DNA of 64,000 bases from an uncultured bacterium. Its GTDB lineage: Bacteria > JAUVQV01 > CAWCAY01. Location of the stretch: assembly GCA_963793725.1 (NCBI GenBank), contig CAWCAY010000003.1, forward strand, positions 778,496-842,495, in the 5' to 3' direction. How positions within the stretch are numbered: position 1 is the first letter of the stretch; each line of letters begins with the position of its first letter. The position numbers and the translations under genes are program-made. Positions 1-64,000 of the stretch are shown piece by piece. The notes under the pieces were generated by a model, which was not told the origin of the DNA, did not search any database, and saw nothing but the letters and a program-made list of their open reading frames with translations.

Positions 1-68
1 AGGGACGTGAACTCTTGAAGGCGGTTTCCGGGTCTTCCGGAGCCGCCTTTCTCCTGAATGGGTGACGC

Positions 69-1038
69 GTGAACCGATTCGACCGCCAGGTGCTGTCGGC
101 CGCCGGCGAACTGCTCGCCGGGCGGGACCTTTCCGTCCTCCAGGTGAACGTGGGCCTGCGATGCAACCAGGTTTGCCGGCATTGCCAGCACGAGTCGTCC
201 CCCGCCCGGCACGAGGCGATGCCGTGGGAGGTCATGGAGGGGGTGCTGGCCGCGGCCGGATCGGTCGGCCGCCCGCTGGTCGACATCACCGGCGGGGCTC
301 CGGAACTGCACCCGGAGCTGCCGAGGTTCGTGGCTGCCCTGGCGCGTCACGGCTTCCCGATCCAGGTGCGCACCAACCTGACCGTGCTGCTGGAGCCGGG
401 GATCGAGGTCCCTGCCGGCCTTCTTCCGCGATCACCGGGTGGGGCTGTTCGCCTCGATTCCCTGTTTCCTCGATGGCGCGGCCGAGACCCAGCGGGGGCC
501 CGGCGCCTTCTCCAGGTGCGTGGAGGTGCTCGGCCGGCTCAATTCCCTGGGCTACGGCGTCGACCCGGAACTTCCGCTGTCGCTGGTCTACAATCCCGGA
601 GGGCCCGAGATTCCCGCCGGCCAGGATCTGCTGGAGGAAGAGTGCCGCCGGGAGTTGGGTGATCGCCTCGGCATCCGCTTCACCCGCCTGCTGGTCAACG
701 TCAACGTGCCCGTCGGCCGCTTCCGGCGGGAATTGTCGGGCACCGGCGGCTTGGCGGATTACCAGGCTGCCCTGGAGCGGTCATTCAATCCGGGCACGCT
801 CGATGCCCTCCAGTGCCGCCACCAGATAAGCATCCGGTGGGACGGCGCGTTGTTCGACTGCGACTTCAACCTGGCCCTAGGGATGCCGGTCGACCACGGG
901 GCGTCCGCACGGCTGGAGAAGTTCGACCCGCACCGGCTGGCGTGTCGCCGGATCGTCACCGGTCCCCACTGCTTCGCCTGCACCGCCGGCGCGGGAGGCT
1001 CCTGAAGCGGTGTCCTCCTGCCCCCGTCGGGGGCGTAG
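69..1038 (+). CDS. arsS: Radical SAM/Cys-rich domain (seleno)protein, ArsS/TIGR04167-like; needs one frame correction near 409-411 and read-through of TGA 1003-1005
   Basis: ORF 69..662 has a GTG start and the cluster motif LQVNVGLRCNQVCRHCQHE (CxxxCxxC). ORF 439..1005 continues in the next frame with PAFFRDHRVGLFASIPCFLDG ... WDGALFDCDFNLALGMP ... GPHCFACTAGAGGS. Dropping one C from ccc 409-411 joins them (EPGIEVLPAFFRDH). The ORF stops at TGA 1003-1005, where Cys-type relatives carry a conserved Cys. Ten more sense codons follow to TAG 1036-1038. Confidence 0.7.
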
Positions 1039-1040
1039 AC
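1012..1040 (+). promoter_or_regulatory. Candidate SECIS-like stem-loop just 3' of the in-frame TGA
   Basis: The upper stem is a perfect 6-bp pairing of gccccc (1020-1025) with gggggc (1029-1034), with apical loop gtc (1026-1028). A lower stem pairs gtc 1012-1014 with gac 1038-1040. The loop sits about 21-23 nt after the U of UGA. Confidence 0.35.
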
Positions 1041-1065
1041 TTCGCCGGGACCGGGTCGGAACGCC

Positions 1066-2541
1066 ATGAAACGGGCCGTGGTCATCGGCGCGGGCCTGGG
1101 GGGGCTGGCCGCGGCCATCCTCCTGGGCCGCCGGGGCTGGCGGGTGCTGGTGCTTGACCGGAACCGCCATCCCGGGGGAACGGCTTGCACCTATGCCCGG
1201 AAGGGCTACCACTTCCCGATGGGTCCGCTGGGATTCAGCAGCCCCGCCGAGGTCCATCGGCTGCTGGCCGACCTGACCGGCCGCCAGACGTGCGCCATCC
1301 CCGTTCGCTACCGAATCCGGGCCATGGGGCTCGACCTGCCACTGTCGCTGCCGCCGGAGGGTCTGACCGCCGCCCTGGCCGCGGTCTTCCCGGCCGAAGC
1401 AATCGGGGTGGCCAAATTCTTCCGCATGGTGGACGTCCCGGCCGAGGCCGTGCCGGTGACCGACGCCGCATCCTGGCTCGCCGGCCACATCGCCGACGAA
1501 CGGCTCCGGCGGGTGCTGGGGTCGATCGGAACCAGGCCGGCTTCGTTCTCGCTCCCCCTCCTGCTGGCCCAGTGGCGGCTGATGCTGCGCCAGGGAATCT
1601 GGTATCCGGCGGGGGGCTTCCGTGGCCTTGCCGGTCTGCTGGCGGCGGAAGTCGCCGCCCCGGGGCCCGGGACGGGCGAGGTGCGGCTGGGGGCCGGCGC
1701 GGTCGGGATCGTCGTCGACCGGGGCCGGGCGACGGGCGTGCGCCTGGATGACGGCGCCATTGTCGAGGCCGACCTGGTCGTCTCCAACGCCGACTTCCCG
1801 TCGACCTTCCTGGAATTGCTCCGGCCGGAAGACGTGCCGGCGGCGTTCCGGGAGGCGATCGTCGCCCGCCGCCTGACTGGGTCAGGTTTCCAGGTGGCCC
1901 TCGGGATCAGTGCCGATCGGGCCGACTTGTCGGCCTTTCGCGACGGGTCGCGGATCATCTTCCGGCGGCCCGGCCCGGTCGGGGATGATTCCGCGGAGGA
2001 GGGTGGGCCGGCTTCGGTGATCGATCCGGTGAGGCTGGCCGGGCAAGAGCTGGAGATCGCCCTCTGGAGCGCCGAGGATACCGACCTGGCGCCCACCGGC
2101 GGGGCGGTTCTGGTCGTCCGGACCGAAGCCGACTATCGATGGTTCCAGCCGTTTTGGGCCGGCCGGATGCGGAGGGGTCCCGGGTACACGGCCTTCAAGG
2201 AAGGGCTGGCCGAAGGGCTGATCGCCGCTGCGGCCACGCTGCTGCCCGGGCTGCGGGAGGCGGTCGACGTGGTCGACGTCGCCACGCCGCTCACCTTCCG
2301 GGACCGCGGCGGGAGGACGGCCGGAGCGGTAGCCGGATGGTCGTGGGACGCGGCCGATTTCTCCGCGACCGTCCCCGAGGACCTGACCGCCACGCCGCTG
2401 CCGAACCTGCTGATGGTCGGGCATCAGGCCTCCTCGGCCATCTTTCGCGGTGGGGTGCCGACCGCCCTGTCGAGCGCCTTTACGGCCGTGGATTCCGGGG
2501 CACGTACCGGCAACTTCAAACAGCAGGAACCGGAGGTGTGA
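1066..2541 (+). CDS. NAD(P)/FAD-dependent oxidoreductase, phytoene-desaturase (CrtI)-like family
   Basis: 491-aa ORF. The N-terminal dinucleotide-binding motif is MKRAVVIGAGLGGLAAAILLGRRGWRVLVLDRNRHPGG. The ATG lies 28 nt after the extended arsS stop. Confidence 0.8.
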   Translation: MKRAVVIGAGLGGLAAAILLGRRGWRVLVLDRNRHPGGTACTYARKGYHFPMGPLGFSSPAEVHRLLADLTGRQTCAIPVRYRIRAMGLDLPLSLPPEGLTAALAAVFPAEAIGVAKFFRMVDVPAEAVPVTDAASWLAGHIADERLRRVLGSIGTRPASFSLPLLLAQWRLMLRQGIWYPAGGFRGLAGLLAAEVAAPGPGTGEVRLGAGAVGIVVDRGRATGVRLDDGAIVEADLVVSNADFPSTFLELLRPEDVPAAFREAIVARRLTGSGFQVALGISADRADLSAFRDGSRIIFRRPGPVGDDSAEEGGPASVIDPVRLAGQELEIALWSAEDTDLAPTGGAVLVVRTEADYRWFQPFWAGRMRRGPGYTAFKEGLAEGLIAAAATLLPGLREAVDVVDVATPLTFRDRGGRTAGAVAGWSWDAADFSATVPEDLTATPLPNLLMVGHQASSAIFRGGVPTALSSAFTAVDSGARTGNFKQQEPEV

Positions 2542-2543
2542 CG

Positions 2544-3116
2544 ATGAAGGTGGTGGCATTCAACGGATCGGCCCGGCGGGACGGCAACACGGCCATCCTG
2601 CTGCGCCGCGTGCTGGCCGAATTGGAGCGGGAGGGAATCGGCACCGAGCTGGTGCAACTGGCGGGGGAGAAGGTCCACGGCTGCACCGCCTGCATGAAAT
2701 GCCGGCAGAGCCGCAACCGGCAGTGCACCGGCCTGCGGGACTTCGGCAACGAGTGCATCGGCAGGATGGACGCGGCTGACGGCATCCTGATCGGCTCGCC
2801 GGTCTATTTCGCGGACGTCACCGCCGAGACCAAGGCGCTGATCGACCGGACCGGGTACGTGGCCATGGCCAACGACGGCATGCTGACCCGCAAAGTGGGG
2901 GCGGCGGTCATCGCCGTCCGGCGCGGGGGGGCGGTGCACGCCTTCGACTCGATCAACCACCTCTTCCTGATCAGCCAGATGATCGTCCCCGGGGCCTCCT
3001 ACTGGAACATGGGCCTGGGGCGCGACAAGGGGGCGGTGGAGGAGGACGCCGAGGGGATGCAGACTATGGAGACGCTCGGGCGGAACATGGCCTGGTTGCT
3101 CAAGAAACTCGCCTAG
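2544..3116 (+). CDS. Iron-sulfur flavoprotein-like NADPH-dependent FMN reductase
   Basis: ATG 2544 follows the upstream TGA (2539-2541). The sequence MKVVAFNGSARRDGNT is a flavodoxin-like start. The compact Cys motif CTACMKCRQSRNRQC (CX2CX2CX7C) is typical of Isf-type proteins. Confidence 0.8.
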   Translation: MKVVAFNGSARRDGNTAILLRRVLAELEREGIGTELVQLAGEKVHGCTACMKCRQSRNRQCTGLRDFGNECIGRMDAADGILIGSPVYFADVTAETKALIDRTGYVAMANDGMLTRKVGAAVIAVRRGGAVHAFDSINHLFLISQMIVPGASYWNMGLGRDKGAVEEDAEGMQTMETLGRNMAWLLKKLA

Positions 3117-3177
3117 GGCGACTGCCGACAGGCAACGGGCTGATTGCGAAAGGCTAGCGGGGTCCTGCCGCCTCTCA

Positions 3178-3219
3178 CCCCCACGGAGTGCTCGCGAAAG
3201 GACTGCGCCTCCGTGGGGG
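3178..3219. terminator. Hairpin between convergent genes (possible bidirectional terminator)
   Basis: An 11-bp perfect inverted repeat pairs cccccacggag (3178-3188) with ctccgtggggg (3209-3219), with a 20-nt loop. There is no clear U-tract. Confidence 0.25.
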
Positions 3220-3280
3220 GCCCCGTCGGCGTCACCCCGCTCATCTTCCGGATTCGCACGGGCAGGTGTCAGGGGGTGCC

Positions 3281-4384
3281 CTAGTCGAGTGTTCGTTGCC
3301 TCAATGATGGCTGGATGGCGGCTTGGATTTCGCGGGCGATGACGGCGTGGACCCGGCGGTTCGGGTGCGGGTCGGTCGGGTGGACGGTCAGGGGGGGAGG
3401 CCCGGCACGGCCGACGGCTCCGGCCAGGTCAAGTGTCCGGATGCCTTCAGCCGCGAGCCATCGTTCCAACCGCTCATGGATGCCGGCGAAGACGTAGCTG
3501 CCGGAGGACACCCCCTGGAGGTCCGGGAAGAGGACGACCAGCAGGTCGGCGTCGGCCGCCCGGCAGCGATCCCGGGCTTCGGTCAGGCTCTTCTGCAGGC
3601 CGGCCAGGCGCTCCGGATTGTCGTACAGCGACCGATAGATCCGGATTGTCCGGCTTGACAGGTATCGCCCCCAGGCGCGGTCGAAGGCCCAGCGCGCCAG
3701 CCGTGACCAGGAGACGGCCCGGAGCCACTTCCCGCGCAGGGCGTTGGTCTCGTTGCCGAAGCGGTCGAGCGCCTCGTGGTCGATGTCGTTCAGGAACCAG
3801 CCCCAGACGACCACGTCGGGGCGATAGGCCGGCAGGATCTCCCGCAGCAGGATGATCTCGTCGACGTGGCAATAGCCGCCGACGCCGAAGTTGTAGACTT
3901 CGCTGCGGACGCCCGCCTCGTTCAAGCCTTTGCCGAGGAGGAAGCCCCACGAGTGGTCGAGCCAGACCCCCTCGCCGAAGGTGAACGAGTCTCCCACCAG
4001 GACCGTCCGGGCGACTCCAGGGGTGCGCGGGATGGCGAAGTCGGCCCCCCGGAAGCCCTGGCGGTTCATGGCATAGATCACCTGGTTGCGGCGGTCGAAG
4101 TAGCCGTCGCGGTTGTCGGGGTAGACGTGGCCCCAGATGCTCCCGGGGAGGAACCGGTAGAGGCTCCGCGACAGGACCGGGTCGCCCGGCTTGAGGGGGA
4201 CGGCCGGGTCGAGCGGTTTCCAGACAAGCGCCTTCTCGAACCCGGCCACCTTGCGCTCTCCCGTCGGCGGGGAGAGGAGCAGCCGGGCGGCCCCTTCGGC
4301 AACCACCAGGCAGAGGAGGGCAGATAACAGCGCCAGGCGGACCTCGGGACGGACCCGCCGGTCATCGTTGGTGTAGGGCATCAT
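3281..4384 (-). CDS. SGNH/GDSL-type hydrolase with N-terminal membrane anchor
   Basis: Taken from ORF 3281..4588, using the internal start MMPYTNDD (ATG at 4384). A hydrophobic helix LALLSALLCLVVAEG is present. Block I is VLVGDSFTFGEG, followed by FGVGGY and WGWFLNDIDHE. Confidence 0.7.
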   Translation of the reverse strand: MMPYTNDDRRVRPEVRLALLSALLCLVVAEGAARLLLSPPTGERKVAGFEKALVWKPLDPAVPLKPGDPVLSRSLYRFLPGSIWGHVYPDNRDGYFDRRNQVIYAMNRQGFRGADFAIPRTPGVARTVLVGDSFTFGEGVWLDHSWGFLLGKGLNEAGVRSEVYNFGVGGYCHVDEIILLREILPAYRPDVVVWGWFLNDIDHEALDRFGNETNALRGKWLRAVSWSRLARWAFDRAWGRYLSSRTIRIYRSLYDNPERLAGLQKSLTEARDRCRAADADLLVVLFPDLQGVSSGSYVFAGIHERLERWLAAEGIRTLDLAGAVGRAGPPPLTVHPTDPHPNRRVHAVIAREIQAAIQPSLRQRTLD

Positions 4385-4514
4385 GGTCGATGACTGTACG
4401 CCGATGGATGCGGGCGGGTCAAGCGCCCTCCGGAACGCTGCCGGCTCCCCCGCGTTGACCGGGCTTCCGAGGGCACCTATACTCGTCCGAGGCAAACCAT
4501 CGAGGAGGTGGACC

Positions 4515-4886
4515 ATGACCACGAACCCCGGCGACATCCCCGTCTTCCGGAACAGCCCGGTGCTGGTGCTCATCCTGGGAATCGTCACCTGCGGACTCTA
4601 CCTGATCTACTGGAACATCAAGATGGCCCAGGTGCTGAATGCCGTCGGCGGCCGGGAGGTCATCTCGACAATGGTCTCGGTCCTCTCCGGTTGCTGCATG
4701 CCGGTGAACATCTACTACTACTACCTGGCCGGCCAGGCCCTGCCCGAGGTGGGAAAGCTGATCGGGCGCGAGGAGGAACTGCGCAAGCTGTCGCTGGTGC
4801 TTCTCCTCCTGGGGATCTTCTTCCCGATGGTGGCGGCCATGATCGTCCAGGGGCACGTCAACGAACTCTATGACCGGCGTCCCTGA
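4515..4886 (+). CDS. DUF4234-like small membrane protein
   Basis: ATG 4515 is preceded by the RBS gaggagg. The sequence reads MTTNPGDIPVFRNSPVLVLILGIVTCGLYLIYWNIKMAQVLN. The upstream part of ORF 4383..4886 is not protein-like. Confidence 0.7.
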   Translation: MTTNPGDIPVFRNSPVLVLILGIVTCGLYLIYWNIKMAQVLNAVGGREVISTMVSVLSGCCMPVNIYYYYLAGQALPEVGKLIGREEELRKLSLVLLLLGIFFPMVAAMIVQGHVNELYDRRP

Positions 4887-5343
4887 GGGGGGCTTCGTCG
4901 CCCGTCGCCTGGGCCTGATCGGCGGTGTGGCGGCGGTCTTCCTGGCGGCCCGCCTGTACGCCCCGTGGGTGTCGGCGGGGCCGGTGGTCTGCCCGATGCA
5001 CGGGCTGGTCGGCCTCCCCTGCCCGTCGTGCGGCATGACCCGGGCCATGTGCGCGCTGGTCACCGGGGAATGGGGGGCGGCGGCCGGTTTCAACGCCCTG
5101 GTCTATCCGCTGGCGCTGCTGATGGCCGGCGGTGCCCTGGTCGCGCTGGCCGAGGCGCTGACCGGGCGTCCGTCGCCGGCGCGCCGGCTCTTCTATTCGG
5201 TCCGGCTTGCCCTGCTGTTCGGCGGAGCGGTTGCCGGCTACCACCTGCTCAGGCTGGTCGCCATGGCCCGTGACGGGTCGTTGGCCCGCGACTACCTGGC
5301 AACCTCGTGGACCTGGAGCCTGCTGTCGCGCTACCTCTCCTGA
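4870..5343 (+). CDS. DUF2752-like membrane protein
   Basis: 157-aa ORF with CPMHGLVGLPCPSCGMTRA, the characteristic CxxxG..PCPxCGxTRA signature. It overlaps the preceding DUF4234 gene by 17 nt. Confidence 0.75.
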   Translation: MTGVPEGGFVARRLGLIGGVAAVFLAARLYAPWVSAGPVVCPMHGLVGLPCPSCGMTRAMCALVTGEWGAAAGFNALVYPLALLMAGGALVALAEALTGRPSPARRLFYSVRLALLFGGAVAGYHLLRLVAMARDGSLARDYLATSWTWSLLSRYLS

Positions 5344-5353
5344 CGTCCGCCGT

Positions 5354-6908
5354 TCAGGCGGAGAAGTGGACGAACAGGCGGACGAGGACGGCGGTTCCCA
5401 GCGAGACACCCATGGCCGCCGCCGCCCAAGCGCGGGGCCGTTCCCGGTCGAGGATCCACGATGCGGCGAAGACGAGCGGCAGCGTGGTCACCCAGTTCCA
5501 GATGCGGGGCGCCTCGTTCTTCAGGGCCGGGATGACCAGGATCGGGATCAGGGTCACTCCCGCGGCGCACAGGTACAGCAGCAGGGGCCGGGTCATCGTC
5601 CGGCGCCGGATCGCTTCCCGCAGGAAGGCGACGAAGCAGGCGCAGGTCAGCGAACCCATCATCAGGTAGAGGGTCCACTGCCCGGCGACCAGGTGGGTGG
5701 CCCACTGAACGATGCTCTCATAGCGGTAGAAGCGGGACACGAAGGAGCTGGCGTTCCGGTATATCTCCCAGTAGTTCAGCCGCAACAAGGCCAGCGAGCC
5801 GAACCAGAAGAGGGCGAACCAGGCCAGCGGCCGCGCCGGGCGCAGCAGAGTGGCGGCCGGCGGCAGGCCGTCCCTCCGTCCGGCGACGACCAGGAAGAGG
5901 GCGATGACGGCGGTCACGATGCACCAACTGTAGCTGAGCATGGCCAGGATCGTGAACAGCACGCCCAGCAGCAGGTCCTCTCCCGTATGAGTTGTTTCGG
6001 GCCGGCGTTTCGCCAGCCGCAGGGCCAGCAGCAGGATGGCGTTGAAGAAGAGCAGGTAGAAGGCCTCCATGGCGAAGATGTCGTAGTAGACGGCCGCCGG
6101 CGACGTCGCCCAGAGGCCGGCCGAGAGCCAACCCCCGGCGGGGGTGCCGACGACCGCCCGTCCCAGCGCGTACATCAGCAGCAGGTTGAGGGTGGCCAGG
6201 ACGGCCAGGCCGATGGCGTAGACGTGTCGCGAGGGTCGCGCGTCACCCAGGGAAAAGCCGCGGCCGATCAGCCACAGCGACAGCGACGCCCCCGGTGGAT
6301 GGCTCTTGGCGTGCATCTGGAGGCGGGGCTGGTACTCGGCGAAGTGGCTCAGGTAGTGGCGCCCGTCGGTGATGGCCCGGATGTCGTAGTGACATCGTCG
6401 CGGCGGCGTTGAACCAGGGTTTGACCAGCGAGCCCATGCCGCCGGGCACGTCGTTGCCCGCCCCCAGCGGCAGCGAGTTGACCGACAGGGTCAGCCCCAG
6501 CGCCAGGAAGTAGAGGAGCAGCAGTCCGCCGGCCGTCTCCCGTCGCGCCGGCCGGTCCCGCCGCGACAGGCGGAGGACCGCCAGGATCAGGGCCGCGCCC
6601 GTCGCCAGGGCCGCGCCTCCCCAGAGCCAGACCGTCGGCGAGGCAAGGCAGCGCCACAGCCACGGCAGCGCTCCGCCGGGGTCCCACGCGTGGACGAAGA
6701 AGGGGAAGGTCTTCGGGTCGATGTAGTAGCGCAGATCGGGCCAGGTCCGGCAGGCTAGGTTGATGACCGCCCATCCACCCCAGGGGCGCAGGCTCCAGAG
6801 GATCATCCAGCGCGCCGCGTCGCCCCGGCCGGGGCGGCACATTCGCCAGGCAAGACCGGCAGCTTCGGCCAGCAGCGTCGCCAGCAGCACCAGGGCGGGG
6901 GCGCTCAT
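5354..6908 (-). CDS. Polytopic GT-C-type (ArnT/PMT-like) membrane glycosyltransferase candidate, one frame disruption near 6385-6400
   Basis: The N-terminal part is in ORF 6243..6989, starting at MSAPALVLLATLL. Its ATG at 6908 forms an ATGA overlap with the methyltransferase stop. The C-terminal part is ORF 5354..6316. The joined sequence reads ...SLVKPWFNAAAT/HYDIRAITDGRHYLSHFAEYQPRLQMHAKSHPPGASL. There are many TM segments. Confidence 0.6.
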
Positions 6909-7603
6909 TGCCGGGCGGCCGGACGCTCCGGGTTGGCCGGCGGTTCCCCCTTGCGGCAGACCAGCAGCACGTGCGGGTAGGGGAGCCAATCATTCAGCAG
7001 GTGGACCGACACGTCGAAGCCGATTCGCCGCAGCATGATCTCGAAGTCCTGGTGGTGGAGGTAGTAGACCGGCTCGCGGCCGACCATCAGGATGTCCATG
7101 GCGTAGTTGAAGATGTACTTCCAGAGGGGGGCGGTGGTCACATCCTTGACCACCAGGACGCCCCCGGGCCGGAGTTTGCCGTGGCAGTCCTCGAGCAGGT
7201 GCCACTTCTTGGCCGGTGAGACGTGGTGGAGCAGGTCGAGGATGACGATGCCGTCGACCTCCCCGAGCGACATGCGGGTGGCGTCGCCGGCGGTGAAGCG
7301 GATGTTTTCGAGGCCCAGTTTCGCGGCGGCGGCGGTCGCCTCGTCGATGCGCCGCCGGTTCAGGTCGAACCCCTCGATGGCCCGCTCGGGGCGCTTCAGC
7401 TTGAAGAACATGCTGAACAGGCCGAAGCCGCAGCCGATGTCGACGATCCGCCCGGCCTTCGGCAGGTGCTCTTCGATCCGCGACAGGATGTCGATGTGGA
7501 TGATGATGAAGCGGATGAAGACGTACAGGCGGGGAACCCAGCCGCGATACGCGCGATTGATCCGCCTGACGATGGCCCGGTGATCCCTCGATTCGCCGCT
7601 CAT
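6905..7603 (-). CDS. Class I SAM-dependent methyltransferase
   Basis: 232-aa ORF. Motif I is IVDIGCGFGLFSMFF, and the DATRMSL and ILDLLHH motifs are present. It is translationally coupled to the downstream GT-C gene. Confidence 0.85.
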   Translation of the reverse strand: MSGESRDHRAIVRRINRAYRGWVPRLYVFIRFIIIHIDILSRIEEHLPKAGRIVDIGCGFGLFSMFFKLKRPERAIEGFDLNRRRIDEATAAAAKLGLENIRFTAGDATRMSLGEVDGIVILDLLHHVSPAKKWHLLEDCHGKLRPGGVLVVKDVTTAPLWKYIFNYAMDILMVGREPVYYLHHQDFEIMLRRIGFDVSVHLLNDWLPYPHVLLVCRKGEPPANPERPAARQ

Positions 7604-7620
7604 CTGGCGCGTCCTCCCGA

Positions 7621-8046
7621 TCAGCCCCGGGATGCCTCCCGCGGCAGGTCCTTCCCGCAGAAGCGGCAGACGGTGGCGGCGGGCTTGACCCTCTCGGCGC
7701 AGAAGGGGCAGGTCCTGGTCGCCCCCTCATCTCCCCCCTGGCCGGGGGCACGGAGGTGCTCGGTCTGGGCGGCCTCGATGAGCGCCTTGATCCGGAGGGC
7801 GTCGCGCTTGCGGTGTCCGTGGCTGGTGATCGCGTCGGTGCCGCCGGTGCTCTCGACCAGGATGTCGCTCCAGAGGATACCCGTCTGGATGCGGACCGAA
7901 GCCACCCGCTGGAGGTGGATGCTCACTTCATTCCGGCTGAACCAGCTCCGCTTGCGGCGGATGATGGCCGTGCCGGTGACCTCGATGACGGTCGGGAACA
8001 TCAGGTTGCCGCCGGTCCACCGGCTGGCCGCGAAGATCTCTCCCAT
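7621..8046 (-). CDS. Bacterial PH-domain-like protein with C-terminal zinc ribbon
   Basis: 141-aa ORF. A PH-like core reads VIEVTGTAIIRRKRSWFSRNEVSIHLQRVASVRIQTGILWSDILVESTGG. The C-terminal ribbon is CPFCAERVKPAATVCRFCG. Confidence 0.6.
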   Translation of the reverse strand: MGEIFAASRWTGGNLMFPTVIEVTGTAIIRRKRSWFSRNEVSIHLQRVASVRIQTGILWSDILVESTGGTDAITSHGHRKRDALRIKALIEAAQTEHLRAPGQGGDEGATRTCPFCAERVKPAATVCRFCGKDLPREASRG

Positions 8047-8067
8047 GATCGGTCGCCTCCCCGGCGC

Positions 8068-8457
8068 TCAGTCGATGCCGACGTCGCCGGGGTGGAGGCT
8101 CTCCACCAGTTGAGTCTGGCGGGCGCTGACGCTGATGAAGAGCCGGGCGATGGTGTCGTGCATGATGACCGTGCGCTTGTTTCCCTGGACCACGAAGCGC
8201 TCCTTGATCGCGCGCTTGAGGCCGGCGTCGCCGCACACCACGATCATGATGTCGATGTCGTCGGCCCGGTCCACCAGGGCCATCGGGTCGGTGGTGGAGT
8301 GAACGCCCTTCTCGGTGGCCAGCATTATTCCCGGCGCGCCCCGCTTGACGTCGGCGATGCCGACGACGGAGACGTACGGATACTTGAGCAGCTCGTTGAG
8401 CAGCATCGAACCGGTCCTTCCCGCGCCGATGATCGCCACGGTGATCTTCTCGGTCAT
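8068..8457 (-). CDS. Small Rossmann-fold NAD(P)-binding domain protein
   Basis: Taken from ORF 8068..8472, using the start MTEKITVAIIGAGRTGS, which carries a GxGxxG motif. It is the first gene of the minus-strand operon running from 8457 to 5354. Confidence 0.55.
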   Translation of the reverse strand: MTEKITVAIIGAGRTGSMLLNELLKYPYVSVVGIADVKRGAPGIMLATEKGVHSTTDPMALVDRADDIDIMIVVCGDAGLKRAIKERFVVQGNKRTVIMHDTIARLFISVSARQTQLVESLHPGDVGID

Positions 8458-8657
8458 GCCGTCTCCCCCCACGATTGAGAATGCCCCTCGATGAACGTCG
8501 GAATGATCCCTCGGCTGAACAAAGCGGCTTCACTTTACGCCGGCGGAGGGATTTCCGTCAAGTTCCCTCCGGAAGGGTGCCGGGCTCCCGGACTGCCGGC
8601 GCGGCGGCGGTTCCATGGTAGAATGCCCCCCACAAGAACGGAATCAGGAGGAAACCC

Positions 8658-9443
8658 GTGCTGCGATCGGCGACCAAGTGGCGGTTGGCAATCAGGGTAC
8701 TGCCCATTTGCCTGGGGGTGGTGCTGCTCAAGTTCGTCCTCCACCGGTTCGGGTGGGAGGCGATCAACCTGAACCCGGTCTTTCCGGGGCTCCTGGCGGC
8801 CACCGTCTTCCTGCTGGGCTTCCTGATCTCCGGGGTGCTGACCGACTACAAGGAGAGTGAGAAGCTGCCCGGCGAGATCGCCGCCAGCCTGGAGGCCATG
8901 GCCGGCGAGGCGGGCATCATCTGGCGGAACAAGAAGGCGCCCGAGGCGATGGCCTGCGTGGCGCACGTCGAGCGCCTGTCGGGCGCGGTCCTGGAATGGC
9001 TGCGCGGGAAGACGGCTTTCGATGACCTGATGAACCAGCTGACCGATCTCGACCGGCACCTGGCGGCCATCGAATCCCTCGCCCCGCCGCCGTTCATCGT
9101 CAGAATGAAGCAGGAGCAGTCGTCCCTGCGGCGGTTCATCATCCGGATAAACGTCATCCGGGAGACCTCGTTCATCGGCACCGGTTACGCCATCGCCGAG
9201 ATCGTCTCCGTCCTGCTGATCCTGGCCTTCACGCTGGCGGCCATCGAGCCCTTCGGAGAGTCCCTCTTCATCGTCGGGCTGATCACCTTCCTGCTGACCT
9301 ACATGCTGGCGCTGATCATGGACCTGGACAACCCCTTCGACTACCAGGCGGACGGGACTGCGGGGGGTGACGAGGTTTCGCTGGCCCCGCTGGAGGGCGT
9401 CCGGGCGCGCATTGGGCGCCTGATCGCGGCGCTGGCGGGGTGA
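8658..9443 (+). CDS. Membrane protein of unknown function (bestrophin/DUF4239-like topology)
   Basis: 261-aa ORF. GTG 8658 is preceded by the RBS aggagg. The ends are hydrophobic and the middle is soluble. The family call is tentative. Confidence 0.55.
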   Translation: MLRSATKWRLAIRVLPICLGVVLLKFVLHRFGWEAINLNPVFPGLLAATVFLLGFLISGVLTDYKESEKLPGEIAASLEAMAGEAGIIWRNKKAPEAMACVAHVERLSGAVLEWLRGKTAFDDLMNQLTDLDRHLAAIESLAPPPFIVRMKQEQSSLRRFIIRINVIRETSFIGTGYAIAEIVSVLLILAFTLAAIEPFGESLFIVGLITFLLTYMLALIMDLDNPFDYQADGTAGGDEVSLAPLEGVRARIGRLIAALAG

Positions 9444-9465
9444 GACGGGGCACCGTCCGCCGCAC

Positions 9466-9770
9466 ATGAACGAAGCGCTCATCCAGAGGCTTGCCCGGCT
9501 CGCCCGGAACACCCGCCTGCTCGGCCTCGTGGACCGGTTGCTCTTCGTGCGTGAACTTGCCCGCCACGGCGGGGCGAACCGGCTCTTCGCCCGACGCCAC
9601 CCCGGCTTCGCCGTGCCCCCCCGCGGCCTCGTTCGACGCCGTCTACGCCCTGTCGGTGTTCACCCACCTCGACGCCCGGGGATGGGAGGCGTGGATTCAC
9701 GAGTTGGCCCGCGTGACCCGCGAGGGGGGCTTTCTCCCCTTGACGGGCGTCATCCGCCTCTGCCATAGTG
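9466..9770 (+). pseudogene. Remnant of a class I SAM-dependent methyltransferase (internal deletion and frameshift)
   Basis: ORF 9466 gives MNEALIQRLARLARNTRLLGLVDRLLFVRELARH. A second frame (ORF 9491) gives FDAVYALSVFTHLDARGWEAWIHELARVTREGGFL, which corresponds to post-motif II/III. The GxGxG SAM-binding block between them is missing. Confidence 0.35.
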
Positions 9771-9938
9771 GGATCGATTCATGCAGGATTTCACGGCGGG
9801 GCACCTTCCCGGCCTCCCGTGCTCCGCCCGCCGACGCTCCCACCCGGGGGGCCGCCTCGAAGGAGGTGAGGCCTGACAGCCATGCCCGTGGACCGAATAA
9901 GGTTTGAGTCCTCATCGGGAAGCACAGGAGGAGACGTC

Positions 9939-10367
9939 ATGAGAAGGAATCATCTGGTCGCATTGTTGATCGGTGTCATGGGCTTGGTCGTCATGCTGTT
10001 GCCGGCGGGTTGCGGTGGTGGTGACGACGGCGCGGATCCGTTGAACATCATCGGGTCCTGGCAGATCACCGCCGTCGGCTATGAGGGGATCATCCCGGCC
10101 ATCGTGGTCACGATTACCGCTCACGCGAGTCCCACCAACGTCACCGCGACGGCCACCGGGGGCGGTGATTACGTGACCGGGGTCACCGTCACCACCGAGG
10201 GGGTGCCGGGCGTGGAGTCCCCGCGCGGGATCACCATCACCGTCAACTTCAGCGACGGCTCCTGGGGGAGCTTCGCCGGCACCGTGGGTGACGACAACGC
10301 GGGCATGAGCGGCAGGTACAGCAACAGCCAGGGCTCCTCTGACACGTGGTCGGCGCGGCGGATCTAG
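9939..10367 (+). CDS. Lipoprotein of unknown function
   Basis: Internal ATG 9939 of ORF 9882..10367 is preceded by aggagga. The signal peptide MRRNHLVALLIGVMGLVVMLLPAGC carries a lipobox. Confidence 0.65.
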   Translation: MRRNHLVALLIGVMGLVVMLLPAGCGGGDDGADPLNIIGSWQITAVGYEGIIPAIVVTITAHASPTNVTATATGGGDYVTGVTVTTEGVPGVESPRGITITVNFSDGSWGSFAGTVGDDNAGMSGRYSNSQGSSDTWSARRI

Positions 10368-11959
<1,592 letters not shown>

Positions 11960-11968
11960 ATCGCGCGC

Positions 11969-12358
11969 CTATTTCTGAGGGGTGCGGATGACGGTCATTG
12001 GCCACAGTGAATGGCAATTGACGCATGCCTCACCCTGGTGATGCAGGCCAAATCCCGAGCTATTGTCCTTGCCGACGATCTGCTTAATCGGCGGGGGTTG
12101 GTACATCCTCCCCTTGACGGAGTAGTCCTTCTCATCAGGCGCACCCATGGGAATCGCAGTCTCGCCGTCATCCTTGCCTTCGCTGTTGAGGTCCAGAACC
12201 ATCGCCGGCCGCCAAAGCATGCTTTCGTGCATGGCATCCTGGTTGAGGACCAGCGGGCCCGGGGCGGAGTTCTGCAAAGCATCAATAGCCAGCGAGGGAG
12301 AGGTGAAACATACCGAAAGCACCAGCGCTGTCGCCAAAATCGCGGTTCGATTGTGCAT
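11969..12358 (-). CDS. Small secreted protein with a single CXXCH haem-binding motif (cytochrome c-like)
   Basis: Internal ATG 12358 of ORF 11969..12463 is preceded by ggagg. The signal peptide is MHNRTAILATALVLSVCFTSPSLA. The motif GEACVNCH lies near the C-terminus. The gene sits in a lower-GC patch. Confidence 0.5.
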   Translation of the reverse strand: MHNRTAILATALVLSVCFTSPSLAIDALQNSAPGPLVLNQDAMHESMLWRPAMVLDLNSEGKDDGETAIPMGAPDEKDYSVKGRMYQPPPIKQIVGKDNSSGFGLHHQGEACVNCHSLWPMTVIRTPQK

Positions 12359-12704
12359 ATGAGCCTCCGCAAGATTCGTGCATGAACGAGACATCCAGGA
12401 AGGTTCGCTCTCCGATATTCCCGGATGCTCATTATGGTCATCTCTTCCGGCGGCCTTGGGCATCGGTTTCTGTCCGAAACACGACCTGCTTCTTGTCTGA
12501 TTCCTGCAACGGTGTTTGTCCTATGAACCGGAAGGGGTGAGCCACAAACGTTTACCGATGCGCTCGCAGTCTATGCTCGTGAGCTATGCTCCAATTACTC
12601 GCTGACCGTGCCCTTTGATCCGGAGGATCAGGTCAAGAAGCCCACGGCCAGCCGCATCGAGTCAGCCGGGCAGTTCTTCAGACGGAAGACGGCTGTGGTC
12701 ACCT

Positions 12705-13490
12705 TCAGCCGCCCCACTCGGCGAGACAGGCGCGGATGTAGGCCACGATCCAGTCGTGCTCGGCGGCTCCGTTCCCGGTGACCGGCATCGGCGGGGCGAA
12801 GCGGAAGCGCACCGGGCGGGACGGATCGAGCCTTCCGAGGTCCTTCAACTTCTTGCCGTTCCGCCAGGCGTCGGAGCGCAGCGCAATCGGCTGGACGCGG
12901 ACCCCGGCACGACGGGCAAGCTTGACGCCCAGCGTGTTGAAGTTCTCCGGCTCGAACCTGACCGAGCGCACCGCTTGGGGGAAGATGATCATCGAGATGC
13001 CGGCTGCCAGGCGCGCGCTGCCCCCCTCCATCACCGCGGCGTAGTCCTCGCGGGCGTTGACGCGCCCGACCGTCACCGGGTCCCGGGCGCGCATCACGTG
13101 GCCGAAGATCGGGTAGGTGGTCAGGCTCTCCTTGACGACGAAGGTGACCGGCTTGATCGGGGCGATCAGCGACGGCAGCAGGAAGGTTTCCAGCGTGCTC
13201 ATGTGGTTGCCGATGAAGACCACCGGGCCGTCTTCGGCCCGCACGTGCTCCAGGCCCTCGATGCGGATGTCGACTCCGCAGGCACGGAGCACGTCCATGA
13301 TCTCGACCGAGGACTTGACCCACTCGGCGGTGTCGTACTCCCCCCGCTTGGCCTTGCGGCTGGCCCGCCAGACGATGTCGAACATCGGCGGGTAGAGCAG
13401 GACGGGGAGGCCAACGCCGCGCGACAGCGCGCAGGCGAGGCGGAGCCCGAAGGGAGAGGGCGGGGCGGGCGTTCCGTTCATGCCGGCCAT
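12705..13490 (-). CDS. Lysophospholipid (1-acyl-sn-glycerol-3-phosphate) acyltransferase family protein
   Basis: Taken from ORF 12705..13508. The HX4D/E-type motif is FIGNHMSTLE, and FVVKESL, IFPQAVRS and GVRVQPIAL blocks are present. The start is taken at ATG 13490; GTG 13508 is also possible. Confidence 0.8.
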   Translation of the reverse strand: MAGMNGTPAPPSPFGLRLACALSRGVGLPVLLYPPMFDIVWRASRKAKRGEYDTAEWVKSSVEIMDVLRACGVDIRIEGLEHVRAEDGPVVFIGNHMSTLETFLLPSLIAPIKPVTFVVKESLTTYPIFGHVMRARDPVTVGRVNAREDYAAVMEGGSARLAAGISMIIFPQAVRSVRFEPENFNTLGVKLARRAGVRVQPIALRSDAWRNGKKLKDLGRLDPSRPVRFRFAPPMPVTGNGAAEHDWIVAYIRACLAEWGG

Positions 13491-13663
13491 GTCGCCGGAT
13501 GATAACACATCCTCTCTGTGAGGGCCGGATTCGATCGATCGCCAGGCGATCGAGGGAGTTCCCCAAGCGGCAGCGGCGGCCGGCGCTTGACAGGGGCGGC
13601 GGGATCACGATACCCTCGCTTTGCCCCGCACTGCCGCGGGGGAACAAATTAGGAACCACGCCG

Positions 13664-15319
13664 GTGCGCGTCGCCGTCATAGTCCCGAGGATGAGCCCCG
13701 GGGAGAAGGCCAACTACACATACTTCTTCCCTCTTGGTTTGGCCTATATCTCCTCCGTGCTTCGCCGGGCGGGCCATCAGGTCTCCTGCCGCAACCTCAA
13801 CCACGACGACGGACCCACCGGGGAACTGGTGGCCGACTTCCTGCGAGAGGATGACCATGACGTTCTCTGCACCGGCGGCATCTCCACGATCTATCGCGAG
13901 ATCCGTTCCATCGTGGAGGCCGCCCGCCGCGCCTGCCCGTCCACCAAAGTCATCCTGGGAGGGGGGCTGATCTCCAGCGAACCGGAACTCATGTATGGCG
14001 CGCTGCATCCCGACTTCCAGGTGTTGGGCGAGGGCGAGGAGACGATCGAGGCGCTGGTGGACTGCCTGGCCAATGGCGGCGATCCGTCGACGGTGGCCGG
14101 CATCGGCTTAGGGGACGTCGACGGGCGGTACATCCAGACCCCGCCCCGCGATCCGATCAAGGATCTGGACTCCCTCCCGCTGCCCGATTTTCAGGGGCTC
14201 GGGTTCGACACCTACCTGGAGCACCTTCACCCCAGCGACCACAACATGCTGGACATCGATGATCACCCGCGGATGTATCCCATCGTCTGCAGCCGCTCCT
14301 GCCCCTATCTTTGCACGTTCTGCTATCACCCCCTGGGCAACCGCTACCGGCAGCGTTCCCTCGATTCGATCCTGGAAGAACTATCGGTGATGGTCCCCCG
14401 CCACCACATCAACATCATCGGCATCTACGACGACCTCTTCACTCACAGGCGGGACCGGCTCCACGAGTTCTGCGCCCGGATCAAGGAACTGTTCGCGCGC
14501 ATCCCCTGGCGGGTGGGCTGGTTCTGCCAGATGCGGGTGGACGGCGTGGATGACGAGATCCTGGAGATGATGCGTGACGCCGGCTGCTACGGCCTGGGCT
14601 ATGGCTTCGAGAGTTTCAGCCCGGCGGTGCTGGCCAGCATGAAGAAACAGATCACCCCTGCCAAGATCGAGCACGCCGTGACGACGACGATGGCCCATCG
14701 CCTCAGTCTCCAGGCCAACTTCATCTTCGGCGACCGGGCCGAGACCCTGGCCACGGCCGAGGAAACCCTCTCCTACTGGCGGCGGACACGCGCAAGCGGC
14801 ATCCTACTCTCCTTCATCAATCCCTATCCGGGGAGCGCGATCTACGAACACTGCTTGGCGCGCGGGATCATCGCCGAGCGGCTCGACTTCATCGCCAACC
14901 ACATTTGCGACGTGTTCAACATGAGCGACACGATGACCGACGACGAGTTCCAGCGGCTGAAGGTGCGGGTGGCCACCGCGGAACTGCGCCACACCGTCTA
15001 TGCCGTCCCCCGGGCCGTCACCCGCGCCCCTGATGGAACCTTCACGCTGCGCTTCACCTGCCCCCACTGCCGGGAGACGGTCACCTATGGCAACTACCTG
15101 ATCGAGGTGCCCGGCAATTTCCGTTTCCCGGTTTACTGCCGGGCCTGCCGCAAGCGGTATTTCGCCGTGTCGCGCCTCAACCGCCTGAAGTTCCGAGTGG
15201 TTTCCGTGCTGTACGCGCTGGTTCCCGAGGCGCTGATGGCCGTGCTCATCGAGCGCTACCGGCGGGTCCACCTGGCCGTCCTGAAGCGATTCCCATGGAT
15301 GCGCTCTATCTGGCCATGA
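13664..15319 (+). CDS. B12-binding domain radical SAM protein with C-terminal zinc-ribbon and TM tail
   Basis: Taken from ORF 13499..15319, with GTG 13664 giving VRVAVIVPRMSP..FFPLGLAYISSVLRRAGHQV, a B12-binding-domain-like start. The radical SAM motif is CSRSCPYLCTFCYH. CPHC...CRAC lies near the C-terminus, followed by a hydrophobic helix. Confidence 0.85.
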   Translation: MRVAVIVPRMSPGEKANYTYFFPLGLAYISSVLRRAGHQVSCRNLNHDDGPTGELVADFLREDDHDVLCTGGISTIYREIRSIVEAARRACPSTKVILGGGLISSEPELMYGALHPDFQVLGEGEETIEALVDCLANGGDPSTVAGIGLGDVDGRYIQTPPRDPIKDLDSLPLPDFQGLGFDTYLEHLHPSDHNMLDIDDHPRMYPIVCSRSCPYLCTFCYHPLGNRYRQRSLDSILEELSVMVPRHHINIIGIYDDLFTHRRDRLHEFCARIKELFARIPWRVGWFCQMRVDGVDDEILEMMRDAGCYGLGYGFESFSPAVLASMKKQITPAKIEHAVTTTMAHRLSLQANFIFGDRAETLATAEETLSYWRRTRASGILLSFINPYPGSAIYEHCLARGIIAERLDFIANHICDVFNMSDTMTDDEFQRLKVRVATAELRHTVYAVPRAVTRAPDGTFTLRFTCPHCRETVTYGNYLIEVPGNFRFPVYCRACRKRYFAVSRLNRLKFRVVSVLYALVPEALMAVLIERYRRVHLAVLKRFPWMRSIWP

Positions 15320-15355
15320 TCCCGGGAGCCGACACGATGCCCGCCACGACGCCGT

Positions 15356-16789
15356 GTGCCGCGTGAGGCCGTCGTGAATCGTATCCCCCCGTTAGAAGGG
15401 CGCTTCCTGGGGGTCCTTTCCGTGGCCGCCGCGCTGACAGCCAATCCCTGGTTCCTGACGTATGTCCTGTCGCCGGACGGCCGCATCGACTCGCTGCCGG
15501 TGCGGAGCGCCGTCTGGTCATTTCCGGCCATCTGGCTCCTGCTGGGCCTGCTCCTGCTGGGGGGGAAGCTCCGCCCCCCGCGCCCGGCGGTCAACGTGCT
15601 GCTGGTCCTGCAGAGCGTGATCGTCTCGGCCGGGCTGCTGGTGGCGGTCGACGTTGCTTTTGGCCTGCTGGTCCACCGTGCCGCTCCCGGGCTCGTCTTT
15701 CCGCCCAATTCCCACCAGCGTTATCTGACCGACGAGTTTGACTGCCGGGCCGACATCAACAGCCTCGGTTTTCGCGACCGCGAGTATCCCGTTGCCGGGC
15801 GCGGCCGGGTGAGGATCCTGGCCCTGGGAGACTCCTTCACGTTCGGCTGGGGCGTGTCTCTCGACGAGACCTGGTGCAAGATCCTGGAAGGTGACCTCCG
15901 CCGGAGTCGCCCGGAGGTGGAGATCTTGAACCTGGGTCGCCCCGGCGCCACGACGACCGACTACGCCCGGATCGCCACCGCCGCGATCCCATTGCTGAGC
16001 CCTGACCTGGTGCTCGTCTGCGTGCTGCAGGGTGACGATCTCTGGTCGCTGCTGGACACTTCCGCCTCGGGCACGCCGGGTCAGGCCGGACCCACGCTGG
16101 CCGGCTACCTGCGGCAGACGGCCGACCTGTTGCTGCGGCGTTCCAACCTGGTGAGCTACATGAAAGCCCGGGGGGTGCTCCGGCTGGCATCCTCGGTAGA
16201 AGCCGCCTGGAGTGACCAGGCCGCCGAACTGGTCTCGTCCCTGGACCAAGACCAGCACGCTCGGTTCGAGCGCATGGCTCCTGACGCCCGCGCGTCATTC
16301 CTGGCCGGGCGGCTGAACCCCCACCTGGTGGCCAATGCCCTGCGGCACCCGGAGGCGCTCATCCAGGTCGCCGACCTTGCGCATCCCAGGGTGGCGGGCG
16401 CCATCGCCACGATGGCCGCCGACTTGGCCGCCATCGGACGCGCTGCCGCTGGCGTCGGCGCCCGGGCGGTGGTGGTCTCCGTCCCCTACGGGTACTGCCT
16501 CTGCCCATCGGAGACGGCGCGCTTCGTCGAACTCGGCTTCGATCCCCTCCCCATGCCGTCCACGGGCGACCCCATGGACCAAGCCATCGCCCGTGCCGCC
16601 GCGACCGCGGGGCTCCCATTCCTCTCGGTGACCTCCCAATTAAGGGAGGCTTGCGACGCGGGGGCGGTCCTCTTCTTCCCCCGGGACCGGCACTTCAACC
16701 GCGACGGGAACCGTACCTTCGCCCGGGCGCTGCTGCCAGCGATGGATTCATCCCTGCCTCCCCCCGGCGGCGAAGTGCATGGGCGATAG
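15356..16789 (+). CDS. SGNH/GDSL-type hydrolase with N-terminal TM segments
   Basis: 477-aa ORF. Block I is ILALGDSFTFGWG, block II is LNLGRPGATTTD, and the C-terminal block is FFPRDRHFNRDGN. It is a paralogue-like relative of the protein at 3281..4384. Confidence 0.7.
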   Translation: MPREAVVNRIPPLEGRFLGVLSVAAALTANPWFLTYVLSPDGRIDSLPVRSAVWSFPAIWLLLGLLLLGGKLRPPRPAVNVLLVLQSVIVSAGLLVAVDVAFGLLVHRAAPGLVFPPNSHQRYLTDEFDCRADINSLGFRDREYPVAGRGRVRILALGDSFTFGWGVSLDETWCKILEGDLRRSRPEVEILNLGRPGATTTDYARIATAAIPLLSPDLVLVCVLQGDDLWSLLDTSASGTPGQAGPTLAGYLRQTADLLLRRSNLVSYMKARGVLRLASSVEAAWSDQAAELVSSLDQDQHARFERMAPDARASFLAGRLNPHLVANALRHPEALIQVADLAHPRVAGAIATMAADLAAIGRAAAGVGARAVVVSVPYGYCLCPSETARFVELGFDPLPMPSTGDPMDQAIARAAATAGLPFLSVTSQLREACDAGAVLFFPRDRHFNRDGNRTFARALLPAMDSSLPPPGGEVHGR

Positions 16790-16830
16790 AGTGTGCGCCG
16801 CAGGCTGGCGCCGGGGCACGGACGGTCGAT

Positions 16831-18333
16831 CTACAGCAGGTCCGACTTGTTGGGGTTGTAGCAGATGAACAGGCCCTGGTAGGCGAGCAGCCCCCGCAGC
16901 AGGCGCGTGACGCCGTAGAGCAGCGTTGGGACGCACCGCAAGGGGCCCTTGCGGAGGAACGGGAAGACGATCGCCAGCGGGATGGCGGTCACCGACCTCC
17001 GCTTCACGACCCAGCCGGTCCTGGTCAACAACCGGCGCATCGTCGCCAGCGTGAAGTTGTGCAGATGGGTGACGTCCAGCAGCCCCTTCGTGTGGGTCGG
17101 GAAGCGGCCCGCCAGGACATTCAGGCGGACATAGAGGTTGGCGACATTCGGCAGCGACACGTAGAGCAAACCCTCCCGTTTCAGGTGGCGCTTCAGCTTG
17201 GAGAGGACGATCTCCGGGGAGAGCAGGTGCTCCAGGACGTCGGTGGCCACGATGACGTCGTAGTCCCTCTCCAGCGGCAGCGCATCCAGGTTGTCGAGGT
17301 CTCCGGTGATGATCTTCCGGCAGTAGGGACGCGCGGCATCCACGGCGAAGGCGTCGATCTCGATCCCGTCGACGACGGCGCCCGCCTCGCTCAGGCGCCG
17401 CGTCAGCGAGGCGTCGCCGACCCCAAGCTCGAGCACGCGGAGACCCTGCAGCCGGTTCTCGCACAGCCAGGACCAGATGATCGAGTGGCTCGAGTAGGGA
17501 TCGTCGAACTTCTCGAAGTAGCGGCGCCCCCGCCGGGCCACGTCGTACCGGCGGCTGTAGACGATCCCGTGGCGGTGCATCCGGAAGGAGAGCGAGGAGA
17601 GGACGCAGTTGAGCGCGTAGATCGTCCCGTTGACCCTGCAGATCTCGTCCCCGTAGTAGGTGGGGATGGGGACCTCCGCGATGCGTGCCCCGTACTGCAG
17701 GGCCTGGAGGAGGATCTGGGTGTCGAAGTGCCATTCGTCGGAGTTCTCCCAGAAAGGGATGTCGCGGAGGAAGCCGACGCTGTATGCCCGGTATCCCGAG
17801 TGGAATTCCGACAGCGACATGCCGGTGATCAGGTTCTCCATCTTGGTGAGCACGATGTTGCCGGCGTACTTGTACTTCGGCATCCCACCGCGGAGGGCGT
17901 CCCCCCTGTTGACCATCCGGGAGCCGAAGACGACTTCCGCCTCGTCGTTGACCAGCGGCTCGAGAATCGAGGGGAGCAGTTCGGGGGCGTACTGGCCGTC
18001 GGCGTGGAGCATCACCACGATGTCGAGATCGTGATCGATGGCCCACTGGTAACCGATCTTCTGGTTGCCGCCGTAGCGCCGGTTGACCCGGTTGCGGATC
18101 ACCACCACCTTCTGGCGGTCGGCGCCGAAGCCGAGCGCCCTGTCGACCGTGTCATCGGTGCTGCAATCGTCGACGACGAAGCAGACCGTGATCTCCCGCC
18201 AGACATCCTCCGGGATGCGCTCCAGCGTATGCTCGATGTGGCTCTCGGCATTGTAGGCGATGACGAAGATGCCGATCCGCTTGCCGTGGGCGCGGAACGG
18301 GCCCGGCGTCGGCGCGCGGTCGGTGTGCGGCAT
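16831..18333 (-). CDS. Fusion of a GT2-family glycosyltransferase and a class I SAM-dependent methyltransferase
   Basis: Taken from ORF 16831..18417, with the start MPHTDR at 18333. The GT2 N-terminus reads IGIFVIAYNAESHIEHTL..VVDDCSTDDT..MLHADGQY. The methyltransferase half reads LRVLELGVGDASLTRRL..VDGIEID..DVIVATDVLEHL. Confidence 0.85.
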   Translation of the reverse strand: MPHTDRAPTPGPFRAHGKRIGIFVIAYNAESHIEHTLERIPEDVWREITVCFVVDDCSTDDTVDRALGFGADRQKVVVIRNRVNRRYGGNQKIGYQWAIDHDLDIVVMLHADGQYAPELLPSILEPLVNDEAEVVFGSRMVNRGDALRGGMPKYKYAGNIVLTKMENLITGMSLSEFHSGYRAYSVGFLRDIPFWENSDEWHFDTQILLQALQYGARIAEVPIPTYYGDEICRVNGTIYALNCVLSSLSFRMHRHGIVYSRRYDVARRGRRYFEKFDDPYSSHSIIWSWLCENRLQGLRVLELGVGDASLTRRLSEAGAVVDGIEIDAFAVDAARPYCRKIITGDLDNLDALPLERDYDVIVATDVLEHLLSPEIVLSKLKRHLKREGLLYVSLPNVANLYVRLNVLAGRFPTHTKGLLDVTHLHNFTLATMRRLLTRTGWVVKRRSVTAIPLAIVFPFLRKGPLRCVPTLLYGVTRLLRGLLAYQGLFICYNPNKSDLL

Positions 18334-18341
18334 GCCGGGCG

Positions 18342-20913
18342 TCAACGTTCCTCCAGGGCCAGTTCGAGATGGTCGGCCCCGCCGTCGATCGGCAGCCGCC
18401 GGCTCTTCTCGTCCCAAAGACCGACGGCCGCCGTGACCCCCCGGATGTCGAGGCCTCCGGGCACCGGGATGCAGTAACGGTCGTCGATCAGCTCACCCTT
18501 CTTCCACTCGGAGATCTCCACCGGAGGCTGGTGATCAGCGCGAAACGCCGTCGCGCCGTCCTTCATGAAGTGCACGAAGACGCCGTAGTCCTTCCCCGTG
18601 AGCCGCACCGATTCCCAGGACAGGTCGAGGCAGGCTTCCCTGGTGTCTTCCGTCTCCCGGACCGCCCATCTCCAGCCCCGCAGCCGGATGTCCCCGTTGA
18701 AGACGGCGCCGATGGGCCGGCCGGCGGGATACTCCGTCGCCAGGCGCCGCTCGATCTCCTCCGCGGCCTGGCGCTCGCCGAGGGCCCGGCGGCAGGCGGC
18801 CATCCTGATCAACGGTGCCGAGCGGTTGGGGGCCGTGGCCGCTGCCTGGCCGAAGACCGCGGCCGCAGCCCGGTACTCCCCGGCCCGCTGGAGCAGGACG
18901 GCGCGGATCCAGGCCTCGTCGAAGGCCGAAACCTGCCTCGGCCGGTCGAGTGTCTCCCGGAGGAAGCCGGCCAGTTCCTTCCTCCCTCCCGGCGCCCACG
19001 TCACCGCCGCCCGGTCCAGGTCGAGGCGGTCTAGCAGCAGCATAGAGTGCTCGTGGCCCGGGTTCCCCTTTTCGGTGGCGCCGGTCACCGCCGCCGAGAC
19101 CGCAAGCGAGGCGGCCAGCGCCCCCATGAGAAGCCCGGCGCGGGGGCTTTTCCGGAGGCGGCTGGTCAGGAGCCACAGGGTCGCGACGTAGACGGCCAGG
19201 ATTGCCAGGTGATGGACATAGCCGCCGGGGGTCGGGAAGGGGCGGGCGAGGCGGTGAAAGACCGGGTTGACCATCTCGGAGGCATGCGGCACCCCGAAGA
19301 GGAAGCCGTAGTCGGCCATGTCGTTGACCAGCAGCACGAAGGGGAGGATCGAGAGCGAGGCGAGGGCCATGAACCACCATCGGGCGGCACGGCCGGAGTC
19401 GTCGAGGACGGACGCCCCGATCGCGGCGAAGAGCGGGGCGACGACGACGAGGTACCTCCCGGGGAGCGAGGCGCCCCCGTCGAAGCCGGTGTTGGTGCAG
19501 GCGGAGAGCATGACCGCGGACATTTGGACGAAGGCCAAGGCGGACAGGAACCGCGCCCGCCCGCGGCCCTGGATCAGGACCACGGCGGCGGCGGGAAGGA
19601 GCCACAGGAAGGAGGCCAGCGTGGTCAGGATTCCCCGGCCGGACGTGAGGACGTACAGCATCCCCTGGGGGAAGTTGAACAAGTGGCCGACGAAGAATCC
19701 GTATGGGTTCCCCCCCTCGAACAAGCTGGTACTGCACCGCGAAGTAGAGACCGTAGCCGGCCGTGCCCAGCAGCAGCAGGAGCCCGCTGCGAATCCAGGC
19801 CCGGCGGTCGCGCCGGTCGGGAGCCAGGGCGAGCAGGATGTACCCGGCGATGCCGATCGGCGCCGCGGCCAGGAACCGGGCGTGCATCCACGGGAGGGAA
19901 GCGGCAGCCGCCCCGGCGAGGATGAGCGACAGCCGCGGCCGCTTCTGCTGGAGGAACGCGGCCAGGGTCAGCCATGCCAGCAGCGAGGCGCCCGCGACCT
20001 CCGGGAGGGCCCGGGAGGAGTAGACGCCCCAGAGCAGGCTGGTCCCGAGGAGGATCGTCGCCAGGGCCGCCGAGGCGATGCTCGAGCCGATGGCCCGCGC
20101 CAGCAGGAAGGTCGCGGCAAGCCCTGCGCCGGAGAGGAGGGCGAGCACCAGGTGCCGGCCGACCACGCCGAACGGGGCCGCCGGGGCCATCAGCAGGGCG
20201 ATGCCGAAGGGGTGCCAGGAGTACCACGCCCCGGCCCGCGAACTCGGGCTGACGTGGACGTACATCCGCAGTTCCTCTCCCAGTGGCCTCGGGAAGTTGT
20301 TGCGGATGTCCAGGTCGTGATCCCTGTAAAGGCTTTCCGCCTGGATGAGGTAGTGCCCCTCGTCGCCCGAGTGGGCGCCGGCGGTGTCGGTCAGGCGGCT
20401 CCCGACCGCGGCGTAGGAGGCCGTGAAGGCCAGGAAGAGCGCCAGCGCCGTCCGCCCGTCCATCCCCCGCCGCTCGCCTCTCCCGGCGAGCCTTTCGAAG
20501 AGGAGGAGGAGAAACAGCGACAGGCAGGCGACGGGGATGAAGAAGAGCAGGTGACCGGGAAGCGCCGGCCCGATCAGGGTCCGGAGGGGCAAAGGGAGGA
20601 ACGCCGCGGGAAGCATCGCCAGGGGCCAGGCGGCCCCGGAAAGGGAACCGGCCGGGGGAGGCCTCAGGGCCAGGAGGGCGGCGACCAGCACCGCGGCCGC
20701 GGCAACTCCGTAGAGGCCGGCGGAGAGGACCGGGAATGGAAAGACGATGACCGTGATGCCCGTCTCCCCGTCCAGCGGGATTCCCAGCAGGTCGGGGCGG
20801 CGCATCACGTAGAGGAAGAGGGACAGGCCGAAGGCCGCGGGGACCCAGGCCGACACCGCGCCGAGCCGGGCGGAGATCACCCGGCAAGCGGTTCGTGCGG
20901 CCTCTGCTGCCAT
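18342..20913 (-). CDS. GT-C-type polytopic membrane protein with a C-terminal soluble repeat (TPR-like) domain; frame broken in a C7/G7 homopolymer at 19710-19716
   Basis: The N-terminal part comes from ORF 18535..20913 (real up to ..YGLYFAVQYQLV) and includes HSGDEGHYLIQAESLYRDHDLDIRNNF. The C-terminal part is ORF 18342..19724 (FEGGNPYGFFVGHLFNFPQG..). Removing one G from the sense-strand G7 gives a continuous QLVRGGNPYGFF. Confidence 0.65.
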
Positions 20914-21021
20914 GCTCGTGCCTCCTGCCGGTTGGGAAGGTCGCGGGTCCCGTTCTGGTGCGAGGACCGCCCGATAGCGGTGAAAAACTCTACGTCAAGT
21001 CGGAGGCGAGGTCAATGGTTC

Positions 21022-22321
21022 GGGGTCCCCTGGTAACGTATCGTAGTTTGTGTCAGGGCAGAGGGGTACCCCTATGATGGTTGTGTCGAGCAACCGGACA
21101 GGGAGGAGGCACCCCATGTCGCTAGGAGCGACGGTGACAAGCCTACCGCAGGCGATGCGGATGATCAAGCGCATGGATTTGCACGGGTATGAGTGGGGCA
21201 CGGAGTATCGGGAAGCGGGACGGGCGGCGATCAAGCGGACACTGGAGGCGGCCATGCGGGGACACGTCGACCGGCACCTGGAGGAGATCGGCCGCTGGGA
21301 GGGTGCGGATCGGCGGAACGGGACCTTCAGCCGTCACCTGCTGACCGAACTGGGCGACATCGAGCTGCAAGTGCCTCGGACGCGGCACTACAGTGCGGTG
21401 GGAGTGCTGCAGGCCTACTCTCGGCGCTCGCCGCAGATCGACCGGATGATCCTGGCCTGCTTTGTGTTGGGGCTGTCGACGCGGAAGGTGGCCCCGGCGT
21501 TGCTGCCGATCCTCGGTGAACGGGTGAGCGCCACGACGGTGAGCCGGGTTGCCCGGGTACTGGACGAGGCGGTAACAGCCTTCCATCGCCGCCGGTTGGA
21601 TGACCGCTACCGGGTGCTCCTCTTCGACGGCGTGGTCCTGGCCCGCCGGACCGGCATGGGAGCCCTCCGCCGTCCGGTCTTGGTCGTGCTGGGCATTCGC
21701 GAGGACCGGCGGAAGGAAGTTATCGACTTCCGGATGGCGCCTGGGGAGAGCGCCGAAGCCTGGGAAGCCTTCCTGCGCGACCTCTACGACCGGGGCCTCC
21801 GGGGAGAGTGCCTGGAACTGGCCTGCGCCGACGGCGGGAAAGGGCTGCGATCAGCCCTCGCCATCGTCTATCCCCGCATGCAACTGCAGCTCTGCTGGGC
21901 CCACAAGACCCGCAACATCACCGACAAGGTCAGGCGGACGGATCGTGACGCCGTGAAGCGAGATGTCCGGCGGATCTACCAGGCCAAGAACCTCCGCCAT
22001 GCACAGTGCGCCGCCCAACGATTCGCGACGACTTGGCAAGCCATCTACCCCGCGGCCGTCGCCTGTCTCCGCGCGGATCTCGAGCACCTGCTGCACTTCC
22101 TCCGGTTCAAGGATGAAGCCTGGCGCAAGGCCACCAGAACCACCAACGCCATCGAACGCAGGTTCAGGGAGGTACGGCGACGGACCAGACCCATGGGTGT
22201 CTTCAGCGACTCAACCAGCATCGAACGCATCCTCTTCGCCGTCTTCACCCACGAGAACACCAAACAACTTACCGGTGCCCCTTGGCTACTGACACAAAAC
22301 TCTTGACGTTACCGGGTCCCC
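21022..22321 (+). mobile_element. IS256-family insertion sequence
   Basis: It has imperfect terminal inverted repeats. The left repeat is ggggtcccctggtaacgtatcgtagtttgtgtcag (21022-21056). The reverse complement of 22289-22321 is ggggacccggtaacgtcaagagttttgtgtcag. The repeats enclose a single transposase gene. No target-site duplication was seen. Confidence 0.8.
21116..22306 (+). CDS. IS256-family (Mutator-type) transposase
   Basis: Taken from ORF 21050..22306. ATG 21116 is preceded by aggagg. Typical blocks are present: YEWGTEYREAGRAA, RNGTFSRHLLTELGDIELQVPRTR, FDGVVLARR, ACADGGKGL, CWAHKTRNI and TTNAIERRFREVRRRTRPMGVF. Confidence 0.9.
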   Translation: MSLGATVTSLPQAMRMIKRMDLHGYEWGTEYREAGRAAIKRTLEAAMRGHVDRHLEEIGRWEGADRRNGTFSRHLLTELGDIELQVPRTRHYSAVGVLQAYSRRSPQIDRMILACFVLGLSTRKVAPALLPILGERVSATTVSRVARVLDEAVTAFHRRRLDDRYRVLLFDGVVLARRTGMGALRRPVLVVLGIREDRRKEVIDFRMAPGESAEAWEAFLRDLYDRGLRGECLELACADGGKGLRSALAIVYPRMQLQLCWAHKTRNITDKVRRTDRDAVKRDVRRIYQAKNLRHAQCAAQRFATTWQAIYPAAVACLRADLEHLLHFLRFKDEAWRKATRTTNAIERRFREVRRRTRPMGVFSDSTSIERILFAVFTHENTKQLTGAPWLLTQNS

Positions 22322-22446
22322 TCGGCCACCAACTGCCCTCCGACGCCGGTGAAGTTGACAATCCGCTCCCCTGGTCAGAGTATAGGTGCCGATACCGGGC
22401 GGACCGGGAATTTCTCAGGCAGTGGGCACAAGGTGGGTGTAGCGTC

Positions 22447-24054
22447 ATGATGAGAACGGGCTTCATCGATGAGCTGATAACGGGCACGCTGAAGAAGAGG
22501 ACCTCGCTGGACGGCACCTTCTACTCGTTGACCTGCATCATAATCATTCGCACTTTCTTCGAGATGCTCTTGGAGTCGGGGCACTCGCTCGAGTTCAACC
22601 CCGACTTCTACCTGAACATGGTTGCGTATAGTCACGGCTACCTCAGCTGGCTGTGCATCTTCACCTCTGCCGGCATCCTGCTGGCGGTGTTCCTGGGGCT
22701 GAGATGGCTGGACGCCATGAAGCTCGTCCTGCTGCTCTCGCCGGTGATCATCCTGGTCCCCCTTTTCGATTTCGTGTTCACTCGCGGCACCGGAGGCCAG
22801 ATACTTTACGGCTTCGACACCGGTTCGTTCCTGCACGTGTACCTGAATTGCTTCAATCCCTTCGTCCAATTGGGCACGGTGACGAGGGGCGTTAGGGTGG
22901 AAGTGCTCATCGTGTTCCTGTCATGTTTCTTCGCCGCATTCTACGTCTTCAGGACGTCTTTCGTTAGAGCCCTGCTCCTGGCTCTCTCGATATACACGAT
23001 GATCTACCTGTACGGGTACCTGCCCGGGCTCTACGGGATGCTGGGGATGGATTTTCACAACCTGTCCGGGAGGACGGTGACCCAGGTAACCAGGTCCCAC
23101 AAGCTCTTCTTCATGTACCTCGCGCCGTTTGCCGCAAATCTCGCCGTGGTGGTGTGGCTGCTCCGCAGGGAGAACAAGGAAAACCTGAAGTCGGCGGTCT
23201 CGTTCCTGTACCCGAGCCGGCTGTTCTTCTACATCCTGCTGCTTGCCTTCGGTTTCCTGTTTGTTGCCGACCAGTCTGGTCTCTACCCGAGGATATGCAA
23301 TGCCGAGGACTGCATGAAGTTCCTGACGGCGGCGATCTCGGTGACCATGCTGTTCGTGTACGCGAAGATCCTGAACGACATCAACGATGTGGAAATCGAC
23401 AGGATTTCCAACAAGGAGAGGCCGATCGCCAGCAACGCCGTCTCGGTGGATTCCGTCCGGCAAATATTGGCCGTGCTTCTCCCCCTGTCGTTCATTTTCG
23501 CGCTGGCCTCCGAGGTGAGCCTGGTGTTCTTCTGGCTCTTTCTGCTGGCCGCTTCGCATGTCTATTCGGCCGGGCCCTTCCGGTTCAGGCGGTACTACCC
23601 GCTGGGGCATCTCGTCCTCTCGGCCATCGGCGCATGCGTATTCCTCGCCGGGGGCGCATTGGTCAAATCATACGACGCGTACCTCGCCCTCCGGCAAAGG
23701 GAAATCCTGGTCTACATCTTTCTGGCGTTCTTCTTCCTGGCCAACATGAAGGACTTCAAGGACATCGATGGGGACAGCGCCGGAGGCGTGATAAACATAC
23801 TGAAGCACATCGGATTTCCGAGAACCATGGGGGTGGTCTTCATGGCCGGGTTTACGCTGATGCTGCTGATGATCCTGCGCGTCCTGGAGACGATGAACGC
23901 GGCTTCGATCGCCGGCTCAACGCTCTTCTCGGCGGGCTGGGCGTCCTACATCGCGACGAGGAAGCATCCGAAAGACATGGAAAAACTGATCGTCCCCGCG
24001 ATGCTCTTCTTGCTCTATGTCGCGGCGCTGTGGCTGTACAAGATCACCTATTGA
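22447..24054 (+). CDS. UbiA-family prenyltransferase domain protein with a long N-terminal polytopic extension
   Basis: Taken from ORF 22282..24054, whose 5' end overlaps the IS; the start is taken at ATG 22447. The first aspartate-rich motif NDINDVEIDRISNKERPIASN appears only after about 300 residues. A second motif, KDFKDIDGD, follows. TM helices occur throughout. Confidence 0.7.
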   Translation: MMRTGFIDELITGTLKKRTSLDGTFYSLTCIIIIRTFFEMLLESGHSLEFNPDFYLNMVAYSHGYLSWLCIFTSAGILLAVFLGLRWLDAMKLVLLLSPVIILVPLFDFVFTRGTGGQILYGFDTGSFLHVYLNCFNPFVQLGTVTRGVRVEVLIVFLSCFFAAFYVFRTSFVRALLLALSIYTMIYLYGYLPGLYGMLGMDFHNLSGRTVTQVTRSHKLFFMYLAPFAANLAVVVWLLRRENKENLKSAVSFLYPSRLFFYILLLAFGFLFVADQSGLYPRICNAEDCMKFLTAAISVTMLFVYAKILNDINDVEIDRISNKERPIASNAVSVDSVRQILAVLLPLSFIFALASEVSLVFFWLFLLAASHVYSAGPFRFRRYYPLGHLVLSAIGACVFLAGGALVKSYDAYLALRQREILVYIFLAFFFLANMKDFKDIDGDSAGGVINILKHIGFPRTMGVVFMAGFTLMLLMILRVLETMNAASIAGSTLFSAGWASYIATRKHPKDMEKLIVPAMLFLLYVAALWLYKITY

Positions 24055-24866
24055 AGGGGCACGCTCAAGCGATCCCTGAGTTCCCTGATCTTCCCCATCA
24101 TGTCCAGCAACTCTTCGGTATTGATGAACGTCCAGGCCTTGTCCATGATTTGCGGGTAGATCTCGCCCAGCGCATAGGCGAACGCATCTCCCTTGGTGTT
24201 GAACACGACGTCACCATTGATCCAAACCACGGGCGTCCATGGATCGCCACTCGACTTTGAAACCCTTTCGACGCCCACCTGATAATTTCTCTCGAAGGTG
24301 CCCAGGTCGAGCTTCTTTATCCACATCTTCTCGCCCGAGAGGGGTTCACGCATCTCGTAGTTCAACCACGCTTCCACGGTCAGCTTGCCGTCCCGCACCG
24401 CGCACAGCATCTGCCTCCCGTTGATACTGTAATAAGCCTCGCCGGCTCCGCCCTTCTCCTCCTCGGTCATCTGAAACAACACGGTTTCGGTGAGGACCAG
24501 GTTCGAGCCCTTCTTGTCGGGATACGGCATCTCGTCCAGGCTCTCGTACGGGCCCTTCGTGGTCATCCCCTTGGCCACCAGTATCTGGTCGAGCCCCGAA
24601 CCAACGCTGTGGGAGAAACTCTTGAGGACCTTCGAATAGAAGTTGGGCAGCTTTTCCCGGTATGCAGGTTCGACGACGCCCACCGTGAAATTCACCGAGG
24701 CCGGAGGCTTGGTATCCGGGATCTGGTACCCCCCGAAAGAGTACTTGGTAAGCGTCGGGGGCATCGGCCTGACGTGCAAGCAGGAAGTGAAGAGGAAGGC
24801 GACAATCGTGACAAGGCAGGAGACAACAATGACAACCGCGGCATACTTGCTGGCCCTATGCATCAT
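24048..24866 (-). CDS. Putative lipoprotein of unknown function
   Basis: Internal start MMHRASKYAAVVIVVSCLVTIVAFLFTSC in ORF 24048..24998 gives a signal or anchor ending in Cys. No recognisable family. It is convergent with the UbiA-like gene and overlaps it by 7 nt. Confidence 0.5.
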   Translation of the reverse strand: MMHRASKYAAVVIVVSCLVTIVAFLFTSCLHVRPMPPTLTKYSFGGYQIPDTKPPASVNFTVGVVEPAYREKLPNFYSKVLKSFSHSVGSGLDQILVAKGMTTKGPYESLDEMPYPDKKGSNLVLTETVLFQMTEEEKGGAGEAYYSINGRQMLCAVRDGKLTVEAWLNYEMREPLSGEKMWIKKLDLGTFERNYQVGVERVSKSSGDPWTPVVWINGDVVFNTKGDAFAYALGEIYPQIMDKAWTFINTEELLDMMGKIRELRDRLSVPLQ

Positions 24867-25018
24867 CAGACGCCTCCCCGGAAGCAACGCACACTTCTCG
24901 ATGAATACTCGTGGCCTGACATCGCCTAGTATGGACAAGTCGTCTCGAAAGTCAAGACGACGTCTTGAGACGACTCCCTCGCTGCGAACTTCCGCCAACC
25001 AGTAGAACCCGTCGGCCG

Positions 25019-26080
25019 TTAGTCAGCAGCCGGCGGCTTCGCTGCTCGGTCGAGGAGTTCGCCGTAGAGGTGGAGGTGGGCGGAGGCCGTTCTTCGGATG
25101 TCGTGCTGGGCCGCCAGTGCCTCGCCCCCGCTGCGCAGCCGGGCTGCCTGCGCCGGATCGGCCAGCAGGCGCCTCACGGTATCGGCCAGCGCCCGGGCGT
25201 TCCCCGGCGGGAAGAGGAGGGCGGTGTTGTCCTCCTCCAGCAATTCGGCCGATCCGCGAATGTCGGCCGCCACCACCGGCAACCCGAAGTGGAAGGCGTC
25301 CAGGATCAGCATCTCGGGCTCCTCCTGGGGCCTGGGGAGGACAAACAGGTCGGCCGCGGCGAACCACCGGTTGGGATCCGGGTCGTGGCTGGAGAGGTGC
25401 AGGACCCCGGCGCTTCCCCGGCGCTCGGTCAGCCGCAGGACCTTCCAGCGCAGCGACCCGTCGCCCACCCAGACGTGGCGGTAGTTGTCGGGCATGCGAA
25501 TCATCGCCTCGGCCAGCGTCAGCGGGTCGTTCGGCTCCTCCAGGGAGCCGATGGTGAGCCCCAGGACCGTGTCGTCGCCGATCCCCAGGCGCGCCCGCAG
25601 GACTGCCCTGTCGGACGGGTCGGCCGTGCGGGTGCGGTCGATGCCCGAGGGGATGCGATCGATCAGTTCGTCGCGGATGCCGGATCGGCGCAGCGCGTCG
25701 GCGACACCGAATGATACGGCTATCACCCGGTCGGCCTGATTGAGCCAGTAGGGGGAGACGGGCAGGTCGAGGCGCCGGGTAGCCACCACGGCCGTGCCGC
25801 CACGGCGGGAGAGGACGGCCAGCGATACGGTGTTGCCGGTGTGGGCGTGGTAGACGGCCGGGGGCGGGATGGAGGTGAGCGGAGTGATCGATGTAAGCGG
25901 GCCGGCCACCCCCTCCGTGACCACGCCCGGCAGCTCCTCGACGGCCTTGAGCAATGGACGCCCCCGGCGACCCACCACCGTCTGCGCCACCCCCCGCGCG
26001 GCCAGTTCGCGCACCAGGAGTTGGACCTGGAGCTCCCCTGCGCGCCAACCTTTCTCCAAGTCGAGGTGGACGACCCGCAC
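25019..26080 (-). CDS. GT4-family (GT-B fold) glycosyltransferase
   Basis: 353-aa ORF. The N-terminus reads MRVVHLDLEKGWRAGELQVQLLVRELAARG. An EX7E-type C-terminal motif, EEPEMLILDAFHFGLPVVAAD, is present. Confidence 0.85.
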   Translation of the reverse strand: MRVVHLDLEKGWRAGELQVQLLVRELAARGVAQTVVGRRGRPLLKAVEELPGVVTEGVAGPLTSITPLTSIPPPAVYHAHTGNTVSLAVLSRRGGTAVVATRRLDLPVSPYWLNQADRVIAVSFGVADALRRSGIRDELIDRIPSGIDRTRTADPSDRAVLRARLGIGDDTVLGLTIGSLEEPNDPLTLAEAMIRMPDNYRHVWVGDGSLRWKVLRLTERRGSAGVLHLSSHDPDPNRWFAAADLFVLPRPQEEPEMLILDAFHFGLPVVAADIRGSAELLEEDNTALLFPPGNARALADTVRRLLADPAQAARLRSGGEALAAQHDIRRTASAHLHLYGELLDRAAKPPAAD

Positions 26081-26092
26081 GGGATTCAGGGC

Positions 26093-27106
26093 CTAGCCTT
26101 CGCGGCGGCCGGCGGCGCGGATGCGTTCAAGCTGCTGCTCGAGATCTGTCATCTCGCGCACCCAGTAGCCGCGGGTGCCGAAGTCCGGGAGCGACGCGCG
26201 ACGGGCCGTCGTCGGCGACCTGGTGGGCGCACCAGGCGACGTAGTGGATGAAGCGCATCGCGCGCAGCGGGCCGATGAGGTCGCAGGGTTCGACGGTCGA
26301 AGCGCCGGAACGTCTCGTAGCCCTCCAGGAAGAGGTCGATCTCGGCCAGGGAGTCGCCCCGGTAGCCCGGGAGCAGCATCCAGAAGTCCTGCACCGGCGG
26401 CCCGACCGACATGTCGTCGAAGTCGATGATGAAGAAGGACTCGCCCGGGCGGTGGATCAGGTTGGCGACGTGGCAGTCGCCGTGGATGGGGATCATCTCG
26501 ACGCCGGCGGAACATCGGCGCCGTCTCTTCGATGAGCGTGCCGGCCAGCGCCTTGAATCGCCCCGCAGGTCGGCGTGGATGAAGCCGCCGGCGAGGATGT
26601 AGTCGACCTGGGCGCGCGTCGATCGGTCGGGGGCCAGGGTGATCCGGTCACGCGGCCGGAGCGTGGCCCCGACCGCGTGGACGCGCCCCAGGAGCCGTCC
26701 AAGCTCCAGCCACTGGTCGTCGGTGTACTCGTCCAGGACGCGGCCGCTCTTCTTGGGGTAAACGGCGAAGTGAATTCCCCCGTGGCACCCGAGCGTCCCG
26801 CCGCTCGTGCAGCGGCAGCGGCGCGATGACGGGGACCTCGGCCTCGACCAGCTTCCCCATGAACTCGTGCTCGTCGAGCAGGGCCTCCCTCGACCAGCGC
26901 CCCGGCCGGTAGAACTTGGCCACCAGCCCGCCGCCGTCCTCGCGCTCGAGCTCGTACACCCGGTTGATGTAGCTGTTGAGCTGGTAGAACCGGTTGGTGC
27001 AGCGCACCCCGAGCGCCTTCTCGACGACGCCGATCACCGTGTCGGGGGTGAGCGCGTGGAATGCCGTCCGCCCGTCCCGTCTGCCGCCGTCTTCTTCCAT
27101 CGTCAT
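26093..27106 (-). pseudogene. SrkA/YihE-like protein kinase (aminoglycoside phosphotransferase fold), about 5 frame changes
   Basis: The start MTMEEDGG has an ATGA overlap with the uvrA stop at 27103-27106. The pieces in different frames, in order, are: [34 protein letters not shown]; [34 protein letters not shown]; RFKALAGTLIEETAPMF; MIPIHGDCHVANLIHRPGESFFIIDFDDMSVGPPVQDFWMLL; LIGPLRAMRFIHYVAWCA; and DFGTRGYWVREMTDLEQQL. Confidence 0.7.
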
Positions 27107-29938
27107 GTCCGCCTCCCTGCTTCTTTCAGGACCGGCGCAAGGAAGCGGCCGGTGTGGCTCTTCTTCGACTTGGCGATTTGTTCGGGCGTTCCCTCGGCCA
27201 CCAGCCGGCCGCCGGCGTCGCCCCCCTCCGGCCCCAGGTCGATCACCCAGTCGGCCGACTTGATGACGTCCAGGTTGTGCTCGATCACCAGCACCGTGTT
27301 GCCGTGGTCGACCAGCCGCTGCAGCACCGTCAGCAGCTTGCGGATGTCGTCGAAGTGGAGCCCGGTGGTCGGCTCGTCGAGGATGTACAGCGTCCGCCCC
27401 GTCTCGCGGCGCGACAGCTCCTTCGACAGCTTGACCCGCTGCGCCTCGCCTCCGGAGAGCTGCGTGGCCGGCTGCCCCAGCGTGATGTAGCCGAGGCCGA
27501 CGTCGTTGAGCGTCTCCAGCTTGTGGCGGAGCATCGGCACCCTCTCGAAGAAGTCGAGCGCCTCGCGCACGGTCATGTCGAGCACGTCGGTGATGCTCTT
27601 GCCGCGGTACAGCACCTCCAGCGTCTCGCGGTTGTAGCGCTTCCCCTTGCAGACGTCGCAGGTGACGTAGACATCGGGCAGGAAGTGCATCTCGATCTTG
27701 ATGATGCCGTCCCCCTGGCACGACTCGCACCGCCCCCCCTTGACGTTGAACGAGAAGCGGCCGGCCTTGTAGCCCCGGGCGCGCGACTCGGGCAGCGCGG
27801 CGAAGAGGTCGCGGATGGGCGAGAAGAGGCCGGTGTAGGTGGCCGGGTTCGAGCGCGGTGTGCGGCCGATAGGGCTCTGGTCGATGTCGACCACCTTGTC
27901 GATCAGGTCCAGCCCGTCGATGCCGGCGCACTTCCCGGGGCGCACCTGGGCCTGGTAGAAGTGGCGGGCCAGCGCGGCGTAAAGGATGTCGACCACCAGC
28001 GTGCTCTTGCCCGAGCCGGAGACGCCGGTGACGGCCACCAGGCGCCCGAGCGGGAAGGAGACATCGATCCCCTTCAGGTTGTTCTGGGCCGCACCGAGGA
28101 TGGTCAGCAGCTGGTCGGTCTTCGGGCGGCGCTTCTTCGGCAGCGGGATCGCCTCGGCGCCGGACAGGTAGCGGCCGGTGAGCGATTCCGGGTTGGCGGT
28201 CACCTCGGCCGGGGTCCCGGCGGCCACCAGGCGCCCGCCGTGCACCCCCGCCCCGGGTCCCAGGTCGATCAGGTAGTCGGCCGCCCGCATGGTCGCCTCG
28301 TCGTGCTCGACCACCAACACGGTGTTGCCGAGGTCGCGCAAGTCGACCAGCGTCTTCAGCAGCCGGTCGGTGTCGCGCTGGTGGAGGCCGATCGACGGCT
28401 CGTCGAGCACGTACAGCACGCCCACAAGGCGCGAGCCGATCTGCGTGGCCAGCCTGATCCGCTGCCCCTCGCCGCCGGCCAGGCTGCCCGACGAGCGGTC
28501 GAGGGTCAGGTAATCGAGGCCGACGTTGGCCAGGAACGATAGCCGCTCGTTGATCTCCTTGAGTATCCGGCGGGCGATCTCCTCCCGGCGCGCGTCCAGG
28601 GCCAGGCTGCCGAAAGCCTCCAGCGCGCTGCGGACGCTCATGGCCGAGTAGTCGGCGACGCTCCGGCCGCCGACCTTGACCGCCAGGCTCTCGGGCTTCA
28701 GCCGCAGCCCGCCGCAGGAGCGGCACGGGTTGACGCTCATGTACTGCTGGATCTCCTCCTTCATCCCCGGCGAGGTGCTCTCGCGGTAGCGGCGCTCCAG
28801 CGTCGGGATGACCCCCTCGAACGGGCGGCGTATCGTGAACGAGCCCCGCTCGGAGACGTACTTGAACAGCAGTTCCTCCTTGCCCGAGCCGTACAGGATC
28901 AGGTCGCGCACCTTCTTCGGCAGACCGGCGAAGGGGACGGTCATCGAGAACCCGTAGTGCTCGGCCAGTGACCGGATCGTCTCGAAGAACATCATGCTGG
29001 TCTTGCGCGCCCACGGTGCCACCGCCCCCTCGCGCAGCGACTTGGCCGGCTCGGGGACGACCAGGTCGGGGTCGAAGTTCATGATGCTGCCGAGGCCGTC
29101 GCAGTCGGGGCAGGCGCCGAAGGGGCTGTTGAACGAGAAGAGGCGAGGGCTGAGCTCCGGCACCGACACGCCGCACAGCGGGCAGCCCATCTTCTCGCTG
29201 AAGGTCATCTGCTCGCCTGACGCCCGGCGGACGACGGCCAGCCCGTCGGCCAGGCCCAGGGCCGTCTCGAGCGAGTCGGCCAGCCTCCCCTCGAGCCCGG
29301 GGCGCACGGCGATCCGGTCGACCACCACCGAGACGTCGTGCTTGTGACTTCTTGTCCAGCGCGATCTCCTCGTCGAGCGACCGGACCGCCCCGTCGACCT
29401 CCACGCGGGTGAAGCCCTTCCGGCGCAGGTCGTCGAACAGCTTGCCGTACTCCCCCTTGCGCCCGCGCACCACCGGGGCGAGCAGCAGCACCTTCTCCCC
29501 CTCCGGCAGCCCCAGCACCTGGTCGGCCATCTGCTGCACCGTCTGGGCGGCGATCGGCCGGCCGCATTTCCAGCAGAAGGGCTCGCCGATCCGGGCGAAC
29601 AGCAGGCGCAGGTAGTCGTGGATCTCGGTCACCGTGCCGACGGTCGAGCGGGGGTTGCGGCTGACCGTCTTCTGCTCGATCGAGATGGCCGGGGAGAGCC
29701 CCTCGATGACGTCCACGTCGGGCTTCTCCATCAGCTCCAGGAACTGCCGGGCGTAGGCCGACAGCGACTCGACGTAGCGGCGCTGCCCCTCGGCGTAGAT
29801 GGTGTCGAAGGCCAGACTGGACTTGCCCGAGCCGGAGACGCCGGTGATGATCACCAGCCGGTTGCGCGGGATCTCGATGTCGAGATCCTTCAGGTTGTGC
29901 TCGCGCGCCCCGCGTATGACGATGCTGCCGTGGTCCAT
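27103..29938 (-). CDS. uvrA: Excinuclease ABC subunit A (UvrA), single 1-nt frame disruption near 29347
   Basis: The N-terminus comes from ORF 26648..29938: [66 protein letters not shown]. The rest is ORF 27103..29328 ([11 protein letters not shown]...), with both ABC modules and zinc-finger cysteines intact. The junction is LDKK(S)/[11 protein letters not shown]. The total length of 2836 nt equals 3n+1. Confidence 0.95.
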
Positions 29939-29944
29939 GTCGAT

Positions 29945-30922
29945 CTACCCCCGGTAGTGGCAGGAGAGGAGGCGCCCCGGGGCCAGCGGGCGCAGGGGCG
30001 GATAGGTCTCGTCGCAGCCGGCCCCGCGGATCGGGCAGCGGGGGTGGAAGTGGCAGCCGGGCGGCGGGTCGACCGGGCTCGGCAGTTCGCCGCCGAGGAC
30101 GATCCTCGGGCGGTCGGCGTCGAGCGTCGGCGCGGCCGAGATCAGCGCCTCGGTGTAAGGGTGGAGGGGCGAGCCGAACAGCTCCGCGGTCGGCCCCTCC
30201 TCGACTATCCTTCCCAGGTACATGATCGCCGTCCGGTGGCTGATGTGCCGGACCACCGACAGGTCGTGCGAGATGAACAGGTAGGCCATGCCGCGCTCGT
30301 CGCGCAGGTCGATCAACAGGTTCAGTATCTGGGCCTGGATCGACACGTCGAGCGACGAAACCGGCTCGTCGGCTACGACCAGCATCGGGTCGAGGGCCAG
30401 CGCGCGGGCGATGCCGATCCGCTGGCGCTGGCCGCCGGAGAACTCGTGCGGGTAGCGGTCGGCGTCGTCGGGCGCCAGGCCGACCCGCACCGAGCAGGGC
30501 GGCGGCGCGTTCATTCGCCTCGCGGCCCTTGGCCAGCCGGTGGATGATGAACGGTTCGGCCAGGATGGCCCCGACGGTCATGCGCGGGTTGAGCGACGAG
30601 TAGGGGTCCTGGAAGATCGCCTGGATGCGCCGGTGGAGCCCCGGGTTTGGGCGCCCGTCGCCGGGGAAGATCTCCCGCCCGTCGAAGTCGATGCGGCCCC
30701 GGTCGGGGGCGTAGAGCCCCAGCAGCAGGCGCCCCAGGGTGGTCTTGCCGCAGCCCGACTCGCCCACCAGCCCCAGCGTCTCGCCCCGGCCGACCCGGAG
30801 GTCCACCCCGTCGACCGCCCGGAGCCGCCGGTGGTTTCGCCCGCCGCCGATGCGGAAGTGCCGCGACCAGCGCCCTCGGCAGCCAGCAGGGTGTCCGCGA
30901 AAGCCGGCGCCGGTGTTGCCAT
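29945..30922 (-). pseudogene. Opp/Dpp-type oligopeptide ABC transporter ATP-binding protein (F-type), two compensating frame changes
   Basis: ATG 30922 overlaps the upstream stop (TGATG). The pieces are: [17 protein letters not shown]; then [60 protein letters not shown] in another frame; then [48 protein letters not shown] in the start frame. The shifts lie near 30858-30878 and 30483-30486. Confidence 0.8.
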
Positions 30923-31909
30923 CACGGGGCCACCCAGCAACGCGCCGTGCGCCCGGGGGTCTTCTCCTCCTCCGGGGGCGCCTGCCGGCCGCAGATGTCG
31001 GCCCGGCGGGGGCAGCGCGGCTCGAAGGCGCAGCCCGGGGGGGAGGTCGCCCAGGTCGGGGACGGTGCCGGGGATCGAGCGCAGGCGCCCGGCCGGGCCG
31101 CCGGCGCGCGACGGGAGCGACGCCAGCAGGCCCTCGGTGTACGGGTGCCAGGGACTCCGCAGGACGTCCGCGGCCGGGCCCCGCTCGACGATCCGCCCGG
31201 CGTACATGATGGCCACCTCCCGGGCGATCCGGGCCAGCACGCCCAGGTCGTGGGTGATGAACAGCGTGGCCATACCCGTCTCCTGCTGCAGCCGGTCGAT
31301 CAGGTCGAGGATCTGGGCCTGGATGGTCACGTCGAGGGCCGTGGTCGGCTCGTCGGCGATCAGCACTCGCGGCTCGCCGGCCAGGGCCATGGCGATCATC
31401 ACCCGCTGGCGCATGCCGCCCGAGAGGCGGTGGGGGTACTCGCCGTGGCGGCGCCCGGGGTCGGGGATGCCGACCCGGGTCGAAGAGGTCGATCGTCCGC
31501 TCCCGCGCCTCCCGCCCGCCGATCCCGCAGGTGGAGGCGCAGCACCTCGTCGACCTGGTGGCCGGCGGTGAAGACCGGGTTGAGGGAGGTCATCGGCTCC
31601 TGGAAGACCATCGACACCAGCCGGCCGCGCACGCGGCGCATCTCCGATTCGGGGAGCGACAGGAGGTCGCGCCCGTCGAGCAGGGCCCTTCCCGACTCGA
31701 TCCGGCCGGGAGGGTCGGGGACCAGGCGCATCAGCGACAGCGAGGTGACGCTCTTGCCGCGAGCCCGACTCGCCGGCCAGCCCGAGGATCCGGCCGGGGT
31801 GGAGGGAGAAGGAGACGTCGTCGACCGCGCGGACGGTCCGGCCCGGGAAGGCGGAGGAGCTCGTCCGGAGGGACTCGACGCGCAGGACCGGTTCAGCCGC
31901 TGCCTGCAT
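30922..31909 (-). pseudogene. Opp/Dpp-type oligopeptide ABC transporter ATP-binding protein (D-type), four frame changes
   Basis: The pieces, in order, are: [25 protein letters not shown] / [45 protein letters not shown] / [16 protein letters not shown] / [65 protein letters not shown] / [19 protein letters not shown] stop. The shifts lie near 31759, 31528, 31478 and in G7 at 31037-31043. Confidence 0.8.
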
Positions 31910-32003
31910 CGCCGGATCACTGGCTCCGGAGGAGAAGGAACGGCCGGGGAGTTCGTTCCCCGGCCGGTCGGTTGAGGGCCGTCGCCGACGGCCGACATCA
32001 ACC

Positions 32004-32214
32004 TCAGGAGAATCGCCGCCGGGGCGTCGGGGCGCACCCGCCGGAAGCGGTGTCGCCGCCGCCGCAGGACGAAGACGAGAACGAGGAGACCACGCGCTCG
32101 GCGCCGCGGGGCCCCGCACTGCGGGCACACCTTGTCCTCGGCCTTGTCGTCGCCGAAGACGAAGCGCTCGAATCGCGTGCTGCACTTGCCGCACTGGTAC
32201 TCGTAGATCGGCAT
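32004..32214 (-). CDS. FmdB-family (CxxC_CxxC_SSSS) zinc-ribbon protein, one frame disruption near 32100-32112
   Basis: [36 protein letters not shown] is followed, in the adjacent frame, by [32 protein letters not shown] and a stop (tca 32004-32006). The length of 211 nt equals 3n+1. Confidence 0.65.
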
Positions 32215-32323
32215 TTCCTGTCCTCCCGTGTTCGTTGATCCGCCGCCGTCGTTGCCTGCCGCGCCGGTCGGCACCCATAATATAGGCGATCGGCCTTTGG
32301 ATGTGCAAACCGGGGAGGCAGTC

Positions 32324-33166
32324 ATGCCGGAATTGCCCGAGGTCGAGACGATCAGGCGGCAGCTCGCCGGCCGCCTGGCCGGGGCGCTGGTCACCGGCGC
32401 GGCGGTGTCCGACCGCCGCCTGGTCAGCCGCTCCCCCGGCTTCGATCCGGCCTCGCTCGCCGGCCGGCGCATCGCGGGCGTGGGGCGCCACGGCAAGCTG
32501 CTGCTGGTCGACCTGGACGACGGCCGCCGGCTGCTCTTCCACCTCAAGATGACCGGCGGCTTCAGCCTCGACGGCGCCGGGGAGCACCCCCACGTCCGCC
32601 TGGTGCTCGACCTGGTCGACGCGGCCGGGGTCCCCTTCCGCCTCCGCTTCACCGACAGCCGCCGGTTCGGGCGGCTCTACCTGGTCTTGCCGGGCGGGCC
32701 CGTCCCCGCTCGATGCCCAGGGGCCCGATGCCCTTCGGATCGACACGGCGGCGTGGCGGGCGCTCCTCGGCTCGTCGGGCCGGCGGATCAAGGCCTGCTG
32801 CTCGACCAGTCGAGGGTGGCCGGGATCGGCAACATCTATGCCGACGAGATGCTCCACCGGGCCGGCGTGCACCCCGCGACGCCGTCGCGGCGCATCGGCC
32901 CCGACCGTGCCGCGGCGCTCCACGCGGCCATGCGCGACATCCTGGCTGGAGCGATCGCCGCCGGGGGGTCGACCGTGCGCGACTACGCCTCGCCGTGCGG
33001 CCCGGGCTCCTTCCAGGAGCGGCACGCCGTCTACGGGCGGGCAGGGGAGCCCTGTCTTTCCTGCGGCACGCCCATCCGCAAGGTGAACCAGGGAGGGCGC
33101 GGTACCCACTTCTGCCCCGCCTGCCAGCGGCCGTCCCGCCGCCGCGCGAACGGGGGGCGCCGCTGA
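32324..33166 (+). CDS. mutM: Formamidopyrimidine-DNA glycosylase (Fpg/MutM) with an internal +1/-1 frame excursion (about 32690-32795)
   Basis: ATG 32324 is preceded by ggggagg. [14 protein letters not shown] is the catalytic Pro2/Glu3 start. H2TH and zinc-finger blocks are present: [27 protein letters not shown] and [25 protein letters not shown]. Between these regions the ORF frame reads nonsense, while the +1 frame reads [30 protein letters not shown]. Confidence 0.85.
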
Positions 33167-33779
33167 TGAACCGTTCGCCGTCGACGGTCCCGACGCCCCC
33201 CCGGCCGACGACGCCGAGCTGGTGCGGCGCTTCCAGTCGGGGGGCCGCGACGCCTTCGAGGAACTGATGCGCCGGCACATGGACTCGGTCTACAACCTCG
33301 GCGCACGCATGTGCCCCCGCCGGGCCGACGGCCAGGACCTGGTCCAGGACACCTTCCTGTCGGCCTACCGGCACCTAGGCGGTTTCCGGGGCGAGGCATC
33401 CTTCCGCACCTGGCTGTTGCGCATCGCCGCCACCTCCTGCATGCGGATGAAGCGCGACCGCCGGGTGCCGGGGCCCGAGGAGCGCCCTCTCGACGAGACG
33501 GGCGCCGAGGGACCGGCGGCCATGGCCGGGGAAGGGGAGGGGCCGGAGGGAATGGCCCTGCGGGGCGAGCTGCGCCAGGCGATCGACCGGGCCATCGGGG
33601 CCCTGCCGCCCTCGCTGCGCCTGGCCTTCGTCCTGCGTGAGCAGGAGGGGCTCTCGACGAGCGAGGCGGCCCGGGTGCTGGGCATCTCCGACGGGGCGCT
33701 GAAGACCCGGCTGTCCCGCGCGAGAGATGCGCTCGCCAGGGCGCTCCGGGGGTACGTGGAGGGGGACGGCCGTGGCTGA
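33166..33779 (+). CDS. ECF-type RNA polymerase sigma-70 factor; ATG 33166 is out of frame with the body unless C7 (33196-33202) is C8. The alternative start is GTG 33222
   Basis: ORF 33222..33779 contains [58 protein letters not shown] and [31 protein letters not shown]. The in-frame upstream DDAEL has no start codon. ATG 33166 overlaps the mutM stop (TGATG) and reads [12 protein letters not shown] up to the C-run. Confidence 0.85.
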
Positions 33780-34005
33780 CCGTGACTGCTGCCGGAAGGC
33801 GCGCGACCTGCTGCTGGCCCACCTCGACGGCCGGCTCCGGGGCCCCGTCTGCCGCGAGTTGGAGAAGCACCTGCGGGAATGCCCCGACTGCGCCGCCTGC
33901 CGCGAGCGCCTGGGCGACCTGCCGGGCCTCTGCCGCGAGCGTCGGACGCCGGGGACCGCCCGGCGCGAGGAGTTGATCCGGCGCATCCTGGATTCGATCG
34001 GGTGA
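33772..34005 (+). CDS. Anti-sigma factor, zf-HC2 type (short)
   Basis: GTG 33772 overlaps the sigma stop by 8 nt. The HX3CX2C motif lies in LEKHLRECPDCAAC. The call is taken from ORF 33727..34005. Confidence 0.65.
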   Translation: MADRDCCRKARDLLLAHLDGRLRGPVCRELEKHLRECPDCAACRERLGDLPGLCRERRTPGTARREELIRRILDSIG

Positions 34006-35840
34006 GCCGCGCGGGCGCGGGGTGGGCGGCGCGAAACGCCCGCTGGCTGCTCCTCGGCGCCCCTGTCGTCATCTTCCTGGCGGCGCTCTGGTGGTCGCTG
34101 ACCGGCCCGATCGGCGATCCCGACTCCTGGTGGCACCTGGCCACCGGCCGGTGGATGTGGGAGCACCGTGCCCTGCCGTCGGCCGACCCCTTCGGCGTCA
34201 CCCAGGCCGAACCGGTCACCCCGTCCAGGCTTCTCTTCGTCCTGCGGCAGTACTGGCTGGCCCAGGTGATTGCCTACGGCGTCTTCCTGGCGGCCGGATT
34301 CCAGGGCCTGATCGTGATGCGGGCCACGATGCTCACGGCCATGTTCGCCGTCGTGTACCGGTTGCTGCGACGGGCCGGGGCCGGAGCGGGCGGGGCGGCC
34401 CTGCTGACCCTCTGGGTCTGGGGGGTGGTCTTCGGGGAGATCGGCTACACCGGCGACCGGCCGCAGCTCTGGAGCAGCCTGCTGGGAATGGTCGTGCTGT
34501 TGGTCCTCGACGATCTGCGCCGGGGGAGGCGCTATGCCGCCTGGGCCCTGCCGGCGGCGATGTGCCTGTGGGCGAACCTGCACGCCGGCTACGTGCTCGG
34601 GCTGGCCGTCGTGGGCGTCTCCCTTGCGGCCGCGCTGGTCACCCGGAGCGGCAGCCGCCGCTTCTTCATTGCCGGCCTGGCGGCGCTCGCGGCCGCGGGC
34701 CTCAACCCGCGCGGATTCGCCGCGGTCGGGGTGGTCGCCTCGACGCTGCTCGATTCACGCGCCGCCGAGCACTGGGGGGTCTTCGTCGAGAGCCAGTCGA
34801 TCCTCTCCCACGGCGGCCTCTGGGGAACCGTTCGCCGCCTGCCGCTCCTCTCTTCGCTCGCGCTAGCCGCGCTCGCTTCGCTGGCTCTCGCCCTTCCCCG
34901 CTGGCGCCGCCTGCGGGCCGACCGCACGCTTATCTTCCTGCTGGGCGCAGGGATGGGCGTGGCCAGCATCCGTTACCTCGTCTTCGCCGCGCCGGTGGCG
35001 GCGATCGCCCTGGCTGCCAACCTGCGCGTCGCTTCGGGATGGCTGCCGGTTTGGCTTCGGGCCTGCTTACGGCGGGCGATCGCCGGACGTCGGCTGCGCA
35101 TCGCGGCGGCGGTCGCACTCCCGCTCGCGGCGGCCGTCCCACCCCTGCTGGCCGGTCTGTCGACGACTTCCCTGGCCAGCCCGCACCCCTACGACAGCCG
35201 CCTCGACGGCGGAGTGGCCTTCATCCGGCGGCACGACCTGTCCGGCAATCTCTTCGGCAACTATGCCGACGGCGGGCGCCTGGTATGGGAACTGGCCGAC
35301 CGGGCGCGCGTGTTCATCGACGGGCGCTCGGTCTCGCCCGACATGTATTGGCGCTACCAGGCGATCATCGACCGCCCGTTCGTGACCGACCACCGTGGTG
35401 TCAGGCAGTACCAGTCGGGGCTCGATCGATTCGGCGTCGACATGGTGATAATCCCCGGGGTCGAGCCGCTGACCGGCACGATCATCCCGCTGGCCCTGGC
35501 GCTGCTGCGGGATCCGTCATGGGCGCTGGTCCACGCCGATCAGTCGGCGATCCTCTTCCTGCGGGCGGCCACCGCCCCGCCGGAGCTGGTCGCCGCGATG
35601 CGCCTCCCGTCGACGGCCGGCTATGACCACATCCTGGCCGCCGCCCGGGCTGCCTCGCGCACCCTCCATGGCGGCCGGATGCCCGACTGGCTCCTGGCCA
35701 CCGCGCTGGCCCTGGCCGGCAAGGGGGATTCGGCCGGGGCCGTCGCCTGGCTCGACCGCTACCTGGCCGGCGTGCCGGGAGACCTGTCGGCCAAGTCGCT
35801 GCGCGCCGAACTCGCGGCCGCCGCCGGCGCCCCCCGCTGA
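34002..35840 (+). CDS. Large polytopic membrane protein, GT-C-like candidate, with a C-terminal soluble domain
   Basis: GTG 34002 overlaps the anti-sigma stop (GTGA). The sequence GDPDSWWHLATGRWMWEHRALPSADPF follows the first TM segment, and there are more than 10 hydrophobic segments. The call is taken from ORF 33879..35840. Confidence 0.55.
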   Translation: MSRAGAGWAARNARWLLLGAPVVIFLAALWWSLTGPIGDPDSWWHLATGRWMWEHRALPSADPFGVTQAEPVTPSRLLFVLRQYWLAQVIAYGVFLAAGFQGLIVMRATMLTAMFAVVYRLLRRAGAGAGGAALLTLWVWGVVFGEIGYTGDRPQLWSSLLGMVVLLVLDDLRRGRRYAAWALPAAMCLWANLHAGYVLGLAVVGVSLAAALVTRSGSRRFFIAGLAALAAAGLNPRGFAAVGVVASTLLDSRAAEHWGVFVESQSILSHGGLWGTVRRLPLLSSLALAALASLALALPRWRRLRADRTLIFLLGAGMGVASIRYLVFAAPVAAIALAANLRVASGWLPVWLRACLRRAIAGRRLRIAAAVALPLAAAVPPLLAGLSTTSLASPHPYDSRLDGGVAFIRRHDLSGNLFGNYADGGRLVWELADRARVFIDGRSVSPDMYWRYQAIIDRPFVTDHRGVRQYQSGLDRFGVDMVIIPGVEPLTGTIIPLALALLRDPSWALVHADQSAILFLRAATAPPELVAAMRLPSTAGYDHILAAARAASRTLHGGRMPDWLLATALALAGKGDSAGAVAWLDRYLAGVPGDLSAKSLRAELAAAAGAPR

Positions 35841-35885
35841 CCCGCCTGCCCGGCGCTCCCGGCCCTTCCCGGCAGGGCCGGGCGC

Positions 35886-36512
35886 GTGTATGATTCCCTC
35901 ATGGATCGGACCTCACCCGTGCCGAAAATTCTGCTGGCGCTCTACCTGGCCCTCTTCGTCGCCCTGGCGATCTCCCCGAACGACCGCGCCGTCTGGCTGG
36001 CCGAGAACCTGACCATCGCCTGGATTCCGGCCCTGCTGGCCTGGCTCTGGGTCCGCAAGGGTGTGCGCCTGTCGACCCTGTCATACGTGCTGATGAGCGT
36101 CCTCGTCTTCCTGCACACCATCGGCGGGCACTACACCTTCGCGCTGGTCCCCTTCGGCTGGGTCACCGAGTTCTTCGGCTTCCAGCGGAACCACTACGAC
36201 CGGATGGCCCACTTCTCGGTCGGCTTCTATGCCTTCCCCATAGTCGAACTACTGGAGCGCTACCGGGTGATGCGCCTCCGGTGGGCCGCCCTGGCCTTCG
36301 CGCTGATGACCATCGTCTCGGTGGCCGCCTTCTACGAACTGATCGAGTGGCAGTTCGCCGTCATGGCCGACCCGGCCGCCGGGATTGCCGTGCTCGGCAG
36401 CCAGGGGGACGTCTGGGATGCCCAGAAGGACATGCTGGCCGACACCCTGGGCGCCCTCTCCGCCCTCCTTCTTTACCTTGCCCTCCGCCCCAACCGCAAT
36501 CAACCTAATTAG
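35886..36512 (+). CDS. YjdF/DUF2238-family inner membrane protein
   Basis: 208-aa ORF with HTIGGHYTFALVPFGW..FGFQRNHYDRMAHFSVGFY..YELIEW..GSQGDVWDAQKDML. Confidence 0.8.
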   Translation: MYDSLMDRTSPVPKILLALYLALFVALAISPNDRAVWLAENLTIAWIPALLAWLWVRKGVRLSTLSYVLMSVLVFLHTIGGHYTFALVPFGWVTEFFGFQRNHYDRMAHFSVGFYAFPIVELLERYRVMRLRWAALAFALMTIVSVAAFYELIEWQFAVMADPAAGIAVLGSQGDVWDAQKDMLADTLGALSALLLYLALRPNRNQPN

Positions 36513-36744
36513 GCCGCAACAGCAGGCGAGGTGATACCGGGCGAATGGCCCGGGTGACGCCTCCGGGGGACCCCCACGTGACGCGCAGCCAGTTGGCGAG
36601 CACCACGTGGGGGTGGGAGGCGGCAGGACCCGGCCCGACGTTGCGGAAACATTCCCACGCCAAATCGCAGGTCTGTAACCTTTCGGCAAAATCCGTCTCT
36701 ATGGAGGTGTGAGGAGATTCCGAACATTCCTGGAGGAGGATGAC

Positions 36745-37779
36745 ATGGCCGAGATGAAGATGAACCGCCGGGGCTTCCTGAAGGGCGCCCTGGCCGCCGC
36801 GGGGGCCTCGATGGCGCTCAAGCCAAGGCCGGCGGCAGCCTCGGGAAGGAACAGCAAGCGCCGGGCGATGATGATCGACCTGACGCAGTGCGACGGCTGC
36901 CCCGGCAAGGGGACGCCGGCCTGCGTGGCCGCCTGCCGGACCGAGAACCAGTCGCGCTTCCCGGTGCCCGAGAAGCCGATCAAGGACTACTGGCCGCAGA
37001 AGAAGCACGAGGACTGGTCCGAGAAGCAGGGGCTCACGTCGACGCTGACCCCGTACAACTGGACCGCCGTCCAGAAGGTCGAGGTGGAGCAGGGCGGAGA
37101 GAAGGTGGCCGTCAACGTGCCGCGCCACTGCATGCACTGCGACGACCCGGCGTGCGTCAAGGTCTGCCCGGTGGGTGCCAACACCAAGCGGGACGACGGC
37201 GCGGTGTGCATCGACCCGGAACTCTGTCTCGGCGGGGCCAAGTGCCGCGACGTCTGCCCGTGGGGAATTCCGCAGCGCCAGTCCGGCGTGGGCATCTACC
37301 TCAACTTCGATCCGGCCCTCGGGGGCGGCGTCCTCTACAAGTGCGACTTCTGCGCCTTGCGGGCCGACGCCGGGAAGGAGCCGGCGTGCGTCGATGCTTG
37401 CCGGCTCTCCCGCGCCGAGCGGGGCGGCCAGCCGGCGGTGATCGCCGGGACGCGCGAGGAGATCGTTGCCCGGGCGAAGGCGCGCGCGGCCGAGGTCGGC
37501 GGCCACGTCTACGGCCTGGAGGAGAACGGCGGCACGTCGGTCATCTACGTCTCGAGCGTCCCGTTCGAGAAGATCGACGCGGCGCTGGTCGCCCGGAAGG
37601 ACCGTTTCCGGATGCCGAAGGTGAAGAACAGGATGTACGAGGAGAACGCCGGCGTGCGGACGCTGCTGGCCGCGCCGGTGGCCGGGCTGGTCGCCGGCCT
37701 GGCGCTGGCCGGCAAGTCGTTCGTCAAGACGGCCAGGAAGAGCGAAAACGACATGGAGGTGAACGGCGATGGCCGCTAA
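36745..37779 (+). CDS. TAT-exported 4Fe-4S ferredoxin-type subunit (HybA/NrfC/PhsB-like) with C-terminal TM anchor
   Basis: ATG 36745 is preceded by ggaggagg. The twin-arginine signal is MNRRGFLKGALAAAGASMA. Cys clusters are CDGCPGKGTPACVAACRTEN, CMHCDDPACVKVCP, CLGGAKCRDVCP and CDFC..ACVDAC. The C-terminal helix is LLAAPVAGLVAGLALAG. Confidence 0.85.
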   Translation: MAEMKMNRRGFLKGALAAAGASMALKPRPAAASGRNSKRRAMMIDLTQCDGCPGKGTPACVAACRTENQSRFPVPEKPIKDYWPQKKHEDWSEKQGLTSTLTPYNWTAVQKVEVEQGGEKVAVNVPRHCMHCDDPACVKVCPVGANTKRDDGAVCIDPELCLGGAKCRDVCPWGIPQRQSGVGIYLNFDPALGGGVLYKCDFCALRADAGKEPACVDACRLSRAERGGQPAVIAGTREEIVARAKARAAEVGGHVYGLEENGGTSVIYVSSVPFEKIDAALVARKDRFRMPKVKNRMYEENAGVRTLLAAPVAGLVAGLALAGKSFVKTARKSENDMEVNGDGR

Positions 37780-38578
37780 GAAAGAACTGGCTCCGCGTCA
37801 CTCGGCCCTGGTGCGCCTGGAGCACTGGCTCGTGGCCATCTCGGGCTTCGTGCTGGTCTTCAGCGGCTTCGGCCAATTCCCGATGTTCAAGCGCTACAAC
37901 ATCGTCAAGCTACCCGGCCTAGCGTGGGGCGACAACTACTGGACCCACTACGGCATCCACCTCTGGGCGGCGGCCGTCTTCGTCGCCGCGGTGGTCTTCC
38001 ACCTGGTCTACCACCTGCACCGGCGCGAGACGGCCATATGGCCGAAGAAGGGTGACCTGGGCGAGTCGCTGCGGATCATGAAGGCGATGCTGACCGGCAA
38101 ACCGGAGCCCCCGTCGGGCAAGTTCCTGGCCGAGCAGCGCCTGGCCTACGTCTTCTTCGGTGGATCGATACTGCTGCTGATCGCCACCGGCCTGGTCAAG
38201 GCTTGGAAGAACCTCCCCGGCAACGGCCTGGCGCCCGGGATGGAGGTGGCCATGACGATGCTGCACAACCTCGGGACGATACTCTTCCTGGTGGCCCTGG
38301 CGGCCCACCTGTTCGCGCTGGTGATCAAGCCGAACCGGCCGCTGTCGCTGTCGATGTTTACCGGCAGGGTCGACGCGGACTATGCCCGCCACCGCCACCC
38401 CCTGTGGGACCCGTCGGCGGGGTCGCGCACTACCGGGGAGGGAAGAGAGCAATCACCTGGGGGATGCGGGCGAAGTGCCGGTCGGTGGTCAGCAATAGCA
38501 GGCCGTGCTGCATCGCCGTGGCGGCGATCCAGAGATCATTGGTGGGGACCGGGATGCCCCTGTTGCGAAGGTCGTTGA
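37769..38578 (+). CDS. Membrane b-type cytochrome subunit (FdnI/PhsC-like); the 3' tail runs into the convergent vapC
   Basis: The sequence has LVRLEHWLVAISGFVLVFSG, HYGIHLWAAAVFV..FHLVYH and MLHNLGTILFLVALAAHLF, with His ligands in the TM helices. It overlaps the FeS gene by 11 nt. The last 50 or so codons overlap vapC on the other strand and look non-native. Confidence 0.75.
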   Translation: MAAKKELAPRHSALVRLEHWLVAISGFVLVFSGFGQFPMFKRYNIVKLPGLAWGDNYWTHYGIHLWAAAVFVAAVVFHLVYHLHRRETAIWPKKGDLGESLRIMKAMLTGKPEPPSGKFLAEQRLAYVFFGGSILLLIATGLVKAWKNLPGNGLAPGMEVAMTMLHNLGTILFLVALAAHLFALVIKPNRPLSLSMFTGRVDADYARHRHPLWDPSAGSRTTGEGREQSPGGCGRSAGRWSAIAGRAASPWRRSRDHWWGPGCPCCEGR

Positions 38579-38815
38579 GGATGACCGCGTAGCGCTCGGC
38601 CGTCTCGCCGTCAATGGCTTCCACCCGTATCGGGGCGAATCGAGGAACTGTACCAGAAGGGCGCGGTTGTGACGCTCGCGGCCGCCCCTACGAAATCCGG
38701 CCAAGAGTTCCCCGAGGACCGCCGCGTTGAGGACGATCTCGTCAGCTTCCTGCAACCGCTCCTTCACCCATGCTTCGCCTCGCATGAAGGCGGAATAGGC
38801 CGAGGTGTCGAGCAT
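38430..38815 (-). CDS. vapC: VapC-type PIN-domain toxin, one frame disruption near G4 at 38632-38635
   Basis: MLDTSAYSAFMRGEAWVKERLQEADEIVLNAAVLGELLAGF (within ORF 38489..39097) joins EAIDGETAERYAVILNDLRNRGIPVPTNDLWIAATAMQHGLLLLTTDRHF (ORF 38430..38624). ATG 38815 overlaps the vapB stop. The length of 386 nt equals 3n+2. Confidence 0.8.
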
Positions 38816-39084
38816 CACTCGGCGGCTTTCCAAAGCTCCTCCTCGACGCGGCGCTGGTCTGCCAGGTCGGCATCGAATGCCTCGGCCTCCTTGCGGTTCC
38901 AGGCGCCCGCGAGTCGGTCGAGGTCGTGGTGTCGTTTCTTCCGTTGCGCCGTCACCGGCTGGCCAACCGCGTCCTCGAGCATGAGGACGATAGAACGGTT
39001 GAGACTGAGCCCCTCCTTCTCGGCCTTCCTCCGGACCACCCTGGCGACGGCGTCTGACAATCCCCTGATGGTGATCTGCTTCAT
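38815..39084 (-). CDS. vapB: VapB/FitA-like ribbon-helix-helix antitoxin
   Basis: 89-aa ORF. MKQITIRGLSDAVARVVRRKAEKEGLSLNRSIVLMLEDA is a typical RHH antitoxin N-terminus. The RBS is ggagg. Confidence 0.75.
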   Translation of the reverse strand: MKQITIRGLSDAVARVVRRKAEKEGLSLNRSIVLMLEDAVGQPVTAQRKKRHHDLDRLAGAWNRKEAEAFDADLADQRRVEEELWKAAE

Positions 39085-39100
39085 GCCCGGCCTCCACGAA

Positions 39101-39139
39101 TGACTCTATAGAAAATCATCATGAGTCAATAATTGACTC
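39101..39139. promoter_or_regulatory. Candidate VapB operator: TGACTC / GAGTCA half-sites
   Basis: The half-sites are TGACTC 39101-39106, GAGTCA 39123-39128 and TGACTC 39134-39139. The last two form the palindrome GAGTCAATAATTGACTC. The sites sit 17-55 nt upstream of the vapB start, in an AT-rich patch. Confidence 0.4.
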
Positions 39140-39191
39140 GGCATCGCGTCTTGTCAACCAGATTCTCGGCAACGCTGTTCCGCCGCACGGC

Positions 39192-39220
39192 TTGACAGCG
39201 GCGCGCGGCGGGGGTATGAC
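39192..39220 (+). promoter_or_regulatory. Sigma70-like promoter candidate for the J-domain gene
   Basis: TTGACA (39192-39197), a 17-nt spacer, then TATGAC (39215-39220). The site lies 18 nt upstream of ATG 39238, and ggaggg lies between them. Confidence 0.3.
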
Positions 39221-39237
39221 CGGTACGGAGGGAACCG

Positions 39238-40434
39238 ATGGACGACAAGACGAGCGACGGGCAGGTCCAGCAGATACAGCCGGGGATGGTCCTCCGCCTG
39301 GTCAGGCAGGCGGTCACCCACGGCTTCACCGGCTGTCTCCAACTCCGCGGCGACCGCCGCACCGCCTCGGTCTACCTGGCCGACGGGCGGATCACCCACG
39401 TCAAGACCAACGTCCCGGCCTTCCGCATCGGCGACATCCTGGTCTCCCGCTACGGCCTCGACGACCGCACCGTCAAGGTGGCCGCCGAACTGGGCAAGGT
39501 CAACAAGATGCTGATGGGGATGGTCCTGCTGCGTCGCAAGCTCATCTCCCCGACCGATCTCTACCGGGCCCTGGTCGACCAGGTCCAGACGGTCCTGCGC
39601 GACGCTGCTTCCTGGGAGTCGGGCACCTGCCAGCTTCAGGGCGGGACCATCCCCGGCAAGGACGTCGTCCTGCTGCGGGTCGATCCGCTGGACATCCTCG
39701 GCCCCGAGACGCCGCCGCCGGAACAGGATCGCGCCGCGGAGGCGGCCCGCAACTTCATTACCGAAAAGGGTATGGTGCCCGAGGGGGATCACTACGCCAT
39801 CCTGGGCGTCGACCCGTCGGCCACGGAGGCGGAGATCAAGGAATCCTACAACCGCCTGGTGCTCGCCTGGCATCCCGACCGGGTCGGCGGGCACCTGGAG
39901 GAGAAGGACCGGGCCGCTCTCCAGGGGATCTTCGCCCGGATCAACGCTGCCTGGGCAGCGGTCGGGAAGGCCGACGCCCGGGCCAGGTGCGATCGGGAGC
40001 GGGAGCGGGCCGCGGAGGCGGCGAAGGCACCCCCGCCCGACCAGGAGAAGGAGGACGCCAACGTGTACTTCCGGTCGGGGGCGGAGAACCTGAAGTCCGA
40101 GCGCTTCGTCGACGCGGCCGAGTTCCTGGAGAAGGCCTGCCAGCTCGACCCGGCGAACTCGCGCAACTGGTTCTTCCTCGGCGCGGCCCACTTCAAGGCC
40201 AAGGAGAGCAAGAAAGCCGAGGATGCATTGCTGCGCGCGATCCACCTGGACGGCAGCAAGGCCGAGTACTACGTCGCCCTGTGCCAGGTCTACCGGGCCG
40301 GCAAGCTGTACACCCGGGCCCTGGAAATGATCGACCGGGCCCTGCGCTGGGACCCGGAGAACAACCAGGCCCGGCGCGAGCGGAAACTGATCAAGGAACT
40401 GACGGAGCAGGAGCAGAAAAAGAAGAAGAAGTGA
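39238..40434 (+). CDS. DUF4388-like N-terminal domain, J domain and TPR protein
   Basis: 398-aa ORF. The J domain is DHYAILGVDPSATEAEIKESYNRLVLAWHPDR, with the HPD motif. TPR-like repeats lie at the C-terminus, followed by a lysine-rich tail. Confidence 0.8.
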   Translation: MDDKTSDGQVQQIQPGMVLRLVRQAVTHGFTGCLQLRGDRRTASVYLADGRITHVKTNVPAFRIGDILVSRYGLDDRTVKVAAELGKVNKMLMGMVLLRRKLISPTDLYRALVDQVQTVLRDAASWESGTCQLQGGTIPGKDVVLLRVDPLDILGPETPPPEQDRAAEAARNFITEKGMVPEGDHYAILGVDPSATEAEIKESYNRLVLAWHPDRVGGHLEEKDRAALQGIFARINAAWAAVGKADARARCDRERERAAEAAKAPPPDQEKEDANVYFRSGAENLKSERFVDAAEFLEKACQLDPANSRNWFFLGAAHFKAKESKKAEDALLRAIHLDGSKAEYYVALCQVYRAGKLYTRALEMIDRALRWDPENNQARRERKLIKELTEQEQKKKKK

Positions 40435-40455
40435 CGCCGGGAGCCGGGCCGGCGT
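40434..40455. terminator. Hairpin between convergent genes
   Basis: A 7-bp stem pairs acgccgg (40434-40440) with ccggcgt (40449-40455), with an 8-nt loop. It abuts both stop codons. There is no U-tract. Confidence 0.25.
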
Positions 40456-41396
40456 TCAGCCCCTGTTCGACTCGACCGCTCCGGTCATCGGGATGAAGTA
40501 GACCCCCATGTCCTTCTTCGAATGCACCTTGCCGTCGGCGTCCTTGGTGTAGATGTACAGGAACTGCCCCCGCTTGAAGGGCTGGCCGATGGGGATGACC
40601 AGCCTCCCGCCCGGCTTGAGCTGGCGGAGCAGTTCGGGCGGCACGAACGGCGCGGCGCAGGTGACGATAATCAGGTCGAAACCCCCTTCCACCTCCGGCC
40701 AGCCGAAGAAGCCGTCGCCCACCCGGGTGTGGACGTTGTCGTAGCCGAGCGGCCCGAAGATCCTGCCCACCCCCTCGCCCAGCGGCTGGATGATCTCGAT
40801 CGAGTAGGCCGACTTGACCAGGCGGGACAGCAGAGCGATCTGGTAGCCCGAGCCGGTGCCGATCTCCAGCACCGTCTGGTCGGCCTGCGGCCCCGAGACC
40901 TGGGTCATGTAGAGCTGCCCCAGGTAGTCCGACAGGGCCGACCCGTAGCCGACCGCCCACGGCTTGGCCGGGATCTCGTAAGCCTCGCGGGGAAGGCGTA
41001 CGGCCCCTGGTAGTTGTAGTGGAAGTACTCGCGGGGGAGGTCGCGGAAAGCCTGCATGACCCGCGGGTCGGCCTCGCCGAAGCGTTCTTTCAGGTAAGTC
41101 TCGGCTTCCGTGACGGCCTTCTCGCGCTTCTCCCGGATGGCGGCGAAACCGGCCGGGTCAAGTTTCGTCTTCCGGCCCGATGCCTCCATCGCGGCGGCGA
41201 AGCGGTCGAAGTCCCAGTTCGAGGCGTCCACCGGCGCCGCCTTGGGCGGTTCAGGGGCATTCACCGCCCCGGACACGGCGGCGGGAGGGGGCGATTCGAC
41301 CTTCGGCGCCGGCGGTTCCTCCCGCTTGCCGCATCCCCCGGCGAGGAGGATTGAGGCCAGGACCGTCGCTAGGGTGGCGTGGAGTCGTCTGGACAT
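40456..41396 (-). CDS. pcm: Protein-L-isoaspartate O-methyltransferase with an N-terminal lipoprotein signal; one frame disruption at G4 40989-40992
   Basis: ORF 40905..41396 gives MSRRLHATLATVLASILLAGGCGK..VMQAFRDLPREYFHYNYQGPYAFP. The adjacent frame continues REAYEIPAKPWAVGYGSALSDYLGQLYMTQ into ORF 40456..40908, which reads VLEIGTGSGYQIALLSRL..GDGFFGWPEVEGGFDLIIVTCAA..LKPGGRLVIPIG. Confidence 0.85.
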
Positions 41397-43788
41397 CGTG
41401 CGATTCTAGCAGACGGATCGGGAAAGGTGAACGCCGCCGTGGCGTATAGCACCGCCGCCGCCAGCAGCAGCGCGCGGTAGCCGGACTGCGCCGCGGCCAG
41501 GGCCGACAACGGCGAGGCGACCACCGAGAAGGCGCCGTTCAAGGCCCAGGCCCAGGGGAGGATCCGTTCCCGCTCCCCGGTGAAGAGGGACAGGCCCAAC
41601 GGGAATGGGGCGCCCATGCAGAAGGCCGGTGGCGCGATCAGCAGCACGGCCAGCAGCGTCCTTCCGGCGGGGGCCCAGGCCAGGCTTTGCCGCAGCAGCA
41701 GCGGGACGAGCCACAGGTAGGCCGCCAGCACGAGGCATGCCGCCTGGGCCATGCGCCGGGCGCCGCGGCCCGGGCGGTCGAGGTGGCGACCGGCCCACAG
41801 GCTCCCCAGCCCGGACAGGACCAGCATCTCCGCCAGGACGATGCCGAAGGCCGAGGTGCGGTCGTTCAGGTAGGGGGTGAAGACTTCCATCAGCCAGATC
41901 TCGACGAACAGGTAGCCAAGGCCCAGGGCGGCGAAGTAGGCCATCCCGCGGGCGATGGTGGCCGGTGCCAGGGCAAAGGCCTGTCGCCGGAAGAGCGGCA
42001 GCAGCAGGATGGCCAGCGCGAAGATGGCCGCCTGGGCGAGCACGGCCAGGTTGACCAGCGTCCCCAGTTCCTCCCGCGGGAGGATCTGGATCCTGGCCAT
42101 GACCTGCCGCAGGCGCCCGAGGCGCAGGATGGCGTGGAAGAAGGGGCGGTCGTCGGAGGCCGGCCGCAGGTTGAAGAAATGCCCCGCCAGGAAGTTTGCG
42201 CCGGCGGGGGAGAGGAGGCGGCCGATCTCGGTGGCCATGGCGTCGCCGCCGGCGGAGGTCCGGGACGTCTCGGCGTCGAACGAGATCTCGGGCAGCTCGT
42301 TCCAGACGGTCGCTGCCGGAGGTCGACCGGGGAACCACGACAGGTCGAACGACCGCCGGTCGCAGAAGCCGGCCAGGGCGTCGCCCGTGCCCCGGTCGAG
42401 CGGGTCGCGGGAGACCAGCACCACGGCGCTCCAGGCCGAGCGCCACACGGCCAGGTGGCCCCCCGGATCGGCCACGCCGCGCGCAGCCAGGGCAGCCTTG
42501 GCGGTTTCGACCATCTTCAGCACGTAGACGGTGAACTCGCGGATCGACACCGGCATGACCAGCACTCCCCCGGGCTCGAGCAACCCGACCAGCGCGGCCA
42601 CCGACTCGCGGGTGAAGGCGTAGCGGTTGGCCTCGGGTCCGTCGAGGTGGTCGGGGGCGATCTCGATGACGTCGAAACGCTCGCGGGTGCCGCTGGCGAA
42701 TCCCTGGGGGGAGTCGCGCCGGACAGTGACCGCCGGCGAGTAGGTAACGGCCGCGGCCGCCAGGGGCTCGGCCTCGAGCACGGTCACCCGCGACGCCCCC
42801 AAGCTCAGGACCTCGCCGGGTCGGAACCCGCCGCCGCTGCCGATCAGCAGCACCCGCGGGGCGCGGCGGTCCTGGTAGGGGAAGGAGGCGACGGAGGCCT
42901 TCAGGTAGGAGGTCTCGGCCAGGGGCGCGGGGAGCAGCCCGGTGGCCCGGTTGCCGTCGCGGTAGAGTCCCAGGGCGCGCGGAGGGTCGCCCGCGCCGAG
43001 CAGGTCGTAGTTGTTCGACAGGTCGAGGTCGCGCCGCTCGGTGAAGTTGTCCAGCACCAGGAAGTACCCCGGGGGGAGCGGACCTCCCGGACCGTCCGGC
43101 CGCCGGCCACGCGTGACGGGGCGTAGATCGCCTTGTACTCGTTGAAGTCGGCCCGGTTCCAGCGGATGGTCCAGAGCATCCCCCCGGCGGCAAGCAGGGC
43201 CACGGTCACGGCGGTCGAAACCAGTGCCGCCCGAGACGGGAAGCGCCGCCACAGGGCCGCCGCGGCCAGCACCGGCAGGATCAGGGCCACCAGGCGGAAG
43301 GGATGGACGACGTACAGCGCGGCCAGCATGCATAGCGAGCCGATTCCCGCCCCGACCAGGTCGACGAAGTAGAGACGGGTGGTCCTGCCGCGGCAGGCCA
43401 TGAATGCCAGGCCGAGGTAGGCGCCGACCAGGAAGAAGAACGGGAAGAGGGCCAGGTAGTAGCCGAGGATGTTGACCAGTTGCCCGCCCCTGACGGCCGG
43501 GTTCTGCAGTTCCATCGGGTTGAACCTGACCAGCGTGGCCAGGTGGAACCCCCCCGCCGCGGCCGGGATCATCGCCGCCGGCAGCAGGTCGAGCAGACGG
43601 TCGGCGTGGCGGGCGAGGCGCTGCCCAGCCAGGCTCAGCGCCACCCCGCTGGCGGCGTAGCCGACCATGGCGATGGAGATCACCCAGTAGCCGTACTCCG
43701 ACCATCCGGCGATGGCGAAGTAGCGCGACAGCAGGATCTCGTAGGCGATCGACGCCAGCGACACCAGGAAGACCGGACCGTAGCGCAT
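41369..43788 (-). CDS. Membrane-embedded spermidine-synthase-like (class I methyltransferase fold) protein; one frame disruption at 43067-43076 (C4G6)
   Basis: The N-terminus is in ORF 42901..43788 (MRYGPVFLVSLASIAYEILLSRYFAIAGW...), with 7 or so TM segments. After the junction SPRG/YFLVLDNFTERR, ORF 41369..43705 carries RVLLIGSGGGFRPGEVLSLGASRVTVLEAEP..FDVIEIAP and a second TM bundle. Confidence 0.7.
43629..43788. repeat. Copy A of an approximately 160-bp direct repeat (5' end of the spermidine-synthase-like gene)
   Basis: It aligns with 45601-45766. The identical blocks are ccaggctca, ccgctggcggcgtagccgacc (43646-43666 = 45620-45640) and gaagtagcgcgacagcaggatctcgtaggcgat (43717-43749 = 45694-45726). 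Confidence 0.75.
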
Positions 43789-43966
43789 AGAGGATAATAA
43801 TACCTCAGACCGTCTCTTGCGAAGACAATGGTGATTGGGCCGAAAGATGCCCCAGGTCCTGATGAGGAAATAGCCAAGACCCCAAGACCGGAAACGACAC
43901 AGCTTTCTCTAGGTTATCTGTGGTATGGTTGCTCATCATGTCAACGCCGTAACGGGGAGGTGAACC

Positions 43967-44170
43967 TTGAAGCGTTTGCTGGCCGCCGTGGTTCTTCTCT
44001 TGGTCGGGTTGGTCTTTGCCACTCCTGCACAAGCCTATCTCGATCCGGGGACGGGAAGCATGATTTTTCAGGCCGTCATCGGGCTCATCCTGGGAATACT
44101 GTTCACGGCGAAAATGTGGTGGGGCCGTCTGAAGAGTTTCATGTCGGGGAAGAAGAAGGATGACCGCTGA
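43967..44170 (+). CDS. Small exported/membrane protein with an AYLDPGTGS motif
   Basis: 67-aa ORF with a TTG start preceded by ggggagg. The signal peptide is MKRLLAAVVLLLVGLVFATPAQA, followed by YLDPGTGSMIFQAVIGLILGILF and a basic tail. Confidence 0.45.
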   Translation: MKRLLAAVVLLLVGLVFATPAQAYLDPGTGSMIFQAVIGLILGILFTAKMWWGRLKSFMSGKKKDDR

Positions 44171-45566
44171 TTCTGCGGGCGCTCGTCTCCCAGCATCCTT
44201 TCGGGACCCATGCGGTTTCGTCTTCGTCCGGGGCGGCGAACTCTTCCGCCAGGTGAACGCGGGCTACAAGGAGCAGGACCGACCACCTTCGGAATTCCGG
44301 CCTGTATGCCGCGCTGGTCTCGTCGGGATTGCTCGTTCCCCACAGCGAAGTCGACTCCTCGGGGGCGACCTCCGGAGCGTACTGGTCATTAGGCCCGAGC
44401 GCATCCCCTTCATCTCTTACCCCTACGAATGGAGCTTCAGCCAATTGCGGGACGCCGCACTGTCCACCCTGCGGATACAGCGGATGGCCCTGGACCACGG
44501 CATGGTCCTCAAGGATGCCAGCGCCTTCAACATCCAGTTCCTGAACGCGGAGCCTGTCCTGATCGACACTCTCTCGTTCGACACCTACCGAGAGGGTGAG
44601 CCATGGGTGGCCTACCGGCAATTCTGCCAGCACTTCCTTGCGCCGCTGGCACTGATGAGCCACGTGGACGTCCGCCTTGGCCAGTTGTCGAAGGTCTTCA
44701 TCGATGGGCCGCCGCTGGACATGGCCGCCGGGCTTCTGCCGCTTCGGGCGCGCATGCGGCCCTCCCTTCTCATCCATCTCGTTGCTCATGCGAGGAGTCA
44801 GGCCCGCTACGCCAACAGCCACGGACTGGAGGAGGGTCGCGCCGCGCTGAGAGGCCACCGGAAGCTGGGCGTCGCCGGCATGCACGGCATGATCGACAGC
44901 CTCGAGTCGGCTGTTTCTGGGCTCCATTGGCGACCGGTCGGCACGGAGTGGGGCGATTACTACAACGACACCAACTACTCTTCGGTGGCCATGGAGGAAA
45001 AGAAGCAGTTGGTGTACCAGTACTTGCGACGATCGGCCGCGCGGACCGTCTGGGATGTTGGCGCCAACACCGGCGTCTTCAGTCGCCTTGCCAGCGAAAT
45101 GGGGATGCATACCGTCTCCTTCGACATCGACCCGGCGGCGGTCGAGAAGAACTATCTGGAGTGCCGGGCCACCTCGAGAAAGAACCTCCTGCCGCTGATC
45201 CAGGACCTGACCAACCCGAGCCCTTCCCTAGGCTGGCGGAATAGGGAGCGAGATGCCTTCCTCGAGCGCGGGCCGGTCGACGCCGTCCTAGCCCTCGCCC
45301 TGGTCCACCACCTGGCCATCTCCAACAACGTGCCGCTGGCCGACATCGCCGACCTCTTCGCCGCGGTGACAGCCAATCTGGTCATCGAGTTCGTCCCCAA
45401 GAGTGATTCCCAGGTCCGCAGGCTGCTGGCATCCAGGGAGGATGTCTTTCAAGACTACACCCAGCCTGGCTTTGAGCAGGCCTTCGCGAGGGTTTTCTCC
45501 ATCGAGGAGGCCCGTCGGGTCGCCGACAGCAGTCGGATGCTTTACTGCATGCAGCGGAGGTGGTGA
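44160..45566 (+). CDS. SAM-dependent methyltransferase with N-terminal extension (NoeA-like architecture); internal +1/-1 frame excursion at about 44270-44392
   Basis: 468-aa ORF. FRDPCGFVF, ERIPFISYPYEWSFSQL and KDASAFNIQF are present. The methyltransferase core is VWDVGANTGVFSRLASEMG..VSFDID..VLALALVHHL. Between 44275 and 44390 the +1 frame reads TDHLRNSGLYAALVSSGLLVPHSEVD, which looks native, while the ORF frame does not. Confidence 0.7.
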   Translation: MTADSAGARLPASFRDPCGFVFVRGGELFRQVNAGYKEQDRPPSEFRPVCRAGLVGIARSPQRSRLLGGDLRSVLVIRPERIPFISYPYEWSFSQLRDAALSTLRIQRMALDHGMVLKDASAFNIQFLNAEPVLIDTLSFDTYREGEPWVAYRQFCQHFLAPLALMSHVDVRLGQLSKVFIDGPPLDMAAGLLPLRARMRPSLLIHLVAHARSQARYANSHGLEEGRAALRGHRKLGVAGMHGMIDSLESAVSGLHWRPVGTEWGDYYNDTNYSSVAMEEKKQLVYQYLRRSAARTVWDVGANTGVFSRLASEMGMHTVSFDIDPAAVEKNYLECRATSRKNLLPLIQDLTNPSPSLGWRNRERDAFLERGPVDAVLALALVHHLAISNNVPLADIADLFAAVTANLVIEFVPKSDSQVRRLLASREDVFQDYTQPGFEQAFARVFSIEEARRVADSSRMLYCMQRRW

Positions 45567-45600
45567 CGAATCGAGAAGGCAGTGGCGAGGTGTCCTCTAG

Positions 45601-45766
45601 CCAGGCTCAAAAATCCCCTCCGCTGGCGGCGTAGCCGACCCTGGCGACGAAGATCGCCCATTAGCCGCACCCCCCCGGCCAGTCGGCGATGAAGAAGTAG
45701 CGCGACAGCAGGATCTCGTAGGCGATGGACGCCGGCGGCACCGGAAAGATCGGGTCGGAGCACACA
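45601..45766 (-). pseudogene. Copy B of the direct repeat: a decayed 5' fragment of a spermidine-synthase-like gene
   Basis: The minus-strand translation is ..PASIAYEILLSRYFFIADWPGGCG followed by a stop. The intact copy reads LASIAYEILLSRYFAIAGWSEYGYW. The fragment has no start codon and ends in a premature stop. Confidence 0.6.
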
Positions 45767-45819
45767 ACCCAAAGTTATGCGGCACCAGGCTTCTCTGGAC
45801 ATCCCCAAGAATGCTTGCA

Positions 45820-45828
45820 TGCTATAAT
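45820..45828 (+). promoter_or_regulatory. Extended -10 promoter candidate (TGcTATAAT) for the sugar-pathway operon
   Basis: tgc+tataat at 45820-45828 is a perfect TATAAT with an upstream TG. It lies about 130 nt before the aminotransferase start. The 10-bp palindrome ctcgcgcgag follows downstream. Confidence 0.35.
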
Positions 45829-45960
45829 CACCCGAATGAGTTGGCTCGCGCGAGTCGGATTCTGAGAATCACCAGAGAAATTGGCGGACCGAGATGAGAG
45901 TTGACAGAGGATCAAGCATTGAACGTCCAGATTCGCTCGCTTGGCGAAGCAGATGAGAAT

Positions 45961-47079
45961 ATGCGAATCTTCATGAATGATTTCGCTGCCCAATGGCGCC
46001 ACCTTGGCCCTCGGATTCACGAAGTTGTTGAAAGGGTTGGCGCCAGTGGTTGGTATATCCTTGGCGGAGAGGTAGCAAGCTTCGAACAGGAACTCGCACG
46101 ACGGTGGGGTGTGCGGGCGGTCGTGGGGTGCGCCAGCGGGCTCGACGCGATCGAGATAGGACTCAGGATCTTTGGAGTTGGCCCTGGCGACGAGGTCCTG
46201 ACCACACCCCTCAGCGCTTTTGCCACCACTTTGGCTGTGTTGCGGGTCGGGGCGACACCGGTCTTTGTCGACACTGACGCCAATGGGCTAATTGATCTGG
46301 AAGGGGCTGAAGGTGCCATGCGTGCATCACAGCGCATCCGCTGTCTCATTCCGGTACACCTTTATGGAATCCCCGTTGACCTGGAGCGTCTTGACGATCT
46401 CAGAAGATCCTTCGGTGTGCATGTGCTGGAGGACTGTGCCCAAGCGATCGGTGCGTCCTGGAACGGCAGGCCGGTCGGTACGGCAGGGGCCCTCTCCGCA
46501 GTGAGTTTCTATCCCACAAAGAATCTTGGCTGCATGGGAGACGGCGGGGCGGTTCTCACCCTATCTCCTCCATTGGCAGAAAAGGCAAGAATGATCAGGG
46601 ATTACGGTCAGTCAGCAAAATATCTCCATGAGGAAGTGGGCTTGAACAGTCGTCTTGATGAGCTTCATGCAGCCATCCTCCACCGGGTTTTCCTGCCCGA
46701 ACTGGATCACTGGACGGCGCGGCGAAGAGAAATTGCGCAGGCTTATCTGTCGGGGATTGTCAACCCTCGAGTTACCCTTCCAGATATCCCGCAAGCTGCT
46801 GTCCCTAGTTGGCATCTCTTCCCCCTCATTGTTCGAGAGAATCGAGATGCACTTGCGAGACATCTCGCCGATCTGGGTATAGCCACGGGAATTCACTACC
46901 CGGAGATCATCCCGAATCAGAATGTATTCAACAAGCCCAATGCGCCGCCCCACAGGATTTCCGGAACGTTGGATCGGTCAAGAAATATCTCTCGACACGA
47001 GTTGTCGTTACCCATCCATCCGTACCTTTCCGATGAAGACGTAAAGGACATCGTCGATGGCATCAACATCTGGTCCTGA
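45961..47079 (+). CDS. DegT/DnrJ/EryC1/StrS-family PLP-dependent sugar aminotransferase (FdtB/QdtB-like)
   Basis: Taken from ORF 45901..47079, with the start at MRIFMNDF (45961). Blocks are SGWYILGGEVASFEQELA, CASGLDAIEIGL, IPVHLYG, SFYPTKNLGCMGDGGAV (the catalytic Lys region) and NSRLDELHAAIL. Confidence 0.9.
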   Translation: MRIFMNDFAAQWRHLGPRIHEVVERVGASGWYILGGEVASFEQELARRWGVRAVVGCASGLDAIEIGLRIFGVGPGDEVLTTPLSAFATTLAVLRVGATPVFVDTDANGLIDLEGAEGAMRASQRIRCLIPVHLYGIPVDLERLDDLRRSFGVHVLEDCAQAIGASWNGRPVGTAGALSAVSFYPTKNLGCMGDGGAVLTLSPPLAEKARMIRDYGQSAKYLHEEVGLNSRLDELHAAILHRVFLPELDHWTARRREIAQAYLSGIVNPRVTLPDIPQAAVPSWHLFPLIVRENRDALARHLADLGIATGIHYPEIIPNQNVFNKPNAPPHRISGTLDRSRNISRHELSLPIHPYLSDEDVKDIVDGINIWS

Positions 47080-48022
47080 ATACAGCCTCATCATCCCCGT
47101 CTATCGGAATGAGGACTCTCTCCCAGAGCTTCTGCAAGCCTGTGAAGAGCTTAACCGTTCTCTCAGAGGCAGCCTCGAGGTCGTCTTTGTTGTTGACGGC
47201 AGCCCTGACCGATCCTACGACTTCTTGAATCGTTCTCTTCCTGAGAGCAGTCTTATTTGGCAAATCATCCTGCTCTCCAGAAATTTCGGGTCCTTTTCGG
47301 CCATCCGAGCTGGATTGGAGATCGCCGAAGGGCGGTTCATGGCTATCATGGCGGCTGACCTTCAAGAGCCGCCCAGTCTCATACTCCAATTCTTCACGAT
47401 TCTGGGAGAAGGTTCGGTTGATGTGGTCATCGGCACCAGAACAGGCAGGGCAGATCCCCGATTTTCTTGTTTCTGCTCAGGAATATACTGGTGGTTGTAT
47501 CGTCGATTTGTTCTTCCGGAGATGCCATCCGGCGGGGTTGATATTTTCGGGTGCAACGAAGCGTTTAGGAATGCCTTGCTTCCCCTCAGAGAATCCCATT
47601 CCTCTTTGATTGGACTAGTGTTTTGGATCGGCTTCCGAAGGCAATTCGTTGAATACAAGCGACTTCCAAGAAGACATGGCCGCAGCGCCTGGACATTGAA
47701 CCGCAAGTTCGCCTACTTGACGGATAGCATCTTCACCTTCACTGATTTTCCCATCCGAATCTTGAGCATCTTTGGCTCAATCGGTCTCTTGGCTTCCGCC
47801 ATCCTTGTCGTTACCGTGCTCGTGGCCAAGGCAAGCGGTCTGATCAAGCTTCCCGGGTATACGGCAACGATCATTACCATTACGTTCTTTGCCGCACTGA
47901 ACTCTCTTGGGCTGGGTGTCATCGGTTCATATGTCTGGAGAACCTTTGAGAATACCAAGTGCCGCCCGGACTCCATTATCCTCCACAAAAGGAAGAGTGA
48001 GAAGAAGCCTAGCGAAGATTGA
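47057..48022 (+). CDS. GT2-family polyprenyl-phosphate glycosyltransferase (GtrB/ArnC/CsbB-like) with two C-terminal TM helices
   Basis: 321-aa ORF. Blocks are YSLIIPVYRNEDSLPELL, FVVDGSPDRS, MAADLQEPP and GGVDIFGC. The C-terminal helices are ILSIFGSIGLLASAILVVTVLV and TIITITFFAALNSLGLGVIGSYV. Confidence 0.9.
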   Translation: MASTSGPEYSLIIPVYRNEDSLPELLQACEELNRSLRGSLEVVFVVDGSPDRSYDFLNRSLPESSLIWQIILLSRNFGSFSAIRAGLEIAEGRFMAIMAADLQEPPSLILQFFTILGEGSVDVVIGTRTGRADPRFSCFCSGIYWWLYRRFVLPEMPSGGVDIFGCNEAFRNALLPLRESHSSLIGLVFWIGFRRQFVEYKRLPRRHGRSAWTLNRKFAYLTDSIFTFTDFPIRILSIFGSIGLLASAILVVTVLVAKASGLIKLPGYTATIITITFFAALNSLGLGVIGSYVWRTFENTKCRPDSIILHKRKSEKKPSED

Positions 48023-48046
48023 TGCACGACTATCTCCGGTTCCGGC

Positions 48047-48169
48047 TCATTTCCGACCGAAGGCTTTGGTCAAGAAGTCACGTTCCACCGTCAACTGTCC
48101 GATTTTGGCGTGCAGCTCCTTGACCCTTATAGCGCCACCTTTCTTGGCGGCGTCGGTGCGTGGACTGCC
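48047..48169 (-). mobile_element. Remnant of the 3' end of an IS3-family OrfA (leucine-zipper region)
   Basis: The minus-strand translation is ..AAKKGGAIRVKELHAKIGQLTVERDFLTKAFGRK followed by a stop (tca 48047-48049). This matches the conserved ELHAKIGQLTVENDFL-type end of IS3/IS911-like OrfA. No start or HTH part is present. Confidence 0.5.
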
Positions 48170-48358
48170 CAATCGAATTGTGATGGACAATGGCACTAGC
48201 GGCAGATTGCCGAGGAGTGGCGGGTAGCATATACTATGCAGAAGAGAACTCTTCTGCCTAATCTGAGTCCGCGCAAGTTTGTAAGACTGGACGAGGAGTA
48301 GTTCCCAGCTCAGTTTTTGAGCGACACCACAAACCGGGGCAGGTTTCAGGTTCTAGGC

Positions 48359-50371
48359 ATGTGTGGAGTCTTCGGACTGATCGCCAACGCGCCAGCGCAG
48401 TTGCCAGCGGCAACGCTGCAGGCTTTGGCACGCCGTCTGTTCAAGCAATCGGAGACACGTGGTAAGGATGCGGCGGGGGTCGTCGCCGTCAACGAAGCGG
48501 AAATTCTGATTTACAAGGAAGCACGGCGCGCCAGCATGATGCTCAAGAGCAGGCCCTTCGCCGAACTGCTGGCTGATGCAGGTCGGTATTATCAGGATGG
48601 GCAGGCCTTCGTTATCGCGGGTCATACCCGTATGGTCACCAACGGCTCGGAGGGGAATGAGGGGAACAATCAGCCGGTGATCAAGGGTGACTTGGTCCTA
48701 TTACATAACGGCATCATAGTCAATGATCTCGCCCTCTGGCGGCAACACCCGGAATTGAGCCGCACATATGAGGTGGATACCGAGGTATTCGCTGCCTTGG
48801 TTGGGTCGGCAATAGCGGCCGGCGAGTCACTGGATGCCGCCATGCGGAAAGCCTTTGGCGAAACCAGAGGAGCCAACACCATCGCTGCTATTCATGCTGC
48901 TTGTGAATCGATGGTGCTAGGTTCAACCAATGGCTCTCTGTATTTCTTCACCGCACCTGTTCTCGGCGTGAGTCTCTTTGCCTCGGAGGAATTTATCCTC
49001 CGCCAAGTTCTGGAGGCGCTGGCAATGAAGTTGCCAAGCGATGTGCCTCCGATCATTCAGGTCAATCCGTATACCTTGCTGGCCCTCTCGCTTCGCAATG
49101 GCGGCGCACGACTGTTGTCGGTTGGCGATGAGTTGGCTGCGCCGTCGAACACGATCGTCGTCAGGCCTCCGCGGCAGATTCGCCAACTATACGCGGAACG
49201 GCCGGTGGCCATGCGCCGGTCACCGGCGGTGAACCTGCCTGTCAGTGAGATCGAACGACACATGCTGTTCGACCAGAAAGCGATTGCTGCCTTGCGGCGC
49301 TGCAGTCGGTGCCTGCTACCCGAAACCTTTCCGTTCATCGAATACGATGCCGCCGGGGTTTGCCAGTTTTGCCGCCACCACCGGCCGACGCCTTTGCGCG
49401 GCGCGGCGGCGCTGCAGAAACTGGCCGATCTGGTGCGCCGCGCGGACGGCAAGCCCGACTGTCTGGTGCCGATTAGCGGTGGCCGCGACAGTTCATATGG
49501 GCTGCACTATGTCAAGAAGGAGTTGGGCCTCAATCCGGTTGCCTACACATATGACTGGGGTTTCGTTACCGATCTGGCACGCCGAAATATCTCGCGCATG
49601 TGCGGCGAATTGAACGTCGAGCACGTTTTGGTCGCTGCGGACATCCGGCAGAAACGCGAAAACGTGCGCAAGAACGTCTGTGCATGGCTGGCCAAGCCGA
49701 ACTTGAGCATGATTCCCCTGTTTATGGCCGGCGACAAGGCCTACTTCTACTACGCCAGCATGGTCAAGCAGCAAATGAACCTCGGACCTATCCTCTTTTG
49801 CATGAACTGGTTGGAGAAGACCGGCTTCAAGACCGGTTTTGCCGGGGTAAACGATACCGCCAGCCATGAGAAGACCTATGGTCTAACTAGGCTCAATCAA
49901 CTCAGGCTATTCGCCAATTATGGGCTCAACTTCCTGACTAATCCGCGCTATATCAACAGCAGCATCCCCGACACTCTGTTCGGCTTCCTCTCTTACTACC
50001 TGCAAGGCAAGGACTACTATTCGATCTTTGACTTTCTTGCTTGGGATCAGGCCAAGATTGAACGATGCATCATGGATGGCTACGACTGGGAGACTTCGCC
50101 GGACACAACATCCACTTGGCGCATCGGCGACGGCACTGCACCTTTCTACAACTACATCTACCTGACTGTCGCTGGCTTCAGCGAACATGACACCTTCCGC
50201 AGCAACCAGATTCGCGAAGGCATGCTCGACAGGGAAACAGCTCTGCGCGCCATCGAGGCAGAAAATGCCCCGCGCGCAGAGTCGTTCAAGTGGTACTGCG
50301 ACACAATTGGGATTGATGCCGTGGAGACACTACAAGTGATCAATAGAATTCCTAGGCGGTACCCGAGTTAG
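48359..50371 (+). CDS. Fusion of a class II (Ntn) glutamine amidotransferase domain with an N-acetyl-sugar amidotransferase (WbuX/WbpG/PseA-like PP-loop enzyme)
   Basis: Taken from ORF 48317..50371. The start is placed at ATG 48359, so that the protein begins MCGVFGL with the nucleophile Cys2. The GATase blocks are GKDAAGVV, HTRMVTNG, NNQPV and LLHNGII. The C-terminal half begins with the zinc ribbon RCSRCLLPETFPFIEYDAAGVCQFC and carries the PP-loop VPISGGRDSS. Confidence 0.8.
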   Translation: MCGVFGLIANAPAQLPAATLQALARRLFKQSETRGKDAAGVVAVNEAEILIYKEARRASMMLKSRPFAELLADAGRYYQDGQAFVIAGHTRMVTNGSEGNEGNNQPVIKGDLVLLHNGIIVNDLALWRQHPELSRTYEVDTEVFAALVGSAIAAGESLDAAMRKAFGETRGANTIAAIHAACESMVLGSTNGSLYFFTAPVLGVSLFASEEFILRQVLEALAMKLPSDVPPIIQVNPYTLLALSLRNGGARLLSVGDELAAPSNTIVVRPPRQIRQLYAERPVAMRRSPAVNLPVSEIERHMLFDQKAIAALRRCSRCLLPETFPFIEYDAAGVCQFCRHHRPTPLRGAAALQKLADLVRRADGKPDCLVPISGGRDSSYGLHYVKKELGLNPVAYTYDWGFVTDLARRNISRMCGELNVEHVLVAADIRQKRENVRKNVCAWLAKPNLSMIPLFMAGDKAYFYYASMVKQQMNLGPILFCMNWLEKTGFKTGFAGVNDTASHEKTYGLTRLNQLRLFANYGLNFLTNPRYINSSIPDTLFGFLSYYLQGKDYYSIFDFLAWDQAKIERCIMDGYDWETSPDTTSTWRIGDGTAPFYNYIYLTVAGFSEHDTFRSNQIREGMLDRETALRAIEAENAPRAESFKWYCDTIGIDAVETLQVINRIPRRYPS

Positions 50372-50386
50372 TCAGTCGGCTTCCGC

Positions 50387-50779
50387 ATGTTCACACTCTT
50401 GTCGGATAGCCTCCGCAAGCACTTGGTGCCAATCAAGTACTTGCTTGGAAGTGTTCTTGTCTACACATTCATATTGTCGGCCGTTTACATCTTGGTTGAC
50501 TTGATTGGAGTGGATGAGGTCCCCGCCTATTTGACGGTGTATTTGACCGCCTACATACTTGAGTACACGATAACTCTTGTACTTGTTTTCAATGAAAGGC
50601 ATCGGTGGGGAAAAGTGTTGAAGTACATCGTGTATCTTGCAGCTTTCCTGGGGCTGAGCACAATGCTGTTCAAGCTGCAAATCTCACTCGGCATTCACTA
50701 TCTGATAGCCACCATGGCGATCGCGATACTGCTGATGCCGGTGCGCTATGTTATCAATAGGTACTGGGTCTACCGTTAA
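50387..50779 (+). CDS. GtrA-like small polytopic membrane protein
   Basis: 130-aa ORF with four hydrophobic segments. YLLGSVLVYTFILSAVYILVDLIG and the C-terminal VRYVINRYWVY match the typical GtrA-family ending. Confidence 0.7.
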   Translation: MFTLLSDSLRKHLVPIKYLLGSVLVYTFILSAVYILVDLIGVDEVPAYLTVYLTAYILEYTITLVLVFNERHRWGKVLKYIVYLAAFLGLSTMLFKLQISLGIHYLIATMAIAILLMPVRYVINRYWVYR

Positions 50780-52791
50780 TGAATAGGTCAACTGCAAACC
50801 GCTTGGAAGAAGACGTCATGCATGTTCTCATGTTGACGTTGTCCCTATTTGCGCTGTGGACCGCGGCGCTCCAGTTAAGCACATTTACTGGAGTCTCTTG
50901 GACGGCTTTGAACCGGGCGATAGGCTGGTTGTTCTTGCCGGCGTTTGTACTGACATACCTGTATACCAGTCGGTTGGCGAAGTACTATGCAGATCATCTG
51001 CCAGACCGATTGGATGGGAAGAATCCACTCGAAGTCCGATACTTGTGGGCGACGTTTCTCGTCTTTCTGGTTTCCTGCCTTGTGTTATCAGGGTTTTCAG
51101 GGCGATACGCATTGTTGATGCTGTGCCTTGTGGCGATGATCGTGTCTTCCTGTCGTATGCCGAAAGCAAGAATCGGTGTGTCTGCACAAACACAACGGGC
51201 TCAACCAGTACCGCCGGCTATAGCATACGTCTGCCTTATCGGAATTGCGGGTCTAACGATGCTTCTTGTACTTAGCGTCAATCGGCCAGATTTCGATGAT
51301 GCCGAGTATATTCAGTTTGCTCTACAGACGCTGCAACATCCCGAAAGGGCGCCAAACACCTTTGATGCGTCGCTAGGCATTGTCTTGGAGCAATTCCGCT
51401 TTGCACCCTATCGCATCACATCATACGAGACATGCGTTGCGCTGATCAGCCAATGGACTGGTTTGAACGTAATGGATGTCTACTACCTGCTTGTTCCTGC
51501 CATATCAGCGGGTCTGTCCATTCTGGTTGCCTTTGTGTTCATACGTTGGTTTCTGCCTTCTGGCTGGAGTCTGCTGGCCGTATGCTTCTTCTTGTTGATT
51601 TCATTGGCATGGGGGGAGACTCATTTTGCCTATGGAAATCGCATGTACGTCCGCTTGTTTCAAGGGAAGGGATTGTTGGTTGCGATTACCACTCCTATCA
51701 CAGTGATAGTGGCCCTGTTGTGGATGAGGAAACAGAACATTCGTGTGTGGATGGGTATTCTCATTATGCAAGTAGTTGCTGTCGGCGTATCTTCTTCTGG
51801 ATTGGTCATCACTATATTGTCGACAACGGTTGGTTTGCTCGCAGGATTGATGGCACAGCCAAGTTGGAGGAATCTGCGGATTGCGGTAATTGGCGCAACT
51901 TCGCTCATTTACCCTATTGCATTGGGGCTATGGATTAAATTCGCGAGTAGTGCTTCTGGAAAGGTTGAGGGAATTGGGAGCTATCTGCCTGTAGACGCAT
52001 CACTTGGAGGTTCCTCGCGCGAGGCCCTGGTATTGGCCATCATGGCGGCTATCGTATTGCATGGGTTCGGAACAAAGGACTTATGGCTTCGAGCAAGCAG
52101 CGATGGCATAGCTGAAGTATCTAAGAGAACTTTCTTATGGTTGATTGTTGCTGTTATCATCCTGGTCTTTAACCCGGTCCTGATCAACTACCTGACTGTG
52201 GTTACGTCCAAGAATATGAACTGGCGTCTTGCCTGGGCTGCTCCTCTACCGCTGATTCTGGCAACTTGTGTGGTCTATCTGCTCTATGATGCACTTGAGA
52301 ACATGAAGGGAAACACGCGAACGGTCGCATTACTCTTCCCCATCTGCTGGATTGTTGCGTTCATTACTGTTAATCCGTGGACTCTGGCAAGAGGAAATCA
52401 GGTTCAATGGGGATGGCTTGATCACAAAGTACCTCCTGAATACTATCAAGCAGTTGAACTGGCACGGGATATAAGGCGACAGGCAATAGGAGGACATGAA
52501 ATCACTGTATTGGTTGAGCCGAGATTGGGAACGTGGCTGACGGTTGTCGCCCCCGATTTCAAGCTTGTTATGCCAGGTCAAGGATACTTGCCAACCTTGG
52601 AGACTATTATGGATAAGAAAGATTTTGAGCAGCGAAGCCGACTTGTAAACAGCATAGACCTGATTGCTGCAGGGGATTCTTCAATGAACAAGTTGCTTGA
52701 TTCCTACGAAGTTAATGTAATCGCAGTTAAGAGGCAAACGATAGATCAAGTAACAAGCTACCGCATTCAAATGCGCACAATTGAGAAGTAG
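50779..52791 (+). CDS. Large polytopic membrane protein, GT-C-like glycosyltransferase candidate (unassigned family)
   Basis: 670-aa ORF. The ATG overlaps the gtrA-like stop (TAATG). RPDFDDAEYIQFAL in the first predicted external loop is a DxD/E-type motif. There are more than 12 TM segments and a C-terminal soluble domain of about 150 aa. Confidence 0.55.
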   Translation: MNRSTANRLEEDVMHVLMLTLSLFALWTAALQLSTFTGVSWTALNRAIGWLFLPAFVLTYLYTSRLAKYYADHLPDRLDGKNPLEVRYLWATFLVFLVSCLVLSGFSGRYALLMLCLVAMIVSSCRMPKARIGVSAQTQRAQPVPPAIAYVCLIGIAGLTMLLVLSVNRPDFDDAEYIQFALQTLQHPERAPNTFDASLGIVLEQFRFAPYRITSYETCVALISQWTGLNVMDVYYLLVPAISAGLSILVAFVFIRWFLPSGWSLLAVCFFLLISLAWGETHFAYGNRMYVRLFQGKGLLVAITTPITVIVALLWMRKQNIRVWMGILIMQVVAVGVSSSGLVITILSTTVGLLAGLMAQPSWRNLRIAVIGATSLIYPIALGLWIKFASSASGKVEGIGSYLPVDASLGGSSREALVLAIMAAIVLHGFGTKDLWLRASSDGIAEVSKRTFLWLIVAVIILVFNPVLINYLTVVTSKNMNWRLAWAAPLPLILATCVVYLLYDALENMKGNTRTVALLFPICWIVAFITVNPWTLARGNQVQWGWLDHKVPPEYYQAVELARDIRRQAIGGHEITVLVEPRLGTWLTVVAPDFKLVMPGQGYLPTLETIMDKKDFEQRSRLVNSIDLIAAGDSSMNKLLDSYEVNVIAVKRQTIDQVTSYRIQMRTIEK

Positions 52792-52810
52792 TCCCCGGAG
52801 AACTCTGCGC

Positions 52811-52930
52811 ATCACTTATGAAGTCCGCCGACCAGACCTGGTTCTGGCCCTGTGGCCCCAACTGGGGTTGTTTCACCCGTTGCGGTCGCCGCCGCCGCTT
52901 GGCACGCCGCTTCTGGTTGAGCCCGGTCCA
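52811..52930 (-). mobile_element. Remnant of IS3-family OrfB (region just before and at the start of the integrase core)
   Basis: The minus-strand translation from ORF 52727..53002 is GLNQKRRAKRRRRPQRVKQPQLGPQGQNQVWSADFISD. This resembles the ..GL.V..K.RKRRR......P.RPNQVWS.DF.. block of IS3/IS407-type transposases. It is truncated on both sides. Confidence 0.5.
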
Positions 52931-53108
52931 TTCTGTGATTGCCATTTGCCAGAATGCTAGTATGCTGTCTTCCGATGAGACGACAGGCAGCCATTCTCCC
53001 AACCCGCCGCTCAGGAAGCATTGCAGATGCGAACCTTCTCGGGCGATAGTGGAATACTAGCCCTTCTTCTTCGAAAGCGATGATGTCCTACTATCCTTCT
53101 TTAGGTCC

Positions 53109-54575
53109 ATGTATCACACACCCAACCTTACATTGAAGCAGATGCTCTCGAGGATCTCGGGCCACATTTCCTCAGCGGTTCATAGACATGTTTCCTTCAT
53201 ATCTGTGTGGGACAAGTACCCTTCTTGTATTCCATTCATATTCTCGCTCGGTTGCATGGTCATCTACTCCGCACTTAATGCTCATGTCGGCTTCAGAGGC
53301 GATGCATATGAAATCTGGAATGTATCTAAACACATTTACCAAGCTGGTCGCGACGCTTCATTTGTCGAATACCGCGGGCCATTCACGTTTGTCCTATACA
53401 ATCTCCTTTTCTCACTGTCAAGAATGCTAGGCATAGGCGAAGTAGTCTTTTTCAGACTCTACAGCTCTTTCCTATTTGCCTTCCTGACAGCCCTTGTATT
53501 TCCCTATCTCCTCTCCTACATTCTTAATCGAAAGATTTGTCCCGGGGAAACAGTGGTCTTCTCTATGACGGTGTTCTACCTGTATCGCGGGTACTTCCTT
53601 CACCCGCAGACCGATGTTCTCGCCTTTGCTTTTCTCCTTGTCTCCATAGATGTTCTCATCTTATACCTGAATTCGCCACAGTGTTCCTGCTTATATTTGA
53701 GTGGTGCCGGAACGTTGCTCGCTTGCAGCATTATGATGAGGTCTACCTATGTATTCTCAGTGCCATTACTTGCGGCTTTCTTTTTCTTGACGCTATTTGC
53801 ACGGCAATTTAGGGTATCTCAGGTGTGGCGGTCCCTCTCATGCTTTCTGCTTCCTTGTGTGCTGCTTGTCAGCGTCAATCTCATCTGTACAAACAATTCC
53901 TCCGTGTACAAGCTTGGATATACATCTCACAATTCCTACGTGCTAAGGCAGGTACTGAAGTGCGGTTTGTTTATCCAAAAGATCGAATGGAATGCCGGGG
54001 ACAATAATTACCCGGGACCGATGATTCTTCCAGAAAGGAGAGGAATTGAGATTCTTCAGCGTGAGGGTTATGAGCCGGTTGCGTCTCCTGAGGGAATCTC
54101 CATCGGGCAGTATCTAGATTTGTGGCGCAAGTATCCTGTCGACTTGTTCTTCATAGTAGCCCAGCGACTATTTTGCGGTTTGGATATTACGTTTAACTCT
54201 GTCTTTGTCATGAACTTCTCAGCTCCTAGGATTTTCTTCTCTCTAGTGAACTACTTCTTGGTGTTTCTTACAATAGTGGTAGCCAGCACTAGATTTCCAA
54301 TCCCGAGCCATCGCAATGGATATGTCTCCATTCTTCTTCTTGCCATGTCGATCCCGGGTCTTGTGGTATCGCTGTTCATAGTAGAGGTGCGATACTACAT
54401 CTCGATTACCATGACTTGCATAGCCATGGGAGTCTTCTCTTTTCAAGAAGGCATGAGGATCATCAGGGACAACCGGTTATACGTGTACTGTGTTCTATTC
54501 ATTGTCTTGTGTTTTCTTAATTCGGTTAGCATCTTCAATTCTGCTGAACGCATCTTTCCACTTACGATATGGTGA
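53109..54575 (+). CDS. Polytopic membrane protein of unknown function (candidate GT-C glycosyltransferase or polymerase)
   Basis: 488-aa ORF in one of the lowest-GC stretches of the window. There are about 11 hydrophobic segments, and GDAYEIW follows the first helix. No confident family call. Confidence 0.45.
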   Translation: MYHTPNLTLKQMLSRISGHISSAVHRHVSFISVWDKYPSCIPFIFSLGCMVIYSALNAHVGFRGDAYEIWNVSKHIYQAGRDASFVEYRGPFTFVLYNLLFSLSRMLGIGEVVFFRLYSSFLFAFLTALVFPYLLSYILNRKICPGETVVFSMTVFYLYRGYFLHPQTDVLAFAFLLVSIDVLILYLNSPQCSCLYLSGAGTLLACSIMMRSTYVFSVPLLAAFFFLTLFARQFRVSQVWRSLSCFLLPCVLLVSVNLICTNNSSVYKLGYTSHNSYVLRQVLKCGLFIQKIEWNAGDNNYPGPMILPERRGIEILQREGYEPVASPEGISIGQYLDLWRKYPVDLFFIVAQRLFCGLDITFNSVFVMNFSAPRIFFSLVNYFLVFLTIVVASTRFPIPSHRNGYVSILLLAMSIPGLVVSLFIVEVRYYISITMTCIAMGVFSFQEGMRIIRDNRLYVYCVLFIVLCFLNSVSIFNSAERIFPLTIW

Positions 54576-54870
54576 CTGAAAAGTGGCCCCCATGTGTTGT
54601 ACAGCCAGGCGCCCCGAATAAGGTGAAATCCATGTGGTTCTCAGGCCGACAGATGGCCTTCCAAGGTATCCCATTGTCCGGCCATCGAATATTGCCCTTG
54701 ATCTCCGCCTTGACATGCAATTCATCATGGTCATATAATTCGGAGAGATTGCGCTTAGGAGCTGCCGGGCGCTTCCGCCGCCAGGGAGTGGATGAAAGGC
54801 TTATGAATTCAAGTACAGGGAGCAACTGCAGTATCAATGAACATTTCCCAGACTGACCGCTCGGGAGGTT

Positions 54871-55822
54871 GTGGTGGACATTTCTGAGGTTTTCATTCAT
54901 CCACAAGCGATTTGCGAGAGTTCGTCGATAGGGGCAGGAACAAGAGTCTGGGCCTTTGCACACATCTTGCCAACTGCCGTTATCGGATCCAACTGTAACA
55001 TATGCGACCATACATACATCGAAAGTGACGTCATTATCGGCGACAACGTGACGATCAAGTGCGGTGTCCAAATATGGGATGGGATTCGGATCGAAGACAA
55101 TGTTTTTGTCGGCCCGAATGTGACCTTCACAAACGATAAGTATCCACGGAGCAAAGTCTATCCTGAACAGTTTCTTACGACGATCGTACGCAAAGGGGCG
55201 TCAATCGGCGCTAACGCCACCATCCTTCCAGGCATCAGCATTGGTGCGAATGCCATGATTGGCGCCGGCTCCGTGGTCACCAAGTCAGTACCCTGAAAAT
55301 GCGCTTGTTGTCGGAAATCCAGCGCGTATGGTAGGTTATGTCGGCACGAAGAAATGGGAGAGTGCGATATCCGTAGAACCATCGCCTTCTCCTACAATTG
55401 AATCCAGTCAAGTGAGGGGAGTAACTCTGCATCGTCTTTCGCTCGTGGAAGACATGAGAGGCAACCTCATTGTGGCGGAGTTCGAACGACAAGTCCCTTT
55501 CTTGCCCAAGCGCTACTTCATGGTCTTTAGCGTCCCGTCATCGGAAGTCCGCGGTGAGCATGCGCATCTCAGTTGCCATCAGTTCCTCATCTGCATCAAC
55601 GGATTCTGTGCGGTAGTCGCGGATGACGGCAAGAATCGGCAGGAATTCCATTTAGATGGTCTATTGACGGGCCTTTATCTTCCGCCGATGACCTGGGCGG
55701 TTCAGTATAAATACTCCCCCGACGCCATTCTGCTTGTCTTCGCGTCCGATTATTACGACCCCAACGACTACATCCGAAGCTACGATCGATTTCTTTCATT
55801 GACCAATGGCGCCCAGAAATAG
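54871..55822 (+). CDS. WxcM-like bifunctional protein: left-handed beta-helix N-acetyltransferase (FdtC/QdtC-like) plus FdtA/QdtA-like 3,4-ketoisomerase cupin. It is split by a 1-nt frame disruption at ccc 55291-55293
   Basis: ORF 54871..55296 has GTG preceded by gggagg and hexapeptide repeats: [72 protein letters not shown] 55259..55822 continues [16 protein letters not shown], which is the end of the LbH domain. The isomerase block follows: [31 protein letters not shown]. Confidence 0.8.
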
Positions 55823-58175
55823 CCGTCTACGAGACTTCCTCTCAGCCTCGAAACCCACCTGCACTAGAATCCTGGCAAGCGATCTTTTCGCGCTCTGTTG
55901 TGTCCTCTTCCCCGTACTCTTGGCGCTCTTCTACCACTTCATATTCGGCAAGGGACTGTACATGTATGGAGACATAGGCGCCGATACTGCTTTCTCCTAT
56001 TGGCCCAATCTGGTTCACATCAACCGGCGAGTTCATGCAGGAGATTTCTCGTTTTGGTCACCGCAGATCGGGTTGGGAGGAGACGTTCTTTCCGCTTCAT
56101 ATTTTCTTCTCGATCCATTCAACTGGATTCTCTTCGTACTCCCCGCAGCCATGCTTGCCACGATGTTGGTTTGGGTCACGATTATCAAGCTCATCGGATG
56201 TGCAGTTGTTGGATATTTCCTTGCCAAGCGATTTGAATGTGGCCGATTCCCGAGCATCCTTTGCGCTTTATCCCTCGCTCTTAATGGCTACACGCTAGTC
56301 AATGGCCAGCACTACTTCTTTCTAACTGGCTACTTCCTTACGTTGCTCCTTCTTCTGGCGTTTGAGACTTGCCTTCAGGATTCCAGGATGCTGCCATTGA
56401 CTGTAGTTGTAGCCGTCTTTGTGATTTCCTCTTTCTACTTCTTCTATATGGCTGTAATCTACTTGTTGGTGTATTTCACAGTTCGCATTCTGTTCTCAGT
56501 ACTTCCTTTGTCGAGAATTGCCAAGCAGATTCCAATTCTCCTGTTCGGCGGGCTCTCGGGACTCGGCCTCTCTTCATTTATTTTGATTCCGATTCTTAGA
56601 GTCTTCAGCACTAGCCCTCGAATCGGCATGATTGACTGGATGGGAAGACTGGAGCCGATGAACGCTCAATTGCTTTGGAGTTGCATATTGCGCTTGATCT
56701 CGCCGAGCTCCTTGGGGATCGGTTCAAAATACTCCGGGGCACTCAACTACTATGAAGCGCCCACTCTATTTGTTGCATTGCCTATTGCAGTCTTCGCCCT
56801 CATAGCGATAGCGCGAGCGGTTCGCTTGCGGCCAATAGTCACCTTGACGGTCTTGTCCGTCCTGATGTCCTTGCTCTATTGCCAGTTCTTCTCGATCGCC
56901 ATGAACGCATTTCAGTATCGCATGTATAGGTGGACTCACGTTCTTGCCGTTTCATTCTCGTTGCTTGCTGCTGCGGGCCTTAGAGATCTTGAAGCAACCT
57001 GTCTTTCAAAGTCGGAGAAGCGGCGTTATACAACGTTATCTCTCATGATCGCATTGGGCTTGGCCAGTATTGCCATCTTCTCAAAGCATCTCCCCGTACG
57101 CATTCTTGAATTTCGAGAACTCTGGGCAGGCAGTGCGATTTGTGTTCTTATCGCTCTAGTGTTTTGGATTCGCTCCGATGTGTTCCGATACACGCTGATC
57201 TTGGCGTTGTTCTTGGTTAGCGTTGTTCCCGGCCTCTATAAGGCAACCAACAGAAAGGCATTCCTGCTGAAGAACAACCCCCGTTTTTCGCTCAACTCTG
57301 ACGATCCGGCCAAGTACGTGAAGGCAAACTTCTCCGGTTACTACCGTATACACTCGGGCGAGTTTGCCTCTTACACCGAATCCCTCGAGTTAGACTATCT
57401 CGGGCTTCCCCTATACTCCTCATTGTCGGAACCCGGATACGTTGCATTCACAAATAAGTTTGACCTCGGATTTACCCGCGGATGGATCAATCTCATTCCA
57501 GGCCCTCCAGAGAGCCGCCCTACGCTCTTGTGGCTCCTTGGCGTTCGATATTTCTATCGAACAACGGATTCTCCTCCACCCGAGAATTTCTCCCTCATTG
57601 AGGACAGGAAGGGTTCCCGCATTTTCGTCAACTCCTGGCCAACATCTCTCGCGTATGCGTATGGCGAGATACGGAGCCAAGAAGAGTTCATGAAATTGTA
57701 CAAACGTCACGGGGACAATGCGTTCCTCATGGCAGCGTCCGTCGATGACACGGAGTTTCTCGCGCGGCGAGAATCAGCTACTCAGAACACCGCCGTCCCG
57801 GAGGAGGCGGCACCGGCTAAGAGGGAGATTCCGCCGCCCATCGAGGTTCTCCAATACAGGGATGGCCGCATGATTCTCAGGTATGACAATTCCTCCAAGT
57901 CCAAGGTGTTTGGACTTGTATCGATTCCCTACAGCAAAGGATGGAGCGCCACATTGAACGGCAAGGTGCGTCCAATTTGCAGAGCGGACTTTGGACTGGT
58001 CGGGTTCGCATTGGAACCCGGCATCAATGATGTGGTACTAACATATCGACCCGTTGGCCTCAAGACCGGGATCCGTCTGACGCTCTTCACGATCCTTGTG
58101 ATTGTGGTAATCCATTTCCCGAAAACACAAAGGACGAGTCGCCCGGATCATCGTCCACCATCCGTGTTGCGGTGA
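55806..58175 (+). CDS. YfhO-like large polytopic membrane protein (GT-C glycosyltransferase candidate)
   Basis: 789-aa ORF. The N-terminal block reads [43 protein letters not shown]. There are more than 12 TM segments, a C-terminal soluble domain and a final TM helix, which matches YfhO architecture. Confidence 0.6.
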
Positions 58176-58426
58176 TCGAACGGTCAACCTCTATCTTCCA
58201 ACACATGTGCGAGCAGGTGACGGAGATCGTCAAGTCTCGTATCCTTCAACTGTCCTCTGGGGAGCATTACACGTTATCGTTGCAGTTGTGGTATCTTATC
58301 TTATGACTTCATCTTGGGGCGCCTTCCGTTGCTGCGGGGCGCCGAGCCGCTGAATAGGACGATGAGGAGATCAGGCGCCGGAGCGCTCTATCCGACTGAC
58401 GGCAGGCATGGAGGAAGAGTTCCATC

Positions 58427-59395
58427 GTGAACAGTGCTGTGTCTCGTACGCGCATGCTCATTCTCGTGGTGATGCTTTCTTCGATGGTCCTGATCCCGGG
58501 CGTTCCCCGGCCGGCGCGGGGCGGCGAGGCGGTGAAGGGCACCGTCAGGATCTCGGGCGCCTGGGCGCTCTACCCGATGATGGTCCGCTGGGGGGAGGAG
58601 TTCCGCAAGGTCCATCCGGGCGTCAGGATCGACATCTCCGCGGGAGGTGCGGGCAAGGGCGTGGCCGATGCCCTGGCCGGGTTCGTCGATCTGGGCATGG
58701 TGTCGAGGGACCTGAGGCCGGAGGAGACTGCCAGGGGAGCCGTGTTCGTGCCGGTCGTCAAGGACGCCGTCTTCCCCACCATGAGCGCCCGGAATCCCCT
58801 GGCCGACAAGATCATGAAGCGGGGGGTAAGGAAGGAAGCCTTCGTGAAGCTGTGGGTGGGCGGCGAGCCCCTGACGTGGGGGGAGCTGGCCCAGGCGGGA
58901 ACGGGCGGCAAGGTCCAGGTCTACACCCGGTCCGATGCCTGCGGGGCGGCCGAGACGTGGGCGCTGTACCTCGGGAAGAAGCAGGAGGACCTCAAGGGCG
59001 TGGGCGTCTATGGTGACCCGGGCGTTTCCGAGGCCGTCGCCAAGGATGCCAACGGAATCGGCTTCAACAACCTCAACTTCGCCTATGACCTGAAGACGGG
59101 GCTTCCCGTCGCCGGCCTCGCGGTCGTCCCGATCGACCTGAACGGGGATGGGAACGTCGATCAGACCGAGAATCTGTCGACCAAGGAGCGGGCGATCCGG
59201 GCCGTGGCTTCCGGGGCCTATCCCTCGCCGCCGGCCCGGGATCTCTTCCTGGTCGCCAAGGGTTCCTTTCGGGGCCTCACGGCCACGTTCGTCCAGTGGA
59301 TTCTGACCGACGGCCAGAAGTACGTCGACGAGGCGGGCTACCTGAAGCTGAGCGGGGAAAAGCTGAAGAATGCCTTCGGGCAGATGAAACCGTAA
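58427..59395 (+). CDS. pstS: Phosphate ABC transporter substrate-binding protein (PstS family)
   Basis: 322-aa ORF. GTG 58427 lies about 11 nt after ggagga. A signal peptide is present. Blocks are RISGAWALYPMM..DISAGGAGKGVADALAGFVDLGMVSRDL and SGAYPSPPARDLF. Confidence 0.8.
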   Translation: MNSAVSRTRMLILVVMLSSMVLIPGVPRPARGGEAVKGTVRISGAWALYPMMVRWGEEFRKVHPGVRIDISAGGAGKGVADALAGFVDLGMVSRDLRPEETARGAVFVPVVKDAVFPTMSARNPLADKIMKRGVRKEAFVKLWVGGEPLTWGELAQAGTGGKVQVYTRSDACGAAETWALYLGKKQEDLKGVGVYGDPGVSEAVAKDANGIGFNNLNFAYDLKTGLPVAGLAVVPIDLNGDGNVDQTENLSTKERAIRAVASGAYPSPPARDLFLVAKGSFRGLTATFVQWILTDGQKYVDEAGYLKLSGEKLKNAFGQMKP

Positions 59396-59430
59396 GCCGG
59401 ACGACCGTCAACCCCGGCAACTTCAATCGC

Positions 59431-60318
59431 ATGAAGTGGAGAAAGAGAAGAGACGGGCTCTGGACGGCCTGCCTGCGCTCGTCCGTCTTCCTTGCCAACG
59501 GCCTGGCCCTGCTGGTCATCGGGGTTCTTCTGGTGAAGGCATGGCCGATCATCGGCAGGAATTCCCTGGGCGAGCTCCTCTTCTCGTCCAGTTGGCATCC
59601 CCTCCGCGGCGATTTCGGCTTCTTCCCGTTCATCGTCGGCTCCCTGGCGGTGACGGCCATCGCCATGCTGCTGGCCGTGCCGGTCTGCCTGCTGAGCGCC
59701 GTCTACCTGGTGGAGTACGTGCGGCCGGGGATGCGGGAGGTGCTCCGCCTCTTCGTCGACATCCTGGCCGGCATACCCTCGGTCCTGTATGGGCTCTTCG
59801 GCGTCATCGTCATCGTGCCCCTGGTCTCGCTGGCGGCGAGCGCGTGCGGGGTCCAGTCGACGGGCTACAGCCTTCTCGCCGGCGGCGCGGTGCTGGCCGT
59901 CATGGTCATCCCGTTCATCATTTCGATCACCATGGAGGTCTTCCTGGCCATTCCGGGCGAGGCCCGCGAGACCGCCCTGGCCCTGGGCGCGACCACGTGG
60001 GAAATGGTCCGCCACGTGACCCTGAAGCATGGCCGGCAGGGGATAGTGGCGGCGGTCATCCTCGGCTTTGCCCGGGCATTCGGGGAGACCATGGCGGTCA
60101 TGATGGTGGTCGGGAACGTGCCCCAGGTGCCCCACTCCCCGTTCGATGCCGTCTACCCGCTGCCGGCCCTGATCGCCAACAACTACGGCGAGATGATGTC
60201 CGTGCCCCTCTACGACTCGGCGCTCCTTTTCGCCGCGCTGCTGCTGATGGTCGTCGTCGGCGGCTTCAGCCTGGTCGCCAACCTGGTGCTGCTGAGACTA
60301 CAGGAGAGGAAGGCCTAG
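59431..60318 (+). CDS. pstC: Phosphate ABC transporter permease PstC
   Basis: The internal ATG 59431 (MKWRKRR) of ORF 59296..60318 is used. The EAA-type loop is PGEARETALALGATTWEMVRHVTL. Six TM segments are present. Confidence 0.85.
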   Translation: MKWRKRRDGLWTACLRSSVFLANGLALLVIGVLLVKAWPIIGRNSLGELLFSSSWHPLRGDFGFFPFIVGSLAVTAIAMLLAVPVCLLSAVYLVEYVRPGMREVLRLFVDILAGIPSVLYGLFGVIVIVPLVSLAASACGVQSTGYSLLAGGAVLAVMVIPFIISITMEVFLAIPGEARETALALGATTWEMVRHVTLKHGRQGIVAAVILGFARAFGETMAVMMVVGNVPQVPHSPFDAVYPLPALIANNYGEMMSVPLYDSALLFAALLLMVVVGGFSLVANLVLLRLQERKA

Positions 60319-61167
60319 ATGGAGAAGCGGCGCCGGATGGAGAGGATCATGAGAAGCCTGATGGCCGGGTCGCTCGGCCTCGTCATCCTCGTCCTGCTGG
60401 CCATCGTCTCGGTCGTCGTGGTCAAGGGGTTGCCGGGCCTGAGCCTCTCGATGATCATCGAGACTCCCCAGGGCGGGTACTACCAGGGGAAGGGGGGCGG
60501 CATCGCCAATGCCATCGTGGGTTCGATCTACATGGCCCTGGGCGCGTCGATCGCCGCCATCCTGCTGAGCCTTCCGCTGGCCTTTGCCCTGCAGCGGGAA
60601 TACATCGGCGGGCGGCTCGCCTCCCTTACCCGGCTGGCGCTCGACGTGCTCTGGGGAACCCCGTCCATCGTATACGGAGCCTTCGGATTCGTGATCATGG
60701 TCTACTTCGGCCTGCGGGCCTCGCTGCTCGGCGGGATCATGGTCCTGACGCTGCTGATGTTCCCGATCATGGTCCGGTCCATGGAGGAAGTGGTGCGAAT
60801 GGTGCCCGTGGAGCTTAAGGAGATCGCCTACTCCCTCGGCACCACCAGGTTGGAGACCACGCTGGCGGTCGTCCTGCGGCAGGCGGTGCCGGGCGTCATC
60901 ACCGCCATCCTGCTCGCCTTCGGCCGGGGCATCGGCGATGCGGCGTCGATCCTGTTCACCGCCGGGTACACCGACTACATCCCCACGTCCCTCCTCGATC
61001 CGGCCGCGTCGCTGCCGCTGGCAGTCTTCTTCCAGATGGGCACCCCGGTGCCCGAGGTCCGCGAGCGGGCCTTCGCCTCGGCGCTGATCCTGCTGGTCAT
61101 CGTGCTGGCGGTCAACTTCTCGGCCAGGATTCTGGTTAGGAAGTTTTCGAGAAACATCATAAAATAG
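60319..61167 (+). CDS. pstA: Phosphate ABC transporter permease PstA
   Basis: 282-aa ORF that directly abuts the pstC stop. The sequence reads VPVELKEIAYSLGTTRLETTLAVVLRQA. Confidence 0.85.
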   Translation: MEKRRRMERIMRSLMAGSLGLVILVLLAIVSVVVVKGLPGLSLSMIIETPQGGYYQGKGGGIANAIVGSIYMALGASIAAILLSLPLAFALQREYIGGRLASLTRLALDVLWGTPSIVYGAFGFVIMVYFGLRASLLGGIMVLTLLMFPIMVRSMEEVVRMVPVELKEIAYSLGTTRLETTLAVVLRQAVPGVITAILLAFGRGIGDAASILFTAGYTDYIPTSLLDPAASLPLAVFFQMGTPVPEVRERAFASALILLVIVLAVNFSARILVRKFSRNIIK

Positions 61168-61175
61168 CCCCCAAT

Positions 61176-62000
61176 ATGCCGCATATCAGTCTGCGCAGCT
61201 TCGCCGCCTCGTACGGGAGCCACCCGGTTCTCCAGGACATCACCGTCGACATTCCCGACGGCGAGATCACCGCCATCATCGGGCCGTCGGGCTGCGGCAA
61301 GACGACGCTGCTCAAGAGCCTCAACCGTCTGCTGGACCTCCACGACGACCTGACCGTCGCCGGGAAGGTGTTCATCGACGGGGTGGACATCTACGATCCG
61401 AAGGCCGACGTGCTGGCCCTGCGGAAGAAGGTGGGTTTCCTCGCGCAGCACCCCTATCCGCTGCCGATGTCGATCTACGACAATGTCGCCTTCGGCCCGA
61501 GGATACACGGGATCGACCCGAAGAGGCTTTCCCACCAGCTCCAGGGGGCGGGCGGCGGCCCATCGGCGGGCAGCGTTCCCCTGATGGCTTCGGTGGACGA
61601 CCTCGACGACCTGGTGGAGTACTACCTGCGCCTGGCGGGTCTTTGGGACGAGGTCAAGGACCGGCTCAGGGCGCCCGCCGCCCGGCTCTCGATCGGGCAG
61701 CAGCAGCGGCTGGCCCTGGCCAGGACGCTGTCGGTCGAGCCCGAGGTTATCCTCGCCGACGAGGCCACGTCGGCGCTCGACCCCATCTCCGCCAAGCTGG
61801 TGGAGGATCGCTTCCGGGCGCTCAAGAAGGACTACACGATCGTCATGGTGACCCACATCCTGCGGCAGGCGCGTCGGCTTGCCGACTACATCGTCTTCAT
61901 GTACCTGGGCGAACTGGTCGAGCACGGTCCGGCCGACCGGTTCTTCTCCTCGCCGCAACACGAGAAGACCAGGGCCTACATCAGCGGCGAGATCAGTTGA
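61176..62000 (+). CDS. pstB: Phosphate ABC transporter ATP-binding protein PstB (with an extra Gly/Ala-rich insert and an LSIGQ signature)
   Basis: 274-aa ORF. The Walker A motif is GPSGCGKTT. PstB-typical blocks are [46 protein letters not shown] and [12 protein letters not shown]. Confidence 0.9.
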
Positions 62001-62019
62001 CCGGGCGCCGGGGGGCCGC

Positions 62020-62940
62020 ATGAGTTCCTACAGCCTAAGCTACCTGCAGCAGCTCGAGTCGGAGTCGATCCACATCATCCGGGAGGTCGTGGCCGAGTTC
62101 CGGAATCCAGTCATGCTCTACTCGGTCGGCAAGGACTCGAGCGTCATGGTGCGGTTGGCCAAGAAAGCCTTCCACCCGGGCCCCTTCCCCTTCCCGCTGA
62201 TGCATGTCGACACCGGTTACAAGTTCCCCGAGATGTATGAGTTCCGGGACCGTTTCTGCAGGGAGATCGGCGCCCGGCTGATCGTCGAGCGGAACGAGGA
62301 ATGGATCGCCAAGGGGTGCCACCCGCTCGACATCGGCGTGGAGCAGTGTTGCGCCCGGCTCAAGACCGGCGCGCTCCTCGATGCCATCGCCAAGCACGGC
62401 TTCGACGCGGCCTTCGGGGGCGCCCGCCGCGAGGAGGAGAAGTCGCGGGCCAAGGAGAGGATCTTCTCGCTCCGGGACCGCTCGGGCCAGTGGGATCCCA
62501 AGAACCAGCGCCCCGAGATATGGGACCTCTACAACACCCGCATCAACGAAGGGGAGACCGTCCGCGTCTTCCCGCTGAGCAACTGGACCGAGCAGGACGT
62601 CTGGCGGTACATCAAGGCCGAGCGGATTCCCGTGGTGCCTATCTATTTCGCCCAGCGGCGGCCGGTCGTCAGGCGCAAGGGGATACTGATCCCCCACGCG
62701 CCCGGGTCGTCCGGCTCCACCGTGGCGGGCGGGGAGGCCGAGACGGTGGAGAACATCCTGTGCCGGTTCCGCAGCCTCGGCTGCATCCCCTGCACTGGGG
62801 CCATCGCCTCGGAGGCGGTAACCGTGGACGAGATCATCGCCGAGGTGATCACGGCCAGGAAATCCGAACGCGAGAACCGTGTCATCGACCTGACCGGCGA
62901 GACGTCGATGGAACAGAAGAAGAAGGAAGGCTACTTCTGA
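62020..62940 (+). CDS. cysD: Sulfate adenylyltransferase subunit 2 (CysD)
   Basis: The internal ATG 62020 of ORF 61879..62940 is used. Blocks are [28 protein letters not shown] (the PP-loop), [31 protein letters not shown] and SLGCIPCT. Confidence 0.9.
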
Positions 62941-64000
62941 TGACCACGGGAAAAAAGAGCCTGCTGCGCCTGACCACCACCGGGAGCGTCGACGACGGCA
63001 AGTCGACCCTCATCGGCCGGCTGCTGTACGAGACCAAGTCAATCTATGAAGACCAGTACCTGTCGGTCGAGACGGTGTCGCGGAAGAAAGGGCTGGCCGA
63101 GATCGATCTGGCGCTCCTGCTGGACGGGCTCTCGGCCGAGCGGGAGCAGGGGATCACGATAGACGTGGCCTACCGCTACTTCGAGACCGAGCGGCGGAAG
63201 TACATCATCGCCGACACCCCGGGGCACGTCCATTACACCCGGAACATGGTCACCGGCGCTTCAACCGCCGACTGCGCGATCATCCTCATCGACGCCAGGA
63301 AGGGCGTCCTGACGCAGTCGAAGCGGCATGGCTTCGTGCTGTCGCTGCTCGGCATCCCCCACCTGATCGTGGCGGTCAACAAGATGGACCTGGTCGGCTA
63401 TTCCAGGTCGGTCTACGACGACATCGTCGACGAGTACCGAAGCTTCTCGGAGAAGCTCGACATCCGCGACATGGCCTTCATCCCGGTGTCCGCGCTGAAG
63501 GGGGACAACGTGGTCGAGAAGAGCCCGGCCATGGACTGGTACGGCGGCTACTCGATCCTCGGCCACCTGGAGAACCTGCAGGTCTCCCAGACCCGCAACC
63601 TGATCGACTTCCGCTTCCCGGTGCAGCTCGTGCTGCGGCCGCACCAGGACTTCAGGGGTTACGCCGGGAGGATCGTCTCCGGGACGATCAGCCCCGGGGA
63701 GAAGGTGGCCGTGCTGCCATCGGGCCGGATGACCACCGTCAGGTCGATCGTCACGCACGACGGCGAGGTGCGGGAGGCTTTCGCGCCGCAGTCGGTGGTG
63801 CTCACGCTCGACGACGAGCTGGACGTGAGCCGGGGGGACATGATCGTCAGGAGGAACAACCTCCCCCAGACCGCCTCGGCGGTCGAGGCGATGATCTGCT
63901 GGATGGACGAGGAGCCGTTGTCGCGGCGCACCGCCTACCTGCTGAAGCAGACCACCAGGACGGTCAGGGCGACCGTCGAGACGCTGGACTACAAGATCGA
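62940..64000 (+). CDS. cysN: Sulfate adenylyltransferase subunit 1 (CysN GTPase), 3' partial at the window edge
   Basis: ATG 62940 overlaps the cysD stop (TGATG). My own translation reads [29 protein letters not shown] (G1), DTPGH (G3) and NKMDL (G4). The frame stays open to position 64000. Confidence 0.9.
   Translation, partial: MTTGKKSLLRLTTTGSVDDGKSTLIGRLLYETKSIYEDQYLSVETVSRKKGLAEIDLALLLDGLSAEREQGITIDVAYRYFETERRKYIIADTPGHVHYTRNMVTGASTADCAIILIDARKGVLTQSKRHGFVLSLLGIPHLIVAVNKMDLVGYSRSVYDDIVDEYRSFSEKLDIRDMAFIPVSALKGDNVVEKSPAMDWYGGYSILGHLENLQVSQTRNLIDFRFPVQLVLRPHQDFRGYAGRIVSGTISPGEKVAVLPSGRMTTVRSIVTHDGEVREAFAPQSVVLTLDDELDVSRGDMIVRRNNLPQTASAVEAMICWMDEEPLSRRTAYLLKQTTRTVRATVETLDYKI

Follow-up and report, generated by a model that had tools for sequence, protein, structure and literature searches.

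A very probable selenocysteine codon at the C terminus of an ArsS-family radical SAM protein in an uncultured bacterium

We analyzed a 64,000-nucleotide stretch of DNA from an uncultured bacterium (here, the window) and found that positions 69 to 1038 of its forward strand very probably encode a radical SAM selenoprotein of the ArsS family (TIGR04167). The protein would be ~322 amino acids long if the gene is intact, the frameshift that splits the present copy being an assembly error. Comparative sequence data strongly suggest that the TGA at positions 1003 to 1005 is read as selenocysteine (Sec) by means of a hairpin downstream of it. The decoding of this TGA as Sec was the central claim of the original prediction, and it is supported by the alignment of the TGA with a Cys column, by a conserved tail and hairpin, by TGA-containing forms of the gene in distant genomes, and by the Sec genes of the same genome.

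The assignment to the family was made on a mended reading of arsS, in which positions 69 to 410, 412 to 1002, and 1006 to 1035 were joined with an X at both breaks. The mended protein scored 321 bits against the NCBIfam model TIGR04167 (E value of 7e-96; curated cut-off, 300), and the match spans profile positions 5 to 303 of 303, crosses the TGA, and reaches 4 residues beyond it. The 5′ part of the gene (69 to 410, forward strand, frame 3) opens with a GTG start codon and carries the radical SAM core, matching both TIGR04167 and PF04055 (Radical_SAM; 34.3 bits versus a cut-off of 29.5). Its CxxxCxxC motif reads CNQVCRHC (residues 32 to 39), and the three cysteines C32, C36, and C39 are invariant in our alignment of homologues (alignment A1). 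The 3′ part (412 to 1002, forward strand, frame 1) completes the radical SAM domain and contains the Cys-rich domain DUF3641 (PF12345; E value of 3.1e-37, profile positions 1 to 133 of 134). In alignment A1, every conserved ArsS Cys position is present apart from the last, which is the TGA. A search of solved structures matched nothing beyond generic radical SAM cores (E value of ~1e-6), and no ArsS structure was found.

Is the gene intact in this genome? The open reading frame ending at 1005 starts only at 439, and the N-terminal third of the protein (69 to 410) lies in another frame. This frameshift, which splits arsS, was not mentioned in the original prediction. DNA alignment with two close relatives (loci L031 and L034) placed it at positions 408 to 411 of the forward strand, where the window has four bases (GTCC) and the relatives have one codon, so that one base is surplus. 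The surplus base is absent from L031, whose arsS (L031:3001-3969) is intact, from L034, and from one contig of a public sequencing run (X2), which is without one base at 408. Relatives occur in freshwater and sediment samples (runs X1 and X2). A frameshift programmed at 408 was rejected, as all relatives are in one frame there.

Alignment of a 6-kb stretch of L031 (92% identical) to the genome revealed that the surplus base does not stand alone. We counted 33 gap openings, nearly all of a single base, in the 3.3 kb between window positions -2913 and 409 (G000:C3:775580-778905; L028 ~7085-10409) and none in the 2.7 kb between window positions 410 and 3114, the arsS frameshift being the last event of the block. 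Such a sharp edge fits a local consensus artefact. Within this block, the asd and DUF4382 genes are broken, as are those for the 82-aa and the 391-aa (radical SAM) products; the radical SAM gene upstream of arsS, in four pieces here, is whole in L034. Elsewhere in this error-prone assembly, selA, selB, and arsM are likewise split, and rpoC (G000:C5:255642-259737) appears split near residue 566, with two in-frame TGA codons in one piece. The adjoining rpoB is intact over 4.1 kb, and indel errors are therefore unevenly spread over the assembly. Upstream and downstream of the arsS frameshift alike, dN/dS versus the relatives is 0.18 to 0.27. These data suggest that the surplus base at 408 to 411 is most likely an error of the assembly consensus, in which case the real gene would be intact and encode ~322 amino acids.

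The best-surviving alternative is a selenoprotein gene by descent that is now dead: the additional base would be real, translation would run into an out-of-frame stop at 660 to 662, leaving the UGA and its hairpin unused. The surplus base is, after all, present in the assembly as given, and the intact 4.1 kb of rpoB shows that some genes of the assembly are not riddled with errors. No read set from the strain itself speaks for or against the base: in the best public runs, no more than 18% of the sampled words were present, position 408 is spanned only by contigs of relatives, and the contig of the nearest strain stops at 401. Against this, the base is missing from all three relatives and from the X2 contig, and it closes a dense block of indels that also breaks neighbouring genes. 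Moreover, the 594 nucleotides that follow it are free of stops, and dN/dS over this part of the gene (412 to 1002) is 0.18 to 0.22 versus the relatives. We regard a dead gene as quite unlikely.

At its 3′ end, the arsS frame (...HCFACTAGAGGS; C terminus, ...CFACTAGAGGS) meets the TGA at 1003 to 1005 on the forward strand, where Sec would complete a GxxU motif (G-G-S-U). The coordinates given in the original prediction held: the TGA is followed by ten open codons (1006 to 1035, forward strand) that encode the C-terminal tail SGVLLPPSGA, and these end at a TAG (1036 to 1038, forward strand), the proposed true stop. The final codons of the tail also encode the hairpin, a SECIS-type candidate at 1019 to 1035 of the forward strand, which was supported by individual folds, a consensus fold, and one compensatory pair. 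Folding confirmed the perfect 6-bp stem described earlier, six G-C pairs from G1020 to C1034 closed by a GUC loop (1026 to 1028); a U1019-G1035 wobble pair can extend it, giving a stem of 6 to 7 bp, and the hairpin folded alone has an energy of -12.7 kcal/mol. Of the extra 3-bp lower stem that had also been put forward, the pairing of GUC (1012 to 1014) with GAC (1038 to 1040) does appear in the minimum-energy fold, but it is absent in the 78%-identical relative. The stem begins 13 to 14 nucleotides past the UGA, and the loop begins 20 nucleotides past it. Criteria of the bSECISearch type place the apical loop ~16 to 37 nucleotides from the UGA, with a G among the first two loop positions, and the hairpin at 1019 to 1035, with its GUC loop 20 nucleotides past the UGA, lies within them.

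How much of this could arise by chance? In the window, the frame stays open for at least 10 codons behind 74% of the TGA triplets; in DNA this rich in GC, an open extension alone is thus uninformative. Hairpins comparable to ours (perfect, at least 6 bp, with a G among the first two positions of the loop, at SECIS-like spacing) occur 3′ of 24 of the 1,588 TGA triplets in the window (1.5%). The fold z-score of positions 1000 to 1050 is only -2.16, and in a control, two GC-rich homologues of the Cys type (L039 and L040) folded equally well at the same place, so folding energy alone does not tell a Sec form from a Cys form. An Rfam scan of positions 900 to 1150 (E values up to 10) gave no match to a SECIS model; the lone match was a chance hit to the DUF1874 RNA on the opposite strand (13.3 bits versus a gathering score of 42). 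We also considered the hairpin as an intrinsic terminator and rejected this, since positions 800 to 1300 contain neither a terminator-like site nor a T run. The sequence features at the TGA are genuine yet only mildly unusual, and the weight of the argument rests on comparative evidence.

The original prediction had asked whether the TGA aligns with the conserved Cys, and it does. In alignment A1, its column is the Cys of ...CTAGxGSSCGGAL, which is occupied by Cys in 118 of the 120 best homologues; the other two end exactly there. These two exceptions (P0001, 92% identity; P0002, 78% identity) are annotated as proteins of 311 amino acids that end one residue before the column. Their DNA was obtained from independent assemblies, namely, three NCBI metagenome assemblies and one Logan contig (L031 to L034). 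The TGA is kept in L031 to L034, and three independent relatives share the TGA, the ten-codon tail, a stop at the equal position (TAA in L031, TAG in L034), and the hairpin; beyond the stop codon, their sequence diverges. The 311-residue ends of P0001 and P0002 are thus not natural termini, as evidenced by a TGA followed by a conserved tail, stop, and hairpin in their DNA. This answers the objection raised with the original prediction, that close homologues might naturally end at this position. Compared with L034, the tail, whose frame, length, and stop are conserved there and in L031, carries three synonymous changes and one nonsynonymous change that preserves a base pair; tail dN/dS is 0 versus L031 and 0.12 versus L034, values that come from very few sites. 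In the consensus fold, the basal G1020-C1034 pair is replaced in L034 by U-A, with changes on both sides. This is the one compensatory pair seen among three close sequences.

The same column carries an in-frame TGA in more distant genomes. Among 61 genomes searched with the TIGR04167 family model, it was found in three of the same class (G001, G002, and G004) and in one that is unrelated (G011), with motifs GFTU and GSTU, while G003, G005, and others have Cys at this position. Each of the four distant TGA forms is followed by a hairpin that starts 11 to 16 nucleotides past the UGA. The primary sequences of these hairpins are unlike that of the window, and their recurrence at this place is consistent with a SECIS function.

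The genome itself (11 contigs, 3.14 Mb, estimated completeness of 77%) was searched for the Sec machinery. The original prediction had named selA, selB, selC, and selD as the genes to look for; a tRNA-Sec gene and a Sec-containing selD were found, together with selA and selB as collinear frame pieces. The tRNA-Sec gene scored 70.8 bits against Rfam RF01852 and was called tRNA-SeC with anticodon tca by ARAGORN. It lies ~450 nucleotides downstream of selD, on the opposite strand. The selD gene (G000:C3:275215-276661; locus L030, 716 to 2162) scored 364.6 bits versus a cut-off of 125. This gene appears to encode a selenoprotein in its own right, its canonical active-site position being occupied by an in-frame TGA (...AAGUAAK...). 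In a profile search, selA and selB were located next to each other on the reverse strand of another contig (G000:C7:190457-193572; locus L029), both collinear with their profiles. The selA gene is in five frame pieces covering profile positions 52 to 453, with a summed score of ~384 bits (cut-off, 267.9); selB is in four, including the SelB-specific C-terminal part (522 to 578), with a sum of ~256 bits (cut-off, 242.25). No single piece of either gene is above its cut-off. We assume that the frame pieces are due to assembly quality and that both genes are intact.

The alternative that TGA 1003 is an ordinary stop is very unlikely in light of these data. The product would be an ArsS of 311 to 312 amino acids without its last Cys, and the hairpin would be incidental or would stabilize the mRNA in the 60-nucleotide spacer ahead of the following gene. 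Gene callers do stop P0001 and P0002 at the TGA, open extensions behind TGA triplets are the rule in the window, and Cys-type genes also have GC-rich hairpins behind them. However, the residue lost would be one that 118 of 120 homologues possess; the frame, length, and stop of the tail are kept, with changes that are mostly synonymous; a TGA occupies exactly the same column in at least four distant genomes; the Sec machinery has been retained; and no T run of the terminator type follows the hairpin.

With the TGA taken as a Sec codon, a decoding scheme can be proposed on the model of the standard bacterial system. Once a ribosome reaches the UGA at 1003 to 1005, the mRNA hairpin at 1019 to 1035 would tether SelB-GTP carrying Sec-tRNA(Sec), and SelB would deliver selenocysteine in place of termination. 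Ten further codons would then be translated up to the UAG at 1036 to 1038, yielding a protein that ends in ...CFACTAGAGGS-U-SGVLLPPSGA. In the CxxCTAGxGSSC tail of DUF3641, the Sec would stand in place of the final conserved Cys. There, it would probably serve as a thiol/selenol ligand or as a redox partner, either for the arsenic substrate or for an auxiliary centre.

The SECIS element of E. coli fdhF, a stem-loop just 3′ of the UGA that is bound by SelB (PMC1802603), offers a comparison for the predicted element. Like it, the hairpin of the window lies within the coding region, has an apical loop starting with GU, and is spaced 13 to 14 nucleotides (stem) and 20 nucleotides (loop) from the UGA. 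In contrast to the fdhF element, its stem is short (6 to 7 bp), its loop has 3 nucleotides, and it has no bulged U; it also shares no sequence similarity with that element and matches no Rfam family.

The family itself is already known to contain selenoproteins. The statement in the original prediction that TIGR04167 has Sec-containing members agrees both with the NCBIfam name of the model (rSAM_SeCys), "arsenosugar biosynthesis radical SAM (seleno)protein ArsS," and with the lists of two reviews, in which TIGR04167 stands as a predicted prokaryotic selenoprotein family under the name "Radical SAM domain protein," with motif GxxU and with AAR34688.1 from Geobacter sulfurreducens as the listed example (PMC9312934, PMC13188914). 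A literature search by name for ArsS as a radical SAM protein with selenocysteine found none, the family being listed under its accession. The window protein resembles the family in its above-cut-off score over the full profile, its CxxxCxxC motif, and its DUF3641 domain, as well as in having a TGA where CTAGxGxx(C/U) has its last Cys, with a short tail behind it and a hairpin just downstream. It differs in that its tail has 10 residues (SGVLLPPSGA) rather than the usual ~5 (GGALV), that its motif is GGSU rather than GSSC/U (which still fits GxxU), that its neighbours are lineage-specific (radical SAM/SPASM-like, CrtI-like, and FMN-reductase-like) and do not include arsM, and that one surplus base splits the copy of the gene found in this assembly. 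The longer tail and the lineage-specific neighbourhood without arsM are the only particularities of this arsS; in other respects, it is a routine further member of a selenoprotein family that has already been catalogued.

Behind arsS, two tightly packed genes encode a CrtI/phytoene-desaturase-like FAD oxidoreductase of 491 amino acids (window positions 1066 to 2541), which stays under every equivalog cut-off, and an FMN-reductase-like protein (window positions 2544 to 3116). Only the close relatives L031 to L034 share the flanking genes; the Sec-type arsS loci of the same class do not. The region upstream was read in the relative L031 (L031:1468-2875, corresponding to window positions of about -1440 to -60). 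There, an 82-amino-acid open reading frame without a family match overlaps the start of a 391-amino-acid radical SAM gene by 17 nucleotides. The best matches of the latter, all scoring far under their cut-offs, are SPASM-type maturases of peptides or cofactors. Both genes are conserved in L034, with 83% identity for the shorter product and 76% for the longer one. This small open reading frame and the radical SAM gene, directly upstream of arsS, may form a precursor-maturase pair.

For the Cys-type enzyme, published biochemical work describes addition of the 5′-deoxyadenosyl radical to dimethylarsenite to give 5′-deoxy-5′-dimethylarsinoyl-adenosine (PMC13598754; bioRxiv 10.64898/2026.04.29.721666). 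The window protein belongs to the same family by profile. It differs from this characterized ArsS in having Sec, as predicted, for the last Cys. A further difference concerns arsM, whose homologue in this genome (G000:C7:45856-46570) is on another contig than arsS and is split into two frame pieces of 138.9 and 137.8 bits (cut-off, 263). The Sec-type arsS lies in a cassette with the 82-amino-acid open reading frame, the radical SAM/SPASM-like gene, and the CrtI-like and FMN-reductase-like genes. With a cassette that is limited to close relatives and contains no arsM, a different substrate is conceivable. The Sec-type ArsS of this lineage would then not be an arsenosugar enzyme and could adenosylate another metalloid or a lipid-type substrate in an undescribed pathway, a scenario that we consider unlikely.

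The window gene does not change what is known of Sec decoding or of the ArsS family. Its main value lies in correcting an annotation, as the gene and its close relatives in public assemblies have been called at 311 amino acids, without a residue that the family conserves. It also adds one more case of the exchange between Sec and Cys at the C terminus of ArsS. For the organism, the presence of tRNA-Sec, a Sec-containing SelD, SelA, and SelB indicates that this uncultured lineage uses selenocysteine.

Follow-up and report, generated by a model that had tools for sequence, protein, structure and literature searches.

A Compositionally Foreign Island Encoding a Candidate Extended Three-Component Extracytoplasmic Glycosylation System

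INTRODUCTION

The gene wxcM, which has its place and role in wxc region 3 of Xanthomonas campestris, is the source of the "WxcM-like" label carried by PF05523 and PDB accession number 4mzu, and the product of wxcN in the same region is GtrA-like. Formation of the FucNAc branch of the O antigen requires both the wxcK aminotransferase and the small membrane protein WxcN encoded in wxc region 3, and mutants in either gene lack the branch sugar (PMC4878081). Three-component glycosylation has also been described on ABC-transporter-type O-polysaccharides (PMC11127046), and signatures of NASAT enzymes, which have a counterpart at the locus analyzed here, have been defined (PMC10607449).

This locus lies within a 64,000-nucleotide stretch of DNA from an uncultured bacterium (the window), in which the original prediction proposed a horizontally acquired cassette whose combination of genes it did not recognize as a described system. 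The novelty is narrower than this would suggest, in that wxc region 3 of Xanthomonas already combines Fdt and GtrA logic and three-component systems are well known (PMC11127046). The general glycosylation scheme is already known, and its unstudied element is a widely conserved trio formed by an amidotransferase fusion gene, a GtrA-family gene, and a DUF6077 gene.

RESULTS

Composition and boundaries of the island. In 1-kb windows, G+C content is 0.467 to 0.581 over 46 to 58 kb and 0.606 to 0.625 over 44 to 46 kb, and mostly 0.65 to 0.75 in the rest of the window. GC3 is 0.52 to 0.69 in island genes versus 0.81 to 0.97 in native genes, and tetranucleotide L1 distances measured against the flanks reach 0.41 to 0.80 for the island versus 0.235 ± 0.053 for the flanks themselves, or 3 to 10 standard deviations above them. 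By all three measures, the predicted fall in GC and its recovery before pstS are real, and the block, which retains at least one IS3 scar, is compositionally foreign; every gene in the interval lies on the plus strand, as had been noted. The left edge, however, was misplaced: the sharp break falls not directly after the start of the spermidine-synthase-like gene (43.79 kb) but about 2 kb to the right, at ~45.77 kb, such that the island proper spans ~45.77 to 58.3 kb (12.5 kb).

The intervening genes, encoding a small membrane protein (GC3 of 0.71) and a 468-amino-acid methyltransferase (GC3 of 0.80), are near native in composition and constitute a separate conserved module outside the island proper. 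The methyltransferase had been called NoeA-like, but its matches are weak, sub-threshold, and generic to methyltransferases. Beyond this module is a degraded copy of the 5' end (~60 codons) of the spermidine-synthase-like gene (positions 45584 to 45764, minus strand), recognized through direct repeats (D1/D2/D13) and alignment; it is 83 to 85% identical, contains indels, lacks a start codon, and yields no open reading frame on translation. The same copy, which is also found in relatives, delimits the island on its left side. At the right junction, a spacer over which GC windows recover (58176 to 58426, directly before pstS at 58427 to 59395), we looked for a repeat, tRNA, or integrase and found none, nor were direct repeats bracketing the island detected in its flanks.

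The original prediction proposed to check whether close relatives lack the block. All five related contigs found (91 to 95% nucleotide identity) have it in the same position, and none of the five genomes offers an empty site. Island dS is similar to that of the flanks, and the island genes are under purifying selection (dN/dS of 0.09 to 0.28 against relative L083). Because the site is shared by five relatives and the genes are under purifying selection, the acquisition would be old; and since all five carry the island with flank-like dS, the argument for horizontal origin is a compositional one. Of the predicted acquisition, therefore, the foreign composition and an IS3 scar stand, and absence from close relatives does not.

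Three IS3 remnants had been proposed. Six-frame translation and tblastn confirm the C-terminal portion of an IS3-family OrfA (...VKELHAKIGQLTVERDFLTKAFGRK*) at 48040 to 48170 on the minus strand, which is 70% identical to annotated plasmid IS3 transposases (E = 1e-6). The second, a possible OrfB N-terminal remnant read from translation at 52811 to 52935 on the minus strand (...GQNQVWSADF), is weak (NF033516 IS3 transposase, E = 0.038, profile positions 179 to 226), and the third, at ~54.6 kb, is unsupported. A perfect sigma-70 consensus on the plus strand (TTGACA-18 nt-TATAAT, 12/12 matches) occupies positions 54710 to 54739, 130 nt upstream of the start of the WxcM-like gene described below; across the region overall, promoter-like sites show no excess over chance.

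Predicted genes for sugar synthesis and lipid loading. Profile searches uphold the earlier domain assignments (DegT, GT2, GATase_6 with TIGR03573, GtrA, Hexapep, FdtA, and YfhO). The DegT/DnrJ/EryC1 PLP aminotransferase (45961 to 47079, with alternative upstream starts possible at 45901 or 45919; PF01041, 2e-89; dN/dS of 0.28) is of the C3 (DesV/QdtB) type, its best PDB matches being 2oga (2.4e-79), the C3 aminotransferase DesV, and QdtB (3frk, 6.6e-71). Overlapping the end of this gene by 23 nt is that of a GtrB/ArnC/PgfS-like polyprenyl-phosphate glycosyltransferase of family GT2 (47057 to 48022; PF00535, 3.6e-18), with full-length NCBIfam matches to PgfS (1.1e-42) and ArnC (1.1e-32) and PDB matches to sll0501 (5ekp, 1.6e-41), a GtrB, and to ArnC (7e-28).

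Farther along the island is the gene for an FdtD/WxcM-like bifunctional protein (54871 to 55822) combining an N-acetyltransferase (LbH; Hexapep, 1.3e-26) with a 3,4-ketoisomerase (FdtA cupin, 4.3e-51). Its identity is as predicted, but the gene is not intact here: one extra C in the homopolymer at 55291 to 55293 splits it into open reading frames at 54871 to 55296 and 55259 to 55822. In relatives L082 to L084 the gene is whole (315 amino acids), and an intact homologue matches the 312-amino-acid WxcM-like protein 4mzu at 2.1e-130. By profile, PDB, and Foldseek matches, the gene set fits, as originally proposed, the synthesis of a dTDP-3-acetamido-3,6-dideoxyhexose and a GT2/GtrA/GT-C lipid-carrier route. 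None of rmlA/B/C/D, wzm/wzt, or waaL is present in the window, where neither precursor supply nor acceptor is visible.

The fusion-GtrA-DUF6077 trio. Positions 48359 to 50371 encode a class II (Ntn) glutamine amidotransferase (residues ~1 to 225; GATase_6, 5.3e-9) fused to a NASAT-type PP-loop N-acetyl-sugar amidotransferase (residues ~315 to 670; TIGR03573, 9.4e-34), with PDB matches to the solved NASAT 8wex and to the GlmS N-domain. A length of 684 amino acids was considered and rejected, the start being the ATG at 48359 (MCGVFG), which gives 670. Invariant among 28 homologues are Cys2, N117-G118, C315/318/335/338, and SGGRDS at 373 to 378, which cover the Ntn catalytic Cys, the tetracysteine site, and the PP-loop. 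The amidino-sugar product put forward in the original prediction is a putative one, and the NASAT portion scores below the TIGR03573 cutoff (117 versus 203 bits), which counts against the proposed route.

The GtrA-family small membrane protein (50387 to 50779; PF04138, 3e-9), a putative flippase for a lipid-linked sugar, follows the fusion gene in every one of loci L087 to L090, L094, and L096 from other genomes. Next is a 670-amino-acid polytopic DUF6077 protein (50779 to 52791; PF19554, 2.8e-15) with an invariant RSDFDDAEY motif and invariant D171/D173/D174. Its AF2 model (pLDDT of 87.5, pTM of 0.91) finds AglB, STT3, AftA, and PglB as best Foldseek matches (probability of 1.00), and the protein is thus predicted to be a GT-C-fold glycosyltransferase.

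In L089/L090, L094, and L096, the three genes occur in the same order behind a polyprenyl-phosphate GT2, and the trio, although uncharacterized, is thus recurrent in other genomes. The nearest copies of the fusion and GtrA outside the relatives (80% and 67% amino acid identity) are on a contig that is natively 55% GC. In L089, the DegT and GT2 genes also occur as an overlapping pair (39% and 53% identity), together with wzm/wzt genes. The GT2 adjoining the trio in L087, L089, L094, and L096 matches PpgS and AglJ, which suggests a lipid-linked N-acetyl hexosamine donor for the GT-C enzyme. In other genomes, the trio is accompanied by this AglJ/PpgS-like GT2 and two methyltransferases, without Fdt genes, so its native substrate may be a 2-acetamido hexose.

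Further GT-C-type proteins. A 488-amino-acid polytopic protein (53109 to 54575) has no family match in Pfam or NCBIfam. Its family, for which a word search gives 8 clusters and an HMM search 825 representative clusters, shares the aligned motifs GDAYEIW (after TM1), GYFLHPQTD, and QKIEWNAGD. The AF2 model (pLDDT of 75, pTM of 0.79) matches STT3, DPY19, PglB, ALG3, and ArnT by Foldseek, such that structure prediction, which the earlier work had recommended, assigns GT-C folds to both this protein and the DUF6077 protein. Homologues of the 488-amino-acid protein sit in Wzm/Wzt clusters with amino-sugar genes, and the other island genes are absent there. The last of the three is a 789-amino-acid YfhO-family GT-C glycosyltransferase (55806 to 58175; PF09586, 7.4e-66, 223.5 bits; dN/dS of 0.23), whose NCBIfam matches are limited to weak ones to PgfM2 (1.3e-26) and PgfM1.

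DISCUSSION

We regard the ~45.77- to 58.3-kb region as probably an old, horizontally acquired mosaic island encoding an extended three-component extracytoplasmic glycosylation system. The sugar that reads best is a 3-acetamido- or 3-acetamidino-3,6-dideoxyhexose, handled in a Gtr/Arn-like scheme. RmlA and RmlB, encoded elsewhere, would supply dTDP-4-keto-6-deoxyglucose for isomerization by the FdtA domain, after which the DegT enzyme would aminate C3 and the hexapeptide-repeat domain N-acetylate the product, giving dTDP-Fuc3NAc (or dTDP-Qui3NAc). The GtrB/ArnC-like GT2 would load this sugar onto undecaprenyl phosphate, and the fusion protein, using glutamine and ATP, could convert the N-acetyl to an acetamidino group on either the nucleotide sugar or the lipid-linked sugar. 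GtrA would flip the lipid-linked sugar across the membrane, where the three unrelated GT-C enzymes (DUF6077, 488-amino-acid, and YfhO) might each serve their own acceptor or position, the likeliest acceptor being an O-polysaccharide of the ABC transporter type or a comparable glycan of the cell surface. Against this reading stand the unusual dependence of three GT-C enzymes on a single GT2 and a single GtrA, the absence of rml, wzm/wzt, and waaL genes from the window, the frameshift in the WxcM-like gene, and the different company that the trio keeps in other genomes.

A less probable competitor is a patchwork of independent modules gathered by IS activity, each with partners encoded elsewhere: an arnB-arnC-like DegT-GT2 pair, the trio (with a 2-acetamido hexose as its substrate, like its counterparts in other genomes), a single GT-C associated with O-polysaccharides, and the WxcM-like and YfhO genes. 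IS3 scars or long spacers fall exactly between these blocks, and with one confirmed and one doubtful remnant between modules, the juxtaposition may be due to chance rather than function. GC is also unequal (0.54 to 0.58 over 46 to 50 kb versus 0.47 to 0.52 over 50 to 58 kb), the trio of L094 and L096 has its own GT2 and no Fdt genes, and the 488-amino-acid homologues occur apart from other island genes. Against this, modules with only a single polyprenyl-phosphate GT2 and GtrA among three GT-C enzymes must share them, the L089 cluster unites the DegT-GT2 pair with the trio, and the entire block is kept under purifying selection in five relatives.

It is unlikely that the YfhO/PgfM-like GT-C instead modifies surface or S-layer proteins, as in Pgf-type O-glycosylation of Streptococcus mutans. 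Among NCBIfam models, the GT2 matches PgfS best and the YfhO protein matches PgfM proteins only, and the fold of DUF6077 is nearest the oligosaccharyltransferases AglB, STT3, and PglB, but the scores are far below the equivalog cutoffs (146 versus 500 bits and 93 versus 1500 bits), homologous modules reside in Wzm/Wzt O-polysaccharide clusters, and no gene for an acceptor protein is evident. Decay of the cassette in this genome, with the sugar no longer made once the WxcM-like enzyme is lost, is similarly doubtful. The extra C does split that gene, and three further genes in the flanks are frameshifted; however, each of the four differs from two relatives by ±1 nt within a homopolymer of C or G, a pattern typical of long-read consensus errors, in a 1.39-Mb contig, and each half of the WxcM-like gene has a dN/dS of 0.09 to 0.10. 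A native origin of the region, with GC lowered by local selection (membrane-protein bias or expression tuning), accords with its fixed site, its flank-like dS, and the lack of an integrase, tRNA, or flanking direct repeats, but is very improbable given the IS3 scar, the tetranucleotide distances of up to 10 standard deviations, and the GC3 of its soluble enzymes (DegT, fusion, and WxcM-like; 0.57 to 0.69), which is as low as in island membrane proteins, whereas native membrane proteins in the flanks hold 0.81 to 0.92.

Read as an acquired, extended three-component system, the island can be set beside several described ones. By description, it resembles wxc region 3 of X. campestris pv. campestris in joining a DegT enzyme, a WxcM-type enzyme, and a small membrane protein, but that region lies inside a gammaproteobacterial O-antigen cluster, unlike the island, and has no amidotransferase, DUF6077, YfhO, or set of three GT-C enzymes, all of which the island possesses. 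With the GtrA/GtrB/Gtr* O-antigen glucosylation of Shigella and Salmonella, and with related systems for ABC-transporter-type O-polysaccharides, it shares a polyprenyl-phosphate GT2, GtrA, and a GT-C; the Gtr donor is UDP-glucose, whereas that of the island would be a dTDP-derived 3-acetamido-3,6-dideoxyhexose, and the island has built-in sugar-synthesis genes, an amidotransferase, and GT-C enzymes from three families. The overlapping aminotransferase-GT2 pair recalls arnB-arnC of the Arn system (ArnB, ArnC, ArnA, ArnD, ArnT, and ArnE/F; L-Ara4N on lipid A), and the logic would be alike: an N-acylated amino sugar is placed on undecaprenyl phosphate, possibly edited at its N-acyl group (by an ATP/glutamine amidotransferase here and a deformylase in Arn), flipped, and passed to a GT-C. 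The sugar and nucleotide differ, however, and the island GT-C enzymes are not ArnT/PMT_2 members.

The CsbB/GtcA/YfhO systems of Bacillus and Listeria teichoic acids and PgfS/PgfM1/PgfM2 of S. mutans likewise combine a GT2, a GtrA-family protein, and a YfhO-family GT-C, but they are Gram positive and use UDP-hexoses, and the island proteins score far below their equivalog cutoffs. The mycobacterial PpgS (Rv3631)/Rv3779 polyprenyl-phosphate-GalNAc system is matched by the GT2 beside the trio in L087, L089, L094, and L096; the island's own GT2 resembles GtrB/ArnC rather than PpgS, and the mycobacterial system has no amidotransferase. Finally, the fusion protein shares with the NASAT enzymes WbuX, WbpG, and PseA an invariant PP-loop (SGGxDS) and zinc tetracysteine motif, and it matches 8wex. 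Those enzymes rely for ammonia on the HisH/HisF-like partners WbuY/WbuZ, and a Sphingomonas cluster also encodes separate HisH/HisF-like proteins (PMC11340318), in contrast to the class II (Ntn, GlmS/PurF-like) glutaminase fused within the island protein. Moreover, whereas WbuX, WbpG, and PseA serve cytoplasmic repeat-unit assembly, the NASAT gene of the island has GtrA and GT-C genes as neighbors.

Composition and limits of the island

Three measures, namely GC content, tetranucleotide frequencies and codon usage, set the island apart from the GC-rich DNA on either side, in line with the original prediction of a low-GC block. In 1-kb windows, GC content is 0.65 to 0.75 in most of the window and 0.467 to 0.581 for 46 to 58 kb, and from 58 kb it is back at 0.62 to 0.65. 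The tetranucleotide L1 distance to the flanks is 0.41 to 0.80 over 45 to 58 kb, versus 0.235 ± 0.053 in flank windows, and GC3 ranges from 0.52 to 0.69 in island genes, against 0.81 to 0.97 in clearly native genes. This anomaly at 45 to 58 kb lies far beyond chance. The low-GC block is thus real, but its left limit had been placed too far upstream, at position 43789: the sharp break in composition falls at about 45.77 kb, and the limits of the island are to be corrected to approximately 45.77 to 58.3 kb. The stretch from 43.8 to 45.6 kb, which had been called intermediate, proved to be just that, with GC contents of 0.625 and 0.606 at 44 to 46 kb and GC3 values of 0.71 in a small protein and 0.80 in a 468-aa methyltransferase.

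Directly 3' of the methyltransferase stop codon lies a degraded 176-nt direct copy (45584-45764) of the 5' end of the spermidine-synthase-like gene (source segment, 43612-43787; 83 to 85% identity, with indels), which lacks a start codon. The duplicated fragment is also kept in relatives. It could be a recombination junction that belongs either to the island or to the methyltransferase block.

The small membrane protein (43967-44170; signal-like N terminus, YLDPGTGS motif, one transmembrane helix) and the methyltransferase form a separate conserved module and, for this reason, we regard them as neighbors of the island rather than its cargo. Among 80 metagenome loci with a methyltransferase homologue, the small protein is directly upstream in 45 and a sulfatase-family gene directly downstream in 38, and a Syntrophorhabdus MAG has the order small protein, methyltransferase, sulfatase, pstS. 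Taken over these loci (window positions 43967-45566, L002 and L097 to L176), the YLDPGTGS protein, the 468-aa methyltransferase, which has an unknown N-terminal domain, and the sulfatase constitute a widespread, uncharacterized three-gene module. In the window the sulfatase is missing, and the island and the gene-fragment scar occupy its expected position. The description of the methyltransferase as NoeA-like did not hold up, as family searches returned only sub-threshold, generic methyltransferase matches. Its identity to the window copy is 83% in the related contig L082 versus 92 to 95% in the other relatives.

Distribution among relatives and age

The original prediction had raised the possibility that close relatives lack the island. 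Instead, all five related contigs found (from GCA_040960625.1, GCA_040961635.1, GCA_040961015.1, GCA_040960995.1 and run SRR25508694) have the block in this position with its genes in identical order, and they share the gene-fragment scar as well. Nucleotide identity to these relatives is 91 to 92% in the flank and 91 to 95% in the island; against the related contig L083, dS is 0.17 to 0.34 in the flank and 0.09 to 0.31 in the island, and dN/dS of the island genes is 0.09 to 0.28. From the shared synteny and these rates, we conclude that the island was present in the common ancestor and has been kept by selection without amelioration; the related contig L083 shows the same contrast in composition, with GC contents of 0.686 in the flank and 0.51 in the island. 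In addition, a 4.9-kb Logan contig is 99.98% identical to the window.

A scan of 185,579 species genomes with pstS (best match, 61 to 65% identity) and a scan of JGI metagenomes with the methyltransferase (best match, 56 to 57%) each yielded no relative, and because neither supplied a more distant one, no empty site was found. Possible traces of mobility are one clear IS3 OrfA scar, one weak IS3 match and, at the left edge, the duplicated gene fragment; the island has neither an integrase nor a tRNA gene nor terminal repeats, and scanning the whole window for Rfam families and tRNAs gave no hits. We consider this to be a real, old and compositionally foreign glycan-decoration island.

Elsewhere in the window, two genes, one for a TAT-signal 4Fe-4S protein (36709-37779) and one formate-dehydrogenase-gamma-like (37769-38578), are missing from the related contigs L082 and L083, in which DUF2238 is followed directly by the PIN/FitA pair. 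Positions 36490-38424 are an indel polymorphism in the native flank.

Frameshifts and insertion-sequence remnants

The reading frame of the WxcM-like gene is split in the window by an extra C (CC to CCC, 55291-55293) and is intact in the related contigs L082 to L084. Genes for PIN (approximately 38630), PCMT (approximately 40993) and the spermidine-synthase-like protein (approximately 43066) are also frame-broken, and in comparison with L082 and L083 each of the four breaks is a ±1 change within a homopolymer run of C or G. Such breaks could be read as real pseudogenes, which would imply widespread pseudogenization, but dN/dS is 0.09 to 0.10 for each half of the WxcM-like gene, and the frameshifts in this gene and in the flank are probably long-read consensus errors on the 1.39-Mb contig. 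RecQ-like (10.4 to 11.5 kb) and UvrA (26.6 to 29.9 kb) genes also look split over several frames, again probably through such errors.

Three IS3 remnants had been proposed in the island, and they fared differently. The minus strand of the spacer at 48.04 to 48.17 kb encodes the C terminus of an IS3 OrfA (70% identical to annotated IS3 transposases; E = 1e-6), and the segment at 52.81 to 52.93 kb has a weak match; the remnant near 54.6 kb is not supported and matched neither NCBIfam models nor plasmid transposases. Ahead of the WxcM-like/YfhO pair, a spacer of 295 nt contains a perfect sigma-70 consensus (TTGACA, 18 nt, TATAAT; 54710-54739), and weaker promoter-like sites lie at 48207-48235 and 52939-52966, in the two other IS-scar spacers; overall, the island has no more promoter-like or terminator-like sites than expected by chance.

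Predicted genes for sugar synthesis

All genes of the island proper are on the plus strand. Profile searches supported the sugar-pathway assignments: the first gene encodes a DegT aminotransferase (45961-47079; PF01041, 2e-89), and the WxcM-like gene (54871-55822) combines a left-handed beta-helix N-acetyltransferase domain (Hexapep, 1.3e-26) with an FdtA 3,4-ketoisomerase cupin domain (PF05523, 4.3e-51). The closest solved structures to the aminotransferase are 2oga, the C3 aminotransferase DesV, and the C3 enzyme QdtB (3frk), both ahead of the C4 enzymes ArnB and PseC, although similarity alone does not settle regiochemistry. The N-terminal half of the WxcM-like protein matches 7s43 and 4mzu, its cupin domain is closer to FdtA (2pa7, 4e-31) than to QdtA (4e-21), and the intact 315-aa homologue of the relatives matches the 312-aa WxcM-like protein 4mzu, the bifunctional acetyltransferase/ketoisomerase FdtD, at 2e-130. 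RmlA and RmlB, which would supply dTDP-4-keto-6-deoxyglucose, have no tblastn match within the 64-kb window, and their genes may lie elsewhere in the genome.

A glutaminase fused to a putative N-acetyl-sugar amidotransferase

The 670-aa protein encoded at 48359-50371 (plus strand) joins an N-terminal class-II glutaminase, beginning MCGVFG, to a C-terminal PP-loop domain of the N-acetyl-sugar amidotransferase (NASAT) type. The glutaminase part scores 36.6 bits against GATase_6 (cut-off, 27). Across 28 aligned homologues, conservation of Cys2 reaches at least 90%, and N117-G118, D140, the PP-loop SGGRDS (373-378) and the four cysteines of the tetracysteine motif CSRC...GVCQFC (C315, C318, C335 and C338) are invariant. 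Both the PP-loop SGGxDS and the motif CxxC...[GN]xCxxC are hallmarks of NASAT enzymes, as set out in the work on the Legionella structure 8WEX (PMC10607449). Against the TIGR03573 (WbuX) curated cut-off of 203.2 bits, the NASAT part scores 117.4 bits and is a divergent branch. Separate HisH/HisF-like (WbuY/WbuZ) partners are absent from the island, and the fused Ntn glutaminase takes the place of these ammonia suppliers. More than 100 full-length homologues exist (46 to 95% identity), annotated as hypothetical or as glucosamine-6-phosphate synthase (GlmS). An alternative TTG start at 48317 was rejected, since an Ntn glutaminase needs Cys2.

Predicted lipid-carrier glycosylation genes

The GT2 gene (47057-48022) overlaps the DegT gene by 23 nt. 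Its product, with a catalytic domain and C-terminal membrane helices, aligned over its full length to PgfS, ArnC and sll0501 (5ekp), the last a GtrB, and these alignments mark it as a predicted polyprenyl-phosphate sugar synthase. The gene for the fusion protein is followed by one for a GtrA-family small membrane protein (50387-50779; PF04138, 37.5 bits; cut-off, 26.1), and the final gene of the island encodes a YfhO protein (55806-58175; PF09586, 223.5 bits; gathering cut-off, 28.5). Exact look-ups found neither the YfhO protein nor P0025 on record.

Between GtrA and YfhO lie genes for two polytopic proteins that were assigned by predicted fold, the GT2, GtrA and YfhO assignments having been supported by profile, so that the originally proposed combination of GT2, GtrA and GT-C functions is retained. 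DUF6077 (50779-52791; PF19554, 56.4 bits; gathering cut-off, 27) carries an RSDFDDAEY motif that is invariant; searching the PDB by sequence profile gave no match for DUF6077, and fold search alone gave matches. The high-probability fold matches of its AlphaFold model (pLDDT, 87.5; pTM, 0.91) are exclusively GT-C enzymes (AglB, STT3, AftA and PglB). A literature search on DUF6077 found nothing. The island gives it a first functional context, in which it appears as a GT-C glycosyltransferase whose gene keeps company with those for GtrA and a NASAT fused to a glutaminase.

The second, a 488-aa protein (53109-54575), has no Pfam or NCBIfam match, and its model (pLDDT, 75) matches the GT-C enzymes STT3, DPY19, PglB, ALG3 and ArnT in fold. 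Ten sampled family members likewise have no Pfam match, which identifies, by modeled fold, a GT-C family without a Pfam model in the 11 members tested and of approximately 825 clusters at 50% identity; hhalign detected no relation between it and DUF6077. A 575-aa form of the gene, called in relatives, was rejected: the added N-terminal part is read antisense across the IS-like spacer, meets a stop in the window and is absent from other homologues.

Island genes in other genomes

DUF6077 homologues repeatedly occur on the same contigs as fusion homologues; named hosts of such homologues include Pseudomonas citronellolis, Acerihabitans arboris and Rhodoplanes serenus. In the loci whose context was read, L089/L090, L094 (a gammaproteobacterial MAG) and L096, the conserved order is methyltransferase, AglJ/PpgS-like polyprenyl-phosphate GT2, (unknown 715- to 725-aa protein), methyltransferase, fusion, GtrA, DUF6077. 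L089 also has wzm/wzt and a DegT-GT2 pair whose genes overlap (39% and 53% identity to the pair in the window). The closest copy of the fusion and GtrA genes outside the relatives (L087/L088; 80% and 67% identity) is on a contig with a native GC content of 55% and is followed by IS3-type fragments; comparison of the IS proteins of L087 with the IS remnants of the window gave no convincing match.

Genes for Wzm/Wzt transporters and for amino sugars adjoin homologues of the 488-aa protein. One paralogue or homologue, with 52% identity, is present in a Wzm/Wzt O-polysaccharide cluster of 51% GC (L091/L092; SRR25508694 and GCA_040961015.1) that derives from the same samples and assemblies as the high-GC relatives. 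The assemblies therefore seem to mix organisms, with a mid-GC community member carrying related genes.

Within the window, a second low-GC patch (GC, 0.57 to 0.585; tetranucleotide distance, 0.40 to 0.42) lies within 21050-26080. Directly before it is a Mutator-family transposase (21050-22306; 3.9e-79); it contains a gene for a 590-aa protein that ends in a UbiA prenyltransferase domain (22282-24054) and, on the minus strand, an unknown 316-aa gene (24048-24998), and a GT4 glycosyltransferase (25019-26080) adjoins it. This patch may represent a further module for lipid-linked sugars. The native part of the window has additional envelope or glycan genes at 13499-18417: one for a B12-binding radical SAM protein (13499-15319), one for a GDSL lipase-like protein (15356-16789) and, on the minus strand, one for a GT2-methyltransferase fusion (16831-18417).

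Proposed pathway and comparison with known systems

Given the linkage of these genes and their domain and fold assignments, the most economical reading of the island is an extended three-component glycosylation system, for which we infer the identity of the sugar, the amidino product, the order of the steps and the acceptor. Cytoplasmic synthesis would yield dTDP-Fuc3NAc or dTDP-Qui3NAc, the galacto form being weakly favored because the ketoisomerase domain is closer to FdtA than to QdtA. The GT2 would move the sugar onto undecaprenyl phosphate, GtrA would flip the lipid-linked sugar, and the three GT-C enzymes would transfer it to different acceptors; the fusion enzyme would amidinate the N-acetyl group, either on the nucleotide sugar or on the lipid-linked sugar. 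Searches of the 64-kb window by tblastn gave no match to rml, wzm/wzt or ligase genes.

The most interesting content of the island is the uncharacterized, widely conserved fusion-GtrA-DUF6077 trio, together with the Pfam-less putative GT-C family. The island is Arn-like in its overlapping aminotransferase-GT2 pair and in having a putative N-acyl-editing enzyme ahead of a flippase and a GT-C enzyme. This resemblance suggests that the amidotransferase may expose a positive charge on the lipid-linked sugar. We offer as a speculative and rather unlikely proposal that the trio and its polyprenyl-phosphate GT2 form an unrecognized Arn-like pathway of charge modification. In such a pathway, the amidotransferase would edit the N-acetyl group of the lipid-linked sugar at the cytoplasmic face, converting a neutral acetamido to a cationic acetamidinium group in functional analogy to deformylation by ArnD; after flipping, a new GT-C family would attach the sugar to LPS or some other surface polymer. 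In the island, the trio would have been redirected toward a 3-acetamido-3,6-dideoxyhexose and connected with two further GT-C enzymes. If the amidino-sugar idea is true, it would represent a second, Arn-like lipid-carrier way to put positive charge on surface glycans, with a bearing on antigenic diversity and cationic-peptide resistance; otherwise, the island is a well-documented, ordinary case of an old, un-ameliorated glycan-decoration island.

Gram-positive bacteria are known to have systems composed of GT2, GtcA and YfhO. Published work also describes three-component systems whose targets are O-polysaccharides of the ABC-transporter type (PMC11127046). Canonical NASAT enzymes pair with separate HisH/HisF-like partners (PMC11340318), whereas the enzyme of the island carries a fused Ntn glutaminase instead.
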